This document shows positions 1 through 64,000 of a stretch of 64,000 bases of DNA, piece after piece. Positions within the stretch are counted from its first letter, which is position 1. The number at the start of each line of letters is the position of its first letter. The stretch lies in NCBI GenBank assembly GCA_029856145.1, contig JAHQWK010000016.1, positions 32,001 to 96,000 on the forward strand, in the 5' to 3' direction. The notes beneath the pieces are model-generated. The model was not told the DNA's origin, made no database searches, and saw nothing but the letters and a program-made list of their open reading frames with translations. Position numbers and translations under genes: made by a program. The stretch comes from Promethearchaeia archaeon (lineage in GTDB: Archaea > Asgardarchaeota > Lokiarchaeia > Sigyniarchaeales > SOKP01).

Positions 1-742
1 AATATCTATCCCAACGCTCAAATCTAATCTCTGAATTTGGCACATAACTAACAAATTTGAATGGACCAGTCCCTATGGCTAGATCCGTGCCGAGTTCTAA
101 CATCTCATTTACAGGAGTAGAATCAGGATGCACAATTGAACTTGCTGCATAGGCTAATAGTCCTTCAGCAGGAGCAAATGGACCATTTAATACAAGAGTA
201 ACTTCTAAGTTATCAGTTGGATTAACAAAACTGAGAGATTCATTAAAAATTGGTGTTTCATCGGCAAATTTATAAAGAGAGTGTGGAAACGCCATATGAT
301 GAGGATCTGTTAAAGTTCCTGTCCAGTTGCCAAAAAAATTTATTCTTGTAAAGGTATGGATAACACATTCTCCAGTAAGTAATTCACCATCATGGAAATA
401 TACATTTGGTCGTAATTGGAATGTGATATTTGTGCCTAAAGGCGTGCTTTGGAAGTCCCAAGATGAGGCAAGTCTTCCTACAAGTGGAAATTCAGGGTCA
501 GATAAATTTTAAGCGATTAAAGGTTCAACTACCTGACGAAGCATATCATTTGAAACACCGTCCCATGTATCACATGGATCCATGGTAACGGGGTTGGAAA
601 CTGCTGCTATTTTAACTACTTCAAAAGTAGGAATTGGTTTAATTAATCCAAGCATCACAGCCATCATAACGTTTCCAACACCAGAGGCTGCTAATACTAC
701 TGCTAAGATGATTATCGCTAAATTTTTTTTCTCCATTTCCAT
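1..742 (-). pseudogene. ABC transporter substrate-binding protein, family 5 (oligopeptide/dipeptide), 5' part; internal in-frame TAA at 509-511
   Basis: N-terminal TM anchor, 'PVTMDPCDTWD..SNDMLRQVVEPLIA*NLSDP', then the same frame continues 'GRLASSW..ITFQLRPNVYFHDGE..GTGP' towards the window edge. Nonsense mutation or sequencing error. Confidence 0.8.
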
Positions 743-850
743 AATAAATACACGATATATTTTTTTTGATTTTTTGTTAAAAATTTTGTTTTTTTATAAG
801 TAAACCTTTTCAGTTTTTACTTTATTTTTATATGTAAATTATAGATTAAT

Positions 851-974
851 TAAAACACGAAGATCTTTTATTTAAATATTATTCTTAATCTCTTTGGAAA
901 ATCTAGATTCCCTACATATCAAGATATTCTGAAATAATTGATTCTTCCGAATTTTCAAGATATTAGCGAAGAAT
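851..974. repeat. Degenerate direct repeat, copy A (promoter-like region)
   Basis: Ungapped alignment to 1413-1536, about 89/124 identities counted by hand; contains TATTTAAAT. Confidence 0.6.
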
Positions 975-1412
975 TAGGTTTTCCTCCCTAATTCCCATAT
1001 TTCAAAATTCTCCTGATATTGATATGATTTTGATATATAGATATTTCTTCTTGAAGGTATACTTCCAGGAGAATATCTCATATCTCTCAATACGAAAATG
1101 GAAAAGAAGAAAGAGAGAGAATAAATAGGCGGATATAAACAAAACTTTTTCAATACAGTATTATCATTTTTCATATTATTGACGATTTGTGTGATCTATA
1201 ATTTATTTAATAACATAATTAACAAGGTACAATCCTAAGAAAATTATTAAATTGCAAAGACATGAAAGATCTCTACTGATTTCTAAAAATTTAATTCTTC
1301 AATATCCCTATTTATTAACACTCTCTATTTTAATTAGCTTGATAGTATTTTAAATTTTAAAGATGTATTTTTAGAGTTTTACTTCCGTTTAAATTGTTAA
1401 TTTCGTTAGAAT

Positions 1413-1536
1413 TAAATCATGAAGATCATTTATTTAAATCTTCTTTTTGATGTTTTCTTAAAATCTGTTTTTCCAACATTTCTAAATATTAGTATAAAAT
1501 TAATTTTTCCATAGCTTCGAGAAATTAGAGAAAAAT
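1413..1536. repeat. Degenerate direct repeat, copy B
   Basis: Aligns without gaps to 851-974. Confidence 0.6.
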
Positions 1537-1734
1537 GATTCCATTTTGAATTATTCTTTCTTATCAAAATATATTAACACAATAGAAATTTTAAAAAATA
1601 TCAATATCTCCTTCTAGCTTATATGCAAATAAATTAGATTCTAATTTATTGAAATGCCAAACCAATAAATCTTAAAAAAGTTGATATTAAGTATTACATT
1701 AATCAGAACTATAAATATCAAAAAAAGATCTAAT

Positions 1735-2049
1735 ATGAATCACTATATTTTCCTTGTAACTGTACCCAATATAGAAGAAGGTAAAAAAATAGCAAAACTT
1801 TTAGTTGAAAGTAAACTCGCTGCATGCGTAAATATTATTCATAATATTTTATCCATTTATAGATGGAAGGGAGAAATTGAGGAAGACAATGAGTACTTAT
1901 TACTTATTAAAACAATTGAAGAAAATAATAAACTCATAATACAAAAAATTAATGAAATTCACAGTTATGAAACACCAGAATGTATTGGATTTAAAATTGA
2001 AAAAGGTTCTGAAAAATATTTAAACTGGATCACTGAAGTTGTAGAATAA
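1735..2049 (+). CDS. cutA: Divalent-cation tolerance protein CutA
   Basis: 'LVESKLAACVNI..SIYRWKGEIEED.E..LLIKT..IHSYETPE'; ATG at 1735. Confidence 0.95.
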   Translation: MNHYIFLVTVPNIEEGKKIAKLLVESKLAACVNIIHNILSIYRWKGEIEEDNEYLLLIKTIEENNKLIIQKINEIHSYETPECIGFKIEKGSEKYLNWITEVVE

Positions 2050-2072
2050 TACCAAATTTGATTTTTTAAAAC

Positions 2073-2906
2073 ATGACAAGTATTTTTCAAATAGATTGGA
2101 TTTCTGTTGACATTATCATAATTATCTTATTACTTCTATTACTTTTTAGTGTGAAAATGTTCAAAATTACTCATCGATGGCGTTATTCTTTTTCAAATCA
2201 AGCCTTAGAACATATATGCTTCTCGCAAGCGCGTAAAAAATCGAAAAATCAAATATTTTTAACAAAGAAATGGTGTCTGACTAGGAATTCATCTCTTAAA
2301 GAAAACTTTAGTAATCTTCCTCTAATTCTAATATTTAGAACGAATTATAAAAGAAAGCTCTTAAGAGTTTTTACTGAAGGTTTAAGTAGTTATGGTTTTA
2401 ATGTTATAAACATCAAAGCTAAAATCAACCATATTCCAGATAGCAGGATATTGGAAAAAACATTGATTGATGAGTGGAATTCACTTATTTCAGCAATATT
2501 TGATGATTTCAAATTAACAGAAGTTCTGATAAAATCAAAATATATTCTTATAAGTCATTCAAAATCTATTATTTCTTACAAACAAATTTTATCAGGTTCT
2601 GATATTAAGGGTGCTATTTTGATTAATCCAAAGCTAAACAAAAAAATTTCTTCTGATTATTATAATATATTTAAAAATAACTCTATAAATGGTCAAATAT
2701 ATACAATTTTTAGTAGAAAATCAACATTTATCTTTAAAAATAAACATTTAATTAAGTTTTTAAAAGAAATCACTCCTCAAAAAAATAATATTTTAAAGCA
2801 TTTAACCATAGAGAAAGCCACATATTCCTTTAAGTATTACGAAACTATTGTATTAGGCATGATTATTGATATTATAGAGAATAAATTACTAAAATCAAAA
2901 ATCTAA
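2073..2906 (+). CDS. Membrane-anchored hypothetical protein, possible degenerate alpha/beta-hydrolase fold
   Basis: N-terminal TM; 'LSSYGFNVI', 'YILISHSKS', 'IKGAILINP' resemble hydrolase strands. Confidence 0.55.
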   Translation: MTSIFQIDWISVDIIIIILLLLLLFSVKMFKITHRWRYSFSNQALEHICFSQARKKSKNQIFLTKKWCLTRNSSLKENFSNLPLILIFRTNYKRKLLRVFTEGLSSYGFNVINIKAKINHIPDSRILEKTLIDEWNSLISAIFDDFKLTEVLIKSKYILISHSKSIISYKQILSGSDIKGAILINPKLNKKISSDYYNIFKNNSINGQIYTIFSRKSTFIFKNKHLIKFLKEITPQKNNILKHLTIEKATYSFKYYETIVLGMIIDIIENKLLKSKI

Positions 2907-2915
2907 TTTTGAGTT

Positions 2916-3623
2916 ATGAAAAAAGAAAATATCTTAAGAGATCATTTTGAAAAAATAACCTATTCTAAAGAAGATTGGATTCTCTTAAGACAAAAAAGGA
3001 ATTATGCTATTAATTTATTAGATATGTTCGTTAAAGAAGGTTTCAATCCATTTATCCACGGAAGCATTGCCCGTGGCGATATCCATGAAAATAGCGATAT
3101 CGATCTCATCTTTTTTCAACAAATTCCTCCATTTCAAATAGAACTTATTTTAGAAAAAAATGGTTTTAAAAACTATTTTAGAGAAATAATAATGGCTACT
3201 CCCTTAGATTCTATTAAACTTTATATCCATTTAAGTGAATTAGAGAATATTACATTACCTTTATCCAAATTTGAGAAAAAAACAATGGAATTCTATGATT
3301 TTGGGGGAAAAATGGATATGCATCAATTGAAATTGGATGTAAGAGTAACTGGTATCGACAAAAGATTAGTATTAATCAAACCAAATTCTCAAGGGCACGA
3401 AGAAATTTCTATTATTGGCAATGAAGTTAATGCCGCGAAAGAAGTAGGGATTAGTATTAATACATTAAATGAAAGAAAAAAAGTACTTCTAAGAAGAGAA
3501 AAGTATGGAAGAACTGGAGTATTTCTAAAAAGACACCTTCAGATTAATGAAACTACAGAGGAAGTTTTAAAAAAATTAGCAGATAGAAAATCAATCATAA
3601 GAAAAAAATTATTTAAAAAATGA
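2916..3623 (+). CDS. Predicted nucleotidyltransferase (pol-beta fold, conserved archaeal)
   Basis: 'HGSIARGDIHENSDIDL' motif; C-terminal 'GIDKRL..GRTGVF'. Confidence 0.85.
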   Translation: MKKENILRDHFEKITYSKEDWILLRQKRNYAINLLDMFVKEGFNPFIHGSIARGDIHENSDIDLIFFQQIPPFQIELILEKNGFKNYFREIIMATPLDSIKLYIHLSELENITLPLSKFEKKTMEFYDFGGKMDMHQLKLDVRVTGIDKRLVLIKPNSQGHEEISIIGNEVNAAKEVGISINTLNERKKVLLRREKYGRTGVFLKRHLQINETTEEVLKKLADRKSIIRKKLFKK

Positions 3624-4771
3624 AAAAAGTAAAATTAGAAAAATCAAAAGGCGAAACTTACTATATTAAAGGAAAGGGTATTCCTAAAGGATGCAAATAT
3701 TGTTTAAAAGGATCTAAAGTAGTTTTATTTTTAAATGGTATCTGCCAAAAACCAGATCATTGTTCTTGGTACTGTCCAATTTCAGAAGAAAGGAGAGGGA
3801 AAGATATAACATTTGCTGATGAAATACAAATTAAAAATAAAGAAGAATTACTCCAAGAAATTGATATAATTAATGCTCAAGGAATGAGTATTACTGGGGG
3901 AGAACCACTTTCAGAATTAAATCTTGAAAAAACTATTGATTATATTAATTATGTTAAAGCAGCGAAAGGAAAAAAGTTCCACATCCATTTATATACAAAT
4001 GGTATTGATTTTAATGAAAATATTGCTAAAAGACTTTCTCTTGCGGGATTAGATGAAATAAGATTCCACCCTGCAAGAAAACACTGGTTAAATATTAAAA
4101 AGGCTCTAAATAAAAAAATAAGTGTAGGAGCAGAAGTTCCAGTTATCCCAGGAAATAAAAATAAAAAGTATCTTGAGGAATTTATACGTTATTTAGACAA
4201 TATCGGTGTAGATTTTATTAATTTAAATGAATTTGAATTTTGTTTTCCTAATAGTCAGTCACTTAAGGATCGAGGATTCAAATTGAAAAAAGATTCAATT
4301 GCTGCTGTTGTCAATAGTCAAGAAACAGCTTTTAATCTAATTCGAAAATTAGGGACTGAAGTTAATATAAAGATGCATTTCTGTTCAATAAGAGCTAAAG
4401 ATTATCATCAATTGAAGAATAGATATATTCGGAGAGCTAATAATGTTAAATTACCTTATGAAGTAATTACTGAAGAAGGACTTTTACTATATGCACAAAT
4501 TGAAGGAGAAGAAAAAGAACTGGATAAATTTTATGAAAATCTATTATTTGATCTCAAAATTCATGATAAATTGTTATCCTATGAAGAAAAATATATTAGA
4601 ATGCCCTTCTATATTTCAATCGAAGATCATGTCATATCCTTAATAGAAAGATATGAGCTAAAAGGATATATAATAGAAACTTTACCTTTTAGACGTTTAA
4701 AATACAAACAAATAACAGAAAAGACTCCTATAAAAGTATTTAAGAATGAAAATGGTCTTAATGGAAATTAA
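3620..4771 (+). CDS. Radical SAM protein (conserved archaeal family)
   Basis: 'GCKYC..GSKVVLF', Cys cluster CQKPDHCSWYC, 'SITGGEP', 'HIHLYTNG', 'LDEIRFHP'. Confidence 0.85.
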   Translation: MKKVKLEKSKGETYYIKGKGIPKGCKYCLKGSKVVLFLNGICQKPDHCSWYCPISEERRGKDITFADEIQIKNKEELLQEIDIINAQGMSITGGEPLSELNLEKTIDYINYVKAAKGKKFHIHLYTNGIDFNENIAKRLSLAGLDEIRFHPARKHWLNIKKALNKKISVGAEVPVIPGNKNKKYLEEFIRYLDNIGVDFINLNEFEFCFPNSQSLKDRGFKLKKDSIAAVVNSQETAFNLIRKLGTEVNIKMHFCSIRAKDYHQLKNRYIRRANNVKLPYEVITEEGLLLYAQIEGEEKELDKFYENLLFDLKIHDKLLSYEEKYIRMPFYISIEDHVISLIERYELKGYIIETLPFRRLKYKQITEKTPIKVFKNENGLNGN

Positions 4772-5219
4772 AAAGGTAACTTTAAAAGATTTAAAGCGAA
4801 TCGTAAATCTTGAGCAAAAAATTTTTAAAAAGAATGCATTTTCAAAGGATTTAATAAAAAATTTGATTGAAAATAATGCACTCTTTTTAAAATTGGAAAT
4901 TGGTAACGTAAAAAAAAAATTAATTGGTTTTATAATAGTTATAATGGATAAAAAGGATAGAGCCAATATGATTAATTTTCTTATTAAACCAGAATTTCAA
5001 AATAAAGGTTTTGGTTCATATATTCTTCAAAAAACTATAGATAAAATAAAAGATTTAAAGGGAATTAAAAAAATAGTATTAAATGTTCAAATAAGTAATT
5101 CTGCTGCTATTAAATTGTATGAAAAATTTAAATTCAAAAAAAATCCAGCAATTCTTGAAAATTACTATCCATCTGGAGAATCTGCGTTTCTTATGGAATT
5201 GAAATTAGAAATTAACTAA
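4746..5219 (+). CDS. GNAT N-acetyltransferase, RimI/Ard1-like
   Basis: 'PEFQNKGFGS', 'LNVQISNSAAIKLYEK..NYYPSGESAFLM'; the start may be the ATG at 4761. Confidence 0.9.
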   Translation: MKMVLMEIKKVTLKDLKRIVNLEQKIFKKNAFSKDLIKNLIENNALFLKLEIGNVKKKLIGFIIVIMDKKDRANMINFLIKPEFQNKGFGSYILQKTIDKIKDLKGIKKIVLNVQISNSAAIKLYEKFKFKKNPAILENYYPSGESAFLMELKLEIN

Positions 5220-5313
5220 AACTAAAACTTATAAATAAATTCTATTATATTTTTTGTAAATATATCAATTTAATTATTTTACGAGAATTTAAAATAAAAG
5301 GTGTTAAATAAAA

Positions 5314-5466
5314 GTGGCTCCAGCAGATAAAGAACTACAAGAAGAAATTAAAAAAGGCGTTTCACTTCAAAAGGTCGATGAAGCAGAGTTAAAGAAAAGA
5401 GAAGAAGAAAAAAAGAAACGCATGGAAGAATTAGAAAAAGTTAAAGAAGCTTTAGGAGAAAAGTAA
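5314..5466 (+). CDS. Unannotated 50-aa protein with a WH2/actobindin-like motif
   Basis: GTG..TAA gives MAPADKELQEEIKKGVSLQKVDEAELKKREEEKKKRMEELEKVKEALGEK; AAGGTG upstream, T-rich tract downstream. Confidence 0.75.
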   Translation: MAPADKELQEEIKKGVSLQKVDEAELKKREEEKKKRMEELEKVKEALGEK

Positions 5467-5492
5467 ACGGCTTTACATATTTAATAGAGTTA

Positions 5493-5525
5493 GTTTTTAT
5501 CTTTTTTATTTATTTTATTTTTCTT
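5493..5525 (+). terminator. Oligo-T terminator-like tract after the small ORF
   Basis: Several T runs immediately after the stop at 5466. Confidence 0.45.
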
Positions 5526-5618
5526 AGCAATAATCTTCAAGTCAAATTGAATTAAGCTTTTCTTAAATTTTGAATTAATTATAAATAAATAGAATTTTTT
5601 GATGAGTCAGTTTTAGAT

Positions 5619-6692
5619 TTGAAAATTCTCAACATAGATCAAAAACATGGAGAAGTTACAGTTAAGACTGAAAGCCTTAACGATCTGTGGTCATTATATA
5701 ATATTATCATTAAAGATGATCAAGTGTCTTCCCTAACTCAAAGAAGAGTTGTTCTTAAAGAAGGAACTTCAGGCGAGCGTAAATTAATGAAATTAAAACT
5801 CAAAGTTGAATCTGTGTCTTTTCATGAATTTTCAAATCGATTAAGAATAAAAGGTAAAATTTTAGAAGGACCAGAGGATTATGTTAGCTTTGGAACTTAT
5901 CATACATTTAATATAGAAGTTTCTCAAAAGTTAACAATAATTAAAGAAAATTGGTTAAAAAATGAATTAAGAAGACTAAAAGAGACCTCAAAATTCGAAT
6001 CAAACTTTATTACATTAATTATTGGAATTGAAACCGGTTTGGCAACCTTAGCTCTTATCACAAATTTTAGCCATAATAGGATAGCTACAATTAGAAAAAA
6101 CATACCAGGTAAAAGATATAAACAAACTTATAGAAATAAGGCATTAAATGAATTTTTTACAGATATTCAGAAAGTAGTAATAGAAAATATTAAAAACTTG
6201 GAGATAAATTTAATCATTGTATGTGGACCTGGAAATACCAAAGATAATTTTATAAATTTTCTTCAAAAAACACCTAGTTTTGACTTTAAAGGTAAAATTG
6301 AGACTTGTCATGCAAGTTCTGGGACTGAAAGCGCAATTAGAGAAACTCTAAAATCAAAAAAGTTAGATAGTCTTAAAAATAAAATTAAAGTTTTACAAGA
6401 AGCTGAGAAGATAGAAAATATAATGACACAATTTGCCACAGATGCTGATCTTATTGTTATAGGCCTTGATGAGGTGTCTAAAGCTTCTGAAAAAGGAGCA
6501 ATTAAAGAGTTATTGATAGCGGATGTATTAATTAGAGGATCTTCAAAAAAAAATAAACTAAAAATTGAAGAAATTATAACAAGTGTTGAAGATACTGGTG
6601 GAAAAATTAGTATTATGAGCACAGAAAATCTAACTGGAGAACAATTAGTAGGTCTAGGATCAATAATAGGAATTTTACGATATAAACTCTGA
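5619..6692 (+). CDS. pelA: mRNA surveillance protein Pelota (aPelota/Dom34)
   Basis: 'ESLNDLWSLYN', 'FHEFSNRLRIKGKI..G.YHT', 'GPG..K', 'GEQL..LG.I.GILRY'. Confidence 0.95.
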   Translation: MKILNIDQKHGEVTVKTESLNDLWSLYNIIIKDDQVSSLTQRRVVLKEGTSGERKLMKLKLKVESVSFHEFSNRLRIKGKILEGPEDYVSFGTYHTFNIEVSQKLTIIKENWLKNELRRLKETSKFESNFITLIIGIETGLATLALITNFSHNRIATIRKNIPGKRYKQTYRNKALNEFFTDIQKVVIENIKNLEINLIIVCGPGNTKDNFINFLQKTPSFDFKGKIETCHASSGTESAIRETLKSKKLDSLKNKIKVLQEAEKIENIMTQFATDADLIVIGLDEVSKASEKGAIKELLIADVLIRGSSKKNKLKIEEIITSVEDTGGKISIMSTENLTGEQLVGLGSIIGILRYKL

Positions 6693-6700
6693 AAAATCTT

Positions 6701-7735
6701 ATGACTAATGAAATTATTTATGTAGATGAAAACTCGGAGATTCCCTTATTTGGTGTAGATTTTCTTGGCATAATCGATAGAGGGACTAATGTTATTGAAA
6801 TAAAACCTTTAACACTATGTAACTTGAAATGTAAGTATTGTTTTGTAAGTGCTGGAGATTATGATACAAATTTTACTGTCGATCCTAACTATTTAGTTAA
6901 GAAAATAAAAGAAGTTGTTAATATAAAAGGAAATTATAAAATAGAAATTCATTTTGCTCCATATGGAGAAATACTCCTCTACCCAAATTTATTCAATTTA
7001 ATTAGAGAAATTTGGAAAATAAAAGGAATTGAAATTATATCATTACAGACAAATGGGCTATTACTTAATGAAGAGATAATTAGTCAATTAGAAGAAGTTA
7101 AAATAACACGAATAAATATTAGTTTAAATTCACTGCGCTCAGAAAAAGCTAATTACCTATGCAACAATATGAATTATGATTTAGATACTCTATTGAAAAA
7201 TATCTCACGTTTATTGAATACTACAATTGATGTGTTAATCGCCCCTGTCTGGTTTCCAGGAGAAAATGATGAAGATATTGAAGATATCATTAGATTTATC
7301 AAAGATTTAAGGAAAAAGGGCTATTCTGAAAAGAAAATTCAAATAGGCATCCAAAAATATTTGATCTATAAAACAGGTAGAAAATTGAAGAAAATTAGAC
7401 CAAAAAGTTGGGGTTATTTCTATGATCAATTATCCTTTCTTGAAAAGAAGTATAACATCAAATTAAAATTGGGACCATTTGATTTTGGAATTCACAAACG
7501 GAAAACAGCCGCATTCTTGAAAGTACGAAAAAATGACTTATTAAGATTAAAAGTTATTTCTAAAGGGCGATGGAAAAAAGAATATATTGGGAAAATTAAT
7601 ACTAATTTTGGTATCAAGGTACTCTTAAACAAACCAATCATTCAATCTGAAAAATTTATTGGAAAAGATATTAAAGCAAAAATTATAAAAGCTAATTACA
7701 AAGATAATATTTTAACAGCATCCTTTTCAATATAA
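6701..7735 (+). CDS. Radical SAM protein with C-terminal TRAM-like domain
   Basis: 'IPLFG..FLGIIDRGTNVIEIKP..CNLKCKYC', 'SLQTNG', 'IAPVWFPGEND'. Confidence 0.85.
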   Translation: MTNEIIYVDENSEIPLFGVDFLGIIDRGTNVIEIKPLTLCNLKCKYCFVSAGDYDTNFTVDPNYLVKKIKEVVNIKGNYKIEIHFAPYGEILLYPNLFNLIREIWKIKGIEIISLQTNGLLLNEEIISQLEEVKITRINISLNSLRSEKANYLCNNMNYDLDTLLKNISRLLNTTIDVLIAPVWFPGENDEDIEDIIRFIKDLRKKGYSEKKIQIGIQKYLIYKTGRKLKKIRPKSWGYFYDQLSFLEKKYNIKLKLGPFDFGIHKRKTAAFLKVRKNDLLRLKVISKGRWKKEYIGKINTNFGIKVLLNKPIIQSEKFIGKDIKAKIIKANYKDNILTASFSI

Positions 7736-7816
7736 ACTTAAATATTAATAATATTATATTATTCAAAATAAGTAAATCATATATGAAATTTATCAAATAC
7801 TATAAAAACCAATAGA

Positions 7817-8452
7817 GTGGGATTGAAAATGAGTCCAATTATAACCCATGAGGATGAATTAGAACTTGCTAAAATGGAAAAAGAATTAGTCTCCCAATTT
7901 AAGAAATTGGCTAAAGCACAGAATTCACTTATTAGTTCTCAAATTAAATACGCGGAAAATATAACTAAAGCAAATAATATTCGAGAAATGTTAACCCGAA
8001 CTTTTAGAGATGTATTAAAACAAATGCAGACTCTTGCTCGAGAGCATAGATCTAACATTAAAGATGAGGAAGTAAACTTATATAAAGATATAATCTCAAA
8101 AAATGACGATTATGTTAAAGCAAATAATACTTATTTAAATGCGATTAAAGACATTGCAGTACAAAAAGAATATCTAGTGCAAAAAAAAGAAGAATTTGTC
8201 GATGCATTAGCAGAACTCGCTGATAAAAGATCAATAGTGATAAAAAAAGCATTAGATGCTGAGAAAGCGAAAAATAAATTAATTGACGGCGATAAATTAA
8301 ACATCCTCGACCAACAATTAAATGATGTTCAAAGAGATTTTGACAGAGCTCGAGATATATTAATAAAAAAAATATATCAATTTACTGAGGTAAGAGATGA
8401 AATTAATACTCTCTGGATTAAATTAAAAGACACTATTACTGAATTAAGCTAG
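7817..8452 (+). CDS. All-helical coiled-coil protein, possible SNX/Vps5-type BAR domain
   Basis: About 207 aa helical; C-terminal 'KAKNKL..DKLN.L.QQLNDVQRDFDRARD.LIKKIYQF..R' resembles BAR helices 2-3. ATG at 7829. Confidence 0.6.
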   Translation: MGLKMSPIITHEDELELAKMEKELVSQFKKLAKAQNSLISSQIKYAENITKANNIREMLTRTFRDVLKQMQTLAREHRSNIKDEEVNLYKDIISKNDDYVKANNTYLNAIKDIAVQKEYLVQKKEEFVDALAELADKRSIVIKKALDAEKAKNKLIDGDKLNILDQQLNDVQRDFDRARDILIKKIYQFTEVRDEINTLWIKLKDTITELS

Positions 8453-8580
8453 AAAAAACTTTTCTTTTCTTTTATATACTTTATTTAAAAAAATTAATTG
8501 AGCTTAAACTTAAATTTATTAAACTAAAATCTATTAAATTACTAGATAACATAAAAAATTACCAGACTTAAAGAGTTAAT

Positions 8581-9030
8581 ATGTGTGCTGAAGAATTTGC
8601 AAGCTTCTTAGATAGTACTCGAAAAGCACCATTGGAAGAAAAACTAAATGCTTTTGGTGATATTATTGAAAAGATAATGTCTATTATCTTACGCATCCCT
8701 GATTTGGTTGATCAATCCTTAGGCTCAGTAAATGAGAAAGTATCAAATTTACAAAACCAAATTAATTCTCTGAATAGTCAAATAACATCAGGTCAATTAA
8801 GATCTGGAGGTGCTCCAGCAACAGCGACTCTTGCACCAGCTGGTCCAGCGGCAGCACGTGCACCCGGAGGTCCACCTCCACCACCACCTAGTGGTCCACC
8901 CGGAGGTCCACCCGGAGGTCCAGGTCCTGCCCCTACTCCTGCCCGTCCGGCAAGTCCAGTATCACTTAGAGGGGCAATTATGGGAGAATTAAAGAGTCTA
9001 TTTGCTAAGCGTAAGACCCAATCTGGATAA
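8581..9030 (+). CDS. Coiled-coil + polyproline + C-terminal amphipathic-helix protein (WASH/VASP-like architecture)
   Basis: GPPPPPPSGPPGGPPGGP tract; C-terminus 'LRGAIMGELKSLFAKRK'. Confidence 0.8.
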   Translation: MCAEEFASFLDSTRKAPLEEKLNAFGDIIEKIMSIILRIPDLVDQSLGSVNEKVSNLQNQINSLNSQITSGQLRSGGAPATATLAPAGPAAARAPGGPPPPPPSGPPGGPPGGPGPAPTPARPASPVSLRGAIMGELKSLFAKRKTQSG

Positions 9031-9310
9031 GAAGCATTCCCCAACATTAAAAATGATTAATATTCTTTCTAAATTTAAAAATTATAATTCATATTTTAAA
9101 TTTAATACCTAATCTGGTTAAATTTTCTTTTATTATTGAAAAAATTTACCAAATGAATCAAAAATTATGTTAAGAAGGGATTTAGGAAATTATTTAGATT
9201 GTTCTCCAGATAATACGATTTATGATTTAATCCAACAATTAACAACAAAAGAATAAGTAAATATTTGATATTGATTTTTTTAAGAGGATTTTCATTAAAA
9301 TAGTAAATTT

Positions 9311-9921
9311 TTAGAACTCTAAAAATCCAGGATCATCAAAAATATCATCAATTTTTCGTTCTTTCTTTATCTTTGTATCCGTTTCAGCAAATAAGGATTC
9401 TTCATCAGTTCTAACCCCCCGTTCTAGTTCTTCAGTATCACGTTTTAATAATGCATCTTTTTCAAGCTGTTTATATTTTTCCGATCGTATTTTCCAATTA
9501 TCAACTTCATCCAAATTAACATTATCTTCTTCTAATAATATCGCTGCTTTTGTTTTACATAGATCTGATAAAATAGAATAGGATAGAATAATATCTCCCC
9601 ACTCATTATCTTCTTTTAAACTAACAATCCGTTTTTCTAATCTTAGTAATTCTTGGTCTGCATAATATATATCAATAAAATCCCCAAAAGCATCAACGGG
9701 TTCTGAGATTGAATTTACTAATACTTCTTTTGTTAAATCACAATTTCCACATTTTACAGTAGCAAAGGCACCTTTCTTCTTAATATCAGTGACTTTTACG
9801 CTTTTTTCACCGCATTCCATGAAAAATTGGAAATCAATTATTTTCATTCTGGACAGGTGAAAATTTTTGGTACTCTCTTAACTCTTTTTGGTGATACTTG
9901 TTTACGTTTTCTTCTTCCCAT
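9311..9921 (-). CDS. elf1: Transcription elongation factor Elf1 with C-terminal extension; two exons (9921-9847 and 9814-9311), about 192 aa
   Basis: Exon 1 MGRRKRK..PKIFTCPE + exon 2 CGEKSVKV..VKCGNC..EPVDAFGDFIDIY gives the Elf1 signature once 32 nt are removed. Confidence 0.88.
9815..9846 (-). other. Putative 32-nt BHB intron in elf1 mRNA
   Basis: Hairpin insert with TGA/TAA stops; central helix CCAG/AUGG, two AAU bulges, exon-exon helix UUUUCACC/GGUGAAAA. Confidence 0.8.
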
Positions 9922-10120
9922 TATTATCACTACGCAAATATGTAATTAAATTATCTGTCATCATTTAGAATAAAGAAAAGGAAAACTAAAATATTTTTGC
10001 TTTTATGTGAAAACATTTGAAGGCTTTTAGCAAAATTTTTTAGGAATGATTAATTATTTCACTTACTTTTTTTTACTGAAATAATTTAGCAATTTTAATA
10101 ATGGTGAGTGGATTTTAGGT

Positions 10121-11221
10121 ATGGAACATAAAAATTTAACATTGGAACATGATAAAAACTTAATAGATAACGTTCTAGATAATATAGACATGAGATACAT
10201 AATTCTTTTCTTATATGTCATTAGAAATGATTTATTTAAAGACTTAACCGACAATACTCTAATTGAATCTTATGAAAGAGTACTCATATTAGATGATATT
10301 TATAAAAGCAATATTATAACATTTTGGAACGAAGAATTTATCGAAATTTATATAGATTTAGGATTAATAAAAAATATTCGAAGCTTGAGAGAGTTTGAGC
10401 AAAAAGAGGATGATTTTAATCTAAAGTTAGGAGAAGAAACTATAACTATTGAAAAAGATACAATCTCTGTTCCAGATGATACAATATATTTAATAATAAA
10501 TAAGAAATTTAAATTTTTAAATAGAAGGAATTTTAATTTAGCCCTCACCAGGCTAAAAGGGGTACGATGTGAAAAAAGCAATATGATTCATTCATTAATT
10601 CTTGGAATTGGTGAACATGATTATACATTACCAGATGATTTTTATTATATTTTAGACCAATATGGGAATATTTATCAAGCTATTAAAATTGAGGTTACAA
10701 TTGAAGGGTTCTTTCAAAGGTTTAAAGAAATCCAAGAAAAAATCAATGGATTCGTTAAAATTTTTGATCCTGCACTAAATACAAAATTAGTTATGAAAAA
10801 AATCAACAAAGCAATAGAAGAAAGTAAAGAGATAATTCAATTTCTTAAAGATGAGAAGGTAGAACTTTCTGATAAATTTAACTTTGATAAAATTAATAAA
10901 AATGTTGACATCTTTAAAGAATGGAATTCTAAATTATTGTCATTATTAAAATATAGGAACCAGCTTGAAGAAATTGATACAAAATTGATAGATTTGAAAA
11001 AAAATTATTCTAGTAAGGAAAAAAAATATAGTTATTTAGAATTTATTGAAAAAATCTCTTTCAATGAAGAAGGGATAGTAGATAATATTCAAAATGCTTT
11101 GATCGAATTACGAAAAGAATTGGTTAAAATTAATGAACATATTACTAAACTAACAGAAAAAGAATTAAAATTATTAAATTTGGATTATGAAAGATTAATA
11201 ATAATGAGTAGTGATGAATAA
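10121..11221 (+). CDS. Hypothetical protein (possible N-terminal winged helix, C-terminal coiled coil)
   Basis: 366-aa ORF, first gene of a tight operon. Confidence 0.75.
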   Translation: MEHKNLTLEHDKNLIDNVLDNIDMRYIILFLYVIRNDLFKDLTDNTLIESYERVLILDDIYKSNIITFWNEEFIEIYIDLGLIKNIRSLREFEQKEDDFNLKLGEETITIEKDTISVPDDTIYLIINKKFKFLNRRNFNLALTRLKGVRCEKSNMIHSLILGIGEHDYTLPDDFYYILDQYGNIYQAIKIEVTIEGFFQRFKEIQEKINGFVKIFDPALNTKLVMKKINKAIEESKEIIQFLKDEKVELSDKFNFDKINKNVDIFKEWNSKLLSLLKYRNQLEEIDTKLIDLKKNYSSKEKKYSYLEFIEKISFNEEGIVDNIQNALIELRKELVKINEHITKLTEKELKLLNLDYERLIIMSSDE

Positions 11222-11223
11222 AA

Positions 11224-12192
11224 TTGAAATGTCCTGCTTGTGATATCAAGATGGAACCTTTAGTAGCAGGGATTTTTCAATGTCCACAATGCAAAAAAAT
11301 TATTAAACAAAAAGATAAAGAAACAGAAACAACAGAAAAAAAAGAAATTGAAGTAGGAGATTTTCAAGAGGGTGAATTTTTTCACAAAAATGCAAGTTTG
11401 AATAAGCAATATGAAATTTGTGAAAAAGGAATTACAATAAATAAAACTGAAAATCGTTTATTCGCTGCATTAATTTGTCATAGCGCCTATTTAAAGGAAG
11501 AAAAATATATGAGACTATCTTGGTGGAAGAATTATCAACATGCTGGTATGTTCAAAATTTATGATAAATATGTTTTAAATAATATTATTATGGCTTTGGA
11601 AAAAATCGATGAGTCATTTGATGATATCTGGAGTTGGAGGGGAAAATATGGAAAGCAAAAACAAAAAACAGAAGAAGATTTAGAAAAAGAAAAAAATTTA
11701 GAGATAATAAAATATAGGATTATTGAAAATAGAACCTGTCCTAAGTGTCAGAAAAAAATGAACAAAATGAAATCCCATTATGAATGCCAACACTGTGGAG
11801 AAATTGTTATATTAGAAGGTTATAACCAACCGATTTTTAATATTCTCTCAGAAAATCTTGACCTACGATTTCATGCAAATTTTCCCATAAATTTTTACTT
11901 ACCTGTGAGTGGTATAACTCTTAAATGGTTGATGGGCGAATGGAAAGCATTGGCGGTGATTTATTCTAAGGATAATCCAAATAAAAAATGGCTAAGGTTC
12001 TATTGGTGGGTTCGAGATTTGAGTAATATTTTAAAATATGGCCAGAGAGTGATGGGAAATGGTACTCAGATGGGTTGGAAAGCCCAGAAAGGGATGTCAT
12101 CTCCAAATCTTTATGATAAAAAGCTTATTCGGCCATTAATCAATGCGTTAAAAAATATATCAATTGAATTAAATTGGACAATAACTAATTAA
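11224..12192 (+). CDS. Duplicated Zn-ribbon + PC4/PUR-like domain protein
   Basis: CPAC..CPQC and CPKC..CQHC, each followed by 'R(L/F)xWW...(I/L)YDK..L..I.ALxxI'. Confidence 0.75.
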   Translation: MKCPACDIKMEPLVAGIFQCPQCKKIIKQKDKETETTEKKEIEVGDFQEGEFFHKNASLNKQYEICEKGITINKTENRLFAALICHSAYLKEEKYMRLSWWKNYQHAGMFKIYDKYVLNNIIMALEKIDESFDDIWSWRGKYGKQKQKTEEDLEKEKNLEIIKYRIIENRTCPKCQKKMNKMKSHYECQHCGEIVILEGYNQPIFNILSENLDLRFHANFPINFYLPVSGITLKWLMGEWKALAVIYSKDNPNKKWLRFYWWVRDLSNILKYGQRVMGNGTQMGWKAQKGMSSPNLYDKKLIRPLINALKNISIELNWTITN

Positions 12193-12216
12193 AAAGTATT
12201 AAAAATTGAGAAAAAC

Positions 12217-13356
12217 ATGACAGAAGTTCAAGATACAATATGGAAAGGAATTTTAAATGATTTCCAAGTGAATCTTGAAAAAGCTATAGAAGAACTACAA
12301 AAAAGAGATGTAGAAAATATTCCAGGCGCAAAAGAAGCTTTGATCCAAAGATTAAACAATATGAAAATTCATTTTCCGAAAAATAATGGAGATATCCTAA
12401 TAAAATCGATCAATGATAAAATACAAAATGCTTTTTTTCCAAACACTAAGAGTTTTTCCGAGTCCTTAAAAAAAATTTTGAAATCAAGAACTCACGAGCA
12501 AGATTTTATTATCAATGAATTACTAAATGGATTTGTTACTTCTAAAGCGAAAGCTATAGCATCTGGAACTCAAGGGCCCATAATAGATAGAATGGTCGGA
12601 GCGTTTAGTAAGAGAAATGACTTCCATATCGTTGATCATCAATTTTTTGCTATGTTTGGAGATCCAAATAAACCACATCATTATGTGAAAAATCAACTTG
12701 AAGAACTTATAAACATGTTTGGACTTATTTCAAAAGAACTTGTAATAAAAAAAGACGTAAGAAGGAGCGAAGAAAAAGTATATGTTTTTTACACATTTCC
12801 AGATGAAATCATTAAAATTCTTGAAGAAAAATATTTGATTATTGATGAAGAATTAGGTTATGCTATTGTTTCAAAAGAGTTTGATAGGAATGTTTTTATA
12901 AGCATGTTCTTAGCAAATATGGCTATAAACAGGGATGATATTGATAAAATTGGTGGTTCTTACACAATTAATGGGATTTCAGCAATATTCGCATTAATCT
13001 TGTTGCTTAGTTTCATGCCGAAATTAAGTGTTGATGAAACTAATCCCATTTTAAATGATCCTAATTTTAATGAGAAAAATATGAGTGTAATTCCAAAATC
13101 TTGGATGATAAAACAAGTTTTAGAACTATTATTCGAACCACTCATCAAAATCATAGCTTATAGAATAGGAGGCGGATTGTGGTTATCTAAAATAATTAAT
13201 TCAAAAATTAATAAGAAAATTCACAATCAAATAAGATTTCTTCTCAAGGATGTTAATAAATGGATATTAGGAAATTTATGCCGAGTTGAAATACCTATCT
13301 TCGTTGAGATCTCCAATATATTTACTGAAATTTTAGTAGGATATGATGAGGAATAA
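12217..13356 (+). CDS. Hypothetical protein
   Basis: 379-aa ORF in operon. Confidence 0.75.
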   Translation: MTEVQDTIWKGILNDFQVNLEKAIEELQKRDVENIPGAKEALIQRLNNMKIHFPKNNGDILIKSINDKIQNAFFPNTKSFSESLKKILKSRTHEQDFIINELLNGFVTSKAKAIASGTQGPIIDRMVGAFSKRNDFHIVDHQFFAMFGDPNKPHHYVKNQLEELINMFGLISKELVIKKDVRRSEEKVYVFYTFPDEIIKILEEKYLIIDEELGYAIVSKEFDRNVFISMFLANMAINRDDIDKIGGSYTINGISAIFALILLLSFMPKLSVDETNPILNDPNFNEKNMSVIPKSWMIKQVLELLFEPLIKIIAYRIGGGLWLSKIINSKINKKIHNQIRFLLKDVNKWILGNLCRVEIPIFVEISNIFTEILVGYDEE

Positions 13357-13381
13357 AATTATTATAAATTAGGGTAAAGGA

Positions 13382-14692
13382 ATGAGCTATAAAAAAAAAT
13401 CTACGAGAACAGTAAAACCAGGAAGAAAAAGAGAGAAATGGACAGATATTTTACCAAGGTACTTAACTTTTTTAAGTCACATGCGCCCAATCCTAAGAGA
13501 AACAAGAAGAATAATTCTTTATTTGGATGCAGATTTATTACTTGATATAGAAATTTTAGATAAAATACGTCAAGAAGAAGAAAAAAGGAATATTCGTAAA
13601 GTTAGAGCACTTTCAGAATTTTCTGCTATGTATAGATCCAATATTTATGAAATTATTAAAGATTTTATTGTTAAATATCGAGAAAAAATCCCTATAATAG
13701 ATATCAAAGATTATATTGTAGATTTTCTTCACGAATCCATTGATGCATTGAATGTTCTACGTCATATCACTAATCCTGATGAATCGAATTTAGAAAACAC
13801 ATATTTATATCAATTAGTTAAATTTATTGAAGATAAACTATTGCCCAGAGGTGCGAACCTAGCAATCATCTATGGTAATTTATTACAGCATTCCACTGAT
13901 TTCTATGAGTGTCAAAGACATCTTTTACAATCTCATACATATTATCGAGAAAATTTAGAAAATCCGAATTATTTTGAAATTCCTGGAATATCACCAAAGA
14001 TTTATCAAATAATAAACAATATAACATCATTGTATAATTTAGACCCTAATTTTGGGGAATTCCCAGAAAAACAAAATCATGAAATTCCTATGATCTTAAA
14101 AAATGATGTATTTTTGCCCTATATTGACTCGATTGCCAATGCAGAAGAAGAAGCCTTAGAGAAAGTTGCTGAACGAATTGGTTTACGTCTCATTGATGGG
14201 ATATTTTTAGCGCCACAAGAAGATTTTGTAGATATTTTATTAGAAAACAACTTTTTGCGTGATAATAAGCAATCAGATGGAACAATAAGATTTTATCCAC
14301 AATTTAGTAATGAAACTTTAATACTATACTATTTGGCTTTTGCCTCTCAAAGACGAGGTTTTTTGTCGAAGGAATTAGTTAATTGGATTTCAATGAATTA
14401 TGCATTCTTGATATATATGGGTATTTTAAAATGGAAATTATCTGATGAAAATATATTTTATACTATCTTTAAAGATCTTCAAACAAATGAAAAAGTACTT
14501 CCATATTTAATGAAATTAATATGTTTTCCGAATTATTTGGGATTAGATAAAATGAAAATTAGAGATTCTATTCAATATCGAAAAGAAATTTTTAATTTTA
14601 TTGGATCCCAAATAGATAATCTTAAAATTTTAATTAATGAAATTGCACTGTTTTGTGAGAGTTTTGAAAATAGAAATAAAAAAAAAAAATAA
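13382..14692 (+). CDS. Hypothetical protein with basic N-terminus
   Basis: 436-aa ORF in operon. Confidence 0.75.
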   Translation: MSYKKKSTRTVKPGRKREKWTDILPRYLTFLSHMRPILRETRRIILYLDADLLLDIEILDKIRQEEEKRNIRKVRALSEFSAMYRSNIYEIIKDFIVKYREKIPIIDIKDYIVDFLHESIDALNVLRHITNPDESNLENTYLYQLVKFIEDKLLPRGANLAIIYGNLLQHSTDFYECQRHLLQSHTYYRENLENPNYFEIPGISPKIYQIINNITSLYNLDPNFGEFPEKQNHEIPMILKNDVFLPYIDSIANAEEEALEKVAERIGLRLIDGIFLAPQEDFVDILLENNFLRDNKQSDGTIRFYPQFSNETLILYYLAFASQRRGFLSKELVNWISMNYAFLIYMGILKWKLSDENIFYTIFKDLQTNEKVLPYLMKLICFPNYLGLDKMKIRDSIQYRKEIFNFIGSQIDNLKILINEIALFCESFENRNKKKK

Positions 14693-14721
14693 AATATTTT
14701 TAAAAAAAGAGTTGAAATTAT

Positions 14722-15831
14722 ATGCCTAAATCTAATATTGAGAAGGAAGATAAATTAATATATTCTGATGATGTTATTAAAGAACGACTTGGAAAATATG
14801 GAGCAATTTATTTTCCTTCAGACATTAAAGAAACCGTAGATGATATTTTAGGAAATGAAATTAAAAAAGAAGTTTTAGATGATTTTTTTAAGGCCCTAAA
14901 AAAATATAATGAATTTACTGAAAATTTAAAAAATACAAATTTAGCTCCAAACCTAACTGTCCTTCTTTATGGACCCCCAGGTACAGGAAAAACTTCCTTA
15001 ACAAGAGGATTTGCTAAGAAATATAATATCCCATTATGCGTCGTAGAGTCTGATAGGCTTGTTTCACCTTTACTTGGAGATACCATCAAAAATATTCGTG
15101 GAGTTGTAGAATTAGCCGCTGAAATTTCTAAAGAACGAAATGCTTTTGTTTTATTTTTTGATGAAATTGATGCAATCGGCTCGGAGAGATCTAACATTCA
15201 TGAAGTAGGAGAAATTAAACGAGCTGTAATTTCTTTCCTCCAAGTCATTGACAGAATAAATTATGAGGGGGTACCTCTTGCGATTTTTGGTGCTACAAAT
15301 CATCAACATCAGCTAGATTCAGCAATATGGCGTCGATTTACATTCCATTTTAAATTTGATTTTCCTGATTTTCATTTAAGAAAAAAAATTATCGAATCTT
15401 TTATTAACAAAGTAAAAAATGCGAAAATCGGGGTAGACGACTTAATTTTTTCAAATCTAAACAATGAATATAAAAAAGTTCAAACAGTATCAAAAGAATT
15501 AGAAGCAAAATTAGGACGATTTGTATCTGAATTTGAAAACGGTCTTTTATGGGAAGAATTCAAGAAAAAAAATAAATCTGGAGGCCTTTTAGAATTATCA
15601 TATGGATATTCTGGATCAGATATTGAAAGGGGTACAAGGGTCGCCTTATTAAAATCAATCAATACAGGATTATTAAACTATGATATTTTTTATAATTCTT
15701 TAAAGTTAGTTGGGGGTACTGCAATTCATGTTGAAAGACAAGATATTTTAAGTACCACTAAAAAAACCTCGACGCATACAAGAATTTACGAGAAAAATAG
15801 AAATAAGTCCCCTGGACCTCCTGAAATATAA
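14722..15831 (+). CDS. Single-ring AAA ATPase
   Basis: GPPGTGKT, FFDEID, GATN, 'LDSAIWRRF', 'GYSGSDIE'. Confidence 0.92.
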   Translation: MPKSNIEKEDKLIYSDDVIKERLGKYGAIYFPSDIKETVDDILGNEIKKEVLDDFFKALKKYNEFTENLKNTNLAPNLTVLLYGPPGTGKTSLTRGFAKKYNIPLCVVESDRLVSPLLGDTIKNIRGVVELAAEISKERNAFVLFFDEIDAIGSERSNIHEVGEIKRAVISFLQVIDRINYEGVPLAIFGATNHQHQLDSAIWRRFTFHFKFDFPDFHLRKKIIESFINKVKNAKIGVDDLIFSNLNNEYKKVQTVSKELEAKLGRFVSEFENGLLWEEFKKKNKSGGLLELSYGYSGSDIERGTRVALLKSINTGLLNYDIFYNSLKLVGGTAIHVERQDILSTTKKTSTHTRIYEKNRNKSPGPPEI

Positions 15832-15860
15832 AAATAATAAAATTTACTAAATTAAAACTT

Positions 15861-16901
15861 ATGAGCAATAACCAAATATTTAATCTAGAAAAAATAAAGG
15901 AATTGACAAGTCCAATTGAAGATCTACAAGTAGAATTAAATCAATTAAATGATACTTCGTTAAAAATTACAGAAAATATGCAATTTATTGAACATGAATT
16001 TAATGATAAGAATTTTCTCTCCCAGATAGCAACATTAAAGGAATTGCTACAAAATGTAAATAATAGGTTGAATAAAATTTCAAAAATTAATCTCAATAGA
16101 TTCCTGGATTTTCAGGACCAGTTAATTAAAAAATATAAAGAAGATTTTAAAAATAATTTAAAAAAATTAAACATCAATAAAGAAATAACAAAAAAAATAG
16201 GATTAAATCTAATTGAACGCAAAAAAATTAGTAAAATCATCGATTTTATGTCATTCGTTCCTTCAATTGAAATTGCACGATGGTTGGAACTTCTAGATTC
16301 ATTAAAACACAATACAATTTTCTTAAAAACCATAAAGAAAACTAAACGTTATTATCAAAACTTAATCCAAGTAAAACTTAAAAAAGAATTAAGCAGAATT
16401 CCTGAAGATATTGATCCAAATTTAATAAAAGATTATGAAAAGTTTTTCAAAGAGGATCCTACTTTGACATTTAATGAGTTTTTCCAAACTATTGAGAATC
16501 AGTTAACTCAACAAGAGTTAAGCGCTAAAAGAGCAGTTACAAAAAAGGTAAAAGAGAAAGAGGAATTAGAAAAATTAAAAAAGAAACAAGAAGAACAAAA
16601 AAAGGCTTATGTAAATTATTTAAAACTCTCTGATAGAGAATTTAAAAGGCTCAGGCGGAAGAAAAGCAGAGAAAAATTAACTGACATTTCCAAAGAACCT
16701 ACTGAAAATAATTCAATTGAGATTAGTGATGAAGTTTCTGAAAAGATTAAAAAATTTAAATCTCAATTTGAAAAGAGCTTTAATGAAAAATATATGATTC
16801 AAAAGGATGAAGATAAAAATCCTATTGATTTAATTCGAGAAAGAAAGAAAAAAAAAGATAAAGAGTATAAGGAATTTGAAGACCATTTCGAAAACAATTA
16901 A
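15861..16901 (+). CDS. Coiled-coil hypothetical protein
   Basis: 346-aa K/E-rich helical ORF. Confidence 0.75.
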   Translation: MSNNQIFNLEKIKELTSPIEDLQVELNQLNDTSLKITENMQFIEHEFNDKNFLSQIATLKELLQNVNNRLNKISKINLNRFLDFQDQLIKKYKEDFKNNLKKLNINKEITKKIGLNLIERKKISKIIDFMSFVPSIEIARWLELLDSLKHNTIFLKTIKKTKRYYQNLIQVKLKKELSRIPEDIDPNLIKDYEKFFKEDPTLTFNEFFQTIENQLTQQELSAKRAVTKKVKEKEELEKLKKKQEEQKKAYVNYLKLSDREFKRLRRKKSREKLTDISKEPTENNSIEISDEVSEKIKKFKSQFEKSFNEKYMIQKDEDKNPIDLIRERKKKKDKEYKEFEDHFENN

Positions 16902-16922
16902 TAAAAACAAAAGGTATAAAAT

Positions 16923-18536
16923 ATTCTAAAAAACAATTTTAAGGTATCCATCGGCTCAAAAGAAGTTTTAATTAAGGATAAATTCACTTTAATTAATGGA
17001 AAATTTAAAAAGAATTTATTAACTGAATATAAAAGTGATTTATTTCTTGAGATTTCTCAAGATTTAAATATTATTCCTATTGAAAAATTTGTGGGTTTTC
17101 TACAAGAAAAAACTCAAGAATTCCATTATTTACTGAAAGCTAATGAGTTATTAGATTTTTTACATGAATACCGTAAAATCATATCAAATAATATAACCAT
17201 TTCTTCTCAATTTAATGAGATTATTCAAAATTTATTTCTCATTCTTCGATACAATGAGCTATTAAAAGAAAAAGAATCTCTGTCGAGAGAATTAGAATTA
17301 TCAAATCAATATAAAAAATCAAGTGATAGTGCTGCTAGTAAAGATCTATTGAATAAATTGAATGAATCGTTAACCCTAAACATGAAAAAATTGAAGCTTT
17401 TCGAAGAAGATTTTTTTCAACGTAAAAACCAGATTAATCAGATCAAAAAAACATTGGATAATTATAATATAATAATTCAGCAATTAACTAACCAAAAAAA
17501 GCAATGTTTTAGCCAAATTAATCGGATCACAAGAGAAATGGCAGGAGATAAACAAGAATCAAAAAATGATATAAAAATTAATATCATAGAGTCTAAAAAT
17601 AATTTATCAAATGCAGAAAAAATACGAGCTATTCAAAAGAAAGCAAAAGAAATACAATCTGAAATTACTAATATAAAGTCGAAGAAAAGCCAAACTCAAT
17701 TAAGACTAGAAGAACTAACCCCTCTTTTCGAAATATTTGAAAAGGATCATCAATCACTATTAGAACTAATTAATACTGATAAAAAAAAAATAAATGATTT
17801 ACAATCTGAACTTAAAAAGAGTATTAAAGATGATAAAAGTACAGAAATTCAGGATATTGATTTAGTTGATTTAGTATTTCTAAGACCCTTAGAAGAAATT
17901 AAAAATGATATTGAAAAAACTGATACTGAAATTGATAAATTTACCTTTCCAGAAAATTGTTTTAATCCTCAAAATCCTTGTGATTTATCTCCAATTATTG
18001 GAAAACTGACGAAGTTTGATGAAAAAATAAAGAATAAAGAATCAGAAATTATTATTACCATAAATGAAAAAGAAATTTCCAATTGTTTCAAACAATTTAA
18101 AGAATTAGAGAATTCTCTTTCTAATATCGAAACCTTAATGAATAAGTTTCTAGTAGGGATAAATATAAAATCTCAAATTAGAATCATATTAAGTGATGAT
18201 CATAAGAGCTTTTTCATCAGTTTAATATTTATTAAAAAGGACAAAGAACAAGCCAAATTTGAGGAATTAACTACTCCAGAAAAAATCTTTTTCATGATTG
18301 TGTTTTACATCTCAATTAAACTACATATTAATAAAGATAATATTATTTTTTCAAATGTATCAATCTTAAGCCAATTTAATAAAGCAGGTTCTATTTATCG
18401 AACGATAAGAAAAATTTTGCCAATTTTCGAAATGGAAGATGCCTTATCAAAATTTAATTTAATTTTTATTATCTCTAACTTAGAATTAAAAAAAACAATC
18501 AAAAATTTAAATATTATAACTATCAAAGAGAGTTGA
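16923..18536 (+). CDS. Degenerate SMC/Rad50-like coiled-coil protein (start uncertain; frame open from 16920, first GTG at 17091)
   Basis: N-terminal 'KFTLINGKFKK' (Walker-A position), long coiled coil, C-terminal 'FEELTTPEKIFF..NIIFSN..LIFIIS' (signature and Walker-B positions). Confidence 0.6.
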   Translation: MLKNNFKVSIGSKEVLIKDKFTLINGKFKKNLLTEYKSDLFLEISQDLNIIPIEKFVGFLQEKTQEFHYLLKANELLDFLHEYRKIISNNITISSQFNEIIQNLFLILRYNELLKEKESLSRELELSNQYKKSSDSAASKDLLNKLNESLTLNMKKLKLFEEDFFQRKNQINQIKKTLDNYNIIIQQLTNQKKQCFSQINRITREMAGDKQESKNDIKINIIESKNNLSNAEKIRAIQKKAKEIQSEITNIKSKKSQTQLRLEELTPLFEIFEKDHQSLLELINTDKKKINDLQSELKKSIKDDKSTEIQDIDLVDLVFLRPLEEIKNDIEKTDTEIDKFTFPENCFNPQNPCDLSPIIGKLTKFDEKIKNKESEIIITINEKEISNCFKQFKELENSLSNIETLMNKFLVGINIKSQIRIILSDDHKSFFISLIFIKKDKEQAKFEELTTPEKIFFMIVFYISIKLHINKDNIIFSNVSILSQFNKAGSIYRTIRKILPIFEMEDALSKFNLIFIISNLELKKTIKNLNIITIKES

Positions 18537-19042
18537 ATTTATTGACGATTAATAGTAATGAAATTGACGAAATTGTAAAAAATATTACAAGACTTATTTT
18601 AACAAATCCTCAAAAAATTATTCGAGAAGAAGATCTTAAAAACCTAAGCAAAGAATTCAATTTTGAAGAAATTATGAGCGAAGTTTATTTGAATTTAAGA
18701 AATGTAGGCTTTGAGCTCATAAAAACCAAATTTCTTGAACAACAATTTTATATTCTAACTTCTGAGGGAAAAGATGATAATATTACGCCATCTCAGTATG
18801 GTACTTTAGCCTTAATAATTGCATTAAGCAAAGAGGTTGATGAGAATATAAAAATTGAGGATTTAAAAGAAATCTTTGATGAAACATGGGATACAGATAT
18901 TCAATTTTTAATTGATAATGATTATATCAGAAAATTTGATGAGTTAGGAATAATTAAAATATCACCATTAGGAAAAGCTGTTATGAAAAACATAATTATG
19001 GATATAGGATTAAAGAATTTATTGAATTTATTTACAGAATAA
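18533..19042 (+). CDS. Tandem winged-helix protein, kite-like (ScpB/MksE/Nse1-like)
   Basis: 'LRNVGFELIK..FYIL..ITPSQYGTLALII..FLIDNDYIR..IKISPLGK'. Confidence 0.6.
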   Translation: MNLLTINSNEIDEIVKNITRLILTNPQKIIREEDLKNLSKEFNFEEIMSEVYLNLRNVGFELIKTKFLEQQFYILTSEGKDDNITPSQYGTLALIIALSKEVDENIKIEDLKEIFDETWDTDIQFLIDNDYIRKFDELGIIKISPLGKAVMKNIIMDIGLKNLLNLFTE

Positions 19043-19070
19043 AAGTAATAAAAAAATTTAATATAAAAAA

Positions 19071-19490
19071 TTAATCTGTTTCCAAATCCATTTTAAATTG
19101 CTCATAAATTTTCCTAACTCTATCAGCTGAAGGACCTTCTCCTCTCACTCCGTTTTCGTCAACAATAATTTTCCCACTTAAGATTGATATTATATTCTGA
19201 TCTTCAATATAATCTACATGCCCTTTTGTAAAAATAGTTGCAATTCTATCTGCTAAAGCCTGCATAGGAAAAGGTTCTTCTTCTAAACTTACGAATTTGT
19301 AAAAATTACTTCTTATAAACAATTTTGGAAACGATTTGCTTTTTTCGTTTTTAACATTAATAAGAATTAAATTGGAGTCTTCTGAAATTCCCTTTAATTG
19401 GCCAACAAAAAATTTATCCTTATCAACGTATACCTTAACTATTTTATCAATTAAAGTTCCTAACTCCGTATTATATTGCCTTATTGACAT
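19071..19490 (-). CDS. Lsm/SmAP3-type RNA-binding protein (Sm domain + C-terminal domain)
   Basis: 'FVGQLKGI..SNLIL.NV..LFIR' plus 'GVRGEGPSADRVRKIYE'. Confidence 0.85.
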   Translation of the reverse strand: MSIRQYNTELGTLIDKIVKVYVDKDKFFVGQLKGISEDSNLILINVKNEKSKSFPKLFIRSNFYKFVSLEEEPFPMQALADRIATIFTKGHVDYIEDQNIISILSGKIIVDENGVRGEGPSADRVRKIYEQFKMDLETD

Positions 19491-19554
19491 AATCCATCAG
19501 AACTTTTTTAGTTATTAATAATATTATACTCTTTTGCTTTTATTCTTATTTTAA

Positions 19555-20211
19555 CTAATTTAAGATATAATTTATAAGTTTGGAGATATTTTCTCCAGTT
19601 GTAGCGCTTGTAACAAAAATTTTGAGATTTGGATTAATTTCTCTAGCATCTTTTACCATATCTTCAATATTTACATCCATAACATCTTTTAAATCAATCT
19701 TATTAATAATAGCAACATCAGAAAATTTAAACAACATTGGATGTTTACGAATTACCCATGGACCTTCTGTTATTGATACTATTACAATCCGTTTCTCAAC
19801 ACCTAAAATAAAATCAGAAGGACAAATCAAATTTCCTACGTTTTCTATAAATACTACGTTGACTTCATTTAAATCATAATTCTTTAAAACTTGGGAGATA
19901 TGATATGAATTCAATGCACATTCGCGCCCAGTATTAATCTGAATTGTCCGTACACCATGTTTTTCAATTCTATCAGCATCTATTCTGGTAGCTACATCAC
20001 CATTGATAACAAGAATATTATAATCTCGTGAAATTTTTTCTACAATATTTTCAATAATCGCCGTTTTTCCCGCCCCTATAGCACCAACAAAATCATAGCT
20101 TCTAATATTTTTTTCTTTCAATATTTGTTTATTTTCTTCTGCTAATCTATCATTATTTTCTATTAAATCTTCATTTAATTCTATTATTCTAGACGTTTTA
20201 TTTCCGGGCAT
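19555..20211 (-). CDS. hypB: Hydrogenase nickel-incorporation GTPase HypB
   Basis: GAIGAGKT, 'DADRI', 'ENVGNLICP', NKID, SATTG. Confidence 0.93.
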   Translation of the reverse strand: MPGNKTSRIIELNEDLIENNDRLAEENKQILKEKNIRSYDFVGAIGAGKTAIIENIVEKISRDYNILVINGDVATRIDADRIEKHGVRTIQINTGRECALNSYHISQVLKNYDLNEVNVVFIENVGNLICPSDFILGVEKRIVIVSITEGPWVIRKHPMLFKFSDVAIINKIDLKDVMDVNIEDMVKDAREINPNLKIFVTSATTGENISKLINYILN

Positions 20212-20312
20212 TTTTAATGTTCAGATAATATTGTGAATTCAATAGGATATAAAAATAAAGACTTATTCCTTGATAATTTTTATGAATTCGAATAAGAAAT
20301 ATAGGTATGAAT

Positions 20313-21248
20313 TTATCTTAAGTTAAATTGATATTTATATACGATATAAGCCCCTAATATTCCACCTAATTCTGGCAAGTAAAACACAATAACATAAGGG
20401 TCAGTCCAAACAAAAAATATTACTGGAAATAACCTAAGAAGTACAATTAGTAACAAAAAAGATCTCCCATTCATTCTAATTGGAAGGAAATACATTAAAG
20501 CCGTTATTTTTCGATTCATAATTGGAAAAAGGGAATATGAGAATAATCCTAGTATGCCGCCCCACGCTAATCCAATATAAAGGTTATATGAATTTAAGGG
20601 ATATATTGATATGAGTGAAATTCTCAATAAGAAATAGAAAAGAGCTGTAAATAAGCAACTTATTATATACAATATTATTAAAAATTTAGTTCCTTGGCTG
20701 GCTTCAATATTTCTAGCCATAAAATATAAAATCAATAACATAATAAACAAGAAAAACAAACTTAACCAATCATCAGTTCCAACAAAAAGACTAGTAAAAA
20801 AAGTATGGTATGTGAATTTATGTACTATTCCATGTAAACTTAAAGATATATATTCAGGGATCTCATAATAACTAAAAAATAAAGCTATAATAGAGAATAC
20901 TATGATTGTAAAAAAGAGTGTTTTAGTTCCCTGATATTGAGATATTTTTTTATAAGGTTTCTGATATAACCTTAATGTTCTTTCATTTTGTTTTTCTTGT
21001 CTTCTTAAGTATTTTTTGAACGCTTTAGGTTCTTTATCTAAATAAACCCTAGATACCGGTTTTTTCATTGTAGTATCTTGGTATCTTTGATTAGTTTGAG
21101 TAGTAGGGACTACAGGTACATGTTTTAATTCAAATGTACATTCGTGATTTTCAGGTAATCGATGTTTTTTACAAAAAGTACTTCCACAGTATTTACAAGT
21201 AAATGGTAAATAAGTAATTTGTTCGCCGCAAAATTCGCAATAAGTCAG
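20313..21248 (-). CDS. AN1 zinc finger + rhomboid-like pseudoprotease (probable CTG start)
   Basis: The frame extends 60 codons upstream of the ATG at 21068 and encodes [28 protein letters not shown]. The rhomboid-like TMs have GLAWG and PELGG instead of GASG and AHLGG. Confidence 0.8.
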
Positions 21249-21434
21249 CTTAAATCACTTTATATTGTTTTCGTGCTTCTATTAAATTAATTATAAAACT
21301 CAAAAATTTAATAATTTAAAATTATCATCCTTCATAATTTTTACTTTTTGTTTTTCTCTCGTTATTAATTTACTCTTTAGGATTTCAATATATAAAAATT
21401 AAAGAAAAATAAAGATTCAATTAAAATTATAAGA

Positions 21435-22436
21435 TTAAGGAATATATGGGTTTGTACTAATTGGAGCGTAGATAAGCATATACGTTATTATTAAAAGCGT
21501 TAGTAATGAACCACATAACGCGATATATACTTTTTTGTTCCATTTCCAAATATTTTGTCCATCTAAAATACCAATAGGAATCATATTAAAAGTACCTAAC
21601 ATAAAATTCAAATTCGCGGCTAACCCTATTAACATATTAAGTGGGTATATTGGAATTATAAAAGAGATTATGAATAGGATGATACCATAAACTAGATTAA
21701 CTGTGGGACCTGCAGCTTTGCACAATCCTGTAGTTTTATCTATTTTACTTAAACCTAAAACAACAACAGCACCAGGTAAGGCCAAGGAAGGGAAACTATT
21801 TCCACCAGAGATTAATGAATATATGTTAATTACAACGCCAAAAACTGTTAAAATCATCCCAAAGGTTAATAGTCTAAATTTTGTTTGAAGATTAAAATGA
21901 GCTGCTACTTGTCTATGTCCTAATTCATGAAAGAGAAAAGCTGTAGCATAAAAACCAGCTAACATGAAAATTGCCCATTCATATCCCGTATTAATTAAAT
22001 TAGGAGTGAAAGTTATAATGCCGATAATATAAATTAGTGAGACTCCGATTATAAAATGGAATAATTCTGATTTATGAGGCAATAAGATTCCTTTAAACTT
22101 AATTCCAGAATCAGGGTCAAATGCATTTACTGGTACTTGACTTTCTTGACGATACCAGGTATATGTGCCGTCTGTGGTCCCTCGAACTACTCCCGGGGTG
22201 TATGGTTGTTGATATGCTTGCTCTTGAGGGACTGGTGATTGCTGTGGCATTTGACTGTAAGATTGGATAACCGTTGGTGATTGTTGTAATCTTAGACTCT
22301 CTCTTACAATATTGCAATCGTGATTTACTGGGTCTTTATGTATTGCACAATAATCATACCCACATTCACTACAGTGAAAAGGATCTCCAATTATTTCTCC
22401 CCCACAATGTGCGCAATTTGCCATAATTATTACCAA
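21435..22436 (-). CDS. AN1 zinc finger + M50 (site-2) intramembrane metalloprotease
   Basis: CAHC..PFHCSECG..YCAIH....HDC; HELGH; AAGPTVN; FNMIPIGILDG. Confidence 0.9.
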   Translation of the reverse strand: MVIIMANCAHCGGEIIGDPFHCSECGYDYCAIHKDPVNHDCNIVRESLRLQQSPTVIQSYSQMPQQSPVPQEQAYQQPYTPGVVRGTTDGTYTWYRQESQVPVNAFDPDSGIKFKGILLPHKSELFHFIIGVSLIYIIGIITFTPNLINTGYEWAIFMLAGFYATAFLFHELGHRQVAAHFNLQTKFRLLTFGMILTVFGVVINIYSLISGGNSFPSLALPGAVVVLGLSKIDKTTGLCKAAGPTVNLVYGIILFIISFIIPIYPLNMLIGLAANLNFMLGTFNMIPIGILDGQNIWKWNKKVYIALCGSLLTLLIITYMLIYAPISTNPYIP

Positions 22437-22642
22437 ATTTGGAATATTTAATTTTTTAAAAGAATGATTTTTTAATAAAATATAAAATTAAAGATTTAAA
22501 ATTTTATTGAGTATTGTCTTGCTAATTTTTTCTTACGTTTACTAAAATATTCTCCTAATACTTATTAATCTTAAATTAAGAAAAATATATTAAGCCGAAC
22601 TATACTAGGTTATTAAAGTTAAAGATTTTGTTGGTGTATTTT

Positions 22643-22810
22643 ATGAGTGAAGATGAAATTGAAGATGAGAATGAAGATGATATATCATTGGATGAAGAGC
22701 GAAAGAAATTAAAAGAGATGGGTGTCAATAGTACCTGGGATATCTTAACAACTGGTGAAAAGAAAAAGAAAGAACCGGAAGAAAAAAAAGAATTTATAGG
22801 ATTCAATTAA
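22643..22810 (+). CDS. Small acidic/charged protein
   Basis: 55-aa ORF with GGTG upstream and coding-like composition. Confidence 0.6.
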   Translation: MSEDEIEDENEDDISLDEERKKLKEMGVNSTWDILTTGEKKKKEPEEKKEFIGFN

Positions 22811-22935
22811 TTTCTTTGATTCTTGTAATCTCTATTTATTCTAAATATAATAATAAACTCATATATGCAAAAAATTTAATTGCTAACCAATATAATAATC
22901 TAACAATTTAACATGAAATTTAAATTGATGGATAA

Positions 22936-24561
22936 TTGTCTACTCCTGTTTCAATTCACGATGGACCATTTACCACTAATACATTAGTATCAAAAATTTT
23001 TCTTGTTTTTTATAGTATTATCATCTGGTGCTCAATATTACCATTGCTTTTGGAATTATATTTTTTTTGGAAAATAATTGAATTTAATATATCCTTATTC
23101 ATTTGTTTATTACCAATTCAAATTTATTTTGGGTATCTAATTTTAGTTTTCACTTCCATTTTAATAGCAAAACTTTTTTTGATCACAATCAACCTCATTC
23201 ATAAACCTAAGGAAGGAGTCTTTAAGAGAATTAACCAGGACCCTGATTACTATTTTTGGAGCCTAAGAGCAGTTATTAAAAAGTGGCCAATATGGGTTTC
23301 TAAATTCATTCCTTTACCGTTTACTGATAAAATAAACTCAAGATGGTTTGAAAATGATTCAGAATTTATTAAATATGGAAAAAATATTTCAATCGGTAAA
23401 GGAAGTTCAGTAAAAGCGAGTATGGTTTTTAGCGATTTTTTAATTATTAAAAAAGTCAATATTGGAGAAAATGTAATCATTGGCTCAAATTCTTTCATTG
23501 CCCCTGGAACTCAAATCGGTAAAAATGTTATTATTGGAACGATGTCTGCTACTAAATTCAGTCAAACCTTAAAATCAGATTCCATTTACGCAGGTTTTCC
23601 CATTGAACGATTAAAAAACCAAGATTATTCCACATATGATTCCATTGAAAAATTAAGAGAAACCTTAACGAGCACAATTAATTTTAAAGATGATAGTTGC
23701 GATGATGTTAAATTAAATCTAAATCGTCTACAAGGAGAGAAATTTATGAAGAATCTAAAGTATGATTTGCTAATCTTTGGTTTAATCTATTTTTTATCTA
23801 ATGCAATACCCATTTTAGGAATAATCTATTTTGGATCAGAATTATTCATTCCATTTTTTCTCCAAAATCCCAATTTATTTTCTATTTTTACAAACGTACT
23901 CTCACTCACAGTTTTTCTTTTAACTCCTTTAATTCTTATCATCTTTTATATAATAAACTTATTAGGAGTAATCTTCTTTGGAAAATTATTTTATAGAATC
24001 ATGCTGTATATAAAACCTAGTGAAGAAGGAATTTTAGATTGGCAGAATAAAGATAAGGACTTTATATATTACTTCAGACGCTCTTTTCTAATAAGATATG
24101 TCAAATGGAAAGTACAAAAAAGTCCCTTTCCATGGTTAATAAAATTCGCTTATAATAATATTGGGAATTGCCAAATTGGTAGAAATACGGTGATCGAAGA
24201 TTCCTTTTTAGCAAAAGAATTTTTAGAAGTGGGAAACAATGTATATTTAGGAAAAGTATTAATAGCAACTCATTTATGGGATAAAAATTTATCTATAAAA
24301 AAGATTATTATAGGAGATAATGTAGTCATTCAAGATAATTCCTGCATTGCTCCAGGTACAGAAATTGAGGAAAATGTATCTTTATTTCCATTATCAATAA
24401 CGGTTAAATGTGAAAAACTTATAGCAAATTCATTTTACTTAAATACTCCTTTAGTAAAAATTAGCAACGAGGAATTAATCAATGCTTTTAATCTAAACTT
24501 GTATGATATAAATCCTAAAAAAATCAGTTTAAAAAGAGATGAATCCTATTATAATTACTAA
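22936..24561 (+). CDS. Membrane protein with two TM-hairpin + left-handed beta-helix (hexapeptide) repeats
   Basis: Twice 'TM-TM-KP.EG..YY' followed by hexapeptides (IGENVIIGSNSFIAPG; IGDNVVI..CIAPG). Confidence 0.85.
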   Translation: MSTPVSIHDGPFTTNTLVSKIFLVFYSIIIWCSILPLLLELYFFWKIIEFNISLFICLLPIQIYFGYLILVFTSILIAKLFLITINLIHKPKEGVFKRINQDPDYYFWSLRAVIKKWPIWVSKFIPLPFTDKINSRWFENDSEFIKYGKNISIGKGSSVKASMVFSDFLIIKKVNIGENVIIGSNSFIAPGTQIGKNVIIGTMSATKFSQTLKSDSIYAGFPIERLKNQDYSTYDSIEKLRETLTSTINFKDDSCDDVKLNLNRLQGEKFMKNLKYDLLIFGLIYFLSNAIPILGIIYFGSELFIPFFLQNPNLFSIFTNVLSLTVFLLTPLILIIFYIINLLGVIFFGKLFYRIMLYIKPSEEGILDWQNKDKDFIYYFRRSFLIRYVKWKVQKSPFPWLIKFAYNNIGNCQIGRNTVIEDSFLAKEFLEVGNNVYLGKVLIATHLWDKNLSIKKIIIGDNVVIQDNSCIAPGTEIEENVSLFPLSITVKCEKLIANSFYLNTPLVKISNEELINAFNLNLYDINPKKISLKRDESYYNY

Positions 24562-25282
24562 CAATTTAGTAGAAGAAAAGAAGATTTACTGGCTCTATCC
24601 CATTTTAATTTGGTTATCATTTTTTCCTACAAGTCTAATTTATCTGTTTTTCTTTAATTTTTTCTCATTTTGGATTGATCCTATATTTATTATTTGCTTT
24701 TTACCAATTTCACTTGTTTTATATTATCTAGTTTTTATTCTCTTTCTTCTACTATTTGCTAAATTAATTTTAATCCTTCTTAATATGATTAATAAACCAA
24801 AAGAGGGGATATTTCAGAGAAATTTCCAAGATAAAAATTATCGTTTTTTTGTTATAAGAACATGTCTAAAGCGGTTTGTTCTAAAAATATATAATTATTT
24901 TCCTTTACCTTGGGCAAAAATTCTTGCGTTGAGATTATTTGGGGTAAAAATCTCTAATAACACAGGGATATTAGACAGTTTTATTGATTCCGATTTTATT
25001 GTAATCGGTGATAATGTTATACTAGGGGAAGGTTCACTTGTAATGAATTCAATGATTTTAGGGGATTATTTATTAGTAAGAAAAGTTATTTTAAACCGAG
25101 GGTGCACTATTGGCGCATTCAGTGTAATTGCTCCTGGAACTATCGTAGAAGAAGGAGCAATTCTGGGAATGGGAAGTTATACATATTTAAACCAACGACT
25201 TGAAAAGAATTATATTCATTTTGGAAGACCTGCGAAGAGATGGAAAAAAATTGAAGATAATTTTACATTTTCCAAAAAATAA
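24539..25282 (+). CDS. Membrane protein with one TM-hairpin + hexapeptide repeat (acyltransferase-like)
   Basis: 'KPKEGIF..IGDNVILG..IGAFSVIAPG..FGRPAK'. Confidence 0.85.
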   Translation: MNPIIITNNLVEEKKIYWLYPILIWLSFFPTSLIYLFFFNFFSFWIDPIFIICFLPISLVLYYLVFILFLLLFAKLILILLNMINKPKEGIFQRNFQDKNYRFFVIRTCLKRFVLKIYNYFPLPWAKILALRLFGVKISNNTGILDSFIDSDFIVIGDNVILGEGSLVMNSMILGDYLLVRKVILNRGCTIGAFSVIAPGTIVEEGAILGMGSYTYLNQRLEKNYIHFGRPAKRWKKIEDNFTFSKK

Positions 25283-25339
25283 TTATACTTCATAAAATTA
25301 GATTAAAATATTAATATAATAATTTCGGAAGAAAATCAA

Positions 25340-25606
25340 ATGAGGCATAGGGTATATTGTCCTACATGTGAGCAAGAGGTTGTATTACGTAGAAAAAATT
25401 TTGATCACATCTATCACGAGGTACTCTTATTCCTCGTTATCCTAACATTAGGTTTAGGTTTTATTATTTACCTTATTTTGAAATATAGTAAAAAACCAAA
25501 CACGTGCCCAAATTGCGAAACTGCATTTGATTTAGATAACCTTCCCTCCCAAAATATAAAAGTCACTAAGACTTTAGGTACAAGAAGTAACTTTATGCCT
25601 CCTTAA
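25340..25606 (+). CDS. LITAF-like zinc-ribbon membrane protein
   Basis: CPTC - hydrophobic segment - CPNC. Confidence 0.75.
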   Translation: MRHRVYCPTCEQEVVLRRKNFDHIYHEVLLFLVILTLGLGFIIYLILKYSKKPNTCPNCETAFDLDNLPSQNIKVTKTLGTRSNFMPP

Positions 25607-25859
25607 CTTTCATTTGTTTATTACATCTAGGACAAGTTTTATCAATATCAGTGAGCTCCTTTTTCATGATAGTTTTTTGATATTTGCATTTTGCACTTGA
25701 ACAAACAAGTGTATATTTTGTCAACTGAATTGATGGTTTTTCATGATGTTTCTTTTGTACATTTTCACTTTTACTTTTTTTGGTTTGATCGGGCGATTCT
25801 TTATTTTTCTTTGTTTTCTTAGTGTCATCTTCTGACTTGAGCCATTTATCTAAACCCAA
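25593..25859 (-). CDS. Small basic Zn-ribbon protein
   Basis: MGLDKWL N-terminus, CSSAKC..CPRC. Confidence 0.75.
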   Translation of the reverse strand: MGLDKWLKSEDDTKKTKKNKESPDQTKKSKSENVQKKHHEKPSIQLTKYTLVCSSAKCKYQKTIMKKELTDIDKTCPRCNKQMKVKEA

Positions 25860-25977
25860 TTGAACTCACTTTAGAAATTTCTTATTTTATAAAAACTTAA
25901 GATATGAAATTAATTAATTGCTTCTTATAAATAAAAGAAGAGAAAAAAATAAAAATTTGTTTATCAAGAATGATTTG

Positions 25978-27222
25978 TTAAAAGACTTGAACCTTACCTG
26001 CAATAAGTCTTTTTCTTAAATCAATGAAATTCTCCTTACTAAGGCTTTCAGCTGAAACTTCTTCTGCTATTTTCTTTACTGAATCAAAGTTTACATTATC
26101 AGCTGGGATCAATTCGATAGAATTAACCCAAGGGTCCGTTATGGGGCGTCCTATTTGAGATAATAATTTAACATGTGCTTCTATGATATCGCCTTGACCT
26201 CTTTTAATGATCTCTCTTGCCATCTCTGTACCTAATACATTATATAGTTTTCCTACATGGTTTATAGGATTCTTTCCACAAACAGCTTCTAAACTCATTG
26301 GTCTACAAGGAGTAATAAGTCCGTTAGATCTATTGCCACGACCTACTTCTCCGTCATCACCAGCTTCAGCAGATGTCCCAGTAATTGTCAAATACACAAT
26401 ACCCTTTTCGATCTTATCAGCAACATTTACTTGGCATGTTACATCGCGTTCTGGGATAATATCTGCGGCTAAATCTAAAACTGCTTCTTTGATTTGATTG
26501 GTGTAACTTATATATTCACTGGCATCGTTGATATATTTGCTAATCATTGCAGCGGCAACAGTAATTCCGACTTCATTTCCATTTCTCTCAACCATTATCT
26601 TAACATCTTCCCCTGAAGCATTACATTTATCTTTGAATTTATCGGAATTAATCAACCTTTCTGCTTCTAAAGTTATCTTCTCAACATCCGAATTAGGAGC
26701 ATATCCTACTCCAAAACTAGTATCATTTGCAAGTGGAACTTCTTCAGTATGATGAGATTCATCAAAAACCCCTGTTAAATCTATTGAACCAGGTCGGACA
26801 GCATAGTCAAATTGGATATCCTTGTTTAAATCGAGGTTTCTAAAAATATTGGAAAGTACTTCACGTTGGGTTTCTATACAAATAATCGGAATAGGAATAT
26901 ATTCCAGTTTATTTGTGCCATCACCGCATTCTATAAGAATTTGATTTATTGCTCGTCCAACAATCAGAAAATATTGTGGTTGGATTATTAGACCCCCACC
27001 ATACTCTGGTTTCGCAGTCCCTCCAACTAAAGCTGCCTTATCAACATTATGGTGGTATATTCGGTCAAAATTCTCAAGATAATAAAGGCACAGAGCTCTA
27101 GAGCAAGCATCAGCAACTGCGTCACAAACAGTATCAGGATGTCCGATTCCTTTCCTTTCACAGAGTTCTGGGAAGTCACTCTTTTCAATTGGTAAAAAAT
27201 GAGCCTTCGAAATTTTCAACAT
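25978..27222 (-). CDS. mat: Archaeal S-adenosylmethionine synthetase
   Basis: '[10 protein letters not shown]', '[12 protein letters not shown]', '[17 protein letters not shown]'. Confidence 0.97.
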
Positions 27223-27396
27223 TTCAATTAACCATCTTATATAAATAGTTCTTTTAAATATGTTTTTAAATTAATTATCAGTTAAATTCCTTATTAAATG
27301 AAAAATGCAATTAATACATTTCATTATAATTTTTAATTAATAACTTTTATAAATATTTCGTAATTATAATATGCATAAAAAGCATAAAACTAATTC

Positions 27397-27993
27397 TTGG
27401 AAATAATGGAAAAATTACCTGATTTGAGCAAAATCAAAGAATTACGAAAAAAGTTAAATATTAGCCAAAAAGAACTAGCAGAAGAGCTTTCAAAGATTGA
27501 AGAATTAAATGTTCCTCAATCTACAATTTCTAGAATAGAAAGGGGAACAATTGATCCTCCATATACCAAATTCAAAAGAATTTTTGAATATTTAATTAGT
27601 AAACGTAAGGAAAAAGAAGAGTCAATTAAAATTGCCGAAGATTTTATGACCCAAAATATCAAATCCATAAATTCTAGCTCTACAATAAGAGAAGCAGTTA
27701 ACTTAATGAATGAAAATGAAATCTCACAATTGCCTATAATAGAAAATAATCAGAATATTGGAAGTATAACATCAAAAAAAATACAAAAATACATCACAGA
27801 TAATCCAAAAATTATCAATATGGATGTATCGCTAATAAAAGAATTACCATTTCCAGAAATTGATAAAAATTGGAATGTGAAGGATATATCTGATTTACTT
27901 CTAAAATATCCTGCTGTTTTGGTGAGAAAAAATAATGATTATATTGGAATAATCACTGATTCAGATCTTCTTAGATTACCTAATAAAAAATAA
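27397..27993 (+). CDS. HTH-CBS transcriptional regulator
   Basis: 'LRKKLNISQKELA..QSTISRIE.G.IDP' plus a CBS pair. Confidence 0.9.
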   Translation: MEIMEKLPDLSKIKELRKKLNISQKELAEELSKIEELNVPQSTISRIERGTIDPPYTKFKRIFEYLISKRKEKEESIKIAEDFMTQNIKSINSSSTIREAVNLMNENEISQLPIIENNQNIGSITSKKIQKYITDNPKIINMDVSLIKELPFPEIDKNWNVKDISDLLLKYPAVLVRKNNDYIGIITDSDLLRLPNKK

Positions 27994-28110
27994 GAAAATT
28001 TCGAAAATCTATCAATTTTCCAAGGTAAAAGCTATATATTTGTAAATTGATATTACTTAATACAAAAAAGAATAATTTTTTTATGCAATATTGATTTTTA
28101 AAGATTAGAT

Positions 28111-29112
28111 TTGACGATTGAAAAAATCCTTCAAAGGATTGATGGTTTATTAAAGAAGGCTAATTATGAAACATTAGCACTGGGAAATTTTGCTATTAAT
28201 AAATGTAAATTCTGTTTTGATCTTTTAGTTAAAAAGGAAGATTTGGTCTTTAGTGTTAAAATCTTTCCCAATATAGATAACTTAAACCAAAGCGTTATTC
28301 ATGATATTAAATCTTTATCCTTAATCCTTAAATCAAAGCCCTTATTAATTGGAATCAGAAATCGGTATCAAAAATTAGAAGACAATACAATTTATGTAAG
28401 AGAAGGCTTACCCTTTATAACACTTAATACATTTGAGAATATACTCAATGAACAGTACCCTCATATCTTAGCAAGAAGAGGTGGTGGAGTAGTATTTTTA
28501 GATGGTACATTAATGAAAATTTTAAGAGAGAAACATTTAATAACACGAAAAGAACTTTCAGAAATCTTAGGAGTGACCAAGCGAACTATTTCTTCATATG
28601 AAAATGAATCTATGCGACCTTCCGAGAAAATTGCTGAAAAAATATTAGAAATCTTAGAAAATAATAATCTCTTTAAGAAAATGAATCTTTTTGAATGGAC
28701 TATTAAAGATAATATAGATGAAAAAGGAGTCTTAGAAGAAAAAGAATTAAGCCAATTTGAATCGCATGTTCAAGATATAATAAAAGATATTGGGCTTTCT
28801 TCTTATTGGTATAAAAAAGGATCTATTCCTTTCAAATTATCTTTATACTCTCAATCAGATAAAATAAGGTTAGATGACTTTTATCCTCTATTTTCTGGTA
28901 TATCTGAAGAACAGGGAAAAATTAATCAAATGAGCTTTCAATGCTTGAAGTTGTTTACAGATTTATTCCATAAAAATTCACTTTTCATAATTGATAATGA
29001 TATTAAAATTCCTGAGCCGTTTAAAAATGCAAATATCCCTATAGTTAAAATTAAAAATTTAGAAAAAGTTGATGACGAGGAAGAATTCGTTGAACTCATT
29101 CAAGAATCTTGA
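28111..29112 (+). CDS. Conserved archaeal HTH transcriptional regulator
   Basis: 'CFDLLVK..NIDNL..LEDNTIY.R.G', 'ARRGG..DG..LRE..LSEILGVTKRTISSYE'. Confidence 0.85.
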   Translation: MTIEKILQRIDGLLKKANYETLALGNFAINKCKFCFDLLVKKEDLVFSVKIFPNIDNLNQSVIHDIKSLSLILKSKPLLIGIRNRYQKLEDNTIYVREGLPFITLNTFENILNEQYPHILARRGGGVVFLDGTLMKILREKHLITRKELSEILGVTKRTISSYENESMRPSEKIAEKILEILENNNLFKKMNLFEWTIKDNIDEKGVLEEKELSQFESHVQDIIKDIGLSSYWYKKGSIPFKLSLYSQSDKIRLDDFYPLFSGISEEQGKINQMSFQCLKLFTDLFHKNSLFIIDNDIKIPEPFKNANIPIVKIKNLEKVDDEEEFVELIQES

Positions 29113-29818
29113 GGATGAAATAGAACTAATATGTGGGATAGACGAGGCTGGTAGAATTTAATTCGCTTCGAATTATATGTTAAAAGGCTCTGTCTTAGGC
29201 CCTATGGTTTTATGTGGAATTTGTTTCAATAAATCAAAAATAAACTTATTATCTGAAATAGGTGTTAAAGACTCAAAAAAATTATCTCCTATAAGGAGGA
29301 ATAAATTAGCTAATCTCTTGAAAAATTACTGCCACTCATATAAAATCGTTATAATTAGTCCTCAGGAGATTGATGAGAGAGAAAGTAAAAAAATTACATT
29401 GAATCGACTTGAAGAATTAAAAATGGCAGAGATTATCAACACACTGAAACCAGATGTCATTTTTATAGATGCTGTGGATGTAAATGAAGAAAGATTTGGA
29501 CATTCTATAAAAAAATTATTGAATTATATTCCTAAAAAAATAATTTCTGAACATAAGGCTGATGACATATATCCAATAGTTTCAGCAGGTTCTATTATGG
29601 CTAAAGTTAAAAGAGATTCTCTAATTGAAGAACTTCATAAAAAATATGGAAATTTTGGTTCAGGATACCCTTCTGATATTAGAACAATTGAATTTCTTAG
29701 AAATTATGTAAAAAATAATAAGAAACCACCTAAAATCGCAAGGAAATCATGGAATACAACTAAAAGAATAATAAATGAAGAGTTATCTACAAAAAAAATA
29801 ACTGATTTTCTTAATTAA
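29072..29818 (+). CDS. rnhB: Ribonuclease HII; two exons (about 29072-29154 and 29185-29818)
   Basis: ICGIDEAG-R|GSVLGPMV, KDSKKLS, EHKAD..YPIVSAGSIMAKV.RD, GSGYPSD, C-terminal PIP-like KITDFL. Start is ATG 29072 or TTG 29090. Confidence 0.92.
29155..29184 (+). other. Putative 30-nt BHB intron in rnhB mRNA
   Basis: Insert with an in-frame TAA; hairpin UAAUUCG-CUU-CGAAUUA; central helix UGGU/GUUA, bulges AGA and AAA. Confidence 0.82.
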
Positions 29819-30509
29819 TAACTTTTTTAACTATTAATACAATATGATTAGCAGCATATTTATAGATCTTTATACTTTCTAAGATCTTATATCCCGCTTT
29901 TTCTATTATCTCTTTCTCTTTTGCATAAGTAAGTTCAGATTTTTGAATACTGTCAATTGACTGAGACTTAATCAAAAGAATTAAAATTCCCTCATCCTTT
30001 AAATAATAATTGCAATTTTCTAACGCAATCTCAGCTTGCCGTGGCTGTGCAACATCTTGATAAATTAAATCTACATAAGTAAAAACGTATTTAGCATATT
30101 TATCTGGAAAGCGCGCATCTCCCAATATTGGAATAATATTTGTCCTATTTGAGATATTTTGGATTAATTGTCTCATACTTCTTTCAGCAAACTCTACACC
30201 ATAAATAATTCCAGAATTTATAATATCAGAAAGGTGAGAAATGGTGGTGCCTGAAGATGCTCCTAAATACAAGCATTTTAAATTTTCTGATAAAAAGCTT
30301 GTGATAGGGTTTGCTAGAATTAATGCTGCTAATTTACTTCTAAATGGATCCCATTCTCGATATTCTATACCCTTGTAAGTAATTAATTTCTCTCCAGATA
30401 TTCTTTTTCCTACATCTAAATTTTTTGTATAGAGTTTTAATCTTTCTTGAGGTCCTGAAATAAACACATTGTGAAATTTAGGATGTTTTCTAATCTCCAT
30501 TTTATACAT
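29811..30509 (-). CDS. flpA: Fibrillarin rRNA/tRNA 2'-O-methyltransferase
   Basis: 'EYREWDPFRSKLAA', 'LYLGASSGTT.SH', 'DVAQP.Q'. Confidence 0.97.
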   Translation of the reverse strand: MYKMEIRKHPKFHNVFISGPQERLKLYTKNLDVGKRISGEKLITYKGIEYREWDPFRSKLAALILANPITSFLSENLKCLYLGASSGTTISHLSDIINSGIIYGVEFAERSMRQLIQNISNRTNIIPILGDARFPDKYAKYVFTYVDLIYQDVAQPRQAEIALENCNYYLKDEGILILLIKSQSIDSIQKSELTYAKEKEIIEKAGYKILESIKIYKYAANHIVLIVKKVIN

Positions 30510-30529
30510 TTTTTAACAGTTTTATCATA

Positions 30530-31735
30530 TTATCTTTTTTTCTTTGATTTCTTTTTTATACTCTTTACTGGTGGCGCTTTTTTAGGAGGATTTGGATATT
30601 TAATTTCAATTTCTTTGATTTTTTCTTCAATTCCTTGCGATAATTTATCACCTAAGAATTCACCTCCGAAATGATCTAATTTAGCAGCAACACCAATTTT
30701 CCCTGCAACAACTCTAGCAATCTTACCTCTAGTCCATGGTTTCGCCGATCTGATTTGGTTCCATTGAAATATTAAACCATGTTTCGGTCTTTTTTCACCT
30801 GTTTTAAGAAATCGATATAAAGCCTTTTCCGCGCCTAATAATTGAATTCTCGATGCTGGCATATAAGCTAATTTTTGTAAACTACCTGCCTTCGCTATTA
30901 ATTTTGCTCCAATCAAGGAACCAATTAAAGAGTTAATATTAGGAGCGAATTTTTCTAATATTTCTTCTAAATACTTCTCTAATTGTAAGCGATAATTATC
31001 TAATGAAATAATTTGATCTGCATAATTTTGTATCATAGAGAGATCAAAATTTGCACCCATTGATTCTAAAGCGTATTGCTCCAAAGCTTTAATTTTCCTT
31101 TCTTTTAAATCTACCTTATTTTTAATATTTTCATATGTAAAATTTTCTCTAGATCCTAAATTTGTAATCAAATTTGCCAAAGTAATATTATCTTCAATAA
31201 TTTTATCAGTTAATTCAGGAAAATGTAATCCATACCATTCCCTAAGATGACTTGAAAAGAGACTTATTGATTTTTTAATCACATCTAAAACCGTAATAAT
31301 ATGAGTAATTATATTATCTAAATGCCCGCTTGCCTCACTAACTTTTCTTCTTGTTAATTTATCGCTTATATCTTTATATTGTGTAAGGATCTCTTCACTT
31401 GTTTTATTTATTCCAACTTTCTTTAAGTGGTCTTCTAGACTTAAACGAAAAGCTTTGAGTTCTAACGATTTACTTTCGAAAAAAGTTTTATATCCTAATT
31501 TTTCTGAGGTAAGTGATTCTAATTTTATATTATCAAATATAAATTCATTAAAACCAGAATTTTTCAAATCTAATAAAAAGTCCTCAAATACTTTTTGAAT
31601 AATATCACTATCTAATGCATTATAAAATTCAATAATTTTCTCATAATCATCATCAAAATCAATGAAATTTAAGATGTTCCCAGACTCATCAAATGCAAAA
31701 ATTCCAATTAAAGTATCTGCTATGTACGACTTCAT
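30530..31735 (-). CDS. nop5: C/D box RNP protein Nop5 (Nop56/58)
   Basis: 'REWYGLHFPEL', 'PASRIQLLGAEKAL..PKHG'. Confidence 0.97.
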   Translation of the reverse strand: MKSYIADTLIGIFAFDESGNILNFIDFDDDYEKIIEFYNALDSDIIQKVFEDFLLDLKNSGFNEFIFDNIKLESLTSEKLGYKTFFESKSLELKAFRLSLEDHLKKVGINKTSEEILTQYKDISDKLTRRKVSEASGHLDNIITHIITVLDVIKKSISLFSSHLREWYGLHFPELTDKIIEDNITLANLITNLGSRENFTYENIKNKVDLKERKIKALEQYALESMGANFDLSMIQNYADQIISLDNYRLQLEKYLEEILEKFAPNINSLIGSLIGAKLIAKAGSLQKLAYMPASRIQLLGAEKALYRFLKTGEKRPKHGLIFQWNQIRSAKPWTRGKIARVVAGKIGVAAKLDHFGGEFLGDKLSQGIEEKIKEIEIKYPNPPKKAPPVKSIKKKSKKKR

Positions 31736-31813
31736 TTTGGTTGGTCAATTTATACTTATTTTTCCTTCATTAATAATTATTATAAAACTATAATCATTAT
31801 TGTCTTTTAAAAA

Positions 31814-32740
31814 ATGCTAGAAGTAAATCTTTCTGGTTTAAAATTAAAATCTCCTATTATTTTAGCTTCAGGTATTTTAGGAGTTTCTTTTTCTTCAATG
31901 AAAAGAGTTATTGATGCGGGAGCTGGTGCCGTTACTACGAAATCTATCGGACCAAAACCAAGGAAGGGATACAAAAATCCATCGATAATTGAGATATCTC
32001 CTGGAACTTTTATGAATAGTATTGGTCTTGGTAATCCTGGAATAAGTGAATTTATCTCAGAAATAAAAGAAATAAAAAAACATAACATTCCATTAATCGT
32101 GAGTGTTTTTGGAGATACTAATGAGGTTTATCTAGATATAGCAATAAAAGCAGAAAATACAGGAGCCGATGCGATTGAGATTAATATCTCTTGCCCCCAT
32201 GCGGAAGTATCCTCTATAGGAACTGATAAAGATCTAACGTATGAAATTGTAAAATTTCTAAAAGCAAAACTTTCAATCCCTCTTTTTGTAAAGTTAAATC
32301 CTAATGTAACAGATATCGGTGAAATTGCTTTAGCTGCCCAGAAAGGTGGTGCTAACGGAGTTGTTGCAATAAATACTTTTTCAGCATTGAAAATCGATGT
32401 GAATACCAAAAGACCAATCTTATCACATGGAAGTGGTGGGCTTTCCGGGAAAGCAATTCATCCTATAGCTGTAAAAAAAGTATTTGATTTATATAAAGTT
32501 TTAAAAATTCCAATAATTGGATGTGGAGGTATAGATTCTTGGCAAGATGTAATAGAATTCTTTTTAGCTGGAGCTTCAGCAGTACAAATCGGGACAGCTC
32601 TATATAAAGGAACCGAAATTATCAAAGAAATTAATGATGAAATAACTCAATATCTAAAAAATAATGAATACACATCTATTAATGACATAAAAGGATTAGC
32701 CCATCAATTTAAGACTCAAGAGGTGCCTGATTTTAACTGA
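31814..32740 (+). CDS. pyrD: Dihydroorotate dehydrogenase 1B catalytic subunit
   Basis: 'ASG', 'TTKS', 'NISCPH', 'VKLNPN', 'GGLSG', 'GASAVQIGT'. Confidence 0.95.
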   Translation: MLEVNLSGLKLKSPIILASGILGVSFSSMKRVIDAGAGAVTTKSIGPKPRKGYKNPSIIEISPGTFMNSIGLGNPGISEFISEIKEIKKHNIPLIVSVFGDTNEVYLDIAIKAENTGADAIEINISCPHAEVSSIGTDKDLTYEIVKFLKAKLSIPLFVKLNPNVTDIGEIALAAQKGGANGVVAINTFSALKIDVNTKRPILSHGSGGLSGKAIHPIAVKKVFDLYKVLKIPIIGCGGIDSWQDVIEFFLAGASAVQIGTALYKGTEIIKEINDEITQYLKNNEYTSINDIKGLAHQFKTQEVPDFN

Positions 32741-33587
32741 AAATATAATACACACAGTAAAGGTTCAAAATATTATTGAGGAATGTAAAGATGTTAAAAC
32801 CTTAGTTTTTAACATGAAAAATAGCAAAAATGAAAACTACATCACACCGAAACCGGGGCAATTTGTTATGATATGGGTACCTGGTATAGATGAAATTCCA
32901 ATGTCCATATCTGGGTGTGATAATAATGGTAATTGGGCAATTACAGTAAAAAATGTTGGAGAATGCACAAATGCTATGTGTAAATTAAACATTGGAGATT
33001 ATATTGGGGTAAGAGGTCCTTTAGGTAATCACTTTAAACTTCCAACTAATAACTCAAAAAAAATTTTCATAATTGGTGGCGGTATTGGAATGGCTCCACT
33101 AAAATTCCTATCAACAAAACTCACAGAGATGAAAATAAAACATACACTCGTAGAAGGAGCTAAAGATAAAAACGATCTAATGTTTATGGAGTATTTTCAA
33201 ATATCTACATCAGATTATTCTGAAGTTGATTATTGTACAGATAATGGAAGTCATGGTACCAAGGGTGTTGCATCTTATGTTTTCAAAGAAATTGTAGAGA
33301 AATTAACTGAAAAAAATCTTCCAAATCTAATTGTTTATTCCTGTGGTCCAGAAATCATGTTGTATAAATTATTTCAAATATGTCAAGAGTACAACATTGA
33401 ATATTATGCTAGTCTTGAAAGAATCATGAGGTGTGGATGCGGATTATGTGGGCTATGCACATTAGATCCATTGGGATTACTCGTATGTAAAGATGGACCG
33501 ATTTTTAATTCAAAAACTCTAAAGAAAATCCAAGATTTTGGAAAATACCAAAGAGATTTCACTGGAAAAAAAATCGGTATTGAGTGA
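32727..33587 (+). CDS. pyrK: Dihydroorotate dehydrogenase electron-transfer subunit (start probably upstream of ATG 32814)
   Basis: PGQFVM, RGPLG, GGGIG, CGPE, CGCGLCGLC, CKDGP; the upstream frame encodes the first beta strands. Confidence 0.92.
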   Translation: MILTENIIHTVKVQNIIEECKDVKTLVFNMKNSKNENYITPKPGQFVMIWVPGIDEIPMSISGCDNNGNWAITVKNVGECTNAMCKLNIGDYIGVRGPLGNHFKLPTNNSKKIFIIGGGIGMAPLKFLSTKLTEMKIKHTLVEGAKDKNDLMFMEYFQISTSDYSEVDYCTDNGSHGTKGVASYVFKEIVEKLTEKNLPNLIVYSCGPEIMLYKLFQICQEYNIEYYASLERIMRCGCGLCGLCTLDPLGLLVCKDGPIFNSKTLKKIQDFGKYQRDFTGKKIGIE

Positions 33588-33704
33588 ATTTGCATATGAG
33601 TTAAAGGGCTTAAATCAAAAAATATTAACTTAATGTCTATATATATTACTTGAGAAAAATAAGATCTTCACAGTAAAACAAATTATTTTCTAGCTTAAAA
33701 TATA

Positions 33705-35333
33705 ATGGGTTCTTTAGAATCTGATAATCCTGAAAAAATTAAAAGAATTTCAAGAGAAATAATAGCTTATTTAATAAATAATCCCGAAACACCCCGTGAA
33801 AAAATAACAAATATTAAAGGAAAAATAAGTAAAAAATATAAATATAATAAAGTAATAAAAAATGCTACTATCTTAGATTATGCATCATCAAAAGAAAAAA
33901 ATAAAATAACTCAGATTCTGAAAAGAAGAAAAACCAGAACTTTATCTGGAGTATCTGTCATAGCTATTATGACTGAACCTCTTCCATGTCCTGGAACATG
34001 TATATATTGTCCTGGACAAGATTCTCAACCAGGGGAAAAAGTTGCTCAATCTTATACTGGTCGAGAACCCGCTGCCATGAGATCTATTCATAATAATTAC
34101 AATCCTTACTTACAAGTCCAAAGCAGAATTAATGATTTAGAAGCAATAGGGCATACAATTGATAAAATTGAACTAATTATAATGGGGGGTACATTCTTAT
34201 CAACTGATCCAGAGTATCAAACAGAATTCATTAAAGGAGCTTTAGAGGGAATAATAGAACAGGAAACAAGCAGTTTAGAAGAAGCCAAGAAACTCGCTGA
34301 GTGCTCCAAAAGACGTGTTATAGGGATAACTATAGAAACAAGACCGGATTACTGTAAAGAAAAAGATGTAGATCGAATGTTAAATTATGGAACGACTCGC
34401 GTTGAAATTGGAATACAAACGGTCTATGATGATATATTTAAACTCGTAAAGAGAGGGCATACTACTTTAGATAGCATAGAGGCCATAAGAATTGCTAAGG
34501 ACGCTGGTTTAAAAATAAATGCCCATATTATGCCCAATCTCCCAGGTTCTGATTATTCAAAAGACATAGAACTTTTTGATGAGTTGTTTTCCAACTCAGA
34601 TTACCGCCCTGATATGCTAAAAATATATCCTACACTTGTAATCAACGGTACTGAATTATATAATTGGTGGAAGAAAGGGAAGTATTCCCCTTATTCAGAT
34701 GAGGAATTAATTGATTTAATCGCAACAGTTAAAAAGATGCTTCCGCCCTATGTACGAATTCAAAGAATAATGAGAGATATCCCTGCCAACCTAATCGAAG
34801 CGGGATGTAGAAATAGCAATTTAAGACAATTGGTTCAAGAAAAATTAAAAGAAATAAATGAAACTTGTAAATGCATTAGATGTAGAGAGTATGGGATCAG
34901 GAAAAGAAAAGAAATTATCGATGAAAACTCTTTCGATGATATTAAGTTGTATAGACTAAATTATGAAGCATCCTATGGTAATGAGGTTTTTCTATCTTTT
35001 GAGAATAAAGTAGAAGATTATTTAGCGGGATATCTTCGTTTAAGACAACCATCTGAATATGCTCATAGACCAGAATTAAATAATGGGAAAACAACGATAG
35101 TAAGAGAAATTAAAGTAGTTGGTGAACTTGTTCCAACAGATTCGAAACCTAACTATTACACTCAAATTCAACATCGAGGATTTGGAAAATTGTTGATGGA
35201 AAATGCTGAAAAGATATCGTCTGAAGATTTTAATGCAGAAAAATTAGCTGTTATCAGTGGTTTCGGAGCTAGAGATTTTTTCAGAAATTTGGGATATAAA
35301 CTAGATGGTGTTTATGTTTCTAAGTTTCTATAA
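33705..35333 (+). CDS. elp3: Elp3 tRNA uridine(34) acetyltransferase (radical SAM + GNAT)
   Basis: 'RTLSGV..CPGTCIYCPG..QSYTG.EP', 'ETRPD', 'QHRGFG..L', 'AVISG'. Confidence 0.97.
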   Translation: MGSLESDNPEKIKRISREIIAYLINNPETPREKITNIKGKISKKYKYNKVIKNATILDYASSKEKNKITQILKRRKTRTLSGVSVIAIMTEPLPCPGTCIYCPGQDSQPGEKVAQSYTGREPAAMRSIHNNYNPYLQVQSRINDLEAIGHTIDKIELIIMGGTFLSTDPEYQTEFIKGALEGIIEQETSSLEEAKKLAECSKRRVIGITIETRPDYCKEKDVDRMLNYGTTRVEIGIQTVYDDIFKLVKRGHTTLDSIEAIRIAKDAGLKINAHIMPNLPGSDYSKDIELFDELFSNSDYRPDMLKIYPTLVINGTELYNWWKKGKYSPYSDEELIDLIATVKKMLPPYVRIQRIMRDIPANLIEAGCRNSNLRQLVQEKLKEINETCKCIRCREYGIRKRKEIIDENSFDDIKLYRLNYEASYGNEVFLSFENKVEDYLAGYLRLRQPSEYAHRPELNNGKTTIVREIKVVGELVPTDSKPNYYTQIQHRGFGKLLMENAEKISSEDFNAEKLAVISGFGARDFFRNLGYKLDGVYVSKFL

Positions 35334-35498
35334 CAAACTTTTTATTAATTATACAATCTTCTTGGCAGAATCGTATTTTCTTAAAATAAAAACAGTTAAT
35401 TCTCATAACTTATATTTGAAAAACTTTTTTTTTTAATAATTTTAAATAGATGAAATATTACTATATTTATGTCAAAAATGTGTGAGTAATGAATTAAA

Positions 35499-36587
35499 AT
35501 GGTTTCTGAAAAGCCTTTATCAAAAAAAAAAATAGCTCAACAAACAATTTCTCTTTCACCAGCACTTAAAGATAGAATCGAGAAATATGTAAAAGAAAAT
35601 AATGAAAAAAATCCTGAGGATGAAAGGTTTAGGAGTGTTTCCTCTTTTTATAATTATGTGATGACGCTTTCAATGGATAGTCTTGAAAAAGGAAAGAACC
35701 TTGATGACTTAAAATCTTTTGTAGATGCTGAAATTAAAGGCTTCTTCGATAAAATTACTTTTAACGCTTTAATTCCTTATTATGAAACTGCTATAAGAAC
35801 CAATCGTTATACACATCTTTTTTTTGAAAAAAATACCTTTTTTTACTTAACTCTAAGAAGACTTTATTTGGCTCGAATGGACCCTTACGATAATATTAGC
35901 ATTAAGACCATATTCAATAGAGTCAGAAACTTTTTATTTTCAAATAATCTTACTAGGGAAGTTAATTTGGACCTTTTTACTGGAAAGACTGGAAAAGATT
36001 TATCTGGAGTATTTGAATATGCTGGAATATACAAAAATTTAACTTTTGAAAATTGTAAATATAATGCTGCACTTTTCGGATTGTTAGGTGTGAAAATAAC
36101 TAACTTTTTGTATTCAGATAAAGATGATTACTTCAGGTTCGATTTAAAAACTACAGACTTATTTTATAGAAAAGATTTAGCAAAGAAAGAGAGAATAAAA
36201 CTAATCAACCATAATCTCTCTTATTTTATCAATTATCTTAGGATTATTGATGATAAAGCCTATTATTTTTGGATGAAATTAGCTGATGATAAACGGGTTA
36301 TTATCACATTCAATAATGAAGAAACTAAAAATGATTGGATAAATTTAATACAAAGCGAAATCGAAAAATTTGGAGATAAAGAGGATTATCCTCTTAATAT
36401 GTTAAAATTCTTTGAAAAATTACATTGGATTGAAATTGAAAGTGAAAAGGATCTAATCTTTCACTTTAGATTATCTAAAACCAAATACCAAAATGAAAGA
36501 GAATTTTTAATAGAGACTCTTTCAAAAAAATCTAAAATCTCACAAACAAATGGGAAATACCAAGTTAAAAAGCTTAATGATTATTGA
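35499..36587 (+). CDS. Hypothetical protein with RHH-like N-terminus, paralog 1
   Basis: 'QQTISLSPALKD..FRSVSSF'; full-length similarity to 36962-38038. Confidence 0.75.
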   Translation: MVSEKPLSKKKIAQQTISLSPALKDRIEKYVKENNEKNPEDERFRSVSSFYNYVMTLSMDSLEKGKNLDDLKSFVDAEIKGFFDKITFNALIPYYETAIRTNRYTHLFFEKNTFFYLTLRRLYLARMDPYDNISIKTIFNRVRNFLFSNNLTREVNLDLFTGKTGKDLSGVFEYAGIYKNLTFENCKYNAALFGLLGVKITNFLYSDKDDYFRFDLKTTDLFYRKDLAKKERIKLINHNLSYFINYLRIIDDKAYYFWMKLADDKRVIITFNNEETKNDWINLIQSEIEKFGDKEDYPLNMLKFFEKLHWIEIESEKDLIFHFRLSKTKYQNEREFLIETLSKKSKISQTNGKYQVKKLNDY

Positions 36588-36603
36588 ATTTTAATATCGA
36601 ATT

Positions 36604-36715
36604 AAAAAAAAAAAAGAAAAGACCTCGTCCTCTTTACTCCCCAAATTTCCCCTTTTCTTGTCTTTATGGCGGGACCCCTGCAAATCCCCTTGATCTTTAT
36701 CGCTAATAATTGCCC
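36604..36715 (-). ncRNA. Possible small G-rich non-coding RNA
   Basis: TTTTTAAAT box at 36744-36736, purine-rich body with four GGGG runs, long oligo-T end. Confidence 0.3.
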
Positions 36716-36961
36716 AAATATAATTTTTCAAGAGCATTTAAAAACGTTACTAATAGGTGTTTGTTTCAATGATCATAATATTAGATAACTCCAATAAGAA
36801 AACATGAAAAGTAAAAGAATAAAAGCTTATAATTAGAAAGAAATGTATCTTAAAAAAAATTAATATACTTACAAATTTTCATTTAAAATATATAAAAACT
36901 TATTTAATATGACTTTTCATCTAATATAAATTTAAAAATTAGAGAATATATAAAACATATT

Positions 36962-38038
36962 ATGACCTCAAAAAAATATCTTTCAAACAAGAAAACTGCC
37001 CAACAAACAATTTCCATTTCTCCAGCTCTTAAAGATTGGATAAAAAGGTATGTAAATGTAAATCACAGAGAGAATCCTAATGATGAGAGATTTAAGAGTA
37101 TAAGTTCGTTCATTACTTATATTTTGGATAATATTATGAAACTTTTTAAAGAAGGCAAAACCATTGATGATTTTAAGAGAGTAGAAGATCAAGTTTATAA
37201 AGATTTTTTTGATAAATTTACGTTTAAAGCCACAATTCCCCTTTATGATATGGTAGCAGAGAGCAATAGATATGTTCCAATTTCTTTTGATTTCATTACA
37301 CGATTTATTATAGCTGTTTATCATTTTTATCGTAGTATTTATTTAAAGGAAAGAGGCCATGAAGGGTGGAAACTATTATTCGAACGCTTTAAAAATCGAG
37401 TATATCCTTCCAATATCGTAAAAGAATTGAGACTTGATATTTTTACTGATAAAAATAAAAAGTATGGAACAGCTACTTTGGAATTTGTTGGTAAGCAGAG
37501 AAATTTACATTTCGAAAATTGTAAATTTTTTGCTGCTATATGTGGCATTCTAGGGGTAAAGGTCACTGATTTTATTTATTCTCCTAAAGATTTTTACTGT
37601 AGACTTGATTTATTAGAAACTCCTCTCGTGTTCAGAGAAGAATTAGCTAAGAAAGAAAGAATAAAACTCTTAAAAGAAAACGTAGATTATATTATAAACT
37701 ATAATAGAATGCTCGATGATAAAGATAAGTATTTATGGATGAATTTAGCAGAAGATAATAATTTATTTATAAGTTTTAAGAATAAAATAGTTTTTAATAA
37801 ATGGATTAAAACCATCGAGGAAGATTTGCGAAAATTTGGTACACAAGAAGATTTTCTTAGTAAAATATTACAATTCTTTAATAAACTCCATTGGATTAGA
37901 ATTGAAAATATAAAAGATCTCTCCTTTCGAATTGAACAATCTCTCGAAAACAATGATGTACAAAAACATTTTTTAATAGAATATCTTTCACAGCATTCAG
38001 AAGTTTCTCAAAATAATGAGATATATCATTTAAAATAG
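36962..38038 (+). CDS. Hypothetical protein with RHH-like N-terminus, paralog 2
   Basis: Shares 'FENCK', 'LAKKERIKL', 'W..LA.D', 'KLHWI.IE' with paralog 1. Confidence 0.75.
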   Translation: MTSKKYLSNKKTAQQTISISPALKDWIKRYVNVNHRENPNDERFKSISSFITYILDNIMKLFKEGKTIDDFKRVEDQVYKDFFDKFTFKATIPLYDMVAESNRYVPISFDFITRFIIAVYHFYRSIYLKERGHEGWKLLFERFKNRVYPSNIVKELRLDIFTDKNKKYGTATLEFVGKQRNLHFENCKFFAAICGILGVKVTDFIYSPKDFYCRLDLLETPLVFREELAKKERIKLLKENVDYIINYNRMLDDKDKYLWMNLAEDNNLFISFKNKIVFNKWIKTIEEDLRKFGTQEDFLSKILQFFNKLHWIRIENIKDLSFRIEQSLENNDVQKHFLIEYLSQHSEVSQNNEIYHLK

Positions 38039-38301
38039 TTTAATTTTATCCACCAATTAATTTTAATGGTTCGAGTTTCAGGATATAGTGCTAGATTTGT
38101 AGATCTCCCAAAAGCAGTTTAAGATGATATAATTTGAAGACATTGTTATTCAAAAGTATAAAACGAATTATAAATTACTAATTGCTGTTAACTATTTAAA
38201 ATAACCTAGATTAAATATCTCAAAGCTTTTTTGAAAATAACTATAAGATTTATTACTTAACTTATTATTGTATTTGACTAAAATTTAAAAAGAAGTCTCG
38301 A

Positions 38302-40227
38302 TTGAGTATGGAAGAATTTGATTATGAAAAACTAGGTCTTAAGTGTGGTTTAGAAATTCATCAACAATTAAATACGAAAAAAAAATTATTCTGTAGATGC
38401 CCTGCTAAACTTCAAGGAACTAGACAACCTGAATTTATTCTATCACGCAAAATGAGGCCTGTATTAGGTGAAATGGGTACTTATGATAAAGCAATGCTTA
38501 CTGAATATGAAAAAGGAATGGGAATTGTATATGAAGGTTATAACGATGTAGTATGTACTTATGAACTCGATGATACACCCCCATTTTCATGTAATATCGA
38601 AGCAAGAAAGGTTGCTCTCCAAATTGCTTTGCTTCTAAATGCAAATATTATTGAAGAAATGCATGTTTGCAGAAAGAATTACCTTGATGGAAGCGTGCCA
38701 AGTGGATTCCAAAGGACTATGATTTTGGGAACTGACGGCTATATAACTTTAGAAAGTGGTAAAAAAATCCGGATAGAAATTCTAAGTTTGGAAGAAGAAG
38801 CAGCGAGAAAAATTAAAACTGAAAATAAAACGAATTTTTTTCGATTAGATCGATTAGGAATTCCATTGGTAGAAGTAACAACCAAACCTGATATAAATAC
38901 TCCATATGAATGTCGAGAGTGTGCTGAAAGAATAGGATTGCTATTATGGTCAACAAATGTAAAGAAAGTTCTTGGATCAATTAGACAAGATGTTAATGTC
39001 AGTATTGAAGCAGGAACCAGAATTGAAATAAAAGGAGTTCAGAAATTAGGATGGATTCCTCTTTTAATCAATCATGAAATTTCACGACAATTAAAACTTC
39101 TTGAAATAAAAGAAGAACTTGAAAATAGAAAGTTAAAAGAAAATGATATTCCAAATAGCCCGATAGATTTAACTGGCACCCTGACTAAAACTAAATCCAG
39201 TTTTATAGCTAAGGGCATTAAATCGGGGAAACTATTATACGGGATTAATTTTAGTGGATTTAAAGGTATATTTGGTAAAGAGTTAATGGAAGATTATAGG
39301 TTTGGTACTGAAGTTAGTATTAAAGTAAAATTGATCTCTGGTTTAAGAGGAATAATTCATTCTGATGAAACCTTAAGCAAATATAATTTTTCAAATGAAG
39401 ACGTTAAGAAAATTAAAGAGAAATTAGGTTCTAAAGAAAATGATAGTTTTATTTTGCTATTAGGCTCTAAGAAAGAATTAAAAAAAGCAATTGATGTTAT
39501 CATCAATCGAGTAAAGTTTGCTTTTAATGGTGTTCCTCCTGAGACTAGAAAGGCTCTTGAAAATGGAAACACTGAATTTTTAAGAGAACTTCATGGGGGC
39601 GCAAGATTATATCCTGACACAGATACAGAAGCTATCTTCAATACTGAAGAAGAAATAAATGCAACAAGAAAAAATCTCCCAGAATATCCATGGATAATTA
39701 TAGAACAATATTCTAAAAAATATGAAGTTGAAGAAAGATTGATAAAAGACCTAATTTTTACAGGAAAACTCAAGTTGTTTGATGATCTAATAAAAATATA
39801 TCCTGATAATCCCTCATTAATCTTTACAACTCTATTAGAAACAACTATTGCCCTTAGAAGAGATGGGAAAACCATTGAAAATATTACTGACCTTGATTTT
39901 ATTAAAATTTTTACTCTTTTAAAGAAAAAAGAAATTAGTAAAGAAGCAATCGAAGAATTAATGAGCCTCAAAGCTAATACTCCAGAGCTTTCTATTGATA
40001 AGATTAAGAAGAAATTAAAAATTGAGAGTATTTCAATTGATGATCTCAAACAAATAATAGAGGAGATTATAAAAAATAACTTTAATCTAATAAAAGAAAA
40101 AGAATTGAGAGCAAAAGGGCCATTGATGGGAGAAGTTATGAAAAAAGTTAGAGGAAAAATTGATGGTGCCATTGTATCCAAAGAACTAGCTAATATTTTA
40201 AAAGAAAAAATAAAGGGGTTGAAATAA
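38302..40227 (+). CDS. gatE: Glu-tRNA(Gln) amidotransferase subunit E
   Basis: 'GLKCGLEIHQQL..KLFC', 'LDRLGIPLVE', 'IRQDVNVSI', 'GARLYPDTD'. Confidence 0.97.
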   Translation: MSMEEFDYEKLGLKCGLEIHQQLNTKKKLFCRCPAKLQGTRQPEFILSRKMRPVLGEMGTYDKAMLTEYEKGMGIVYEGYNDVVCTYELDDTPPFSCNIEARKVALQIALLLNANIIEEMHVCRKNYLDGSVPSGFQRTMILGTDGYITLESGKKIRIEILSLEEEAARKIKTENKTNFFRLDRLGIPLVEVTTKPDINTPYECRECAERIGLLLWSTNVKKVLGSIRQDVNVSIEAGTRIEIKGVQKLGWIPLLINHEISRQLKLLEIKEELENRKLKENDIPNSPIDLTGTLTKTKSSFIAKGIKSGKLLYGINFSGFKGIFGKELMEDYRFGTEVSIKVKLISGLRGIIHSDETLSKYNFSNEDVKKIKEKLGSKENDSFILLLGSKKELKKAIDVIINRVKFAFNGVPPETRKALENGNTEFLRELHGGARLYPDTDTEAIFNTEEEINATRKNLPEYPWIIIEQYSKKYEVEERLIKDLIFTGKLKLFDDLIKIYPDNPSLIFTTLLETTIALRRDGKTIENITDLDFIKIFTLLKKKEISKEAIEELMSLKANTPELSIDKIKKKLKIESISIDDLKQIIEEIIKNNFNLIKEKELRAKGPLMGEVMKKVRGKIDGAIVSKELANILKEKIKGLK

Positions 40228-41586
40228 ATGAGTGAAAATTTAAAAGGCTATAAAGGAGAAGGAAAGAAGCTATTAGAAAAAAATAAGGTCGGAATTTGGG
40301 ATATTGTTCATATTAAAACAGGAAAAACTCAATATGAAGGAATTATTTTACCAAGAATTGAACACTCAGCTCCAAATTTCATAAACATAAAATTGGAAAA
40401 TAATTACAATATTGGAGTAAAGGTTTCTGAAATACAGGAAATTAAAAAGATTGGAAAACGAGAAGCTTCTTATAAAATACCTCAAAAAAAATTTCCATAC
40501 AATCAAGATCTCCCTAATATAAAGTTATTGGGAACTGGTGGAACTATTGCATCAAGATTGGATTATACTACAGGCGCAGTGATTCCTTCCTTCACTCCTG
40601 GAGAATTATATAGTGCTGTTCCAGAATTGGCAGAAATATGTAATCTTGATTGTGAAATTGTTTTTGAAATTCTTTCTGAAAATATGAAACCTGAATATTG
40701 GCAACAATTAGCAGAAAAAGTTAAAGAAGCAGCAAATTCAGGAATCAATGGGATTATGATTGGTCATGGAACTGATACAATGTCATTTACCAGTGCAGCT
40801 CTCTCATTCATGCTAAAGGATCTATCAATTCCTGTAGTCCTAGTTGGTAGTCAGAGGAGCTCCGATAGACCGTCTTCGGATGCAGCCTTAAACTTAATTA
40901 ATGCTGCGGTTGTAGCAAATTCAAATATCGCTGAGGTCTTAGTTTGTATGCTCGGATCTTCATCTCATGATTATGGATTAATCCACAGAGGTACGTTAGT
41001 AAGAAAAATGCATTCATCTGTTAGGAATACCTTTAGAACTATAAATAACATACCACTGGGCATGGTTCAAAATAGAAAAATTAAAATGTTCACTAAAGAC
41101 TATAAGAAAAAATCAAAATTAGAAACAAAAGCTCTAACTAAATTCGAAAAAAAAATTGCACTTGTATATTCTTACCCCGGAACTGATAATGAGCAAATTA
41201 ATTTTTACATTGATAATAGTTATAAGGGAATTGTATTTGCTGGAACTGGATTAGGACATGTGTCCACTACTATTTATGATTCAATAGAAAGAGCTATTCA
41301 AGAAGGATTAACCATTCTCATGACCACGCAAACACTCCATGGATATGTTGGGATGAATGTCTATTCAACTGGAAGAGAATTATTAAATAGGGGGATTATC
41401 CCTGGACAAAATCTATTGCCAGAAGTCGCCTATGTAAAACTTGGTTGGGTACTAGGACAAACTACGAATCCTGAAGAAATTAAAGCCTTATTATTAGAGA
41501 ATATTGCAGGTGAGTTTTTAGAACGAGAAATACCTATAGCTTTCAATTATAATATTGATGAATTACTAAAAAAGAACAAGCTCTAG
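40228..41586 (+). CDS. gatD: Glu-tRNA(Gln) amidotransferase subunit D
   Basis: TGGTIASR, HGTDT, SQRSSDRPSSD, 'RKMHSS.R'. Confidence 0.97.
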   Translation: MSENLKGYKGEGKKLLEKNKVGIWDIVHIKTGKTQYEGIILPRIEHSAPNFINIKLENNYNIGVKVSEIQEIKKIGKREASYKIPQKKFPYNQDLPNIKLLGTGGTIASRLDYTTGAVIPSFTPGELYSAVPELAEICNLDCEIVFEILSENMKPEYWQQLAEKVKEAANSGINGIMIGHGTDTMSFTSAALSFMLKDLSIPVVLVGSQRSSDRPSSDAALNLINAAVVANSNIAEVLVCMLGSSSHDYGLIHRGTLVRKMHSSVRNTFRTINNIPLGMVQNRKIKMFTKDYKKKSKLETKALTKFEKKIALVYSYPGTDNEQINFYIDNSYKGIVFAGTGLGHVSTTIYDSIERAIQEGLTILMTTQTLHGYVGMNVYSTGRELLNRGIIPGQNLLPEVAYVKLGWVLGQTTNPEEIKALLLENIAGEFLEREIPIAFNYNIDELLKKNKL

Positions 41587-41717
41587 ACTACTTAAATTGT
41601 ATCTTATTTTGGTAAGAAACTTTATTTTTCAATTAAACTTTAAATTTTCAGTGAAAATAATAAAAATTTTAAAGTTTGCATAATTAAAGTTCATATTCAG
41701 ACAATATCGTGAAGTAA

Positions 41718-42449
41718 ATGGGAAAACGAATTTTAGCTCAAAGAAAAGGTAGAGGCGTCCTTGGGTTTAGATCTCCCAGCCATCGGCATGCCGGTAGAGT
41801 AAAATATAGAAGTTTTAAGAAGAATGAGAAGCTATTTACGTTTAAAGTACTAGATCTCATCCATTCTCCCGGAAGAGGAGCCCCTGTTGCTCGCATACAA
41901 TATGAAGATACAAAAGAAAAAGCTTTATGGTTGCCTCCAGAAGGAATTTTTGTAGGACAAGAGTTTATACAATCTAAAACGGGTTACGGTCAATCAGTAG
42001 AGGTTGGAAATGTCTTACCGCTTAAAAAAATGCCGTTAGGGACATTAGTATTTAACATCGAGGCCACTCCGCAGGACGGAGGCAAATTCGCGAGAGCGTC
42101 TGGTGTTGCTGCAATTGTTAGAAACAGGTCTGGAAATAAAGTCGAAGTTCTCTTTCGTTCAAAGAAAACTAAATGGATACACGAGAAATGCCTAGCAACT
42201 ATTGGTGTAGTTGCCGGTGGAGGTCGTACAGATAAACCTTTTCTTAAAGCTGGAAATAAGTTCCATTATGTAAAATCTAAAGCTAAAAAATGGCCTGTGG
42301 TAAGAGGAGTCGCTATGAACGCGGTGTCTCATCCATACGGTGGCGGCGCAAAGCAATCTCCTCATAAATCTACGACAACAAGTAGAAATGCTCCTCCAGG
42401 TAGGAAAGTTGGGCAAATAGCTGCTCGTAGAACGGGACATCAAAATTAA
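41718..42449 (+). CDS. rpl2: 50S ribosomal protein L2 (uL2)
   Basis: MGKRILAQRKG, 'WPVVRGVAMNAVSHPYGGG', 'PPGRKVG'. Confidence 0.98.
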   Translation: MGKRILAQRKGRGVLGFRSPSHRHAGRVKYRSFKKNEKLFTFKVLDLIHSPGRGAPVARIQYEDTKEKALWLPPEGIFVGQEFIQSKTGYGQSVEVGNVLPLKKMPLGTLVFNIEATPQDGGKFARASGVAAIVRNRSGNKVEVLFRSKKTKWIHEKCLATIGVVAGGGRTDKPFLKAGNKFHYVKSKAKKWPVVRGVAMNAVSHPYGGGAKQSPHKSTTTSRNAPPGRKVGQIAARRTGHQN

Positions 42450-42644
42450 ATCTACAATACTTCAATTTCTTTTTTAAAAATAGATTAAAATAAAAAAAAG
42501 TTAGATTTAATTATTAAAACTTAATAAATCTTTTCAATGGCTCAAAAGAATAATTAATTGCTCTTCTTTATTTAAAGAGATTAAGAAATTGCGCCCCCTC
42601 AACCCTTAACTAGAAAAAAAAGAAATAGAAAAGAAAAATCTAGC

Positions 42645-43544
42645 TTAATGTAGATTAACGTTAAAATTAAATGTTATATTTTGTAAAAACTCCTTATACC
42701 GAGAACGAAGCGTCACTTCAGTGACTCCAATGACTTTTGAAATGTCTTTTTGGCTTACTTTATGATTCTTCAGCTTCGATACTAAATATATCGCTCCTGC
42801 ACATAACCCTTTTGGATCCTTACCGCAAATCGATGTTTTCTCAATGAAATTCTTTAATACTTTTATCGCCTCTTTCTCCACATTAATATCTAAACTTAAG
42901 TCAGCACAATAGCGTGGTATAAGGGATACAGGATCAATATGGGGTGATTTTAAATTCAATTCTCTTACTAAGATCTTATAGCATTTTTTTACAATATTAT
43001 CATTTATTGACGCTTCATCTAAGATTTCTTGAAGAGTAATAGGAACTCTCTCCTGCTTACATACATAATACGCACAAGCAGCAATCATACCATTTATAGA
43101 TCTGCCCCTTAAGAGATTTCTTTTAAAGACTTCTTTATAAAGCCGAACAGCTGATTTCTTTACTCTCTCTGGAAAATTTAAATTACCACCGATCCTCTTT
43201 AATTCCGTAATGGCAATTAACATATTTCTCTTTTCCCAGGATAAATGAGTATTCCATTTTGCTGCCCTCCTTAAATCGGGATTTTTAATTTTCGTCCTAT
43301 CAATAATAGTACTCAAACCTATATCAGGCATCAAAATTGAAATTGGACATCCGGTTTGTTCTTTTTTATCCTTCTCTTGCTTCGAATAAGCCCTTATACC
43401 ACTGTGAGTGATATCAACTGCCTTTTCAGATACAACTAAACCACAATGCTGACAAACAATCTCCCCTCTTTGATGGATATCGATAGTGGTTCCCCCACAT
43501 TCAGGACAGAAACCACCAGTTTGAAGTGTTATTTCAACAACCAT
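42645..43544 (-). CDS. tfb: Transcription initiation factor IIB
   Basis: CPECG..CQHCG Zn ribbon, two cyclin repeats, 'GVTEVTLRSRYKE'. Confidence 0.95.
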   Translation of the reverse strand: MVVEITLQTGGFCPECGGTTIDIHQRGEIVCQHCGLVVSEKAVDITHSGIRAYSKQEKDKKEQTGCPISILMPDIGLSTIIDRTKIKNPDLRRAAKWNTHLSWEKRNMLIAITELKRIGGNLNFPERVKKSAVRLYKEVFKRNLLRGRSINGMIAACAYYVCKQERVPITLQEILDEASINDNIVKKCYKILVRELNLKSPHIDPVSLIPRYCADLSLDINVEKEAIKVLKNFIEKTSICGKDPKGLCAGAIYLVSKLKNHKVSQKDISKVIGVTEVTLRSRYKEFLQNITFNFNVNLH

Positions 43545-44232
43545 AAGTTTTAACCCTAATTATTAGTTTTTTTATCGATTTTTATGATAATTAGTATTTT
43601 TGAACACACAATAAATACAAAAAAACCTCTTTTTTACAACAAACCCTTTTTTTGTATATAATAACAGATCACTTTCAAGTATTTAAATGTTTTCGTTATA
43701 ACAAATCCTTTATATATGCATTGCTTATTTATACACAAAAAAATTTGTTAGTAAAAACTATTAATATGATATTATAAAATATGTATAATATCCACAATAT
43801 ACCTTTTTTGTTATAAAATCTATTAATGATTTCTATGGAATTACTAAATTTGTCGGAAAAATTGGTTATAATAAGTATAAATCAATTTCTTTTAGCATAA
43901 AAAAGGATTGAAATTAATTATAACTAATTGCATTTTTCATTAAACTATATCATTACTTATGTTTTCACATTATTCATAATTATCAATGCATAGGGTATTA
44001 TAAAATTCAATTTATCGTTTTGTACACACAAAATTCCGTTTTCATACAAGTAAAAAAAATAAAAAAAAAGTTAAATAATAGTTCTTTTATTATGTTTTCA
44101 AGCCAAAATTAGTTTGGAATTAGTGGTAAAAAAATAAGTAATCCTAATAAAACTGAGGAAAAACAGGATAAAAAAGATTCAGAGGAATCTTCTATAATCA
44201 ATAATGGTAATTCTATTAAAAAAACAGATGAA

Positions 44233-45066
44233 ATGAAGAAATACGAGGAAATCACCGGTAGATATGCAATTTGGCGGGGAGTCATAACCGAGGGTTTTAG
44301 AAAGTGGCAAAGAGGGGAGAAAGTCTATCACAGAGAAAAAGAACGAATTTCTTTGTATGTATCTGATGACACTAAATCAAAGTGGTTAAAATATACAAAG
44401 AATAATGGAGATCTTACCATCTCAAAGCTTATTCGAGAGGCAGTCTCATATTTTATAGAAAGTAAATCAATAGAAACTGGGTATAGCTTATCAAAATTAA
44501 ATCCTCAAACAATTTCAAATATCTCTCATACATTAAAGGAGCCTTTAACTTCAATAAAGGGTTATTCACAGCTACTTCTTGAGAACTATAGAGAAAAATT
44601 GAATGATCAGGTTTTAGAGACAGTCAAAAATATTTTTGAACAGTCTATCCTACTTGAGAAGAAAATAATTAATATTTTAGATAACATAAAAGTAGAATCA
44701 GACTACGATGTGTTATTAATTGAGGATGATCTTGCAACCATTCGATTGATAACAAGTTATTTCGACAGTAAGGGATATGAATGTAAAGGTGTTGTAAGTG
44801 GTTCAAAAGGCTTGGAAGAATTAGGGAATACAATTCCAAAACTGATCTTGTTAGATATTATTTTGCCGGACCTAAGTGGATATGACATCTGTAAAACAAT
44901 TAAGTCAGATAAAGAATGGTCACATATTCCTTTATTTTTCTTAACCGCCATAGCTGGGAGCGAGGTCGAAAAAAACTTACCAGATACGAAAGCAGATGGG
45001 TATATATTAAAACCGTTTAATTTTTCTGACTTTGAAGTAATTTTTGATATTTTAAAGAAAAGCTAA
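44233..45066 (+). CDS. Response regulator: RHH-like + HisKA(DHp) + receiver
   Basis: 'SHTLKEPLTSIKG', 'IEDD..LLDIILPD..KPF'; the true start may lie upstream (frame open from 44113). Confidence 0.88.
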   Translation: MKKYEEITGRYAIWRGVITEGFRKWQRGEKVYHREKERISLYVSDDTKSKWLKYTKNNGDLTISKLIREAVSYFIESKSIETGYSLSKLNPQTISNISHTLKEPLTSIKGYSQLLLENYREKLNDQVLETVKNIFEQSILLEKKIINILDNIKVESDYDVLLIEDDLATIRLITSYFDSKGYECKGVVSGSKGLEELGNTIPKLILLDIILPDLSGYDICKTIKSDKEWSHIPLFFLTAIAGSEVEKNLPDTKADGYILKPFNFSDFEVIFDILKKS

Positions 45067-45348
45067 GAGCACAATTTTATACTTTAACTATTTCTTAAAA
45101 ATTTGGACATAATCACAATAACACATTAGCTTTATAATAAAAAAGATTTATAAACGGATAAAAAATTACACAATATTGTATACTATCATTATTTGAAATC
45201 ATTATTGAAGATAAATTTTGTATAATTGGAGATCAATGTTTACAAAATATTAGATATCTGATAAAAAAAAAAGAGGGATCAAAAAATTTCAAATAAAAAC
45301 AATACAGCTAAAAAAAATAAGAAAGAAAAAGGAATTGAGAAGAGGAGC

Positions 45349-46239
45349 ATGACAGATGAGGAGATCGCTAACCTCGATCTGAACAGTAAAGAATTTAAGG
45401 AATTAACGAAAAAATATGAAGAGGGAACTGATAAATATGCAATTTGGCGTGGATCTATTACAGAAGGATTTAAAAAGTGGTTAAAAGGGGAAAAAATATA
45501 TGACAGAGATAAAGAAAGAATCTCATTATATGTTTCCGAAGAGACAAAACAGCAATGGCAAGATTTTAAAGAAAGAAAGGAATATTCGACTATCTCAGCT
45601 TTGATTCGAGAGAGTGTTGATTTTTATATTGAGCAAAAATCTGATCTACTTAGCGATAGATTACAAAGAATGGATGAAAAGACAATTTCTAATATTTCTC
45701 ATGCTTTAAAGGAACCACTCACCACAATAAAGGGATTTAGTCAACTCCTTCTGGAAAATTACGCAGATGAGTTGAATGAAGATGTATTGGTTACAATTAA
45801 AAATATCTTTGATCAAAGTTTACTTCTTGAAAATAAAATCATTAACATTTTAGATAATATCGCTACTGAAGAACCTCATCCTCAGTATGATATACTTCTG
45901 ATTGAAGACGATTTAGCAACTATACGTTTGCTTACGAGTTATTTCGAAAGTAAAGGCTATAAATGTAAGGGCGTCGTAAGTGGAACAAAAGGTATAGAAG
46001 AAATTAGGGGCGGGCTCCCTAAACTTATCCTATTAGATATCATCTTACCAGACATATCTGGCTATGAAATATGTAAAATGATTAAGGAGCATGAAAAATA
46101 TCAGGAAATTCCTGTCTACTTATTAACTGCAATACCTGGGAGTGAGGTGGAAAAAAAAATGGTTGATATTAAAGCCGATGGATATATCTTGAAACCTTTC
46201 GATTTTTCAGATTTTGAAGTAGTCTTCCGATATTTATAA
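45349..46239 (+). CDS. Response regulator paralog: RHH-like + HisKA(DHp) + receiver
   Basis: 'SHALKEPLTTIKG', 'IEDD..LLDIILPD..KPF'. Confidence 0.9.
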   Translation: MTDEEIANLDLNSKEFKELTKKYEEGTDKYAIWRGSITEGFKKWLKGEKIYDRDKERISLYVSEETKQQWQDFKERKEYSTISALIRESVDFYIEQKSDLLSDRLQRMDEKTISNISHALKEPLTTIKGFSQLLLENYADELNEDVLVTIKNIFDQSLLLENKIINILDNIATEEPHPQYDILLIEDDLATIRLLTSYFESKGYKCKGVVSGTKGIEEIRGGLPKLILLDIILPDISGYEICKMIKEHEKYQEIPVYLLTAIPGSEVEKKMVDIKADGYILKPFDFSDFEVVFRYL

Positions 46240-46292
46240 TTTATTTTAAGACAAATGTGGGATTGTCCCTAATTAATTTTTTTTAAAAATAG

Positions 46293-46396
46293 CGGGCTAT
46301 GAGGGAATCCCGTCAGCTGGGGTGTCTCCAGCTCATTTCGAACCCCCGACCCACCGGTTAAGAGCCGGTTGCGCTACCTGCCTGCGCCAATAGCCC
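46293..46396 (-). tRNA. tRNA-Lys(CUU) with a 30-nt intron at 59/60 (46307-46336)
   Basis: Acceptor GGGCUAU/AUAGCCC, anticodon arm ACCGG-CU-CUU-AA-CCGGU, T-loop split by a BHB (UUCG/CGGG). Confidence 0.93.
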
Positions 46397-46430
46397 CTAA
46401 TTTAGTATTTTATATAATGTTTCTAAAAAG

Positions 46431-46565
46431 CGCAGACGGAGGGAATCCCGTCAGTTGAAGCATTTCCAACTGATCTCGAACCCCCGAGCGCTCGCGCGCA
46501 CCGGCTAACTTGTTTAAATATTAAAAATCTCAAGGCCGGCGTCTTACCAGCTAGGCTACGTCTGC
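46431..46565 (-). tRNA. tRNA-Ser(UGA) with two introns: 37/38 (46507-46528) and 59/60 (46445-46474)
   Basis: Acceptor GCAGACG/CGUCUGC, G73, long variable arm, BHBs CUUG/CAAG and UUCG/CGGG. Confidence 0.92.
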
Positions 46566-46711
46566 GTAATTAAAAATTTTATATTTTAATACTTATTTTA
46601 CTTTGATGCTATAAATAGTTTATAATAAAGAAAATAAATTTTTTATTATTTTACATTTGTCCTTCTTAAGCTCTACCTCAACAATAAGTAAAATATAAAT
46701 TTCATGCTACA

Positions 46712-47227
46712 TTGACCATTAAAAGAGATGGTGAAGATATGAGTGGGGCAAAGGATTTTCGTTATTTAATACCAGAAAGTTTATTTAAAGAGATTACTCA
46801 AAAGGCGTCAGAAGAATATCCAAACATCATTCATGGGTGGCTCTTTGCCGAGAGAAAAGAGAATTTCGGAATCTGTACTAAATTCATAAAGAATCCCGAT
46901 TTACGGAAAAATAAAGTTCATGTTAAACCACGAAGTTGGATGCGCTATAAAAAATCTAAAATCTATAATATGCGTAAATTCAAAGCTGAACTGGGGGTTG
47001 ATATTGTCTATATGTGGCACTCTCATCCGTCGGGGAACGAGAAGCTTCACGCTATTGACAAGAGAATCTTGAAGTATTTATCAAATGGAGTTATGATAAT
47101 CGTTATCCCTTCAGTTCCCAATAAAACACCAGAACAAAAAGCTCATCTAGTAGGCTGGTATTACGATAAAAGGTATACAAAGAAGCCAATCATCGAAAAA
47201 ATGGTTTTTGAGATAATCTCGGAATAA
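46712..47227 (+). CDS. JAB/MPN-domain protein (variant motif)
   Basis: 'WHSHPSGNEKLHAID', 'EEYPNIIHGWL'. Confidence 0.8.
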   Translation: MTIKRDGEDMSGAKDFRYLIPESLFKEITQKASEEYPNIIHGWLFAERKENFGICTKFIKNPDLRKNKVHVKPRSWMRYKKSKIYNMRKFKAELGVDIVYMWHSHPSGNEKLHAIDKRILKYLSNGVMIIVIPSVPNKTPEQKAHLVGWYYDKRYTKKPIIEKMVFEIISE

Positions 47228-47351
47228 TTTATAATTATTTTCCTTTTTCTTCTTTTTTTTGAATTCTTTGAATTATACAATTAGTTCAAGTAAAATTTAT
47301 AACCATCCTTAGAATTTTTAAGATATCGTTTTATTTACTAAAAAGAATTTT

Positions 47352-48560
47352 ATGGAATTTAGGGACAAAAATATGAAAAAAGATGATTTTTCAACTCAAG
47401 AATTAGATAACCTGGAAAAAAGCAATCACCGTTATTTTCAAGTGGATCTTTTGAAAGCTGTGATGATTTTTTTGGTTATCTTTGATCATACTGTACCATG
47501 GGCTCTAAAAGATTACATGGGTGTTGCTTTATGGGAGAGAATCTCAATTCCCGTGTTTCTAGTAATTATGGGTTTTAATATGGGGCTTTCCTTTAAACAA
47601 ACTGGTGAAACATCATTAAAAAAACTGTATTCATGGAACTATTTTAAAAAGAAGTTTTGGCGTTATATCTTTCCTTTTTTTGTATTATATCTTTTGTCTA
47701 CGTTCATAGGATTAGCCATCAATGGTTTCGATCTTGATGCTCTTAATCAATACCAATACAGATTTGATTTTGCGCATCTCTTTATCGGCATATTACCATT
47801 CTACGGTCCAGGAAATTGGTTTTTGCCCGTTGTTTTCTGGTCGATTTTAATCGTGCCTTTATTATACAAAGGATTTTCTGGAAAACTAAAATGGAGAATT
47901 ATTACTTTAACCCTATGCTACATTGTAGAATTATCAGTTCATCTAGCCATCTTATTTATTCTTATTCCTAATGTTGCATCCTATCCTGAGTTTATGTTTT
48001 ATTTCCGATTTACCTATACTACACCCCTCTTCTTGTTATCTGCTATTGGATTAGGATTGTGGTTTTCAAAGAATCATAATATCTTCGCTAAAAAAAATAT
48101 ATTTATATGGATTCTCTTTCCTTTAAGCTTAGTATATCTCATCGCATTTCAGTTCTTTGATTTCTTTTTTGGCTTTGAGTTCGGGGATTACCATTTACTT
48201 GTTTTTCCCTATTCTGCGTTCTTAGTTTTAATCGCACTAAAATTAATTCCAAAAAAAGTCAATAATAATAATTTATTCATTAAGGGAATTAGAATAATTA
48301 GTAAATCGACATATCATATCCTATTGACACAGATATTATATTTCGCAATTGCGATAAGTATATGGGGGGATCATTATGGTGCAAGTATTTTTGGAATTGA
48401 TATTGGGTACGATCCACTTGTGGTTTTTCTTTATCTCTTAATAAATTGGGTGATATGCATTCCAATTGGCGCTATATGGTGGTACGGAGAAACTAGGGTG
48501 CGAGAATATCGACGCTTAAGGAAAATCTTAAAATCAAATAATAAAAAAAAAAGAATTTGA
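47352..48560 (+). CDS. Membrane acyltransferase family 3
   Basis: 'RYFQVDLLKAVMIFLVIFDH', 'IPVFLVIMG', 'WFL', 'STYHILL.Q'. Confidence 0.88.
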   Translation: MEFRDKNMKKDDFSTQELDNLEKSNHRYFQVDLLKAVMIFLVIFDHTVPWALKDYMGVALWERISIPVFLVIMGFNMGLSFKQTGETSLKKLYSWNYFKKKFWRYIFPFFVLYLLSTFIGLAINGFDLDALNQYQYRFDFAHLFIGILPFYGPGNWFLPVVFWSILIVPLLYKGFSGKLKWRIITLTLCYIVELSVHLAILFILIPNVASYPEFMFYFRFTYTTPLFLLSAIGLGLWFSKNHNIFAKKNIFIWILFPLSLVYLIAFQFFDFFFGFEFGDYHLLVFPYSAFLVLIALKLIPKKVNNNNLFIKGIRIISKSTYHILLTQILYFAIAISIWGDHYGASIFGIDIGYDPLVVFLYLLINWVICIPIGAIWWYGETRVREYRRLRKILKSNNKKKRI

Positions 48561-48681
48561 AAATTTATAACCAAATTATTTTTCTATTTTTGCTTTCTAA
48601 TTTAAAAGCCTAGATTTTATAATAAAATATTAAAATTTTGAATTGTTATATTGAAATTGTATCATATCAAATCAAAGTTAA

Positions 48682-48764
48682 GCAATCGTTGCATAGCCTG
48701 GTAATGCGCCGGTCTGCTAAACCGGTGTCCAACGGACTCGTGGGTTCGAATCCCACCGATTGCG
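48682..48764 (+). tRNA. tRNA-Ser(GCU)
   Basis: GCAAUCG/CGAUUGC, CCGGU-CU-GCU-AA-ACCGG, long variable arm, GGUUCGAAUCC. Confidence 0.96.
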
Positions 48765-48773
48765 CTTAGTTTT

Positions 48774-48850
48774 GGGCCAGTGGTCTAGACTGGTATGACG
48801 TCTCGCTTACACCGAGAAAATCGGGAGTTCAAGTCTCTCCTGGCCCACCA
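48774..48850 (+). tRNA. tRNA-Val(UAC), CCA encoded
   Basis: GGGCCAG/CUGGCCC-ACCA, UCUCG-CU-UAC-AC-CGAGA. Confidence 0.96.
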
Positions 48851-48851
48851 T

Positions 48852-49646
48852 TTATTTTTTCTGAATAAACAATTTTTTTATTTTATCGGGTCTTACAGCG
48901 CTTAATTTGCAATTTCTAAGCTCATTACCAATATGAGCAATGATTCCAGGGGCATTAGATCCCTCTTTTAATAAAATAAGATTTTCTAAAAAACCAAATC
49001 TTTTTACCGTAATAATATCTCGAAAATGACCTTTCTTAGTAATTATTTTCTTAAATTGACCTTTAGTTTCTCCACTTAAAAATACTCCTTCGAGATTTTC
49101 TTTTAAGACTTTCATATAGAAATCTAAAGTTTTTGGTGCTAACTCTCCTAATAATTTATTGTTAACGGAATCTACTTCAGTGATTTTAACATATACTGGA
49201 AAATGATCAATAAAATCATAAGCTTCAACAATTTCTTTTAAAGATCTCTCATTTCCCTTACATAATTGCTCTCTTAATGTGTGTAAGTTTACAAGAACAT
49301 CTACACGTGGATTTAAAATCGCACAATCTACAAACAGACCGAATCCAACTTTCCCTACATCTACAAGGTTACCCCTGTGTACCTTCCCAACGGTTATATC
49401 TTTAAAATCTTGAATACTTCCAATCTCTTTTTTTAAAATGTTAAGTATGAATTGTTCTTCTGACCCACTTATAGTAATCTCAAATCTGTTATCAAATTTC
49501 CTTAGCTTTTTTATCTGGATAGAAGTATCAGTAAATCCTTTAACACGCTCCTTTAAATATTTAAGATATCTAAGGTAAATATCTTCTTTCTTTCCTCGAT
49601 CTGAAACATTATAGATTTTATCAAATAAAACTAAATTTTGTACCAT
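48852..49646 (-). CDS. Conserved archaeal S1/OB-fold protein (DUF2110-like)
   Basis: 'GNLVDVGKVGFGLFVD', 'GHFRDI..V.R.GFLE', 'APGIIA.IG'. Confidence 0.75.
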   Translation of the reverse strand: MVQNLVLFDKIYNVSDRGKKEDIYLRYLKYLKERVKGFTDTSIQIKKLRKFDNRFEITISGSEEQFILNILKKEIGSIQDFKDITVGKVHRGNLVDVGKVGFGLFVDCAILNPRVDVLVNLHTLREQLCKGNERSLKEIVEAYDFIDHFPVYVKITEVDSVNNKLLGELAPKTLDFYMKVLKENLEGVFLSGETKGQFKKIITKKGHFRDIITVKRFGFLENLILLKEGSNAPGIIAHIGNELRNCKLSAVRPDKIKKLFIQKK

Positions 49647-49824
49647 GAAATAAAACTCAAGTGCTATTATCGATAAGCTATTAAATATTTTAATCTCTTT
49701 AATGTAAAATACTTTCCTTAAATTTTGAAATGTAGAAACGATCCATCTAAAAAGATTTAAATTCTAAAATTTTTATCTTTCTCTCAATAAAATTAAAACA
49801 GATTTATGCGAAAGATGGAGAATT

Positions 49825-50196
49825 ATGGAAGAACAAAGATTTAATGATTTAGTTGAGGCACTAAATGAGTATGAAGGAGTGGAGGAAGTTTTTCTACTAA
49901 ATAATGAAGGAGATATCGTTTTTAAATCGGGGGATTTTCCTTTATCAAATGAAGAGGCTAAGGCAATACTAAATGCTTGGAAAACAAAAGAACCTGCTCT
50001 CACATATCAAAATTATCGATTTGCAATTTTAAAGAATGATGAAATACAATTGGCTGCTAAAAATATTGGCGCTGGGAAAGGTAATTTCATTGGATCGATC
50101 ACAAAAGAAGGAGATTACCTTGTTGCTCGTACTAGAGATGAGGGTATGATATTGTTAGAATGGTCTATTTTTATAAATAAAGTAGCATGGTCATAA
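49825..50196 (+). CDS. Profilin-like protein
   Basis: 123 aa; 'VFLLNNEGDIVFKSGDFPLSNEEAKAI..W', 'LTYQNYRFAILK.D...AKN..GKG' follow the profilin pattern. Confidence 0.7.
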   Translation: MEEQRFNDLVEALNEYEGVEEVFLLNNEGDIVFKSGDFPLSNEEAKAILNAWKTKEPALTYQNYRFAILKNDEIQLAAKNIGAGKGNFIGSITKEGDYLVARTRDEGMILLEWSIFINKVAWS

Positions 50197-50376
50197 AAAA
50201 CCATACCACAAAAAATATTCATATTAACCTTCTCTATTCTCTTTTTAACATTCTTTTTTTAAAATATTTAAAAAAAATATTTATTATAGTATTTATTACT
50301 ACTTTTTAACTATAGAAAAAAAAAATAAAAAATAATATAGATAGATAAATATTAAAAACTTTTAAGGTGAATCTAA

Positions 50377-51096
50377 ATGTTCCAGCAAGCAGGAAGAGGC
50401 TATGATATGGCAATAACCCAATTTTCACCCGAAGGTCGGCTTTTTCAAGTTGAATATGCTATTGAAGCCGTCCGAAGGGGTACCACGGCGATTGTATGTA
50501 GAAATAAAACTTCCGTGGTATTTGCTGTTGAAAAGAAAAGTACTGAACTTCAAGAGCAAACTAAGGGTTCAGAAAAAATATTTAAGATTGATGACCATAT
50601 AGGAGTGGCCATTGCGGGACTTACTGCGGATGCAAGAGTGCTTATTGACCGAGCTCGTGTTCAAGCTCAGGTTAATTTATTAAATTATGATGAAAGGATT
50701 TCTGTAAAAGATAGCACTTTAAATGTATGTGAATATAAACAAGTATTTACCCAAAACGCAGGAGTACGTCCCTTTGGTGTTTCATTTCTAATTGCTGGGA
50801 TTGATTCTAATAATCAACCTTCCTTATATTTAACAGACCCAAGTGGAGCAATGTGGGGTTATAAAGCTTTTGCTATTGGCTCTGGAGCCGCGGAAGCAAG
50901 AGTTTACCTTGAAGAACATTATAAAGAGGATATGAGTGATGAGGATTTAAAATTATTGCCTATAAAAGCATTGAAAGAATTGATGGGTGATAATTTAAAC
51001 AAAAATACTTATGATGTAGCTTATATATTAAAGGAAGATAAAAACTTTAAGCTACTAAGTTTGGAAGAAAAGGAAGAGTTATTAAATAAAATATAG
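50377..51096 (+). CDS. psmA: Proteasome alpha subunit
   Basis: 'GYDMAITQFSPEGRLFQVEYA', 'RPFGVS', 'TDPSG'. Confidence 0.97.
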   Translation: MFQQAGRGYDMAITQFSPEGRLFQVEYAIEAVRRGTTAIVCRNKTSVVFAVEKKSTELQEQTKGSEKIFKIDDHIGVAIAGLTADARVLIDRARVQAQVNLLNYDERISVKDSTLNVCEYKQVFTQNAGVRPFGVSFLIAGIDSNNQPSLYLTDPSGAMWGYKAFAIGSGAAEARVYLEEHYKEDMSDEDLKLLPIKALKELMGDNLNKNTYDVAYILKEDKNFKLLSLEEKEELLNKI

Positions 51097-51198
51097 TCAA
51101 GGATACGCCCCTTTATATTTATCTCTTAACAGAAAGACAGAATATAGTAATATGAACAAATTGAGATTATTCAATCAGTTAAATTGTGAAACTGTAAC

Positions 51199-51990
51199 AT
51201 GATTGATCGAGCAAGGATTGATTTAGGCGGTTATATCATAGGGCGAATTGAGAATTCCGGAAGAGCTTTTGAAATGTTAATGGATCCTGAGAAAGCTTGG
51301 GATGCTAAAAAACTTATTCGAGAAGAAATCAATAAAAGATTAAAAGAGGGCAAAGATAAATCTCGTCTTACTGTAGAGGAGATATTAAATTATCAAAACA
51401 TTGATTTAGAACTTGTTTTTGAGAGTTTTATTGTATTTGAAGATTTTAGAAGAGGAAAAAAAGCGACAGATGGGGACATGGAAGTAGTATTTAATACAAC
51501 AGATGGAATGAGAATTGGGGCAAGTATCCTTTTAGATGGAGAAATTCATTGGACACAAGCCCAAAGAGAAGAAGAACGGCAAAAGAAATTAAAACAAATC
51601 ATAACAATTATTAGCAAAAATGCAATAAATCCGCAAAATAAAAAACCTCATCCATATCAGCGAATTGAAAAGGCGATTGAAGAAGCTAAAGTTAAAGTTG
51701 ATTTAATGAGGAGCGCGGAGGAACAAGTTGATGATATTGTTAAGAGTATTCGAGCTATTATTCCTATTAGAATTGAACAAGTTGAAATGGCAATTAAGAT
51801 TCCAACAGCTTTTACAGCGAAGGGTTATAATATTGTTGCCCAATATGTACAAATTAAGAAAGAAGAATGGCAATCTGATGGTTCTTGGGTTGCGGTAGTA
51901 AGTTTACCTGCGGGATTACAAATGGAATTGGTTGATAAATTAAACAAACTAACTCATGGAAGAGTTCAGACAAAAATCTTGAAAGCCTAG
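51199..51990 (+). CDS. Ribosome maturation factor SBDS/Sdo1
   Basis: 'FE.L.DP', 'INPQ.K.PHP..RIE.A', 'KKEEWQSDGSW', 'LNKLTHG'. Confidence 0.93.
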   Translation: MIDRARIDLGGYIIGRIENSGRAFEMLMDPEKAWDAKKLIREEINKRLKEGKDKSRLTVEEILNYQNIDLELVFESFIVFEDFRRGKKATDGDMEVVFNTTDGMRIGASILLDGEIHWTQAQREEERQKKLKQIITIISKNAINPQNKKPHPYQRIEKAIEEAKVKVDLMRSAEEQVDDIVKSIRAIIPIRIEQVEMAIKIPTAFTAKGYNIVAQYVQIKKEEWQSDGSWVAVVSLPAGLQMELVDKLNKLTHGRVQTKILKA

Positions 51991-52069
51991 CCTAAGAGTT
52001 TTTGTACATCTTTTATTTATATTATTTTTTTAGCATATGTTAGGAGAATAACAAAATTATAGAAAATAC

Positions 52070-52864
52070 GTGAGTACTATAATGGAAAATAATGAAGAAG
52101 AACCTATAGATGATGAATTCGAAGATTTTGAAGATGAAGAAGATTCAAGAGAAGTTGTTGTACCTGGAGAAGTTTTAACTGAAGATGTCACAAATTTTTT
52201 GCCAGGAAGGGGAACGATATTAAATAAGGAGAGAAATAAAATTATCTCTTTAAATATTGGATTAAAGCAAATAAAGAAGAATTATATTAATGTAATTCCT
52301 CTTAGAGGATTCTATACACCACGTCCTGGAGATAAGGTTATAGCTTTAGTAGTTGATAAAAATCCAGTTAAATACAAATGTGATATTAATGCTAAAGACT
52401 TTGGCCAACTTAAACCAAAAAACACAATTAAAAAGGGCAAGACAAGAGGGTTTAGAGGTGCTGGACCAATGCGTGAGGATTTAAACACTGAAAGATTTGA
52501 TATAGGGGACATTTTAATCGTAAAAGTTCTCTCTGCTGATCGTTTAAATAAACCTGAATTGACTACTGTTGGAAAATATTTAGGAAAAAGAACTGGTGGT
52601 ATTATAATTACCATAGATCCACCTAAAATTCCAAGAGTAATTGGTAGAAATGGATCAATGATAAAAATGTTAAAAAATTTAACTCAATGCAATATATTTG
52701 TAACACAGAATGGCCGAATTTGGCTGAAAGGGGAAGACATAGCACATGAGAGGTTATTAATTGAATCAATTCATAAAATTGCTTCTGAAGCCCATACTGT
52801 TGGTTTAACAGATAGAATGCAAGAATATATAATTAATGAAAAAAAGAAGAGAGGTATTGAATAA
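52070..52864 (+). CDS. rrp4: Exosome complex RNA-binding protein Rrp4
   Basis: 'VVVPGE', 'Y.P.PGD.VI', 'KIPRVIG.NGSMI', 'QNGRIW', 'AHTVGLTD'. Confidence 0.95.
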   Translation: MSTIMENNEEEPIDDEFEDFEDEEDSREVVVPGEVLTEDVTNFLPGRGTILNKERNKIISLNIGLKQIKKNYINVIPLRGFYTPRPGDKVIALVVDKNPVKYKCDINAKDFGQLKPKNTIKKGKTRGFRGAGPMREDLNTERFDIGDILIVKVLSADRLNKPELTTVGKYLGKRTGGIIITIDPPKIPRVIGRNGSMIKMLKNLTQCNIFVTQNGRIWLKGEDIAHERLLIESIHKIASEAHTVGLTDRMQEYIINEKKKRGIE

Positions 52865-53644
52865 ATGCCATTAATAATTAAAGATGAGTATCCTGAGACT
52901 CTGTTTCGTGAAGATGGAAAAAGACTTGATGGTCGAGATCTTAATGAATTAAGACCTATAAAGATGGAAGTTGGTATTGTACCAAATGCGGATGGATCAG
53001 CATATTTAGAATGGGGAAATAATAAAATTTATGCCGCGGTATATGGTCCCCGAGAAGTACATCCACACCATTTATCAAAGCCAGATAAAGGAATTTTGCG
53101 AGTATTTTACAGGATGGCTACATTTTCTGTTTTTGACAGAAAAAGACCTGCACCTGGACGTCGCGAAAAAGAGATATCGATGATTGTAGCAGATTGTATA
53201 GAACCTTTACTTTTTCTCGAACTTTATCCCGGTACAAGTTTTGAAGTCTTTATTGAAGTAATGGATGCAGATGGTGGAACTAGATGTGCAAGTACCACTG
53301 TAGCTGCATTAGCATTGGCTGATGCAGGAGTTCCTATGAAAAGTTTAGTATCATCAGTCGCTGTAGGAAAAATTGATGGAAAGAAAGTTGTTGATCTTTC
53401 TGGTATTGAAGATAAAGCAGGAGACGCGGATTTACCAATCGCTATCACATGGTATAATGAAGAAATTTCACTTTTACAATTTGATGGAGATATGAATTTG
53501 GATGAGATGAATGAATTTTTAGATCTTGCGAAAGATGCTTTAAAAGAGATTCACCAAATCCAGTTAAATACGCTAAAAAGCAAATACATAAAATTGCAGG
53601 AAGAGACATTAAAGCAAAAAGATAATAAGAAAGGTGAAAAATAA
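52865..53644 (+). CDS. rrp41: Exosome exonuclease Rrp41
   Basis: 'RLDGR..ELRP', 'ADGSAY', 'YGPRE', 'DGGTRCA'. Confidence 0.97.
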   Translation: MPLIIKDEYPETLFREDGKRLDGRDLNELRPIKMEVGIVPNADGSAYLEWGNNKIYAAVYGPREVHPHHLSKPDKGILRVFYRMATFSVFDRKRPAPGRREKEISMIVADCIEPLLFLELYPGTSFEVFIEVMDADGGTRCASTTVAALALADAGVPMKSLVSSVAVGKIDGKKVVDLSGIEDKAGDADLPIAITWYNEEISLLQFDGDMNLDEMNEFLDLAKDALKEIHQIQLNTLKSKYIKLQEETLKQKDNKKGEK

Positions 53645-53646
53645 AA

Positions 53647-54480
53647 ATGATGGATGTTAAACGAATTATTTCAAAAATTGAAAGAGATTATATTATCTCA
53701 AATCTTAAAAAAGAAGAAAGAATTGATGAAAGAGGGCTCTGGGAATATCGTAAATTTCAAATAAAAAGTGATGTAATTGCTTCAGCAGAAGGTTCAGCAG
53801 ATGTCTCATTAGGAGAAACAAGGATTATAACTGGATTAAAATACGAAGTAGGTACCCCTTTCCCGGATCTTCCAGATAAAGGTGTATGTACTGTTATGGC
53901 AGAGCTACTTCCAATAGCATCTCCTTTATTTGAAAGGGGGCCTCCAGATGAACAATCAATCGAATTAGCACGTGTAGTAGATCGTGGAATTAGACATGCA
54001 GATTGTGTTCAAACTCAAAAGCTTTGCATTAAAGAAAAAGTATCAGTCTATATTCTTTTTGTCGATATGTACGTGATTAATTACCAAGGAAATTTAATTG
54101 ATACTGGAGCGGTAAGTGCTTTAACTACATTATTATCAGCCCATATTCCTGAAGGAATTTGGAATGAAGAAAAAGGTGAAGCTGAATGGACTGGAAAGTA
54201 TTTCACAGGAAAGAATATCGTAAATGAATTACCTTTAGCGATTACGTATGGAAAAATCGATGATATAGTATTTTTAGATCCAAGTTTACCAGAAGAATTA
54301 GTGAGTGAAGGCAAAATATCTATTTCTGTTACTGAAGATAAAATAACTTCAATTCAAAAAAGTGGGGCTGCTACATTTTCAATTGATGAAATTAAAATGT
54401 TAGGCAAAAAATCTTTAGAAATCGGCAAAAAATTAAGAAAAGATTTAAATCTTTTACAATATCAAAGTAAAATCAAATAA
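53647..54480 (+). CDS. rrp42: Exosome component Rrp42
   Basis: 'AEGSA.V.LGET', 'PFPD.P..G', 'ELARVVDRGIR', 'IQKSG'. Confidence 0.97.
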   Translation: MMDVKRIISKIERDYIISNLKKEERIDERGLWEYRKFQIKSDVIASAEGSADVSLGETRIITGLKYEVGTPFPDLPDKGVCTVMAELLPIASPLFERGPPDEQSIELARVVDRGIRHADCVQTQKLCIKEKVSVYILFVDMYVINYQGNLIDTGAVSALTTLLSAHIPEGIWNEEKGEAEWTGKYFTGKNIVNELPLAITYGKIDDIVFLDPSLPEELVSEGKISISVTEDKITSIQKSGAATFSIDEIKMLGKKSLEIGKKLRKDLNLLQYQSKIK

Positions 54481-54676
54481 TTTTTAAAAATTTTTTTCAA
54501 ACTTTATTTTATTTATTCTTTATTTTTTAATGAACATGATATTAACTTTTTAATTTTGATTAATTTAAATACTCCGAGAAAATGAATAAATGTAACATAT
54601 TCTTTTTTAGAAAAATTTATAGTTTATCCTATTTTTTAATGTAACATCAACTATTCAATACTAGTTTTGATATAAA

Positions 54677-54964
54677 ATGGGAAAATTAAAGAAAGTGGGC
54701 ATAACTGGTAAATACGGTGCGAGATATGGAAGTACATTAAGGAAAAGGACTCGTTTAGTATTAGAAAAAATGAAAGGAGATATAAAATGCCCCAGATGTA
54801 TAACTAAAGGTTCAGTTTATAGAATCTCAACTGGTATTTGGCATTGTAAAAAATGTGATGCTAGATTTACAGGAGGAGCATATTACATAGAAACACCGAG
54901 GGGCGCCGAGTCTTTCCGTGTTGCAAAGCGTAAACAAAGAGAATTAGAAGTCATTGAAGAATAA
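54677..54964 (+). CDS. rpl37ae: 50S ribosomal protein L37Ae (eL43)
   Basis: 'KKVGITGKYGARYG..LRK', CPRC, 'GIW.C.KC..FTGGAY'. Confidence 0.97.
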   Translation: MGKLKKVGITGKYGARYGSTLRKRTRLVLEKMKGDIKCPRCITKGSVYRISTGIWHCKKCDARFTGGAYYIETPRGAESFRVAKRKQRELEVIEE

Positions 54965-55245
54965 TGAGTAAAAATATTTCCTTCTCAATAAAATCTACTA
55001 TAGAATTTCAATTTAATACTTCTCAAACACGGGATATTTCTTTCAACTCTTTTTTACCAGAGTTTAAACGATTACAAACTAAACGATCCAAAATTTCAAT
55101 AGAAAAAAAGAATAGCTTAAATATAGTTTTTGAGATAAAAAGTAGTGATATAACTGCCTTTCGCGCGTCGATTAATGAAATTATTAGTTTTGGGAAAGTA
55201 ATCACAGAATCGATGAAGATAGTTGATAATTCAAAAATTAAATAA
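54964..55245 (+). CDS. pcc1: KEOPS subunit Pcc1-like
   Basis: 'RSKI...I.SSDITAFRASIN'; position in the exosome superoperon. Confidence 0.8.
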   Translation: MSKNISFSIKSTIEFQFNTSQTRDISFNSFLPEFKRLQTKRSKISIEKKNSLNIVFEIKSSDITAFRASINEIISFGKVITESMKIVDNSKIK

Positions 55246-55293
55246 ATTATATATAATATAAAATAAATTATAGAAAATATATGGAGATAAAAA

Positions 55294-55650
55294 ATGTCAC
55301 AGATCAATCTAGACAATTTAACCGAAGAACAAAAGAAAAAACTTTTAAATCTGAATAATCTACAACAATCTTTTGAATTTTTAACTTCGCAAAGATTACA
55401 AATTGAGAGCACATTAAGAGAAACAGAATTAGCAATTGAGGAATTAGAAAAAATAAAACCAGAAGATGCGGTTTATAAGGCGATTGGAGGAATTTTAGTG
55501 AAAAGCGAAAAAAATAAGTTATTAGATGAGAAAAAAAGTCTAAAAGTCACTTTAGAGATGCGCTTAAAAACATTAAAACAAAAAGAAGAACGAGTAAAAA
55601 CCCAAATAGAAACAATGAGCAAATCTCTCCAAGCTGATTTTCAAAAATAA
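55294..55650 (+). CDS. pfdB: Prefoldin beta subunit
   Basis: 'E.E.A.EEL...VYKAIGGILV'. Confidence 0.93.
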   Translation: MSQINLDNLTEEQKKKLLNLNNLQQSFEFLTSQRLQIESTLRETELAIEELEKIKPEDAVYKAIGGILVKSEKNKLLDEKKSLKVTLEMRLKTLKQKEERVKTQIETMSKSLQADFQK

Positions 55651-55667
55651 AATTCGTAGAAATTTAT

Positions 55668-56675
55668 ATGTTGAAGTCTAAATTTGAAAATTTTTTAGCT
55701 TTCATAAAAAATAAAAATATCCTAATTACAACTCACGATTTAGTAGATATTGATGGTTTAGTCTCTTGTTTTACTTTAAAATTTTTTTTAAATCAATATT
55801 TTAAAAATCAAGAAACATCAATTTATTTTTCTGAACTTTCTAAATCAACTAAAAATTTCATTAAAAATTTCACCAAGAACTTTCCTGAATTTGATCTTTC
55901 CTATGAGGAAAGTTTTGATCTTCCTAATAATGATATCTTTTTAATAGTGGATACAAACAATTTAAATCAAATTAAATTTGATAATAATTTCGATCTAGCA
56001 CACTCAGATATTCCTTATATTTTTTTAGACCATCATTATACAGTAATGGATTCCGAAAACAGTAGTAGGAAATCATTAGATTTAATAAATGAGAATTATT
56101 CTTCTACTGCAGAAATAATTTTAGAATTATTTGAATTCTATAAAAAGCCCTTAACCATACCATTAAAAACTCTCATTATTTCAGCAATATTAACTGATTC
56201 AGGCTTCTTTAAACATGGTAATAATAAATCTATTCAAAATGTTAGCAAATTATTATGTGAAGAAATAAAAATCCAAGATATATTTCTTCTTCTTCAAAGG
56301 GAAATGGACATCTCAGTAAAAATTGCATATATAAAAGGTTTACAAAGAGTTGAGTTAATTCGAGAAGGGAAATTTTTAATTGGAATAACGAAAGTTAGTA
56401 GTTTTGGAGCAGGTGTAGCCTCAATGTTAACAAAAATGGGATTTGATATTGGAATTACCATCTCAAAAGAACCAAATCAGTATATAATTAATACTAGAGC
56501 TAAAAAAACAGTATGTATAAAAACGGGATTGAATTTAGGAAAAATTTTAAGAGAAATTTCTGAAAAATATGAGGGTAGTGGTGGTGGGCATGATGGGGCA
56601 GCATCTTTAACAATTAACATAGAACCTGATATTATTCTCCAAGAAATTATTGAACAAGTTAAACAATATTTATAA
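55668..56675 (+). CDS. DHH/DHHA1 phosphoesterase (NrnA-like)
   Basis: H...DIDG, VDT, DHH, SSTAE, ILTDSG, GGGHDGAA. Confidence 0.92.
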   Translation: MLKSKFENFLAFIKNKNILITTHDLVDIDGLVSCFTLKFFLNQYFKNQETSIYFSELSKSTKNFIKNFTKNFPEFDLSYEESFDLPNNDIFLIVDTNNLNQIKFDNNFDLAHSDIPYIFLDHHYTVMDSENSSRKSLDLINENYSSTAEIILELFEFYKKPLTIPLKTLIISAILTDSGFFKHGNNKSIQNVSKLLCEEIKIQDIFLLLQREMDISVKIAYIKGLQRVELIREGKFLIGITKVSSFGAGVASMLTKMGFDIGITISKEPNQYIINTRAKKTVCIKTGLNLGKILREISEKYEGSGGGHDGAASLTINIEPDIILQEIIEQVKQYL

Positions 56676-56737
56676 TCTAAGTTTTAAATAATCAAAAATT
56701 ATCAAAGAACAAGAACTTTAATGGAATAAATCTTGCT

Positions 56738-57571
56738 ATGGATTTAATAAAATTTGAAAACTTTTATTATCGGTATAAAGGAAACGAGGAATATGCCTTA
56801 AATAATATCAATTTAAAAATTGAAGATAATAAATTTATATTATTATGTGGGGAAACTGGGAGTGGAAAAACTACACTCATTAGGTGTATGAATGGCCTAA
56901 TTCCTCAGTTCTATGCTGGTTTTTATAAAGGTAAAGTAGAATTTTGGAATGGAAAAAATACAGTAGAAACGCCAATAGCAGATTTATCCACTGAAATAGG
57001 AATTGTTTTTCAGAATCCAGAAAATCAATTAATAGCAATGAATGTAGAACATGAAATTGCTTTCGGTTTAGAAAATTTGGGTGTTCCTGTTAAAGAAATC
57101 TCAAAACGAATAAAGGAAAGTGCATCAATAACGGAAATCGAACATATATTGGACAAAGCACCATTTGAATTGAGCGGTGGAGAACAACAACGAGTAGCAA
57201 TCGCATCTATTTTGGTTTTAGAACCAAAAATCTTGATATTAGATGAGCCTACTGCTTTATTGGACCCTTATATGGCTAATAAAATAATCAATTTATTAAA
57301 TGAGATAAAAAGTGAGAAAAATATCTCAATTTTAATTAGTGAACATCGACTAGATCTCATTTTACCTTTCTCTCAACAAATAATTTTAATAAAAAATGGA
57401 AGTATAATTGAGCATGGATATAGTGAGCAAGTTATTAATGGTATTAATTTTCAAACTTTAAGATTAAATAAACCTGTTATTTATTCAATCTTTAGTACCT
57501 TAAAAAAAGAAAACTTATATAATAAGAATATTCCTGCCTCCATTCCTGAAGCAGTAAGATCTTTGAAATAA
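56738..57571 (+). CDS. ecfA1: ECF transporter ATPase A1
   Basis: GETGSGKT, FQNPENQ, LSGGEQQR, LDEPT. Confidence 0.92.
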   Translation: MDLIKFENFYYRYKGNEEYALNNINLKIEDNKFILLCGETGSGKTTLIRCMNGLIPQFYAGFYKGKVEFWNGKNTVETPIADLSTEIGIVFQNPENQLIAMNVEHEIAFGLENLGVPVKEISKRIKESASITEIEHILDKAPFELSGGEQQRVAIASILVLEPKILILDEPTALLDPYMANKIINLLNEIKSEKNISILISEHRLDLILPFSQQIILIKNGSIIEHGYSEQVINGINFQTLRLNKPVIYSIFSTLKKENLYNKNIPASIPEAVRSLK

Positions 57572-57595
57572 TAAATAATTACAAAGGAGATACAA

Positions 57596-58450
57596 ATGGC
57601 TACAGAAATCCCAATTATTATGATTAGAGAAATCGCTTACACCTATCCTAATGGAACAGAGGCGTTAAAAAATATAAATTTAAACATTTTTAAAGGCGAA
57701 TTAGTTGCCATTATGGGCAAAAATGGGGCTGGTAAGACTAGTCTTATTAGAACTTTAAATGGATTAATTATACCAACACAAGGTAATATTTATATAGATA
57801 ATGAAAGTATTAGTTCCAAAAGCATTGCCACTTTATCTAAAAAGGTTGGAATAATATTTCAAAATCCTTTCCATCAATTATTTTCCAATTCAGTGGAGGA
57901 AGAAATTAAATTTTCGTTAAAGAGTTTTGTACTAGATAAAGAAGAAATTCAAATTAGAATAAATAAGATATTACATGAATTCAATCTTGAAAAATACAGA
58001 AAGCGATCACCTCTTAATTTATCTGGCGGAGAATCTAAAAAGCTTGCCATAGCATCAATAATTTGTAGAGATCCCGAAATTTTAGTTTTTGATGAACCGA
58101 CTTTAGGTCAAGATGCAAAAGAAATTGAGTTTTTTATTAACTTAATTAAAAACGAGAGAAAACGCGGGAAAACTATTATTATCATTACCCATAATATTGA
58201 GTTTGCCTATGAATACTTGCCTCGTACCATCTTAATGACAGATGGACAAATAATTGCGGATGGCCCAACAAAAGAAATATTGAATAATGAGATATTAATA
58301 CAACAAACCTCATTAATTCTACCACAAATTTGGCAATTTCGTTCAGCATTGAAAGAGAATAATTTTCCGAAAACAGGAGATATATTATCTAAAAATGCTC
58401 TAATAAGTTATATAAGGAATTATTTGAAAAATAAATCTTTAAAAATTTAG
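57596..58450 (+). CDS. ecfA2: ECF transporter ATPase A2
   Basis: GKNGAGKT, FQNP, LSGGE, FDEPTLGQD. Confidence 0.92.
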   Translation: MATEIPIIMIREIAYTYPNGTEALKNINLNIFKGELVAIMGKNGAGKTSLIRTLNGLIIPTQGNIYIDNESISSKSIATLSKKVGIIFQNPFHQLFSNSVEEEIKFSLKSFVLDKEEIQIRINKILHEFNLEKYRKRSPLNLSGGESKKLAIASIICRDPEILVFDEPTLGQDAKEIEFFINLIKNERKRGKTIIIITHNIEFAYEYLPRTILMTDGQIIADGPTKEILNNEILIQQTSLILPQIWQFRSALKENNFPKTGDILSKNALISYIRNYLKNKSLKI

Positions 58451-58465
58451 GAGGAATGCATAAAC

Positions 58466-59233
58466 ATGTCCTTAGAATTTCTAAATGCTTTTAAGTTTAT
58501 GAAAAAAAATTCTATTTTACATAATTTAGATCCAAGGGCAAAACTGGTTTTCTCGATTGTATATACTATATGTGCATTGTTGTTCACAGAAATTATTCCA
58601 TTGCTTTTTATTTTTTTGAGTTTAGTTCCTTTAATTCTAATAGGAAAATTGTTTAAACAATGGATTAAAAGTATTCGTGGTCTATCATTCTTAATTATCT
58701 TCATAATTATTCTAAATACATTATTTATTTCCTTATCATTTGCTATTGCGATGATATTAAGAATTTATATAATGATATCTGCTTTCTCTATCTTTTTTTT
58801 AACAGTAGATCCAAATGATTTAGCTCTTTCTTTGATTTCAATGAAAATACCTTATGAATTTGCATTTGCTTTTTCATTAGCCTTTAGATTTGTCCCTACT
58901 ATCGCAAATGAAGCTCAAAATATTTTAGATGCTCAACAGAGTAGAGGTTATGAAATGCAAAAGAAAGGGCTTATAAACCAAATAAAAAACCTTTTTCCAC
59001 TTTTAATTCCATTAATAATTTGTTCTATTAAGAGAGCTTTTAATGTTGCGGAAGCTCTTGAATCAAGAGCATTCGGTAGCAGAAAAGAACGTACTTATTA
59101 TTATAGCATTAAATATACTTTAAAAGATTGGATATTTACAATGTATTTATTATTATTCTTAACTTTTATAATTTTTATTAGAATTCAATTCAATTTGTTA
59201 CCAGAATTTTTAATGTGGAGTCTGCCGGTGTGA
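58466..59233 (+). CDS. ecfT: ECF transporter transmembrane T component
   Basis: 'LDPRAKL', 'RFVP', 'AQQSRG', 'ALESRAF'. Confidence 0.93.
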   Translation: MSLEFLNAFKFMKKNSILHNLDPRAKLVFSIVYTICALLFTEIIPLLFIFLSLVPLILIGKLFKQWIKSIRGLSFLIIFIIILNTLFISLSFAIAMILRIYIMISAFSIFFLTVDPNDLALSLISMKIPYEFAFAFSLAFRFVPTIANEAQNILDAQQSRGYEMQKKGLINQIKNLFPLLIPLIICSIKRAFNVAEALESRAFGSRKERTYYYSIKYTLKDWIFTMYLLLFLTFIIFIRIQFNLLPEFLMWSLPV

Positions 59234-59910
59234 TTGTAAAAGAATTTAATATTCAAGACTTAAATTTGCATTATTATGTTGGGATCTATCAAATCAAAAT
59301 AAATCTGGATAGGTTTATAGCTACTGATAAAATAGATAATAAAGAAAAGATTTTAAACCAGTTTTTCAATATAATTAAAGAGATACAAGATAAATATGAA
59401 AATTCAGTGGTACAGTTTATTAAAGATAAGTATATACTAAATCAGGACCACATTTTCACAGCATGCTATTATTTAGAGAAAGCATTTCTACAGAATAAAA
59501 ACATTTCCAATAAAAAGAATATTGAACTTTTACTGTATCTAGCCACTAATCGGCAAATTAATAAGAGTATTAAAGGCTTTGGGATTGATTATTCCGATTT
59601 AAATAAAGATAAACTAACTTATTGTATAATCTCACCGCAAAATAATTTAAATAATATTTATGTTAATTTATCGAGTGTTTTATTGGCTGAAGAAGAGGAA
59701 TTCACAATAAATGATCAATCAAATACTAAGATTAATTTAATACAAGAATATTTTGAAATTTCTGATAATCAGCTTAATTCTGTTCTTAAATCTTATGGAA
59801 TTATTACACATAATTCAGATCTTAGTTTAAGTTCAGTGGTTTCAGCATTATACGATTTAATTTGTGAAAAAATGGCTCTATTATATGTAGAGAAAGCAAA
59901 AAATGTATAA
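59215..59910 (+). CDS. cgi121: KEOPS subunit Cgi121-like
   Basis: 'NISNKKNIELLLYLATNRQINKSIKGFG', C-terminal 'EKMAL'. Confidence 0.82.
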   Translation: MESAGVIVKEFNIQDLNLHYYVGIYQIKINLDRFIATDKIDNKEKILNQFFNIIKEIQDKYENSVVQFIKDKYILNQDHIFTACYYLEKAFLQNKNISNKKNIELLLYLATNRQINKSIKGFGIDYSDLNKDKLTYCIISPQNNLNNIYVNLSSVLLAEEEEFTINDQSNTKINLIQEYFEISDNQLNSVLKSYGIITHNSDLSLSSVVSALYDLICEKMALLYVEKAKNV

Positions 59911-59921
59911 ACTCTAGTATC

Positions 59922-60455
59922 TTACATCTTAAATCTAATAATTTCATTTTTTTTCAAAAATGATACTCCACTTATATTTCCTAGTATTTCAATTCTAACA
60001 ATTTTATCTGGATTTTCAAGATCGACTTTGTTATCTATAACATTTGCAATTGTTTCAATAAAATTATTTCTTTCGATTTTTTCGTGATGTCTACGCTTTA
60101 AAGTTATCTTAAAAGAATCTTTTTCATCAATAAACTCTTTATGGTTTTCTTGTATTATCTGTTCTATTGTTTTAGTATCAGTTTCACAAATGAAATCTAT
60201 AGGTATAATTTTTAATATAAATTGAAAAAAGTTAGGATTTCTTTCCTGGATTTTATTAATCTTAGAAATAACCTTTTTTGGGCTTAAATTAGTTAACGCC
60301 GTAATTAATCCTGGAAACTGAATTCCTGAAATGATGGGGTATGTGTCATCACACATTAGTAATGTAAACCATAATTCTGATTTTGCGTTTGTTTCATTAT
60401 ATCGTGAAGTTGATACTAAAAGATTAAAATTCTTCGTATATATCACTCCTGCCAT
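59922..60455 (-). CDS. THUMP-domain RNA-binding protein
   Basis: 'SFKITLKRR', 'VDLENPDKIVRIEI.G'. Confidence 0.9.
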   Translation of the reverse strand: MAGVIYTKNFNLLVSTSRYNETNAKSELWFTLLMCDDTYPIISGIQFPGLITALTNLSPKKVISKINKIQERNPNFFQFILKIIPIDFICETDTKTIEQIIQENHKEFIDEKDSFKITLKRRHHEKIERNNFIETIANVIDNKVDLENPDKIVRIEILGNISGVSFLKKNEIIRFKM

Positions 60456-61135
60456 TTTGATAAAAACTCTAATATTTCTTCATCAGAAATTTTTCCAATT
60501 CGTAAAAATTTTACCTCTCCAAAGGTACAATCTACAATTGTGGTTGGTAGTTTGGTTTTTGACTTACCACCATCAATGATTAAATCGATAGGACTTAGAA
60601 TTTTTTTCGTTACTTCTTCTCCACTTAAAGAAGGGGGTTCTCCAGAATAATTAGCTGAAGTACCAATAATCCCTCCAAAATAACCTCTTTCCTTTAAAAG
60701 TTTTAAAATGGTTAAAATTATTTCATTTTCAGGAATTCGTATCCCTATTGTATTTTGAAAAGCAGTGACTTCTGGCGGGATAATACACGGTTCTTTTCTT
60801 TTCAATATTAAAGTTAATTGACCTGGCCAATAGTGATCTGCCAATTTTCTAGCAGTGTCATTGAATTCTGCAATTTTATTAGCTTCTTCATAGTCCGAAA
60901 CTAATAATAATAATCCTTTTGATCTGTCACGAAATTTAATGTCATATATTCTGTTTATAACTTCCAGATTTTGAGGATCCCCTCCAATTCCATAAACAGA
61001 ATCTGTTGGGAAAGCAATAACTTTCCCTTCAATTATATTTTCAACTGCAATATCGAGATAAAACTTAATGTCTTTTAGTTCCTTCCCAGCTAACTTAATT
61101 AAAAAACCCATTTGAATACCATTCCAATTTAACAC
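60443..61135 (-). CDS. tsaC: L-threonylcarbamoyladenylate synthase (Sua5/TsaC)
   Basis: 'FPTDSVYGIG', 'IK.R', 'WPGQLT', 'GTSAN.SG', 'PTTIVD'. Confidence 0.93.
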   Translation of the reverse strand: MLNWNGIQMGFLIKLAGKELKDIKFYLDIAVENIIEGKVIAFPTDSVYGIGGDPQNLEVINRIYDIKFRDRSKGLLLLVSDYEEANKIAEFNDTARKLADHYWPGQLTLILKRKEPCIIPPEVTAFQNTIGIRIPENEIILTILKLLKERGYFGGIIGTSANYSGEPPSLSGEEVTKKILSPIDLIIDGGKSKTKLPTTIVDCTFGEVKFLRIGKISDEEILEFLSKWQE

Positions 61136-61171
61136 TAATAATAAAAAATAGAATATGCAAAAATATAAAGA

Positions 61172-62113
61172 TTATTTTGGATACTGTTCTTGGCAACTTA
61201 AATCAGCTTCTAGACGTTTCCAAGTATGATCTAAATAATCTTGGAGTTCAATTAAATCCTTTTCTGAAATATTAGCAAATCTTTTTTGTCTAGAAAGATA
61301 ATCCATCAGAGAAGCTCTCTTTGAAGGATCCAATAGCGGTTTGCTTGCTTTTGATAATGTCATGATTCCTTTTTCTACTTCATATAGAATCCATGAACCA
61401 GTTTTTACAGCTAATCGGGAGATTTCTATGGTATCTTCTGAATTAAATCCCCATCCTGTACAACAAGGAGCCATAATATGGATATATCTACAACCTTTAA
61501 TCGATTTGGCTTTTATAAATTTATCATATAAATCAAGTGGTTCACTGATAGAACAAGTAGCTACATAAGGTATATCATGAGCCGCCATAATTGCGGGAAG
61601 ATTCTTTTTAAAACGATCTTTTCCCTTTGTAGTTGTGCTTGTCCATGCTCCATGTGGCGTACTTGAAGATCTTTGAATACCTGTATTCATATATGCTTCA
61701 TTGTCGTAACATACATAAATTTGATCAGAATTTCTTTCTGCTGCTCCACTTAAACCTTGAATTCCTATGTCTGCAGTACCACCATCTCCAGCAAATGTAA
61801 TCGTAGTCATCTCGTCCCAACCCTTACCAGGAAATCTATATGCTTTCGCTTTGAAAGCAGCAGACATACCCGTCGCACCTGCTGCACCTGCTGCAAAAGC
61901 CATATTTGTGAATGGAAAATTTGGTGCTGTTTTAGGCCATAATCCTACTACAACATTTAGACAGGAAGCGGGCGTTACAAGAGCTGTGTTAGGTCCTAAC
62001 GCCTTTATTGCCCATCTAATGGCAATTTCTAGCCCACACCCCGCACAACAAGAATTTCCCGGAAGGAAATATTCTTCTTGACATGATTCTAAAGCTTCTT
62101 TTAATTTTACCAT
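61172..62113 (-). CDS. porB: Pyruvate/2-oxoacid:ferredoxin oxidoreductase beta subunit
   Basis: CAGCG, 'GDGGTADIG', 'DNEAYMNTGIQRS'. Confidence 0.93.
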   Translation of the reverse strand: MVKLKEALESCQEEYFLPGNSCCAGCGLEIAIRWAIKALGPNTALVTPASCLNVVVGLWPKTAPNFPFTNMAFAAGAAGATGMSAAFKAKAYRFPGKGWDEMTTITFAGDGGTADIGIQGLSGAAERNSDQIYVCYDNEAYMNTGIQRSSSTPHGAWTSTTTKGKDRFKKNLPAIMAAHDIPYVATCSISEPLDLYDKFIKAKSIKGCRYIHIMAPCCTGWGFNSEDTIEISRLAVKTGSWILYEVEKGIMTLSKASKPLLDPSKRASLMDYLSRQKRFANISEKDLIELQDYLDHTWKRLEADLSCQEQYPK

Positions 62114-62117
62114 TATT

Positions 62118-63374
62118 TTATTCTACCTCCAATAATCCATCCCAGAGAGTTCCATGAATCATATCTTTTGGAAGTTCTCCAGTTTCGTTATATCTAACTA
62201 ACTTTAATAATTGATCTTTTTGTTGTTCAAGTGTAACTTCTCTTCCTCCCAATCCATTAATTATTGGTAAAACTGTTGCAGTTCCTTTTGTTTCATGTAG
62301 AGCTGCTTTAACTTCACAACTCACAGGTCCTCCAGTTTGAGAACCAAAGGCTGTAGCTCTATCTATAACTCCAAGTAATTTCACCTTTTTAGCAACTTCA
62401 ATAATATCTTCTGTTGGAAATGGTCTAAAATGGCGAAGCTTTACCATCCCAACTTTATACCCTTCATCTCTTAAATCTTCTACTGCTTGTTCCATTTGTA
62501 AAGCTAAATCTCCATAAATAATTACTCCCACATCTGCATCATCGATTTTGTACTCTTGAATTAATCCATTACCATAATTTCTACCAAAGGTTTGCTCAAA
62601 TTCCTTAGCAACCTTTTTAATTTTCTCTTTCGCTCTTATATTTGCATCATGAATTTTCAATCTAAATTCATAATAAAAACTAGAAGGCATAATAAGATTA
62701 CCAAACATCATCGGTCTTTTTGGATCCATCCAGATATGTGGCCAACCTTCCTCACTTGGTAAAGGCGGTAAAAATTTATCTACAAGATCTTGATCTTCTA
62801 GAACAACCGGTTTCGAAGTATGTGAAAGAATAAATCCCCCATAAGATACAAACTTAGGCAAAAGAATATCGTGATCTTCACAAACCTTATAAGACATAAG
62901 AATTTCATCATATATTTCTTGATGCTCTGATGAAAAGCAACTCAACCATCCTGTATCCCGCTGACTTATCACATCAGTAAAATCAGCCCAAATATTCCAT
63001 GGTGGTGCAGGTCCTCGTGAAGCAATCGCAACAACTATGGGAAGTCTAGCACCTGCAGCCCAATGAATCATTTCATGAGCATAAAATATTCCTTGACCTG
63101 ATGTAGCTGTAAATGTTCTAGTACCTGCTTTACTTGCTCCAACAACCGCCGCAAAAACACTATGTTCTGACTCCATTTTTATATATTCAGTCCCTGGCAT
63201 TAGTCCATTATCCACAAATTCAGACAATTTTTCAACCACAGTAGTTTGTGGAGTAATTGGATACGCACTAATAACTTGAACTCGTGCTGATTTTGCTGCA
63301 TAAGCTGCAGCTACATTACCTTTTATAATAATAGATTCTCTCTTTTGGATAAAATCTTCCTGGGTTTCAACCAT
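62118..63374 (-). CDS. porA: Pyruvate/2-oxoacid:ferredoxin oxidoreductase alpha subunit
   Basis: 'AYPITPQT', 'ESEHS', 'TATSGQG', 'FRPFP', 'GLGGR'. Confidence 0.93.
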   Translation of the reverse strand: MVETQEDFIQKRESIIIKGNVAAAYAAKSARVQVISAYPITPQTTVVEKLSEFVDNGLMPGTEYIKMESEHSVFAAVVGASKAGTRTFTATSGQGIFYAHEMIHWAAGARLPIVVAIASRGPAPPWNIWADFTDVISQRDTGWLSCFSSEHQEIYDEILMSYKVCEDHDILLPKFVSYGGFILSHTSKPVVLEDQDLVDKFLPPLPSEEGWPHIWMDPKRPMMFGNLIMPSSFYYEFRLKIHDANIRAKEKIKKVAKEFEQTFGRNYGNGLIQEYKIDDADVGVIIYGDLALQMEQAVEDLRDEGYKVGMVKLRHFRPFPTEDIIEVAKKVKLLGVIDRATAFGSQTGGPVSCEVKAALHETKGTATVLPIINGLGGREVTLEQQKDQLLKLVRYNETGELPKDMIHGTLWDGLLEVE

Positions 63375-63714
63375 CTTTTATGTCACTCTCTCTTACCATT
63401 TCTATATTATTTGTTGGACATTCTTTAGCACATATCCCACAACCTTTACAATATATCAAGTTAATTTCGAATGAACCATCTTCTTTTCTTTTGATTACAC
63501 CCTCTGGACAATACATCCAGCATATTCCGCATTTATTACATCCTTCTTTAATGACGGGTCTAAAAGTTCTCCAATCACCCGTTGTTCCTATATTTCCATC
63601 AATTGGTAATGAAATTGGAATTGGGGATAATTCTTTCCAATTTTTATATTCTTGAACCTTAGGACGTTCTTTTACTGATTTATTAATTTTTTTCCATTTT
63701 TCTGATTCTGACAT
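63367..63714 (-). CDS. porD: Oxidoreductase delta subunit (2x[4Fe-4S])
   Basis: 'TGDWRTFRP', CNKCGICWMYCP, CKGCGICAKECP. Confidence 0.93.
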   Translation of the reverse strand: MSESEKWKKINKSVKERPKVQEYKNWKELSPIPISLPIDGNIGTTGDWRTFRPVIKEGCNKCGICWMYCPEGVIKRKEDGSFEINLIYCKGCGICAKECPTNNIEMVRESDIKDG

Positions 63715-63716
63715 GA

Positions 63717-64000
63717 CTACATCTCTCTTACTGATTCATAAGCGTCTTTTGCAACGCTCATATTTTTTTCTAATCTACTTTCACCAAATTGCTTTTTAAT
63801 TACTTTTTCCATTGTTTCAAGATTATAATACCCAGTAATCTTTCCAAAAGCCCCTAACATAGGAATATTTAGAATTGGACCACTAGCATGCATAAAATTT
63901 TTCTTAATGCAAATTCCTGTTGCATCAATAAGAAAGATCTTTATGTTATTAGGGAAATCGCTTGTATATATAGGATCTGGGCTATTAACTATCAGCGTTA
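63717..64000 (-). CDS. porG: Oxidoreductase gamma subunit, 3' part (truncated by window)
   Basis: Minus frame 'IDATGIC..NIPMLGAFGKITG..KNMSVAKDAYESVREM*'. Confidence 0.85.
   Translation of the reverse strand, partial: TLIVNSPDPIYTSDFPNNIKIFLIDATGICIKKNFMHASGPILNIPMLGAFGKITGYYNLETMEKVIKKQFGESRLEKNMSVAKDAYESVREM

Follow-up and report, generated by a model that had tools for sequence, protein, structure and literature searches.

A conserved WH2-like microprotein of Loki-type Asgard archaea is a candidate actin regulator

The window analysed here is a 64,000-nucleotide stretch of DNA from a Promethearchaeia archaeon, and the feature under study is an intact open reading frame (ORF) of 50 codons that is flanked by a GNAT/RimI gene and by pelota (Table 1). 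The original prediction had described a stand-alone ORF with a Shine–Dalgarno-like AAGGTG and an oligo-T end, and both elements were found, as were the 15-mer that it quoted and the charged E/K tail of the peptide. The product carries 14 K/R and 15 D/E, that is 29 charged residues, with a net charge of about −1. The promoter word TTATAAAT lies at the same distance from the gene in nearly all of the 34 orthologues considered below. A scan for sigma-70 promoters and hairpin terminators, a type of scan ill-suited to archaea, gave nothing above chance.

Table 1. Features at the microprotein locus, in positions of the window.
Feature	Positions	Strand	Basis or remark
GNAT/RimI gene	4746–5219		Flanking gene
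Putative BRE/TATA-like archaeal promoter	5220–5240	+	TTATAAAT at 5229–5236
Shine–Dalgarno-like AAGGTG	5298–5303	+	10 nt ahead of start; SD-like word in 31/34 orthologues
50-aa microprotein gene	5314–5466	+	Intact ORF, GTG start, TAA ending at 5466; conserved; orthologue in L. ossiferum proteomes
Predicted amphipathic WH2-like helix, residues 3–15 (L8/I12/G15)	5320–5358	+	AF2 helix 3–14; family alignment
LKKT-like motif, residues 18–21, in predicted non-helical stretch	5365–5376	+	LQKV here, L-x-K-[V/P] in family; AF2, alignment
Predicted long helix, residues 23–49: E/K/R-rich first part, amphipathic end (M37, L40, V43, L47)	5380–5460	+	AF2
Oligo-T tract, terminator-like	5494–5525	+	Similar tract 3′ of most orthologues
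pelota	5619–6692		Flanking gene
211-aa all-helical coiled-coil protein	7817–8452	+	Two genes behind pelota; conserved in same-genus loci
149-aa coiled-coil/polyproline protein	8581–9030	+	Polyproline/GPPGG tract; short C-terminal helix (R..IM.EL)

Structure prediction with AF2 gave a helix at residues 3–14 (pLDDT 84–89), a non-helical stretch at 15–22 and a second helix at 23–49, with an overall pLDDT of 88 and a pTM of 0.42. A fold search with this two-helix model returned generic helices only (best Z 4.2), and the peptide is predicted to have no independent tertiary fold, a feature that it would share with WH2. The host genome encodes four actin-family proteins, one of which is a 381-aa Lokiactin, and contains one copy of the module, the stand-alone gene. 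Two further genes of the window deserve mention in their own right. The 211-aa coiled-coil protein matched no Pfam family above cut-off. The C-terminal helix of the 149-aa protein has the register of a WH2 helix and lacks L-x-K-V, and the same helix precedes the module in the fusion proteins P0182, P0210 and L154. Because this neighbourhood is not preserved in other families, clustering with these coiled-coil and polyproline genes was given no weight as evidence.

An orthologue was matched in 34 of 36 genomes of the same genus, mostly at 78–96% identity, and most other genomes of the order also match the gene. Variation among the 34 orthologues falls mostly at third codon positions (pS 0.56, pN 0.095, dN/dS about 0.10), and the start codon alternates between GTG, ATG, TTG and CTG while staying in register. 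In all, 247 homologues of similar length were found, under Promethearchaeota or Lokiarchaeota names. With a profile of 80 members, the two best-sampled families of the order were seen to carry the gene in 87 of 95 and 10 of 10 genomes; the few genomes searched from other orders of the class gave no match, and matches elsewhere were marginal. The orthologues DSAG12_00453 (P. syntrophicum) and NEF87_002417 (L. ossiferum) are recorded as hypothetical proteins, so that the description of the gene as unannotated holds for the ORF track only. By mass (8.24 kDa) and gene order, NEF87_002417 corresponds to GNAMCCOK_02436, a protein quantified in every one of 16 proteome columns (mean 18.41) and represented by five peptides in the co-immunoprecipitation (Co-IP) sheet of a published L. 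ossiferum study (bioRxiv 10.1101/2025.11.30.690169). An ORF that is short, of low complexity and GTG-started might have arisen by chance in AT-rich intergenic DNA, but the same-genus matches, the proteome detection of the orthologue and the dN/dS refute this view, to which the 247 homologues are also opposed, and we give it practically no weight. The ORF is thereby confirmed as a genuine gene, under strong conservation in Loki-type Asgard archaea. The conservation on which the original prediction depended is borne out, and so is translation, in the orthologue.

Residues 8–21 of the peptide follow the spacing LxxxIxxGxxL-x-K-V of WH2 (WASP-homology 2), a short actin-binding motif of animal cells. 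Counted over 80 family members, the helix positions are occupied by L8 in 60, by I or L12 in 77 and by G15 in 68, and the motif after the glycine keeps its spacing, with L18 in 75/80, K20 in 70/80 and V21 in 62/80. Position 19, which is Q here, is free (Q in 6/80 and K in 15/80; A, K, E, S, Q and D occur), and the family motif is L-x-K-[V/P]. Of the LQKV on which the original prediction relied, the L, K and V are thus conserved and the Q is not. The columns conserved at 90% or more are E32, K33, K35, R36, E39 and L40, all in the C-terminal helix. The constraint on this helix at least equals that on the WH2-like half, and what had been treated as charged filler is the most conserved part of the peptide.

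We compared the peptide and its family with WH2 at several levels. The bare WH2-like pattern is worth little, because about one chance match is expected per genome: it matched twice in 2.43 M ORF residues of the host genome and 0–2 times in shuffled versions. The peptide had no match to Pfam WH2 (PF02205) up to E 5, a scan of the genome gave none up to E 10, and Pfam Thymosin (PF01290) was listed neither for the peptide nor for the sets of 29 and 80 family members. One full-length family member, P0157, encoded on a 797-bp metagenome contig, scores 23.7 bits over its full length and 24.5 when trimmed, above the WH2 gathering score of 23.1 bits, and 7 of the 80 members reach E 1 or better. Single WH2 stretches score no more than about 8–13 bits. 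When the family profile was run against 177,635 PDB sequences, the best match was a tandem N-WASP WH2 construct (E 0.0043, summed over three stretches), and three of the top four matches were WH2 peptides, in N-WASP and MIM chains. A profile of the N-terminal half gave seven PDB matches, among them VopL, Spire and N-WASP, and the helix of residues 3–15 aligns with the WH2 helices of N-WASP, VopL, Spire and MIM. Against 1.84 billion proteins, the family profile retrieved a WH2-repeat protein, P0204 (E 5e-4; hhalign 68%), and in the ESM Atlas the first named cluster was Thymosin (0.87), which we take as a lead only. The interpretation proposed originally is partly supported. Overall, the tests of WH2 likeness point one way, weakly but convergently; they are not independent, because all rest on the same few residues.

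Some other matches from these searches were set aside. Those to Pfam DUF7067, DUF3006 and the H-NS N-terminal family lie far under the cut-offs and were taken as charged-helix noise, and repeats of bacterial sensor proteins (P0141, P0188) match in the KKR..EL stretch only. P0204 itself, a 439-aa protein from a Logan contig, has a signal-peptide-like start and about six WH2 repeats (Pfam WH2 E 3e-23), and resembles an actin-binding protein secreted by a host-associated bacterium.

A sister microprotein of 53–62 aa was reached through weak matches in another Asgard family, where it is present in 19 of 19 genomes (L155:1471-1647 (+) and L157–L179). Two of its NCBI records are named Hermodarchaeia/Hermodarchaeota and others Thorarchaeota or Promethearchaeota; since these names differ, a Hermodarchaeia-like taxon is probable rather than certain. 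The sister has the same N-terminal half (ELKREIKKGAKL-x-H-[V/A]). A linker of some 11 residues follows, and then a conserved short C-helix whose end resembles that of the P. syntrophicum orthologue. An alignment of the two families with hhalign covered the N-halves only (80%, 23 columns). The Hermodarchaeia-like profile found no WH2 chain in the PDB and gave one weak match to Pfam WH2. From their sequences, the two microproteins are likely to be homologous, and since two lineages keep the WH2-like half with different tails, this half may be argued to be the functional core.

The module also occurs in larger proteins. In the family of L. ossiferum and P. syntrophicum, a module of about 45 residues is repeated in about ten (ten to eleven) tandem copies in proteins of 480–500 aa (L051:4361-5827 (-); L046–L053), whose genes usually adjoin yggS and in some genomes also the thermosome beta gene. 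AF2 predicted helices of 35–38 residues split by motif loops in the repeat protein of L. ossiferum, with no tertiary fold (pTM 0.17). One, two or four copies are found behind profilin-like domains (P0159, P0168, P0207, L151), which match Pfam Profilin at E 2.5e-4 to 1.5e-3 and have as nearest PDB chains 5zzb, 5yed and 5zza, which we take to be Asgard profilins. At L124:5001-6164 (+), L138:5001-5909 (+) and L151:2001-2765 (-), a profilin-like domain and one to four modules are followed by a shared C-terminal domain. Other fusions involve Ras-like GTPases, LRRs, ribbon-helix-helix domains and a coiled-coil/proline-rich protein. The ribbon-helix-helix domain accompanies the module alone or behind a Ras-like GTPase or LRRs (L152:1889-2857 (-), L153:1727-2785 (-), L154, L149, L035, L045); if the module binds actin, such fusions could, speculatively, be actin-sensing transcription regulators. 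At L150:1440-2234 (+), in genus g19, a coiled coil, a proline-rich stretch and a C-terminal module follow one another in a WASP-like arrangement. Several fusions have an altered WH2-like helix, or one that an insertion splits from the motif; the fusions are patchy and absent from the host genome. A word-index search for longer relatives had returned one chimeric-looking record; the fusions came from an exhaustive search.

The formaldehyde-crosslinked Lokiactin Co-IP of L. ossiferum (bioRxiv 10.1101/2025.11.30.690169, Supp. Table 2) contains both forms of the module. The stand-alone orthologue GNAMCCOK_02436 lies under the authors' threshold and is not significantly enriched (log2 0.57, adjusted p 0.105). 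The 488-aa repeat relative UYP47766, located between UYP47765 and UYP47767, is GNAMCCOK_04085 according to the Supp. Table 3 offset, with a listed mass (56.41 kDa) identical to that computed. At log2 4.53 (adjusted p 0.0021; 44 peptides and 366 spectra), this protein ranks 4th among the valid Co-IP proteins, slightly higher than actin (log2 4.44) and higher than every gelsolin; the only profilin called enriched is at log2 1.07. Antibody cross-reaction through sequence likeness was not supported: the repeat protein does not look like the antibody peptides. In the passages searched of the preprint and of the Nature version, the repeat protein is not mentioned. The list is noisy: 59 proteins reach log2 1.7, and a ribosomal-L1-like protein stands at 2.7. 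GTP cyclohydrolase I (L144:13241-13780 (+); GNAMCCOK_04250 by mass and order) ranks 3rd at log2 5.1, which may be either background or an unexplained association. The profilin fusions and the Co-IP of the repeat relative give indirect support to a link between the family and actin.

In our preferred reading, to which we assign a probability of about 0.55, the 50-aa peptide is a WH2-like binder of Lokiactin and probably a monomer buffer; that it binds actin in some way seems quite probable. It would be a separately transcribed, unfolded peptide that binds in the WH2/beta-thymosin manner. For the individual binding steps and the effect on polymerisation we infer the following course. The N-helix would dock in the subdomain 1/3 cleft of Lokiactin, the site at which WH2 binds G-actin; the host Lokiactin keeps the cleft-lining segments of eukaryotic actin. 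L-x-K-V would bind beside the acidic loop of actin, and the long C-terminal helix would add a second contact, giving a 1:1 monomer buffer. Since one module would bind one actin, the peptide would most likely buffer or sequester monomers, competing with profilin and gelsolin, and the relative with ten copies may line up several actins as a nucleator or filament-side ruler. Several points speak against this reading: the peptide matches neither Pfam WH2 nor Pfam Thymosin, conservation is strongest outside the WH2-like half, the family does not retain the first basic residue of LKKT, the stand-alone orthologue reached log2 0.57 in a Co-IP that is crosslinked and noisy, and the module is also joined to ribbon-helix-helix, Ras-like and LRR domains, for which no tie to actin is known.

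These same fusions, together with the coiled-coil/proline-rich one, would be in keeping with a view of the module as a docking or oligomerisation element for a non-actin partner, with a chance likeness to WH2 and with the free peptide acting as an adaptor or dominant-negative microprotein. The peak of conservation in the C-terminal helix and the weak WH2 scores fit this as well. However, the fusions are patchy and absent from the host genome, whereas nearly every genome of the two best-sampled families has the free peptide, the second family keeps only the WH2-like half, and neither the profilin fusions nor the Co-IP rank of the repeat protein would be explained. We consider a non-actin partner unlikely. 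A role as a small charged factor associated with translation or nucleic acids is suggested by rimI and pelota, one or both of which flank the gene at every same-genus locus and at several loci from other families, and by the K/E-rich composition. The gene nevertheless has its own promoter and T-tract, neither neighbour was found at L026–L028, L030, L032, L036–L039 and L128, the net charge is slightly negative, and no ribosomal or nucleic-acid-binding match of note appeared in PDB or Pfam, so that we judge such a role highly improbable.

It is also conceivable that the peptide binds Lokiactin filaments, at the side or barbed end, for instance as a one-unit competitor of the repeat protein. The long-pitch spacing of F-actin is 55 Å, and the helices predicted in the repeat relative, at about 52–57 Å, would come near it. 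That the repeat relative is enriched like gelsolins in the Co-IP, and that ordinary WH2 has nothing corresponding to the long conserved helix, would agree with filament binding. A filament-bound peptide should, however, come down with crosslinked Lokiactin, yet the orthologue did not exceed log2 0.57, and the host genome, with its one module copy, has no repeat protein to compete with; filament binding appears very doubtful to us.

Asgards maintain a pool of actin monomers and start filaments with no nucleators known, and in this context a near-universal WH2-like microprotein and a tandem-repeat relative ranked high by Co-IP become candidate actin regulators. The literature searched, which included few subscription papers, gave no account of Asgard proteins that are free WH2 modules or thymosin-like, and on sequence grounds the family is a good candidate for an overlooked kind of archaeal actin regulator. 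Should the peptide bind actin, archaea would control actin in the WH2/thymosin mode, whether through descent or through convergence. Tentatively, and at somewhat less than even odds, free WH2 modules might form a third class of Asgard actin regulators beside profilins and gelsolins. One part would be a thymosin-like monomer buffer, represented by the 50-aa gene and by its sister from a second class of Asgards; the other would be the protein of ten repeats, acting as a nucleator or as a ruler of filaments. On this view, the modules would share ancestry with the WH2/beta-thymosin fold of eukaryotes and predate it.

Among known archaeal systems, Asgard two-domain gelsolins contain a four-residue WH2-like LKKT motif (LRRV, LKHV, LVDV, LKDV), non-basic variants included, that binds actin (PMC9433394, PMC7444086). 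Their motif lies between folded gelsolin domains without a WH2 helix, whereas the 50-aa peptide is a free helix plus motif. In Pyrobaculum, a short helix of arcadin-2 blocks the hydrophobic groove of archaeal actin, and a functional analogy to thymosin has been proposed (PMC5173319). Arcadin-2 differs in having no WH2 sequence likeness, a reversed orientation, a place within a larger protein and crenactin as its partner. Actobindin of amoebozoa is likewise a small protein of WH2-like units. It comprises a pair of units within about 88 aa, for two actin monomers bound; the 50-aa peptide has one unit rather than two in tandem, and the actobindin label given originally does not apply.

Beta-thymosins (PF01290) and ciboulot resemble the archaeal peptide in being tiny, charged and stand-alone, with an N-helix, L-x-K-V and a C-terminal helix, and in having a multi-repeat relative. 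At 50 aa, 29 of them charged, and with its own promoter, the peptide also has the size and character of a beta-thymosin (about 40–50 aa, charged). Beta-thymosins sequester ATP-G-actin, slow its nucleotide exchange and carry an extended EKNxLP linker ahead of a short pointed-end helix. This linker is absent from the alignment, the predicted C-helix starts two residues after the motif (residue 23), and the peptide has no Pfam Thymosin match, so that the beta-thymosin label does not apply either. The longer linker and short C-helix of the Hermodarchaeia-like sister come nearer to the thymosin layout, and are the most thymosin-like seen. With WH2 (PF02205; N-WASP, MIM, Spire, VopL), the family differs in its free first basic motif position, in the conserved 27-residue helix that follows directly, and in the stand-alone gene with a product below the Pfam cut-off. 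The two agree in the amphipathic L..I helix, in G-x-x-L at the same spacing, in the L, second K and V of an LKKV-like motif, in single, tandem and fused use and, by prediction for the archaeal family, in having no fold of their own. By sequence, the archaeal family reaches the edge of Pfam WH2.

Follow-up and report, generated by a model that had tools for sequence, protein, structure and literature searches.

Probable BHB-type introns interrupting elf1, rnhB and other protein-coding genes in a Lokiarchaeia genome

The closest described counterpart is the intron in the cbf5 pre-mRNA of Crenarchaeota, which has been confirmed by cDNA and concerns one gene and one site (Watanabe 2002; Yokobori 2009, PMC2738675). 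Within the literature searched, cbf5 is the only gene for which coding-sequence splicing in archaea has been confirmed. In Haloferax volcanii, the 5′ UTR of HVO_1309 contains a 46-nt BHB intron that is cut by EndA and released as a circle, and the report names cbf5 as the sole other archaeal mRNA example (Schwarz 2020, PMC7714728). Non-canonical introns of Asgard tRNA genes have been gained repeatedly at BHB-competent sites, occur together with a two-paralogue EndA and are missed by standard annotation; that study deals with tRNA genes only, and the terms “mRNA” and “cbf5” are absent from its text (bioRxiv 10.64898/2026.10.13.758758). No report of Asgard mRNA introns was found in the literature searched, with subscription journals mostly outside the search.

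Here we analysed a window of 64,000 nt, the whole stretch of DNA under study, together with its source genome. A sequence-only reading had claimed that elf1 and rnhB are each broken inside a signature motif by a stop-containing hairpin of 30–32 nt, and both inserts were confirmed at the coordinates given in Table 1. In rnhB, a TAA lies in frame two codons into the insert, and without the insert IDEAG-R is joined to GSVLGPMV through a split AG|A codon, while removal of 32 nt from elf1 yields FTCPE|CGEKS. The claim that cuts in the bulges restore the motifs exactly was thus borne out for both DEAGR/G and CPE/CG. The described fold of helix, bulge, 4-bp helix, bulge and helix holds overall, but the central helices are relaxed, with one A-U and three G-U pairs in rnhB and three pairs plus a G.A in elf1. 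We consider it highly probable that these inserts are BHB (archaeal endonuclease-type) introns in protein-coding pre-mRNAs, and the messages of at least 12 protein genes, including elf1 and rnhB, very probably need splicing. They resemble the cbf5 intron in being short (reported cbf5 sizes include 16–39 nt), in interrupting a conserved catalytic motif with a relaxed BHB, in the place of the cut, which a hetero-oligomeric EndA makes behind the second base of a bulge (predicted here), and in a patchy distribution with secondary loss. Unlike cbf5, they are known from sequence and affect at least 12 genes in one Asgard genome, with several sites per gene and up to three introns per mRNA. The HVO_1309 intron likewise lies in an mRNA and differs in its non-coding position, its length and in being a single case.

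Table 1 Features of the interrupted genes and intron-containing tRNA genes in the window
Feature	Coordinates	Strand	Details
elf1 exon 1	9847..9921	-	25 codons, MGRRKRK...FTCPE
elf1 intron (putative)	9815..9846	-	32 nt; bulges AA|U and AA|U; central CCAG/AUGG; TGA as first codon; frameshifting
elf1 exon 2	9311..9814	-	167 codons; NCBIfam Elf1 match from model position 27
rnhB exon 1	29090..29154	+	catalytic DEAG motif; start (TTG 29090 or ATG 29072) uncertain, with overlap of the upstream gene
rnhB intron (putative)	29155..29184	+	30 nt; bulges AG|A and AA|A; central UGGU/GUUA; in-frame TAA
rnhB exon 2	29185..29818	+	TIGR00729 match from model position 10
tRNA-Lys(CUU)	46292..46396	-	30-nt non-canonical T-loop intron, 46307-46336
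tRNA-Ser(UGA)	46430..46565	-	canonical 22-nt intron, 46507-46528; 30-nt T-loop intron, 46445-46474

In 15,000 equally long stretches drawn at random from the genome, the combination of central, inner and outer helices at rnhB was never matched or exceeded, and that at elf1 was matched or exceeded in 2 (p = 0.00013); the folding z-scores were -2.6 and -2.7. Presence and covariation were compared across orthologs, as the sequence-only reading had proposed. The rnhB insert recurs at one and the same position in 28 of 29 genomes of the genus, with a length of 29 or 30 nt and a stop in every case, and in about 77 of 119 genomes of the family, while it is absent from all 22 full-length rnhB genes of other families. 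Among the congeners, 92% of cells are paired, compared with 23–46% in slid controls, and three pairs show two-sided changes; the central helix also shows G-U/G-C interchange. In elf1 the insert has a patchy distribution (8 of 30 genomes, 31–32 nt); six of its pairs show two-sided changes, a number reached in 0 of 500 shuffles, and its exon-exon helix is more stable in carriers (-7.6 to -8.2 kcal/mol) than in non-carriers (-1.1 to -6.0 kcal/mol). The two-sided changes and the stronger exon-exon helix of carriers show that structure rather than sequence is conserved; the covariation counts, taken from related genomes, exaggerate how independent the changes are. Inserts at the same site with differing and compensating sequences in dozens of independent genomes refute an assembly artefact, whose likelihood we put at practically nil; its sole support is that the genome is a metagenome assembly. 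The weakness of several central helices (two pairs in rps3, three G-U in rnhB) counts against the intron reading. So does an alternative, perfect BHB that elf1 of the source genome can form with its register shifted by one base; it would mis-splice the message by excising 34 nt (9814-9847) and shifting the frame. This pairing is absent from the inserts of relatives.

Further inserts were identified across the genome. A motif-free spliced alignment against the proteins of another family gave three inserts in about 835 ortholog comparisons, in elf1, rnhB and pyrG, and each has a BHB, which was not part of the search criterion. Altogether, 12 such inserts of 28–32 nt were counted among about 3,200 ORFs (about 0.4% of genes), six from genome scans and the other six checked individually; for those in rps3, FAD oxidoreductase, MVK, cspA, NifU and mutase, the check covered the source genome only. 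The inserts thus do occur genome-wide, as proposed, but they are sparse, and two in 64 kb overstates their density. An unfiltered intrinsic BHB scan returned 46,879 candidates and is useless unless combined with homology, and a strict one misses the known cases rnhB and elf1. The inserts cluster near the 5′ ends of genes, and unspliced messages meet a stop 0–11 codons past the junction. uL11 has three separate insert sites across the genus (28–37 nt), all of which are occupied in one relative. The inserts are not of the group I, group II or spliceosomal kind: GU-AG ends are absent from those of rnhB and elf1, Rfam gave no match in the window, and lengths of 28–37 nt compare with ribozyme cores of hundreds of bases.

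When the cuts are placed in silico behind the second base of both bulges, the mature product agrees with intronless orthologs residue for residue, and at rnhB and elf1 sliding both cuts by 1–3 nt lowers the central helix to 0–2 pairs. Where the junction splits a codon, the conserved residue is formed, namely R in rnhB, N in uL11, G in acyltransferase (present in 26 of 26 intronless orthologs) and D in mutase. These junctions bear on programmed ribosomal bypassing of the T4 gene 60 or yeast mitochondrial byp type, in which ribosomes would take off before the stop and hairpin and land downstream on uncut RNA. In elf1 and cspA the take-off and landing codons do match, and a stop and a hairpin come after them, but the codons are unmatched at 10 of the 12 sites and the landing codon is also unmatched in one elf1 carrier. 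A whole-codon jump would moreover insert K, Y, R and Y, all wrong, at rnhB, uL11, acyltransferase and mutase, and the exon-exon and central helices would be left unexplained, so we regard bypassing as very improbable.

Gene decay, or synthesis of N-truncated proteins from a start within or after the insert, was considered as well. As the sequence-only reading had anticipated, gene callers choose a truncation, with ATG 29177 inside the rnhB insert as the start of a 213-aa product found in databases and on record for 14 contigs. A start-like codon occupies this position in 24 of 29 carriers, and an RNase HIII-like domain encoded elsewhere in the genome might take over part of the function. However, this codon is part of a base-paired stretch, 5 of 29 carriers do not have it, and an RNase HII starting there would be without the catalytic D-E. 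Exon 1 is kept in every rnhB carrier, and downstream exons are intact across dozens of genomes. Searches of the genome found elf1, pyrG, uppS and rnhB to be single-copy; intact paralogs beside decaying copies, which would have spoken against splicing, were not found for elf1 and rnhB. We see little chance that decay or truncation accounts for the inserts.

The presence of inserts is patchy and discordant with the tree, and the introns appear to have undergone repeated gain, loss or relocation inside a single Lokiarchaeia family. No long co-conversion tract was seen around moving introns, the extra identity among carriers lying mostly within 15 nt of the site. Patchiness would also fit very small mobile or excising elements that leave the gene as DNA, or their inert footprints, and 5-nt direct repeats flank the elf1 and cspA inserts. 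The other 10 of 12 sites have repeats of only 0–2 nt, unlike the target-site duplications of MITE or IS elements; the geometry that is kept, down to the G-U/G-C interchange, is that of an RNA BHB, and the recorded product starting inside the rnhB insert also argues against removal from DNA, making this explanation highly unlikely. Beyond the family, no insert emerged from 688 gene comparisons with a genome from a different family. The homology census is incomplete and covered 2.4 of the 4.36 Mb of the outgroup genome. The suggested relevance to how eukaryotic introns arose lacks support, because inserts were found in only one family among the searched genomes (0/688 and, for rnhB, 0/22), a distribution that points to a derived expansion.

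Two tRNA genes of the window, tRNA-Lys(CUU) and tRNA-Ser(UGA), are missed by both ARAGORN and Rfam and emerge once their introns are removed in silico, which substantiates the claim of 30-nt BHB introns at non-canonical tRNA positions. tRNA introns of the source genome are mostly 26–31 nt long, and the non-canonical ones fall into one size class with the mRNA inserts. Non-canonical tRNA introns of Asgard archaea and Thermoproteales share repeated gain, a two-paralogue EndA and omission from annotation with the mRNA inserts. The permissive endonuclease that had been postulated has a candidate: the catalytic EndA subunit is nearest to Aeropyrum pernix alpha and has retained the Y/H/K triad as well as the loop lysine shown to confer broad specificity (PMC3241643). 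A second subunit is encoded and RtcB is intact; the genes for the two EndA subunits are located at C11:135835 and C24:99005 and that for RtcB at C18:28297. The host is predicted to encode a broad-specificity, two-subunit EndA and an RtcB ligase. Judged on sequence, the core reading of mRNA BHB introns, permissive EndA and RtcB passed all comparative tests that were run.

We propose that the nascent RNA would adopt a fold in which a central helix of four positions, with a 3-nt bulge on either side, lies between an exon-exon helix and an intron hairpin. The crenarchaeal-like, two-subunit EndA would cut both bulges behind their second base, RtcB would ligate the exons, and an intron of 28–37 nt, probably circular, would be freed. 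We infer the cleavage, the ligation, the circles and any regulatory role. The non-spliceosomal splicing of HAC1/XBP1 mRNA likewise combines a protein endonuclease with a tRNA ligase, which in animals is RtcB; it differs in that IRE1 cuts two separate stem-loops, with neither EndA nor a BHB, and in being stress-regulated with a single target.

If true, at least 12 spliced genes per genome, at several sites and with rapid turnover, would make mRNA splicing normal in one prokaryotic group and provide a natural system for intron gain, loss and 5′ bias without a nucleus. It would also mean that many Asgard genomes carry annotations in which uL11, rps3, pyrG, uppS, rnhB and mevalonate kinase are wrongly truncated or absent, and such mis-annotation of marker and core genes would affect metabolic reconstructions and phylogenomic alignments. 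More tentatively, and with considerable reservation, one Lokiarchaeia family may use EndA/RtcB splicing routinely on many mRNAs, multi-intron messages included, with a pool of introns of about 30 nt still spreading between tRNA and protein genes; 5′-biased, stop-carrying introns could then make splicing a checkpoint for core-gene expression, and the family would represent an independent origin of an intron-rich prokaryotic transcriptome.

Several candidates were rejected. A 33-nt excision from pyrG scored well but removes a conserved Ile, whereas a 30-nt excision fits. The candidate at position 57569 of the window is the normal spacing of two ECF ATPase genes, which the outgroup has in fused form. 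C9:530261-530305 proved to be a split gene, where excision at the best BHB would remove conserved residues, and C5:44377 is a plain frameshift. Separately, one tRNA-Gly intron and one uL11 intron have a 15-nt core in common.

The window spans 32001-96000 of contig C18 in an assembly of 3.55 Mb that is 97% complete, and the nearest relatives of its rnhB are labelled mostly Promethearchaeota (Lokiarchaeota). The sequence-only reading had proposed that rnhB and elf1 are each broken by a bulge-helix-bulge (BHB) intron in the message, and both inserts proved real: their removal restores long open frames, reading ...GIDEAGRGSVLGPMV... in rnhB and ...FTCPECGEKS... in elf1, and both sites form relaxed BHB folds in which each predicted cut falls just behind the second bulge base. 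An equally good BHB occurred at no more than 2 of 15,000 random positions, and the central helix was lost when the cuts at either gene were slid. The downstream exons lack the family N-terminus, since the TIGR00729 match of rnhB begins at model position 10 and the Elf1 match of elf1 at position 27. Gene callers do report a truncated product, as had been expected: a 213-aa rnhB protein with its start inside the insert is found on 14 contigs (NCBI, JGI, ENA, Logan).

The proposed ortholog comparison for presence/absence and covariation was run, and base pairs of both rnhB and elf1 change on both sides. A stop-containing rnhB insert of 29-30 nt lies at the same base in 28 of 29 same-genus loci, the 29th being unreadable at the insert site. 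The across-class survey, tallied by eye, gave 77 interrupted and 42 intact rnhB genes in the family, while 22 genes of other families are full-length and stop-free. Within the 28-row rnhB alignment, BHB pairing is kept in 92% of cells (slid controls, 23-46%), the central helix switches between G-U and G-C and among U-G, C-G and U-A, and three inner pairs have changes on both sides. For elf1 (8 carriers, 22 intact genes), the inserts differ in sequence between carriers, with two-sided changes at six pairs, and every carrier has a stronger exon-exon helix than any non-carrier. Because the compared genomes are kin, shuffle counts are not probabilities.

A homology census, in which a spliced aligner without BHB knowledge placed 835 proteins taken from a genome of another family (the outgroup), returned three clean 30-32-nt inserts (elf1, rnhB and pyrG), each with a BHB. 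Inserts with BHB geometry were also found by sequence check in mevalonate kinase, rps3, cspA, NifU and acyl-CoA mutase. The idea of genome-wide splicing stood in part: together with the sites tabulated below the total comes to 12 inserts in this genome, but these are sparse (~0.4% of tested genes). The reverse census against the outgroup genome found no inserts in 688 comparisons, and 57 related loci, covering up to 20 kb around rnhB, held the rnhB insert and only one further BHB-bounded insert. A match to a 612-aa outgroup protein at C9:530261-530305 (+), with in-frame stops near residue 345, was rejected as an intron, the break being not clean and pointing to fission or decay instead; two separate ECF-type ATPase genes at window 56738-58450, a single fused gene in the outgroup, were judged ordinary.

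Locations of putative BHB introns (C-numbers are contigs of the genome under study)
Gene	Location	Strand	Length	Basis
rnhB	window 29155-29184	+	30 nt	
elf1	window 9815-9846	minus	32 nt	
pyrG	C23:64787-64816			spliced alignment + BHB
uL11	C28:14741-14768			structure-led scan
hexapeptide acyltransferase	C32:34945-34974			structure-led scan
uppS	C3:195586-195615			structure-led scan; DGNRR split
probably FAD oxidoreductase	C2:161153-161184			present scan

Among the relatives checked, pyrG is interrupted in 4 genomes, and in 6 uppS is cut short, always at the same model position. The acyltransferase insert occurs in this genome alone, and the spliced N-terminus equals the consensus of 26 intronless orthologs. 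Three interruption sites exist in uL11 across the genus, all present in one same-genus relative (37, 36 and 28 nt); at this locus (L250) and at L240 and L241, two or three BHB inserts fall within a ~25-codon span of a ribosomal-protein gene. All 12 inserts lie within the first 76 codons, with P ~1e-5 for their summed relative position under a uniform null, a post hoc test in which half of the sites came from candidates checked rather than from scans; the bias of the homology method is toward mid-gene sites, not 5' ones. In one relative, a 31-nt BHB-bounded insert (L293:17707, +) at residue 181, midway through a gene of 323 aa close to rnhB, is an exception to the 5' bias.

The inserts are real, and the messages are very probably spliced. 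In all likelihood the endonuclease EndA would cut these pre-mRNAs and the ligase RtcB would join them, as for non-canonical tRNA introns. Unspliced messages meet a stop 0-11 codons beyond the junction at the nine sites checked. Ribosomal bypassing of the inserts fails as an explanation because matched codons are absent at 10 of 12 sites and a conserved residue at four junctions requires a split codon. Decay of the interrupted genes fails as well, given that core genes present in one copy have two undamaged exons across dozens of genomes; so do DNA-level elements, as target duplications are generally lacking and the covariation is RNA-type.

The genome encodes two EndA-family proteins. The catalytic one has the A. 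pernix alpha subunit as its nearest match (E 1e-34) and retains the Tyr/His/Lys triad and the KPR loop; in A. pernix, the KPR loop with Lys44 confers broad specificity (PMC3241643). An intact RtcB gene lies 2.4 kb beyond the window. A splice-and-recall search gave some twenty tRNA introns, of which most measure 26-31 nt, many occupy non-canonical positions and three lie inside the window. Two adjoining tRNA genes at window 46292-46565 were undetected by ARAGORN and Rfam, and the identical last 12 bases of their two T-loop introns suggest copying between them. ARAGORN called a selenocysteine tRNA at C8:12915-13007 (-).

At the sequence level the inserts have all features of BHB introns, and they would work like the crenarchaeal cbf5 intron. 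Other than cbf5, confirmed archaeal pre-mRNA splicing was described as absent, with putative introns predicted in other genes (Yokobori 2009, PMC2738675); a 5' UTR case was added later, cbf5 being the only other example named (Schwarz 2020, PMC7714728). An Asgard intron preprint of October 2026 covers tRNAs only (bioRxiv 10.64898/2026.10.13.758758). The searchable literature yielded no report of Asgard mRNA introns; the chemistry is known, and breadth, multi-intron messages and turnover are unreported there.

A six-gene protein tree, rooted at its midpoint, weak at several nodes and limited to genomes that had three or more of the genes, shows the carriers scattered. It requires at least 5 changes for elf1 (7 carriers), 7 for uL11 site C (9) and 4 for pyrG (4), so introns must have been lost repeatedly, gained repeatedly or moved horizontally. 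The T-loop intron of tRNA-Gly(GCC) (C22:60629, -) shares 15 identical nt with the uL11 mRNA intron of a relative (L242), compared with 13 at most among 200 shuffles that preserved the hairpin but not the shared loop motif; this hints that tRNA and mRNA introns may be drawn from a common pool, although the Asgard preprint found that tRNA introns there have no general copying route. An ATTC/TTCG-type loop is common to many mRNA introns. The suggested link to eukaryotic intron origins found no support, because the trait appears derived within one family.

Outside the window, a 587-codon frame carries an RNase HIII-like domain with a GSDETGKG motif (C18:144679-145191, -), found in only a few family members. 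A small ORF at window 8581-9030 encodes a stretch rich in proline and glycine, with a short helix-like motif behind it at the C-terminus, and may resemble actin-regulator or ESCRT-associated proteins.

What the first reader, a model, noticed from the sequence alone, without database searches (positions are those of the whole stretch)
9815..9846. 32-nt BHB intron splits the Zn-ribbon CxxC of Elf1
Seen (RNA): UUUUCACC-U-GU[CCAG]AA^U-GAAAAUAAUUG-AUUUC-CAAUUUUUC[AUGG]AA^U-GC-GGUGAAAA. Unspliced it reads ...FTCPE*; spliced it gives FTCPE|CGEKSV and shifts into the downstream frame. There is an 8-bp exon-exon helix and one G.A mismatch in the central helix. A 5-nt GAAUG direct repeat flanks the insert, so the boundary can slide, but the product is the same.
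Basis: partly seen in the sequence, partly recalled or inferred. Interest (0 to 1): 0.9.

Follow-up and report, generated by a model that had tools for sequence, protein, structure and literature searches.

The report
Mobile tRNA-type mini-intron in Asgard elf1
A 32-base insert that seems to break the gene for transcription factor Elf1 in an Asgard archaeon is very probably a tiny intron cut out of the mRNA by the tRNA-splicing enzymes, and in related genomes it travels with a neighbouring DNA-cutting "homing" enzyme gene that would explain how it spreads.

Summary
Observation confirmed (minus strand, 9846-9815). Removing the 32 nt restores the first CxxC of the only elf1 copy of a Loki-type Asgard genome. 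A 30-32 nt insert sits at the same nucleotide in 34 of 99 relatives' loci and 34 of 79 metagenome loci; the others read seamlessly. The 47 distinct inserts diverge but all carry an in-frame stop, 42 keep a bulge-helix-bulge fold, and the central helix covaries. Three lengths and mismatched codons argue against recoding. EndA (two subunits) and RtcB are present, and seven more genes here (aIF2-gamma, uL11, RNase HII and others) have like inserts in signature motifs. Splicing is inferred (about 0.9): no usable RNA reads. The scan reported this elf1 intron twice before in other genomes. Added here: a free-standing GIY-YIG endonuclease gene (I-TevI fold) lies just upstream of elf1 in 11 of 41 intron-bearing allele types and 0 of 75 intronless ones, with decaying remnants; it is absent at this window's locus. 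Patchy presence (at least 14 changes) and intron/gene discordance fit collaborative homing (about 0.7). In print, only cbf5 is a documented archaeal coding-region intron of this kind.

The parts
9847..9921 (-). elf1 exon 1 (25 codons, basic N-terminus to FTCPE)
   Evidence: PF05129 profile 1-26
9815..9846 (-). 32-nt BHB-type intron; starts with in-frame TGA; internal hairpin with 5-nt loop at 9834-9830
9311..9814 (-). elf1 exon 2 (167 codons; rest of zinc ribbon plus acidic C-terminal region)
   Evidence: profile 28-78
9846..9852 (-). 5' strand of central helix (9852-9849) and first bulge (9848-9846), cut between 9847 and 9846
9814..9820 (-). 3' strand of central helix (9820-9817) and second bulge (9816-9814), cut between 9815 and 9814
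9853..9863 (-). 5' arm of exon-exon helix (codons for F-T-C)
   Evidence: 10 of 10 pairs
9804..9813 (-). 3' arm of exon-exon helix (codons for C-G-E)
9922..10120 (.). 199-nt intergenic spacer; empty here, but the site of the GIY-YIG gene or its remnants in some intron-bearing relatives
29155..29184 (+). second mini-intron of the same class in this window, splitting the DEAG-RG motif of RNase HII

Best explanation
The insert is an archaeal bulge-helix-bulge intron in a protein-coding mRNA. The pre-mRNA folds so that exon 1 and the intron's 3' end form a 4-bp helix between two 3-nt bulges; the two-subunit tRNA-splicing endonuclease EndA cuts after the second base of each bulge and RtcB joins the exons, restoring C-P-E-C of the zinc ribbon; unspliced RNA stops after 25 codons. 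Shown: anatomy, conservation, enzyme genes. Inferred: cleavage and ligation (about 0.9). The intron most likely spreads and persists by collaborative homing (about 0.7): a free-standing GIY-YIG endonuclease gene just upstream cuts intronless elf1 alleles, repair copies intron and nuclease gene together, the intron protects its own allele, and the nuclease gene later decays and is lost, the state seen in this window. The F-T-C-P-x-C-G-E codons are self-complementary and close a 7-nt loop even without the intron, a ready-made site where such an intron is spliceable.
For: Same-nucleotide insert in 34/99 genome loci of four genera and 34/79 metagenome loci, seamless in the rest. 47 distinct inserts: 47 with in-frame stop, all with A first in both bulges, 44 with at least 3 of 4 central pairs; own partners pair 3.0 vs 2.50 +/- 0.11 when swapped, 0 of 10,000 shuffles. 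Exon helix 9.7/10 pairs with intron vs 8.1/10 without; flanks more conserved among intron carriers. dN/dS 0.05-0.12; single copy. EndA x2 and RtcB. Seven more such inserts in G000 restoring textbook motifs, including aIF2-gamma and uL11. Nuclease: 11 intron+nuclease, 30 intron only, 0 nuclease only, 75 neither; reverse look-up from nuclease proteins again led to intron-bearing elf1; I-TevI catalytic domain Z 10.5, rmsd 2.2 over 90 residues (TM 0.73); invariant R, E, N; truncated and stop-bearing copies. At least 14 changes on the elf1 tree; this intron is 84% like introns of alleles 22-23% distant but 69% like those of alleles 11-13% distant.
Against: No spliced RNA seen. The strict BHB is 4.3 kcal/mol above the minimum-energy fold and most copies have one central mismatch; 3 of 47 have two. 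In this genome alone an ATG overlapping the stop is in frame with exon 2. No nuclease gene at this window's locus; its cleavage site is unknown; the first Tyr of the YIG motif is replaced by Leu or Arg; loci are kin, so the association P-value overstates.
Confidence: 0.88

Rival explanations
1. Translational bypassing (T4 gene 60 or byps type): the ribosome takes off at GAA, skips stop and hairpin, and lands on the matching GAA; the RNA is not spliced.
For: Here and in 15 more of 34 loci take-off and landing codons match, followed by a stop and a hairpin.
Against: Codons do not match in 18 of 34 loci, the stop is often not adjacent; other inserts in the genome lie inside codons with 1-2 nt repeats; exon-intron and exon-exon pairing is what is conserved.
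Confidence: 0.03
2. Split gene: a 25-aa peptide and a separately initiated second protein, coupled by the ATGA overlap, assemble the zinc ribbon in trans.
For: In this window the ATG overlapping the TGA is in frame with exon 2 and gene callers use it.
Against: 20 of 34 intron-bearing loci have no in-frame start for exon 2; cannot explain splits inside GHVDHGKT or DxHxxG motifs.
Confidence: 0.03
3. MITE footprint, duplication scar or assembly error in a pseudogene.
For: 5-nt direct repeat and hairpin; AT-rich inserts get a stop about 54% of the time by chance.
Against: Insert single-copy; repeat is 0-5 nt across relatives; dozens of independent assemblies; exons intact and under purifying selection; no second elf1.
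Confidence: 0.02
4. The intron is real but old and only lost repeatedly (by recombination with spliced cDNA or intronless alleles); the GIY-YIG gene is an independent passenger of the intergenic spacer.
For: Inserts share a related central hairpin, so one origin is plausible; 30 of 41 intron-bearing types lack the nuclease; distant nuclease relatives occur at unrelated loci and as the C-terminal domain of a giant protein.
Against: Nuclease never seen before intronless elf1 (0 of 75), occurs in two genera with different intron types; intron/gene discordance; raised divergence beside the junction in sister pairs (24% vs 2-4%); related nucleases precede uS8 genes with 29-nt inserts.
Confidence: 0.25
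5. The near-universal single mismatch tunes splicing so that Elf1 output is regulated by EndA availability.
For: 40 of 47 inserts have exactly 3 of 4 central pairs, with the mismatch at different positions; all have a stop.
Against: Most relatives lack the intron; gain and loss between very close sisters; relaxed motifs are usual for this enzyme type (PMC2738675, PMC5829648).
Confidence: 0.08

Closest known systems
cbf5 pre-mRNA BHB intron of Desulfurococcales and Sulfolobales (Watanabe 2002; Yokobori 2009, PMC2738675)
   Same: Short ORF-less insert in a coding sequence at a functionally critical codon, relaxed BHB, cut after the second bulge base, two-subunit EndA, present in some relatives and absent in others.
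   Different: Different gene and phylum; cbf5 was confirmed by cDNA and cleavage, this is not; here at least eight genes of one genome carry such inserts, presence changes between close sisters, and a free-standing endonuclease accompanies it.
Asgard tRNA introns (bioRxiv 10.64898/2026.10.13.758758)
   Same: Short BHB-bounded inserts, repeatedly gained, same predicted enzyme; splicing also not yet shown in an Asgard cell.
   Different: That study covers tRNA genes only (no mention of mRNA or Elf1) and found no general route of arrival; the endonuclease link offers one for mRNA introns.
Collaborative or trans homing in phages (free-standing endonuclease plus ORF-less intron; reviewed in PMC2988022); I-TevI and Seg GIY-YIG endonucleases
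   Same: Endonuclease gene outside the intron, conserved target, GIY-YIG catalytic domain with helical DNA-binding tail, signs of co-conversion.
   Different: Known cases involve self-splicing group I introns in phages; here a 30-nt protein-spliced intron on an archaeal chromosome; cleavage untested.
BHB intron in the 5' UTR of Haloferax HVO_1309 (PMC7714728)
   Same: mRNA substrate of the splicing endonuclease.
   Different: Lies in a UTR, does not interrupt a reading frame.

Membership tests
Archaeal BHB (EndA-spliced) intron | Two 3-nt bulges on opposite strands around a 4-bp helix | tested here: met
   Met in relaxed form, 3 of 4 pairs; 42 of 47 homologues keep the geometry vs 0.8% in shuffles
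Archaeal BHB (EndA-spliced) intron | Cuts after the second bulge base coincide with the boundaries given by intronless homologues | tested here: met
   in several relatives no direct repeat, so the boundary is unique
Archaeal BHB (EndA-spliced) intron | Flanking exon helix and intron helix | tested here: met
   10 exon pairs; 5-bp intron helix; intron hairpins mean z -3.5
Archaeal BHB (EndA-spliced) intron | EndA able to take relaxed motifs, and a ligase, encoded in the genome | tested here: met
   Two PF01974 genes and full RtcB; alpha subunit shows Tyr/His/Lys and an L1-like loop by inspection (my knowledge); Asgard EndA is two-subunit with L1 (PMC5829648)
Archaeal BHB (EndA-spliced) intron | Excision from the RNA in vivo or cleavage in vitro | not testable with these tools
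   No RNA run of this organism listed
Elf1 zinc-ribbon family (PF05129) | Basic N-terminus and two CxxC knuckles | tested here: met
   Only after removing the insert
GIY-YIG homing endonuclease (upstream gene in relatives) | GIY-YIG fold with catalytic Arg, Glu, Asn | tested here: met
   I-TevI Z 10.5, rmsd 2.2, 90 aligned; R102, E158, N175 invariant; Pfam hit weak, E 0.002
GIY-YIG homing endonuclease (upstream gene in relatives) | Patchy, insertion-like distribution with decay | tested here: met
   Spacer 1.6-1.9 kb with gene, 0.9 and 0.4 kb remnants, about 0.2 kb empty; internal stops in two copies
GIY-YIG homing endonuclease (upstream gene in relatives) | Cleaves the element-free allele and spares the intron-bearing one | not testable with these tools
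   Needs a cleavage assay
Translational bypass element | Matching take-off and landing codons | tested here: not met
   Match in this window but not in 18 of 34 homologous inserts
MITE or IS footprint | Multiple genomic copies, constant target duplication | tested here: not met
   Single copy; repeat length 0-5 nt

The most novel reading that the evidence does not exclude
Loki-type Asgard archaea routinely splice many mRNAs, including essential ones, with the tRNA-splicing machinery, and these 30-nt introns are selfish elements seeded into conserved motifs near gene starts by a family of free-standing GIY-YIG endonucleases (elf1 and uS8 seen here), giving a concrete route for intron invasion of protein genes in the closest prokaryotic relatives of eukaryotes.
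Probability: 0.6. Interest if true: 0.88.

Novelty: new variant of a known kind. Interest (0 to 1): 0.78.

Why it matters
In the papers I could search, BHB introns inside archaeal coding sequences are documented only for cbf5. Here one Asgard genome has at least eight candidates, so mRNA splicing by EndA and RtcB would be routine in this lineage, and gene callers mis-annotate the affected proteins. The endonuclease partner makes an open question, how such ORF-less introns arrive (left open for Asgard tRNA introns in a 2026 preprint), testable with one cleavage assay. It does not show any link to spliceosomal introns.

Tried and rejected
Sequencing runs: no RNA holder listed; the four runs are probably DNA and hold 11-15% of the words. 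One contig joins 9814 to 9848, but it is about 88% identical, so it is an intronless relative and not evidence of splicing. Long, endonuclease-containing versions of the intron: none among about 180 loci. LAGLIDADG gene upstream of elf1: not found. Scar of an old elf1 start before the nuclease gene: not found. Copies of the insert elsewhere in the genome or in the detected tRNA introns: none above chance; 25-nt matches in three other genomes are chance hits in unrelated sequence. A close relative of the elf1-linked nuclease in this genome: not found with this query at E 1e-20; the best match is a domain of a 1,650-aa protein. Intron in elf1 of other families of the class: not found in those searched. 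Rfam and promoter scans gave nothing. Five low-ranking scan candidates were rejected as intact genes. I first rejected the FAD-oxidoreductase candidate, then accepted it after the paralogue test. Literature searches found no paper on Asgard mRNA introns or an Elf1 intron; subscription journals are mostly missing.

Full report
Observation. The finding lies on the minus strand. From ATG 9921 the frame gives 25 codons ending in FTCPE and stops at the first codon of a 32-nt insert (9846-9815); deleting it yields a 192-residue protein with C-P-E-C and a second CxxC. Pfam Elf1 matches the two halves at profile positions 1-26 and 28-78, and this is the genome's only PF05129 match. The fold is as described: central helix of three pairs plus G.A, two AA^U bulges, 10 exon-exon pairs, a 5-nt repeat. 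It ranks 9th of 12,804 BHB-like sites by constrained energy, but lies 4.3 kcal/mol above the free minimum. The host is a Loki-type Asgard archaeon (30% GC; neighbours' proteins are labelled Promethearchaeota).

Relatives. Of 99 elf1 loci from the family, 34 (genera g1, g2, g4, g6) have a 30, 31 or 32-nt insert at the same nucleotide and 65 read seamlessly; metagenome contigs give 34 of 79. Other families of the class showed uninterrupted genes in those searched. The 47 distinct inserts differ widely, yet all contain an in-frame stop, all have A first in both bulges, 40 have three and 4 have four central pairs, and each 5' strand pairs better with its own partner (3.0) than with swapped ones (2.50 +/- 0.11). 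Intron carriers keep the exon helix better (9.7 vs 8.1 of 10) and their junction flanks diverge less than the rest of the gene; kinship inflates any P-value here. Exons are under purifying selection (dN/dS 0.05-0.12). Even intronless alleles form a stem closing a 7-nt loop, because the F-T-C and C-G-E codons are complementary: the site is pre-adapted for a spliceable insert (sequence shows this directly; the role is inference).

Rivals. Three lengths would need three different recoding events. Bypassing looks attractive in this window (GAA, stop, hairpin, GAA) but the codons do not match in 18 of 34 loci. A restart at the overlapping ATG works here but 20 of 34 loci have no in-frame start. The insert is single-copy, against a MITE.

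Machinery and class. The genome has two EndA genes and a full RtcB; Asgard EndA is the two-subunit type with the loop linked to relaxed substrates (PMC5829648). My genome scan found seven more 28-32 nt inserts that restore signature motifs: RNase HII (window 29155-29184), a B12-binding mutase subunit, uL11, aIF2-gamma, a cold-shock protein, an FAD oxidoreductase and mevalonate kinase. The aIF2-gamma and uL11 inserts recur at the same site in some relatives and are cleanly absent in the rest. Since these genes are normally indispensable (established knowledge), precise removal must occur. The count is a lower bound. Earlier notes of this scan describe the elf1 intron in two other genomes and several of these genes; they are not independent evidence.

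Mobility. Intron presence needs at least 14 changes on an elf1 tree built without the junction columns, and near-identical sisters differ. In such pairs the 21 nt beside the junction differ by up to 24-33% against 2-5% elsewhere. This window's intron resembles those of distant alleles (84%) more than those of its nearest alleles (69%; short AT-rich sequences, so modest evidence). Prompted by scan notes on LAGLIDADG genes beside other mini-introns, I examined the upstream spacer. In 14 loci a same-strand gene of up to about 630 codons, or its remnant, ends about 80-110 nt before elf1; after merging near-identical alleles the table is 11 intron plus gene, 30 intron only, 0 gene only, 75 neither. 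Starting from the protein side, close homologues again led to intron-bearing elf1; one 48% homologue did not. The model (pLDDT 82.7) has an I-TevI-like GIY-YIG domain (Z 10.5, rmsd 2.2, 90 residues; TM 0.73 but E 0.02) followed by helical HTH-like domains, with invariant Arg, Glu and Asn. Full, stop-bearing, truncated and empty states all occur; this window is empty (199 nt, as in intronless relatives). More distant homologues precede uS8 genes carrying 29-nt BHB-like inserts. This matches collaborative homing as reviewed for phages (PMC2988022), and would explain why the inserts hit conserved motifs, mostly near gene starts. No cleavage is shown, and a look-up of the nuclease in the scan's notes found nothing.

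RNA. No RNA run of this organism was listed; the one contig that skips the insert belongs to an intronless relative. Splicing therefore stays inferred.

Verdict. It works like the cbf5 intron and meets every sequence-level test for a BHB intron; the defining experimental test is open. Spliced intron about 0.9, homing by the GIY-YIG partner about 0.7. New variant of a known kind; interest 0.78.

Noticed in passing
window 29155-29184 (+): 30-nt BHB-like insert with stop splits the DEAG-RG motif of RNase HII; the real start lies near the end of the upstream regulator gene.
   Followed up: partly
L126:501-530 (+), G000 contig C5: 30-nt insert in the P-loop of aIF2-gamma; also in 1 of 29 other loci. 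The protein has an N-terminal helix-hairpin-helix extension of about 100 residues.
   Followed up: yes
L125:542-569 (-), G000 contig C28: 28-nt insert in ribosomal protein uL11; same site in at least four relatives with diverged hairpins.
   Followed up: yes
L124:333-364 (+), G000 contig C19: 32-nt insert in the DxHxxG motif of a B12-binding mutase subunit; best BHB energy in the genome.
   Followed up: partly
L127:399-428 (-); L128:254-285 (+); G000 C3:203065 (+): Inserts of 30, 32 and 31 nt in a cold-shock protein, an FAD oxidoreductase and mevalonate kinase; the last shares the 5-nt loop of the elf1 intron.
   Followed up: partly
L265 and L266 (genomes G084, G005): GIY-YIG homologues directly upstream of uS8 genes that carry 29-nt BHB-like inserts at two nearby positions; uS8 of this genome is intact.
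   Followed up: partly
L264, L267-L269: Further GIY-YIG homologues upstream of an EF-2-like GTPase (contig ends at the P-loop) and of a radical SAM gene; not checked for introns further in.
   Followed up: no
L245:1942-6903 (-), G000 contig C9: A 1,650-residue protein ends in the same GIY-YIG domain and is followed by a leucine-rich-repeat gene; another homologue lies in a 13,771-codon frame (G140). Resembles a polymorphic toxin and immunity layout.
   Followed up: no
G000 C18:28297-29604 (-): RtcB lies about 2.4 kb before the start of this window on the same contig.
   Followed up: partly
L087-L091; G125, G126, G129: Some Elf1 homologues in the class are longer and contain two or three Elf1-like zinc ribbons.
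   Followed up: no
window 8581-9030 (+): Small protein with coiled coil, proline-rich stretch and a C-terminal WH2-like segment, resembling an actin regulator (my recollection, untested).
   Followed up: no
G000 whole genome: ARAGORN finds only 27 tRNA genes, many odd, including tRNA-Sec; consistent with heavily interrupted tRNA genes.
   Followed up: no

What the first reader, a model, noticed from the sequence alone, without database searches (positions are those of the whole stretch)
29155..29184. 30-nt BHB intron in the RNase HII active-site motif DEAGRG
Seen (RNA): AGAC-GAG-G-C[UGGU]AG^A-AUUUAAUUCG-CUU-CGAAUUAUAU[GUUA]AA^A-G-G-CUC-U-GUCU. Unspliced: DEAGRI*. Spliced at canonical BHB positions: GGU AG|A GGC = DEAGRGSVLGP. 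The ORF-track protein (from 29177) lacks the catalytic DE and could not function. The rest of the gene is intact, in the usual rnhB-fibrillarin-nop5 context. Caveat: the central helix has three G.U pairs.
Basis: partly seen in the sequence, partly recalled or inferred. Interest (0 to 1): 0.9.

Follow-up and report, generated by a model that had tools for sequence, protein, structure and literature searches.

The report
tRNA-type mini-intron splits RNase HII gene
The only RNase HII gene of this Asgard archaeon is broken in its active-site codons by a 30-base hairpin that is very probably an intron removed by the tRNA-splicing enzymes, a kind of coding-sequence intron that the papers I could search confirm in archaea only for one gene (cbf5).

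Summary
Confirmed. A 30-nt insert (29155-29184) with an in-frame TAA splits the DEAGRG motif of the single rnhB of a Lokiarchaeia (Loki_b32-like) genome. The same site is occupied in 81 of 135 genomes of the family and in none of 265 other Asgard genomes searched. Inserts of 13-106 nt, mostly with different sequences, occupy it in Bathyarchaeia, Thermoplasmata, Woesearchaeota, Micrarchaeota and Altiarchaeota. All 105 distinct junctions break the frame unspliced. The central helix pairs in 94% of cells (27-56% in shifted registers) and follows exon wobble changes. The exons are under purifying selection (dN/dS about 0.15). EndA and RtcB are present, and single-copy pyrG, rpl11, uppS and aIF2-gamma of this genome are broken the same way. 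Not shown: a spliced RNA. This genome's BHB is among the weakest (8.6 kcal/mol above the best fold). Readthrough, ribosome hopping, split gene and pseudogene readings fail. Closest known: the crenarchaeal cbf5 intron. I found no paper on an rnhB intron; this scan noted it before on other genomes.

The parts
29072..29154 (+). rnhB exon 1 (27 codons plus AG of the split Arg codon); carries catalytic Asp and Glu and the first Gly of GRG
   Evidence: its N-terminus resembles intronless 238-aa relatives P0075 and P0115; last 9 codons pN 0.007 against pS 0.33
29155..29184 (+). 30-nt BHB intron (predicted EndA cuts after the second base of each bulge); in-frame TAA at 29159-61
   Evidence: register fixed by five homologues
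29149..29152 (+). 5' strand of the central 4-bp helix (exonic: Ala wobble base plus Gly codon)
   Evidence: pairs with 29179-82; covariation
29153..29155 (+). bulge 1 (AGA), cut after AG
29156..29178 (+). intron hairpin, 9-bp stem with a 5-nt loop closed by C-G
   Evidence: pair conservation 0.61-1.0 per position in 71 Loki-type 30-nt variants
29179..29182 (+). 3' strand of the central helix (GUUA here; ACCA, GCCA, CCCU and others in relatives)
29183..29185 (+). bulge 2 (AAA), cut after AA; its last base is the exonic Arg wobble, a purine in 105 of 105 junctions
29185..29818 (+). rnhB exon 2; gene callers start it wrongly at ATG 29177 inside the intron (213-aa truncated product)
   Evidence: PDB RNase HII matches at E 1e-50 with a 10-residue gap at the insert
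28111..29112 (+). upstream HTH regulator gene overlapping exon 1; conserved upstream neighbour in most of the family
29811..30509 (-). fibrillarin, convergent with rnhB
30530..31735 (-). nop5

Best explanation
The insert is a bulge-helix-bulge intron in the rnhB pre-mRNA. The transcript folds into exon stem, 4-bp helix, two 3-nt bulges and intron hairpin (fold inferred from covariation). The cell's two-subunit splicing endonuclease cuts after the second base of each bulge, and RtcB joins AG to A-GGC, rebuilding the Arg codon and a 238-aa RNase HII (inferred from EndA chemistry and the cbf5 precedent; not observed). Unspliced mRNA stops one codon after the Arg codon, so splicing is obligatory for activity. 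The intron is probably a tolerated parasite at a site where loss must be exact. It is inherited and repeatedly lost precisely within this family (inferred from the tree). It was gained or transferred separately in other phyla, in some beside a LAGLIDADG-like gene that this genome lacks.
For: Single rnhB. Insert in 81 of 135 family genomes and 50 of 54 of the genus, none in 265 other Asgard genomes. 105 distinct junctions of 13-106 nt in all phases, 105 of 105 broken unspliced; helix paired 94% against 27-56% shifted; Watson-Crick pairing at the two wobble-derived positions 0.64 against 0.34 +/- 0.03 in partner shuffles (relatedness not controlled, but the pairs come from several phyla). Five homologues with AG-U in bulge 1 give Arg only with canonical cuts and Ser otherwise. 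Median dN/dS 0.15. Two EndA subunits and RtcB; an EndA match in all ten non-Loki intron genomes tested, nine over cut-off. Asgard EndA is the (alpha-beta)2 type with the loop linked to relaxed specificity (PMC5829648). pyrG, rpl11, uppS and aIF2-gamma are single-copy and split by 28-30-nt BHB-like inserts. The D18/E19 equivalents are essential and GRG senses the 2'-OH (PMC3025331).
Against: The forced BHB is 8.6 kcal/mol above the minimum-energy fold here, near the weak end of 109 junctions (median 3.4). Some close relatives have a mismatch in the central helix. An RNase HIII-like ORF elsewhere on the contig could buffer poor splicing. My genome-wide scans without homology did not separate 3-nt bulges from control geometries, so the number of such introns per genome is not established.
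Confidence: 0.92

Rival explanations
1. Translational bypass: the ribosome hops over the stop-containing hairpin, as in T4 gene 60.
For: A stop just after the Arg codon and a hairpin are hop-like features; the Loki insert is almost always 30 nt.
Against: Take-off and landing triplets do not match in 92 of 105 junctions. Pairing between exon and the far end of the insert is conserved in one register, which hopping does not need. The AG-U homologues need the junction to fall inside a codon.
Confidence: 0.02
2. Stop readthrough or recoding gives an enzyme with a 10-residue loop.
For: The insert is in frame in this genome.
Against: Stops are TAA, TAG or TGA, often two; 24 of 105 inserts shift the frame; TAA is the commonest normal stop in this genome. 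The loop would cut the GRG motif.
Confidence: 0.01
3. Split gene or re-initiation at ATG 29177, with two pieces working together.
For: An in-frame ATG lies in the insert and databases call a 213-aa protein.
Against: 27 of 73 30-nt inserts have no start codon after the last stop. The N-terminal piece would be a 28-residue peptide. The conserved BHB would be unexplained.
Confidence: 0.015
4. Pseudogene or assembly error, with the RNase HIII-like protein doing the job.
For: A second type-2 RNase H family ORF exists in this genome.
Against: The insert is in 81 independently assembled genomes, both exons are under purifying selection, and one search lists a second family match in only a handful of family genomes.
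Confidence: 0.01
5. A real intron used as a regulatory switch (splicing efficiency tunes RNase HII level) or removed by an enzyme other than EndA/RtcB.
For: Weak G.U-rich helix here; a conserved C-closed five-base loop that EndA does not obviously need; a regulatory role was proposed for cbf5 (PMC2738675).
Against: Many family members do without the intron; the geometry is canonical for EndA; no condition-dependent data exist.
Confidence: 0.1

Closest known systems
cbf5 pre-mRNA BHB intron of Desulfurococcales and Sulfolobales (Watanabe 2002; Yoshinari 2006; Yokobori 2009, PMC2738675)
   Same: Short (16-44 nt there), BHB or relaxed BHB boundaries, cuts between bulge bases 2 and 3, interrupts active-site codons, hetero-oligomeric EndA, lineage-specific precise losses, missed by annotation.
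   Different: Different gene and phylum. The rnhB site is occupied in at least six archaeal lineages by mostly unrelated sequences, and intron-bearing genes are not one clade (AU p 1e-57), whereas cbf5 is one ancestral gain. The host carries several such introns. Splicing is shown for cbf5, not for rnhB.
Haloferax HVO_1309 5' UTR BHB intron (PMC7714728)
   Same: EndA substrate in an mRNA.
   Different: Lies in the untranslated leader and does not break a reading frame.
Asgard tRNA BHB introns (bioRxiv 10.64898/2026.10.13.758758)
   Same: Same motif, size range and enzyme; repeated gains.
   Different: That paper covers tRNA genes only; the words mRNA and cbf5 do not occur in its text.
Collaborative homing of ORF-less group I introns with free-standing endonucleases in phages (review PMC3984707)
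   Same: An ORF-less intron at a conserved site with an endonuclease-like gene next to it, as in some non-Asgard rnhB loci.
   Different: Those introns self-splice. The LAGLIDADG-like neighbour has not been shown to cut, and none was found in this genome or next to Loki rnhB.

Membership tests
Archaeal BHB (EndA-spliced) intron | 4-bp central helix flanked by two 3-nt bulges on opposite strands | tested here: met
   4 of 4 pairs here (three G.U); 94% across 105 junctions at this register only
Archaeal BHB (EndA-spliced) intron | Flanking helices on the exon and intron sides | tested here: met
   Intron stem 8 of 9 here and conserved in 71 variants; the exon stem is closed by C-G but imperfect
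Archaeal BHB (EndA-spliced) intron | Cuts after the second base of each bulge rebuild the functional sequence | tested here: met
   DEAGRG restored; five AG-U homologues allow only this register
Archaeal BHB (EndA-spliced) intron | Host encodes splicing endonuclease and ligase | tested here: met
   Two EndA subunits and RtcB; the C11 subunit shows Tyr, His and Lys at catalytic-like positions, read by eye
Archaeal BHB (EndA-spliced) intron | Spliced RNA exists in cells | tested here: inconclusive
   No reads could be laid; see Tried and rejected
Archaeal BHB (EndA-spliced) intron | Cleavage by EndA in vitro | not testable with these tools
   Needs bench work
RNase HII (type 2 RNase H) | Four catalytic carboxylates and the GRG motif | tested here: met
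   Present only after splicing; PF01351 positions 1-199; alignment to PDB 2dfh and 2dfe; residue roles from PMC3025331
Group I or group II self-splicing intron | Catalytic RNA core of hundreds of bases | tested here: not met
   30 nt; no Rfam match near a gathering score
Programmed translational bypass (T4 gene 60 type) | Matching take-off and landing codons | tested here: not met
   No match in 92 of 105 junctions, including this one

The most novel reading that the evidence does not exclude
This Lokiarchaeia family routinely splices many essential mRNAs (rnhB, pyrG, rpl11, uppS, aIF2-gamma, elf1) with its tRNA-splicing enzymes, and the rnhB active-site codon is a hot spot invaded across several archaeal phyla by ORF-less BHB introns that spread with an adjacent free-standing LAGLIDADG endonuclease.
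Probability: 0.55. Interest if true: 0.88.

Novelty: new member of a known kind. Interest (0 to 1): 0.72.

Why it matters
The papers I could read give cbf5 as the one confirmed BHB intron inside an archaeal coding sequence. An obligatory intron in a DNA-repair gene, at one codon in several phyla and beside more such introns in essential genes of an Asgard lineage, means enzyme-dependent mRNA splicing is much commoner in archaea than described, including in close relatives of eukaryotes (compare IRE1/RtcB-type splicing; my own knowledge). It makes intron gain and loss in archaeal genes testable on one site with over 100 natural variants. It also shows that public annotation holds a catalytically dead 213-aa RNase HII for most of this genus.

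Tried and rejected
A spliced-junction pattern for rnhB and a with-or-without-intron pattern for the cold-shock gene found nothing in metagenome contigs; these blanks are not evidence. Among the 120 best protein hits none was a full-length protein of this subclade (DEAGR-GS). Full-length hits at 62-69% identity had GP, and the four I traced lie on multi-gene contigs that look like intronless relatives. Genome-wide BHB scans with a codon model gave no enrichment over control bulge sizes; only candidates confirmed by family matches or clear motifs are reported. Promoter/terminator and Rfam scans gave nothing above chance. No LAGLIDADG-neighbour homologue was found in this genome. The two roughly 30-nt tRNA introns of this genome that I looked at do not resemble the rnhB intron by eye. 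NCBI labels of some hits conflict with the rnhB tree (several labelled Hod-, Odin-, Thor- or Hermodarchaeota fall in the Loki family; the one labelled Methanosarcinales groups with Woesearchaeota-like rows), so I did not count them as separate phyla. Literature searches found no rnhB intron; subscription journals are largely not covered, and PMC2738675 says introns in other protein genes had been predicted in works I could not read.

Full report
Observation. The window encodes GIDEAGR, then 30 extra bases with an in-frame TAA, then GSVLGPMV. Removing 29155-29184 or 29156-29185 gives a continuous RNase HII. The read-through covers Pfam PF01351 positions 1-199, while the called ORF from 29177 starts at position 8 and lacks the catalytic Asp and Glu. 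Solved archaeal RNase HII structures align with a ten-residue gap at the insert. In PMC3025331 mutation of the D18 and E19 equivalents abolishes activity and the GRG motif senses the 2'-OH, so the insert splits the Arg codon of GRG. It is the only rnhB in a 97% complete genome. A second family hit at C18:144667-145191 looks like an RNase HIII-type domain in a 587-aa frame. The likely start is ATG 29072, giving 238 aa. Fibrillarin and nop5 are convergent, not co-oriented.

Organism. A pattern scan of named genomes returned mostly Promethearchaeota (Lokiarchaeia) MAGs, including Loki_b32, with near-identical inserts. I infer a Loki-3-type family; the genome itself is unnamed.

Distribution. In 400 Asgard genomes the interrupted pattern occurs in 81 of 135 of the family (50 of 54 in the genus) and in none of 265 others; the reversed control never matched. 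Order- and class-level relatives have a continuous gene. Within the family, intron-bearing and intronless genes are interspersed. The Loki inserts share a consensus, so repeated exact loss is the simpler reading there, though the tree cannot tell gain from loss. Outside Asgard the same codon carries inserts of 13-106 nt with mostly different sequences in Bathyarchaeia, Thermoplasmata, Woesearchaeota-type, Micrarchaeota, Altiarchaeota and one lineage labelled Nitrososphaeria, each among intronless relatives where relatives were searched. On a 191-row protein tree the label changes 32 times, at least 10 forced by well-supported branches. One clade of intron-bearing genes is rejected on a 70-row subset.

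Structure. Across 105 distinct junctions every insert breaks the frame if retained. The proposed central helix pairs in 94% of cells against 27-56% when slid by one to four bases. The intron strand follows synonymous changes in the exon strand (UGGU/ACCA, AGGG/CCCU, CGGC/GCCG, GGGG/CCCC); Watson-Crick pairing at those two positions is 0.64 against 0.34 +/- 0.03 after shuffling partners. Kin are not independent, but the pair types come from several phyla. This genome's BHB is weak on paper: 8.6 kcal/mol above the best fold, against a median of 3.4.

Cut sites. In this genome the boundary is ambiguous by one base. Five homologues (three Loki, two Woesearchaeota relatives) have AGU as first bulge; canonical cuts give Arg and the shifted cuts give Ser in the GRG motif. 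The last base of bulge 2 is a purine in 105 of 105 junctions while the middle base is a pyrimidine in 27, as expected if it is the Arg wobble. This supports EndA geometry and 29155-29184.

Function is kept. Median dN/dS of exon 2 against 32 relatives is 0.15, and the last nine codons of exon 1 have pN 0.007 against pS 0.33. The genome encodes two EndA subunits and RtcB. Asgard EndA is reported as the (alpha-beta)2 type with the insert tied to relaxed specificity (PMC5829648). Other single-copy genes are broken likewise: pyrG (one TAA inside), rpl11 (profile positions 1-26 and 27-58 separated by 28 nt), uppS and aIF2-gamma (two stops in the P-loop region). Each has a BHB-like boundary whose canonical cuts restore the motif. 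A cell with these genes must remove the inserts; that step is inferred.

Rivals. Hopping lacks matched codons in 92 of 105 cases. Readthrough fails on mixed stops and frameshifting lengths. Re-initiation lacks a start in 27 of 73. A pseudogene is contradicted by selection. A regulatory role is open but unsupported.

Spread. Following a lead from earlier scan notes, I found that rnhB loci with introns from several non-Asgard lineages (L064, L070, L085, L108, L126, L164, L281) carry homologues of one LAGLIDADG_3 plus HTH protein family, directly upstream in five of them. All tblastn hits of this family among my loci were intron-bearing. This resembles collaborative homing (PMC3984707). It is absent here, so it is at most the route by which the site was once invaded; this is an inference.

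What was not shown. No spliced RNA: the read tools gave nothing usable and junction searches were blank. An earlier scan note reports a spliced contig for another intron of this genome; I did not check it and do not count it as support.

Comparison and verdict. It works like, and by every sequence-testable feature belongs with, the EndA-spliced cbf5 intron (PMC2738675, PMC7714728). It is a new member in a new gene and phylum, notable for recurring at one codon across phyla and for having company in essential genes. I found no published report. The scan itself has noted this rnhB intron on other genomes. Confidence in splicing 0.92; interest 0.72.

Noticed in passing
window 9815-9846, minus strand: 32-nt BHB-like insert in elf1; canonical cuts restore the CPEC zinc motif.
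   Followed up: partly
G000 C28:14741-14768 (-), C3:195586-195615 (-), C23:64787-64816 (-), C5:34200-34229 (+), C6:11598-11627 (-): BHB-like inserts of 28-30 nt in rpl11, uppS, pyrG, aIF2-gamma and a cold-shock protein gene, each inside a signature motif.
   Followed up: partly
G000 C18:144667-145191 (-), outside the window: RNase HIII-like domain inside a 587-aa frame; a second family match appears in only a few family genomes.
   Followed up: partly
L064:6612-7688, L108:4703-5740, L126:2146-3177; homologues in L070, L085, L164, L281: LAGLIDADG_3 plus HTH gene beside intron-bearing rnhB in unrelated archaeal lineages, directly upstream in five loci; not hit in intronless loci held.
   Followed up: partly
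L222 and L192: Extreme sizes at the same rnhB site: a 13-nt intron with almost no inner stem, and a 106-nt A-rich one with a perfect BHB.
   Followed up: no
window 29189-29191: This subclade has Gly-Ser instead of the usual Gly-Pro after the intron; the Ser codon adds exon-exon pairs where the central helix is weakest, possibly an RNA-driven amino-acid change.
   Followed up: no
L296 (G176), L310 (G149): Intronless rnhB in a member of the intron-bearing genus, and one nested among intron-bearing genes: candidates for exact intron loss or allele replacement.
   Followed up: no
G000 whole genome: ARAGORN finds only 19 tRNA genes, several with introns, so many interrupted tRNAs are probably missed.
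   Followed up: no
G000 C18:28297-29604 (-): RtcB lies on the same contig just before the window.
   Followed up: no
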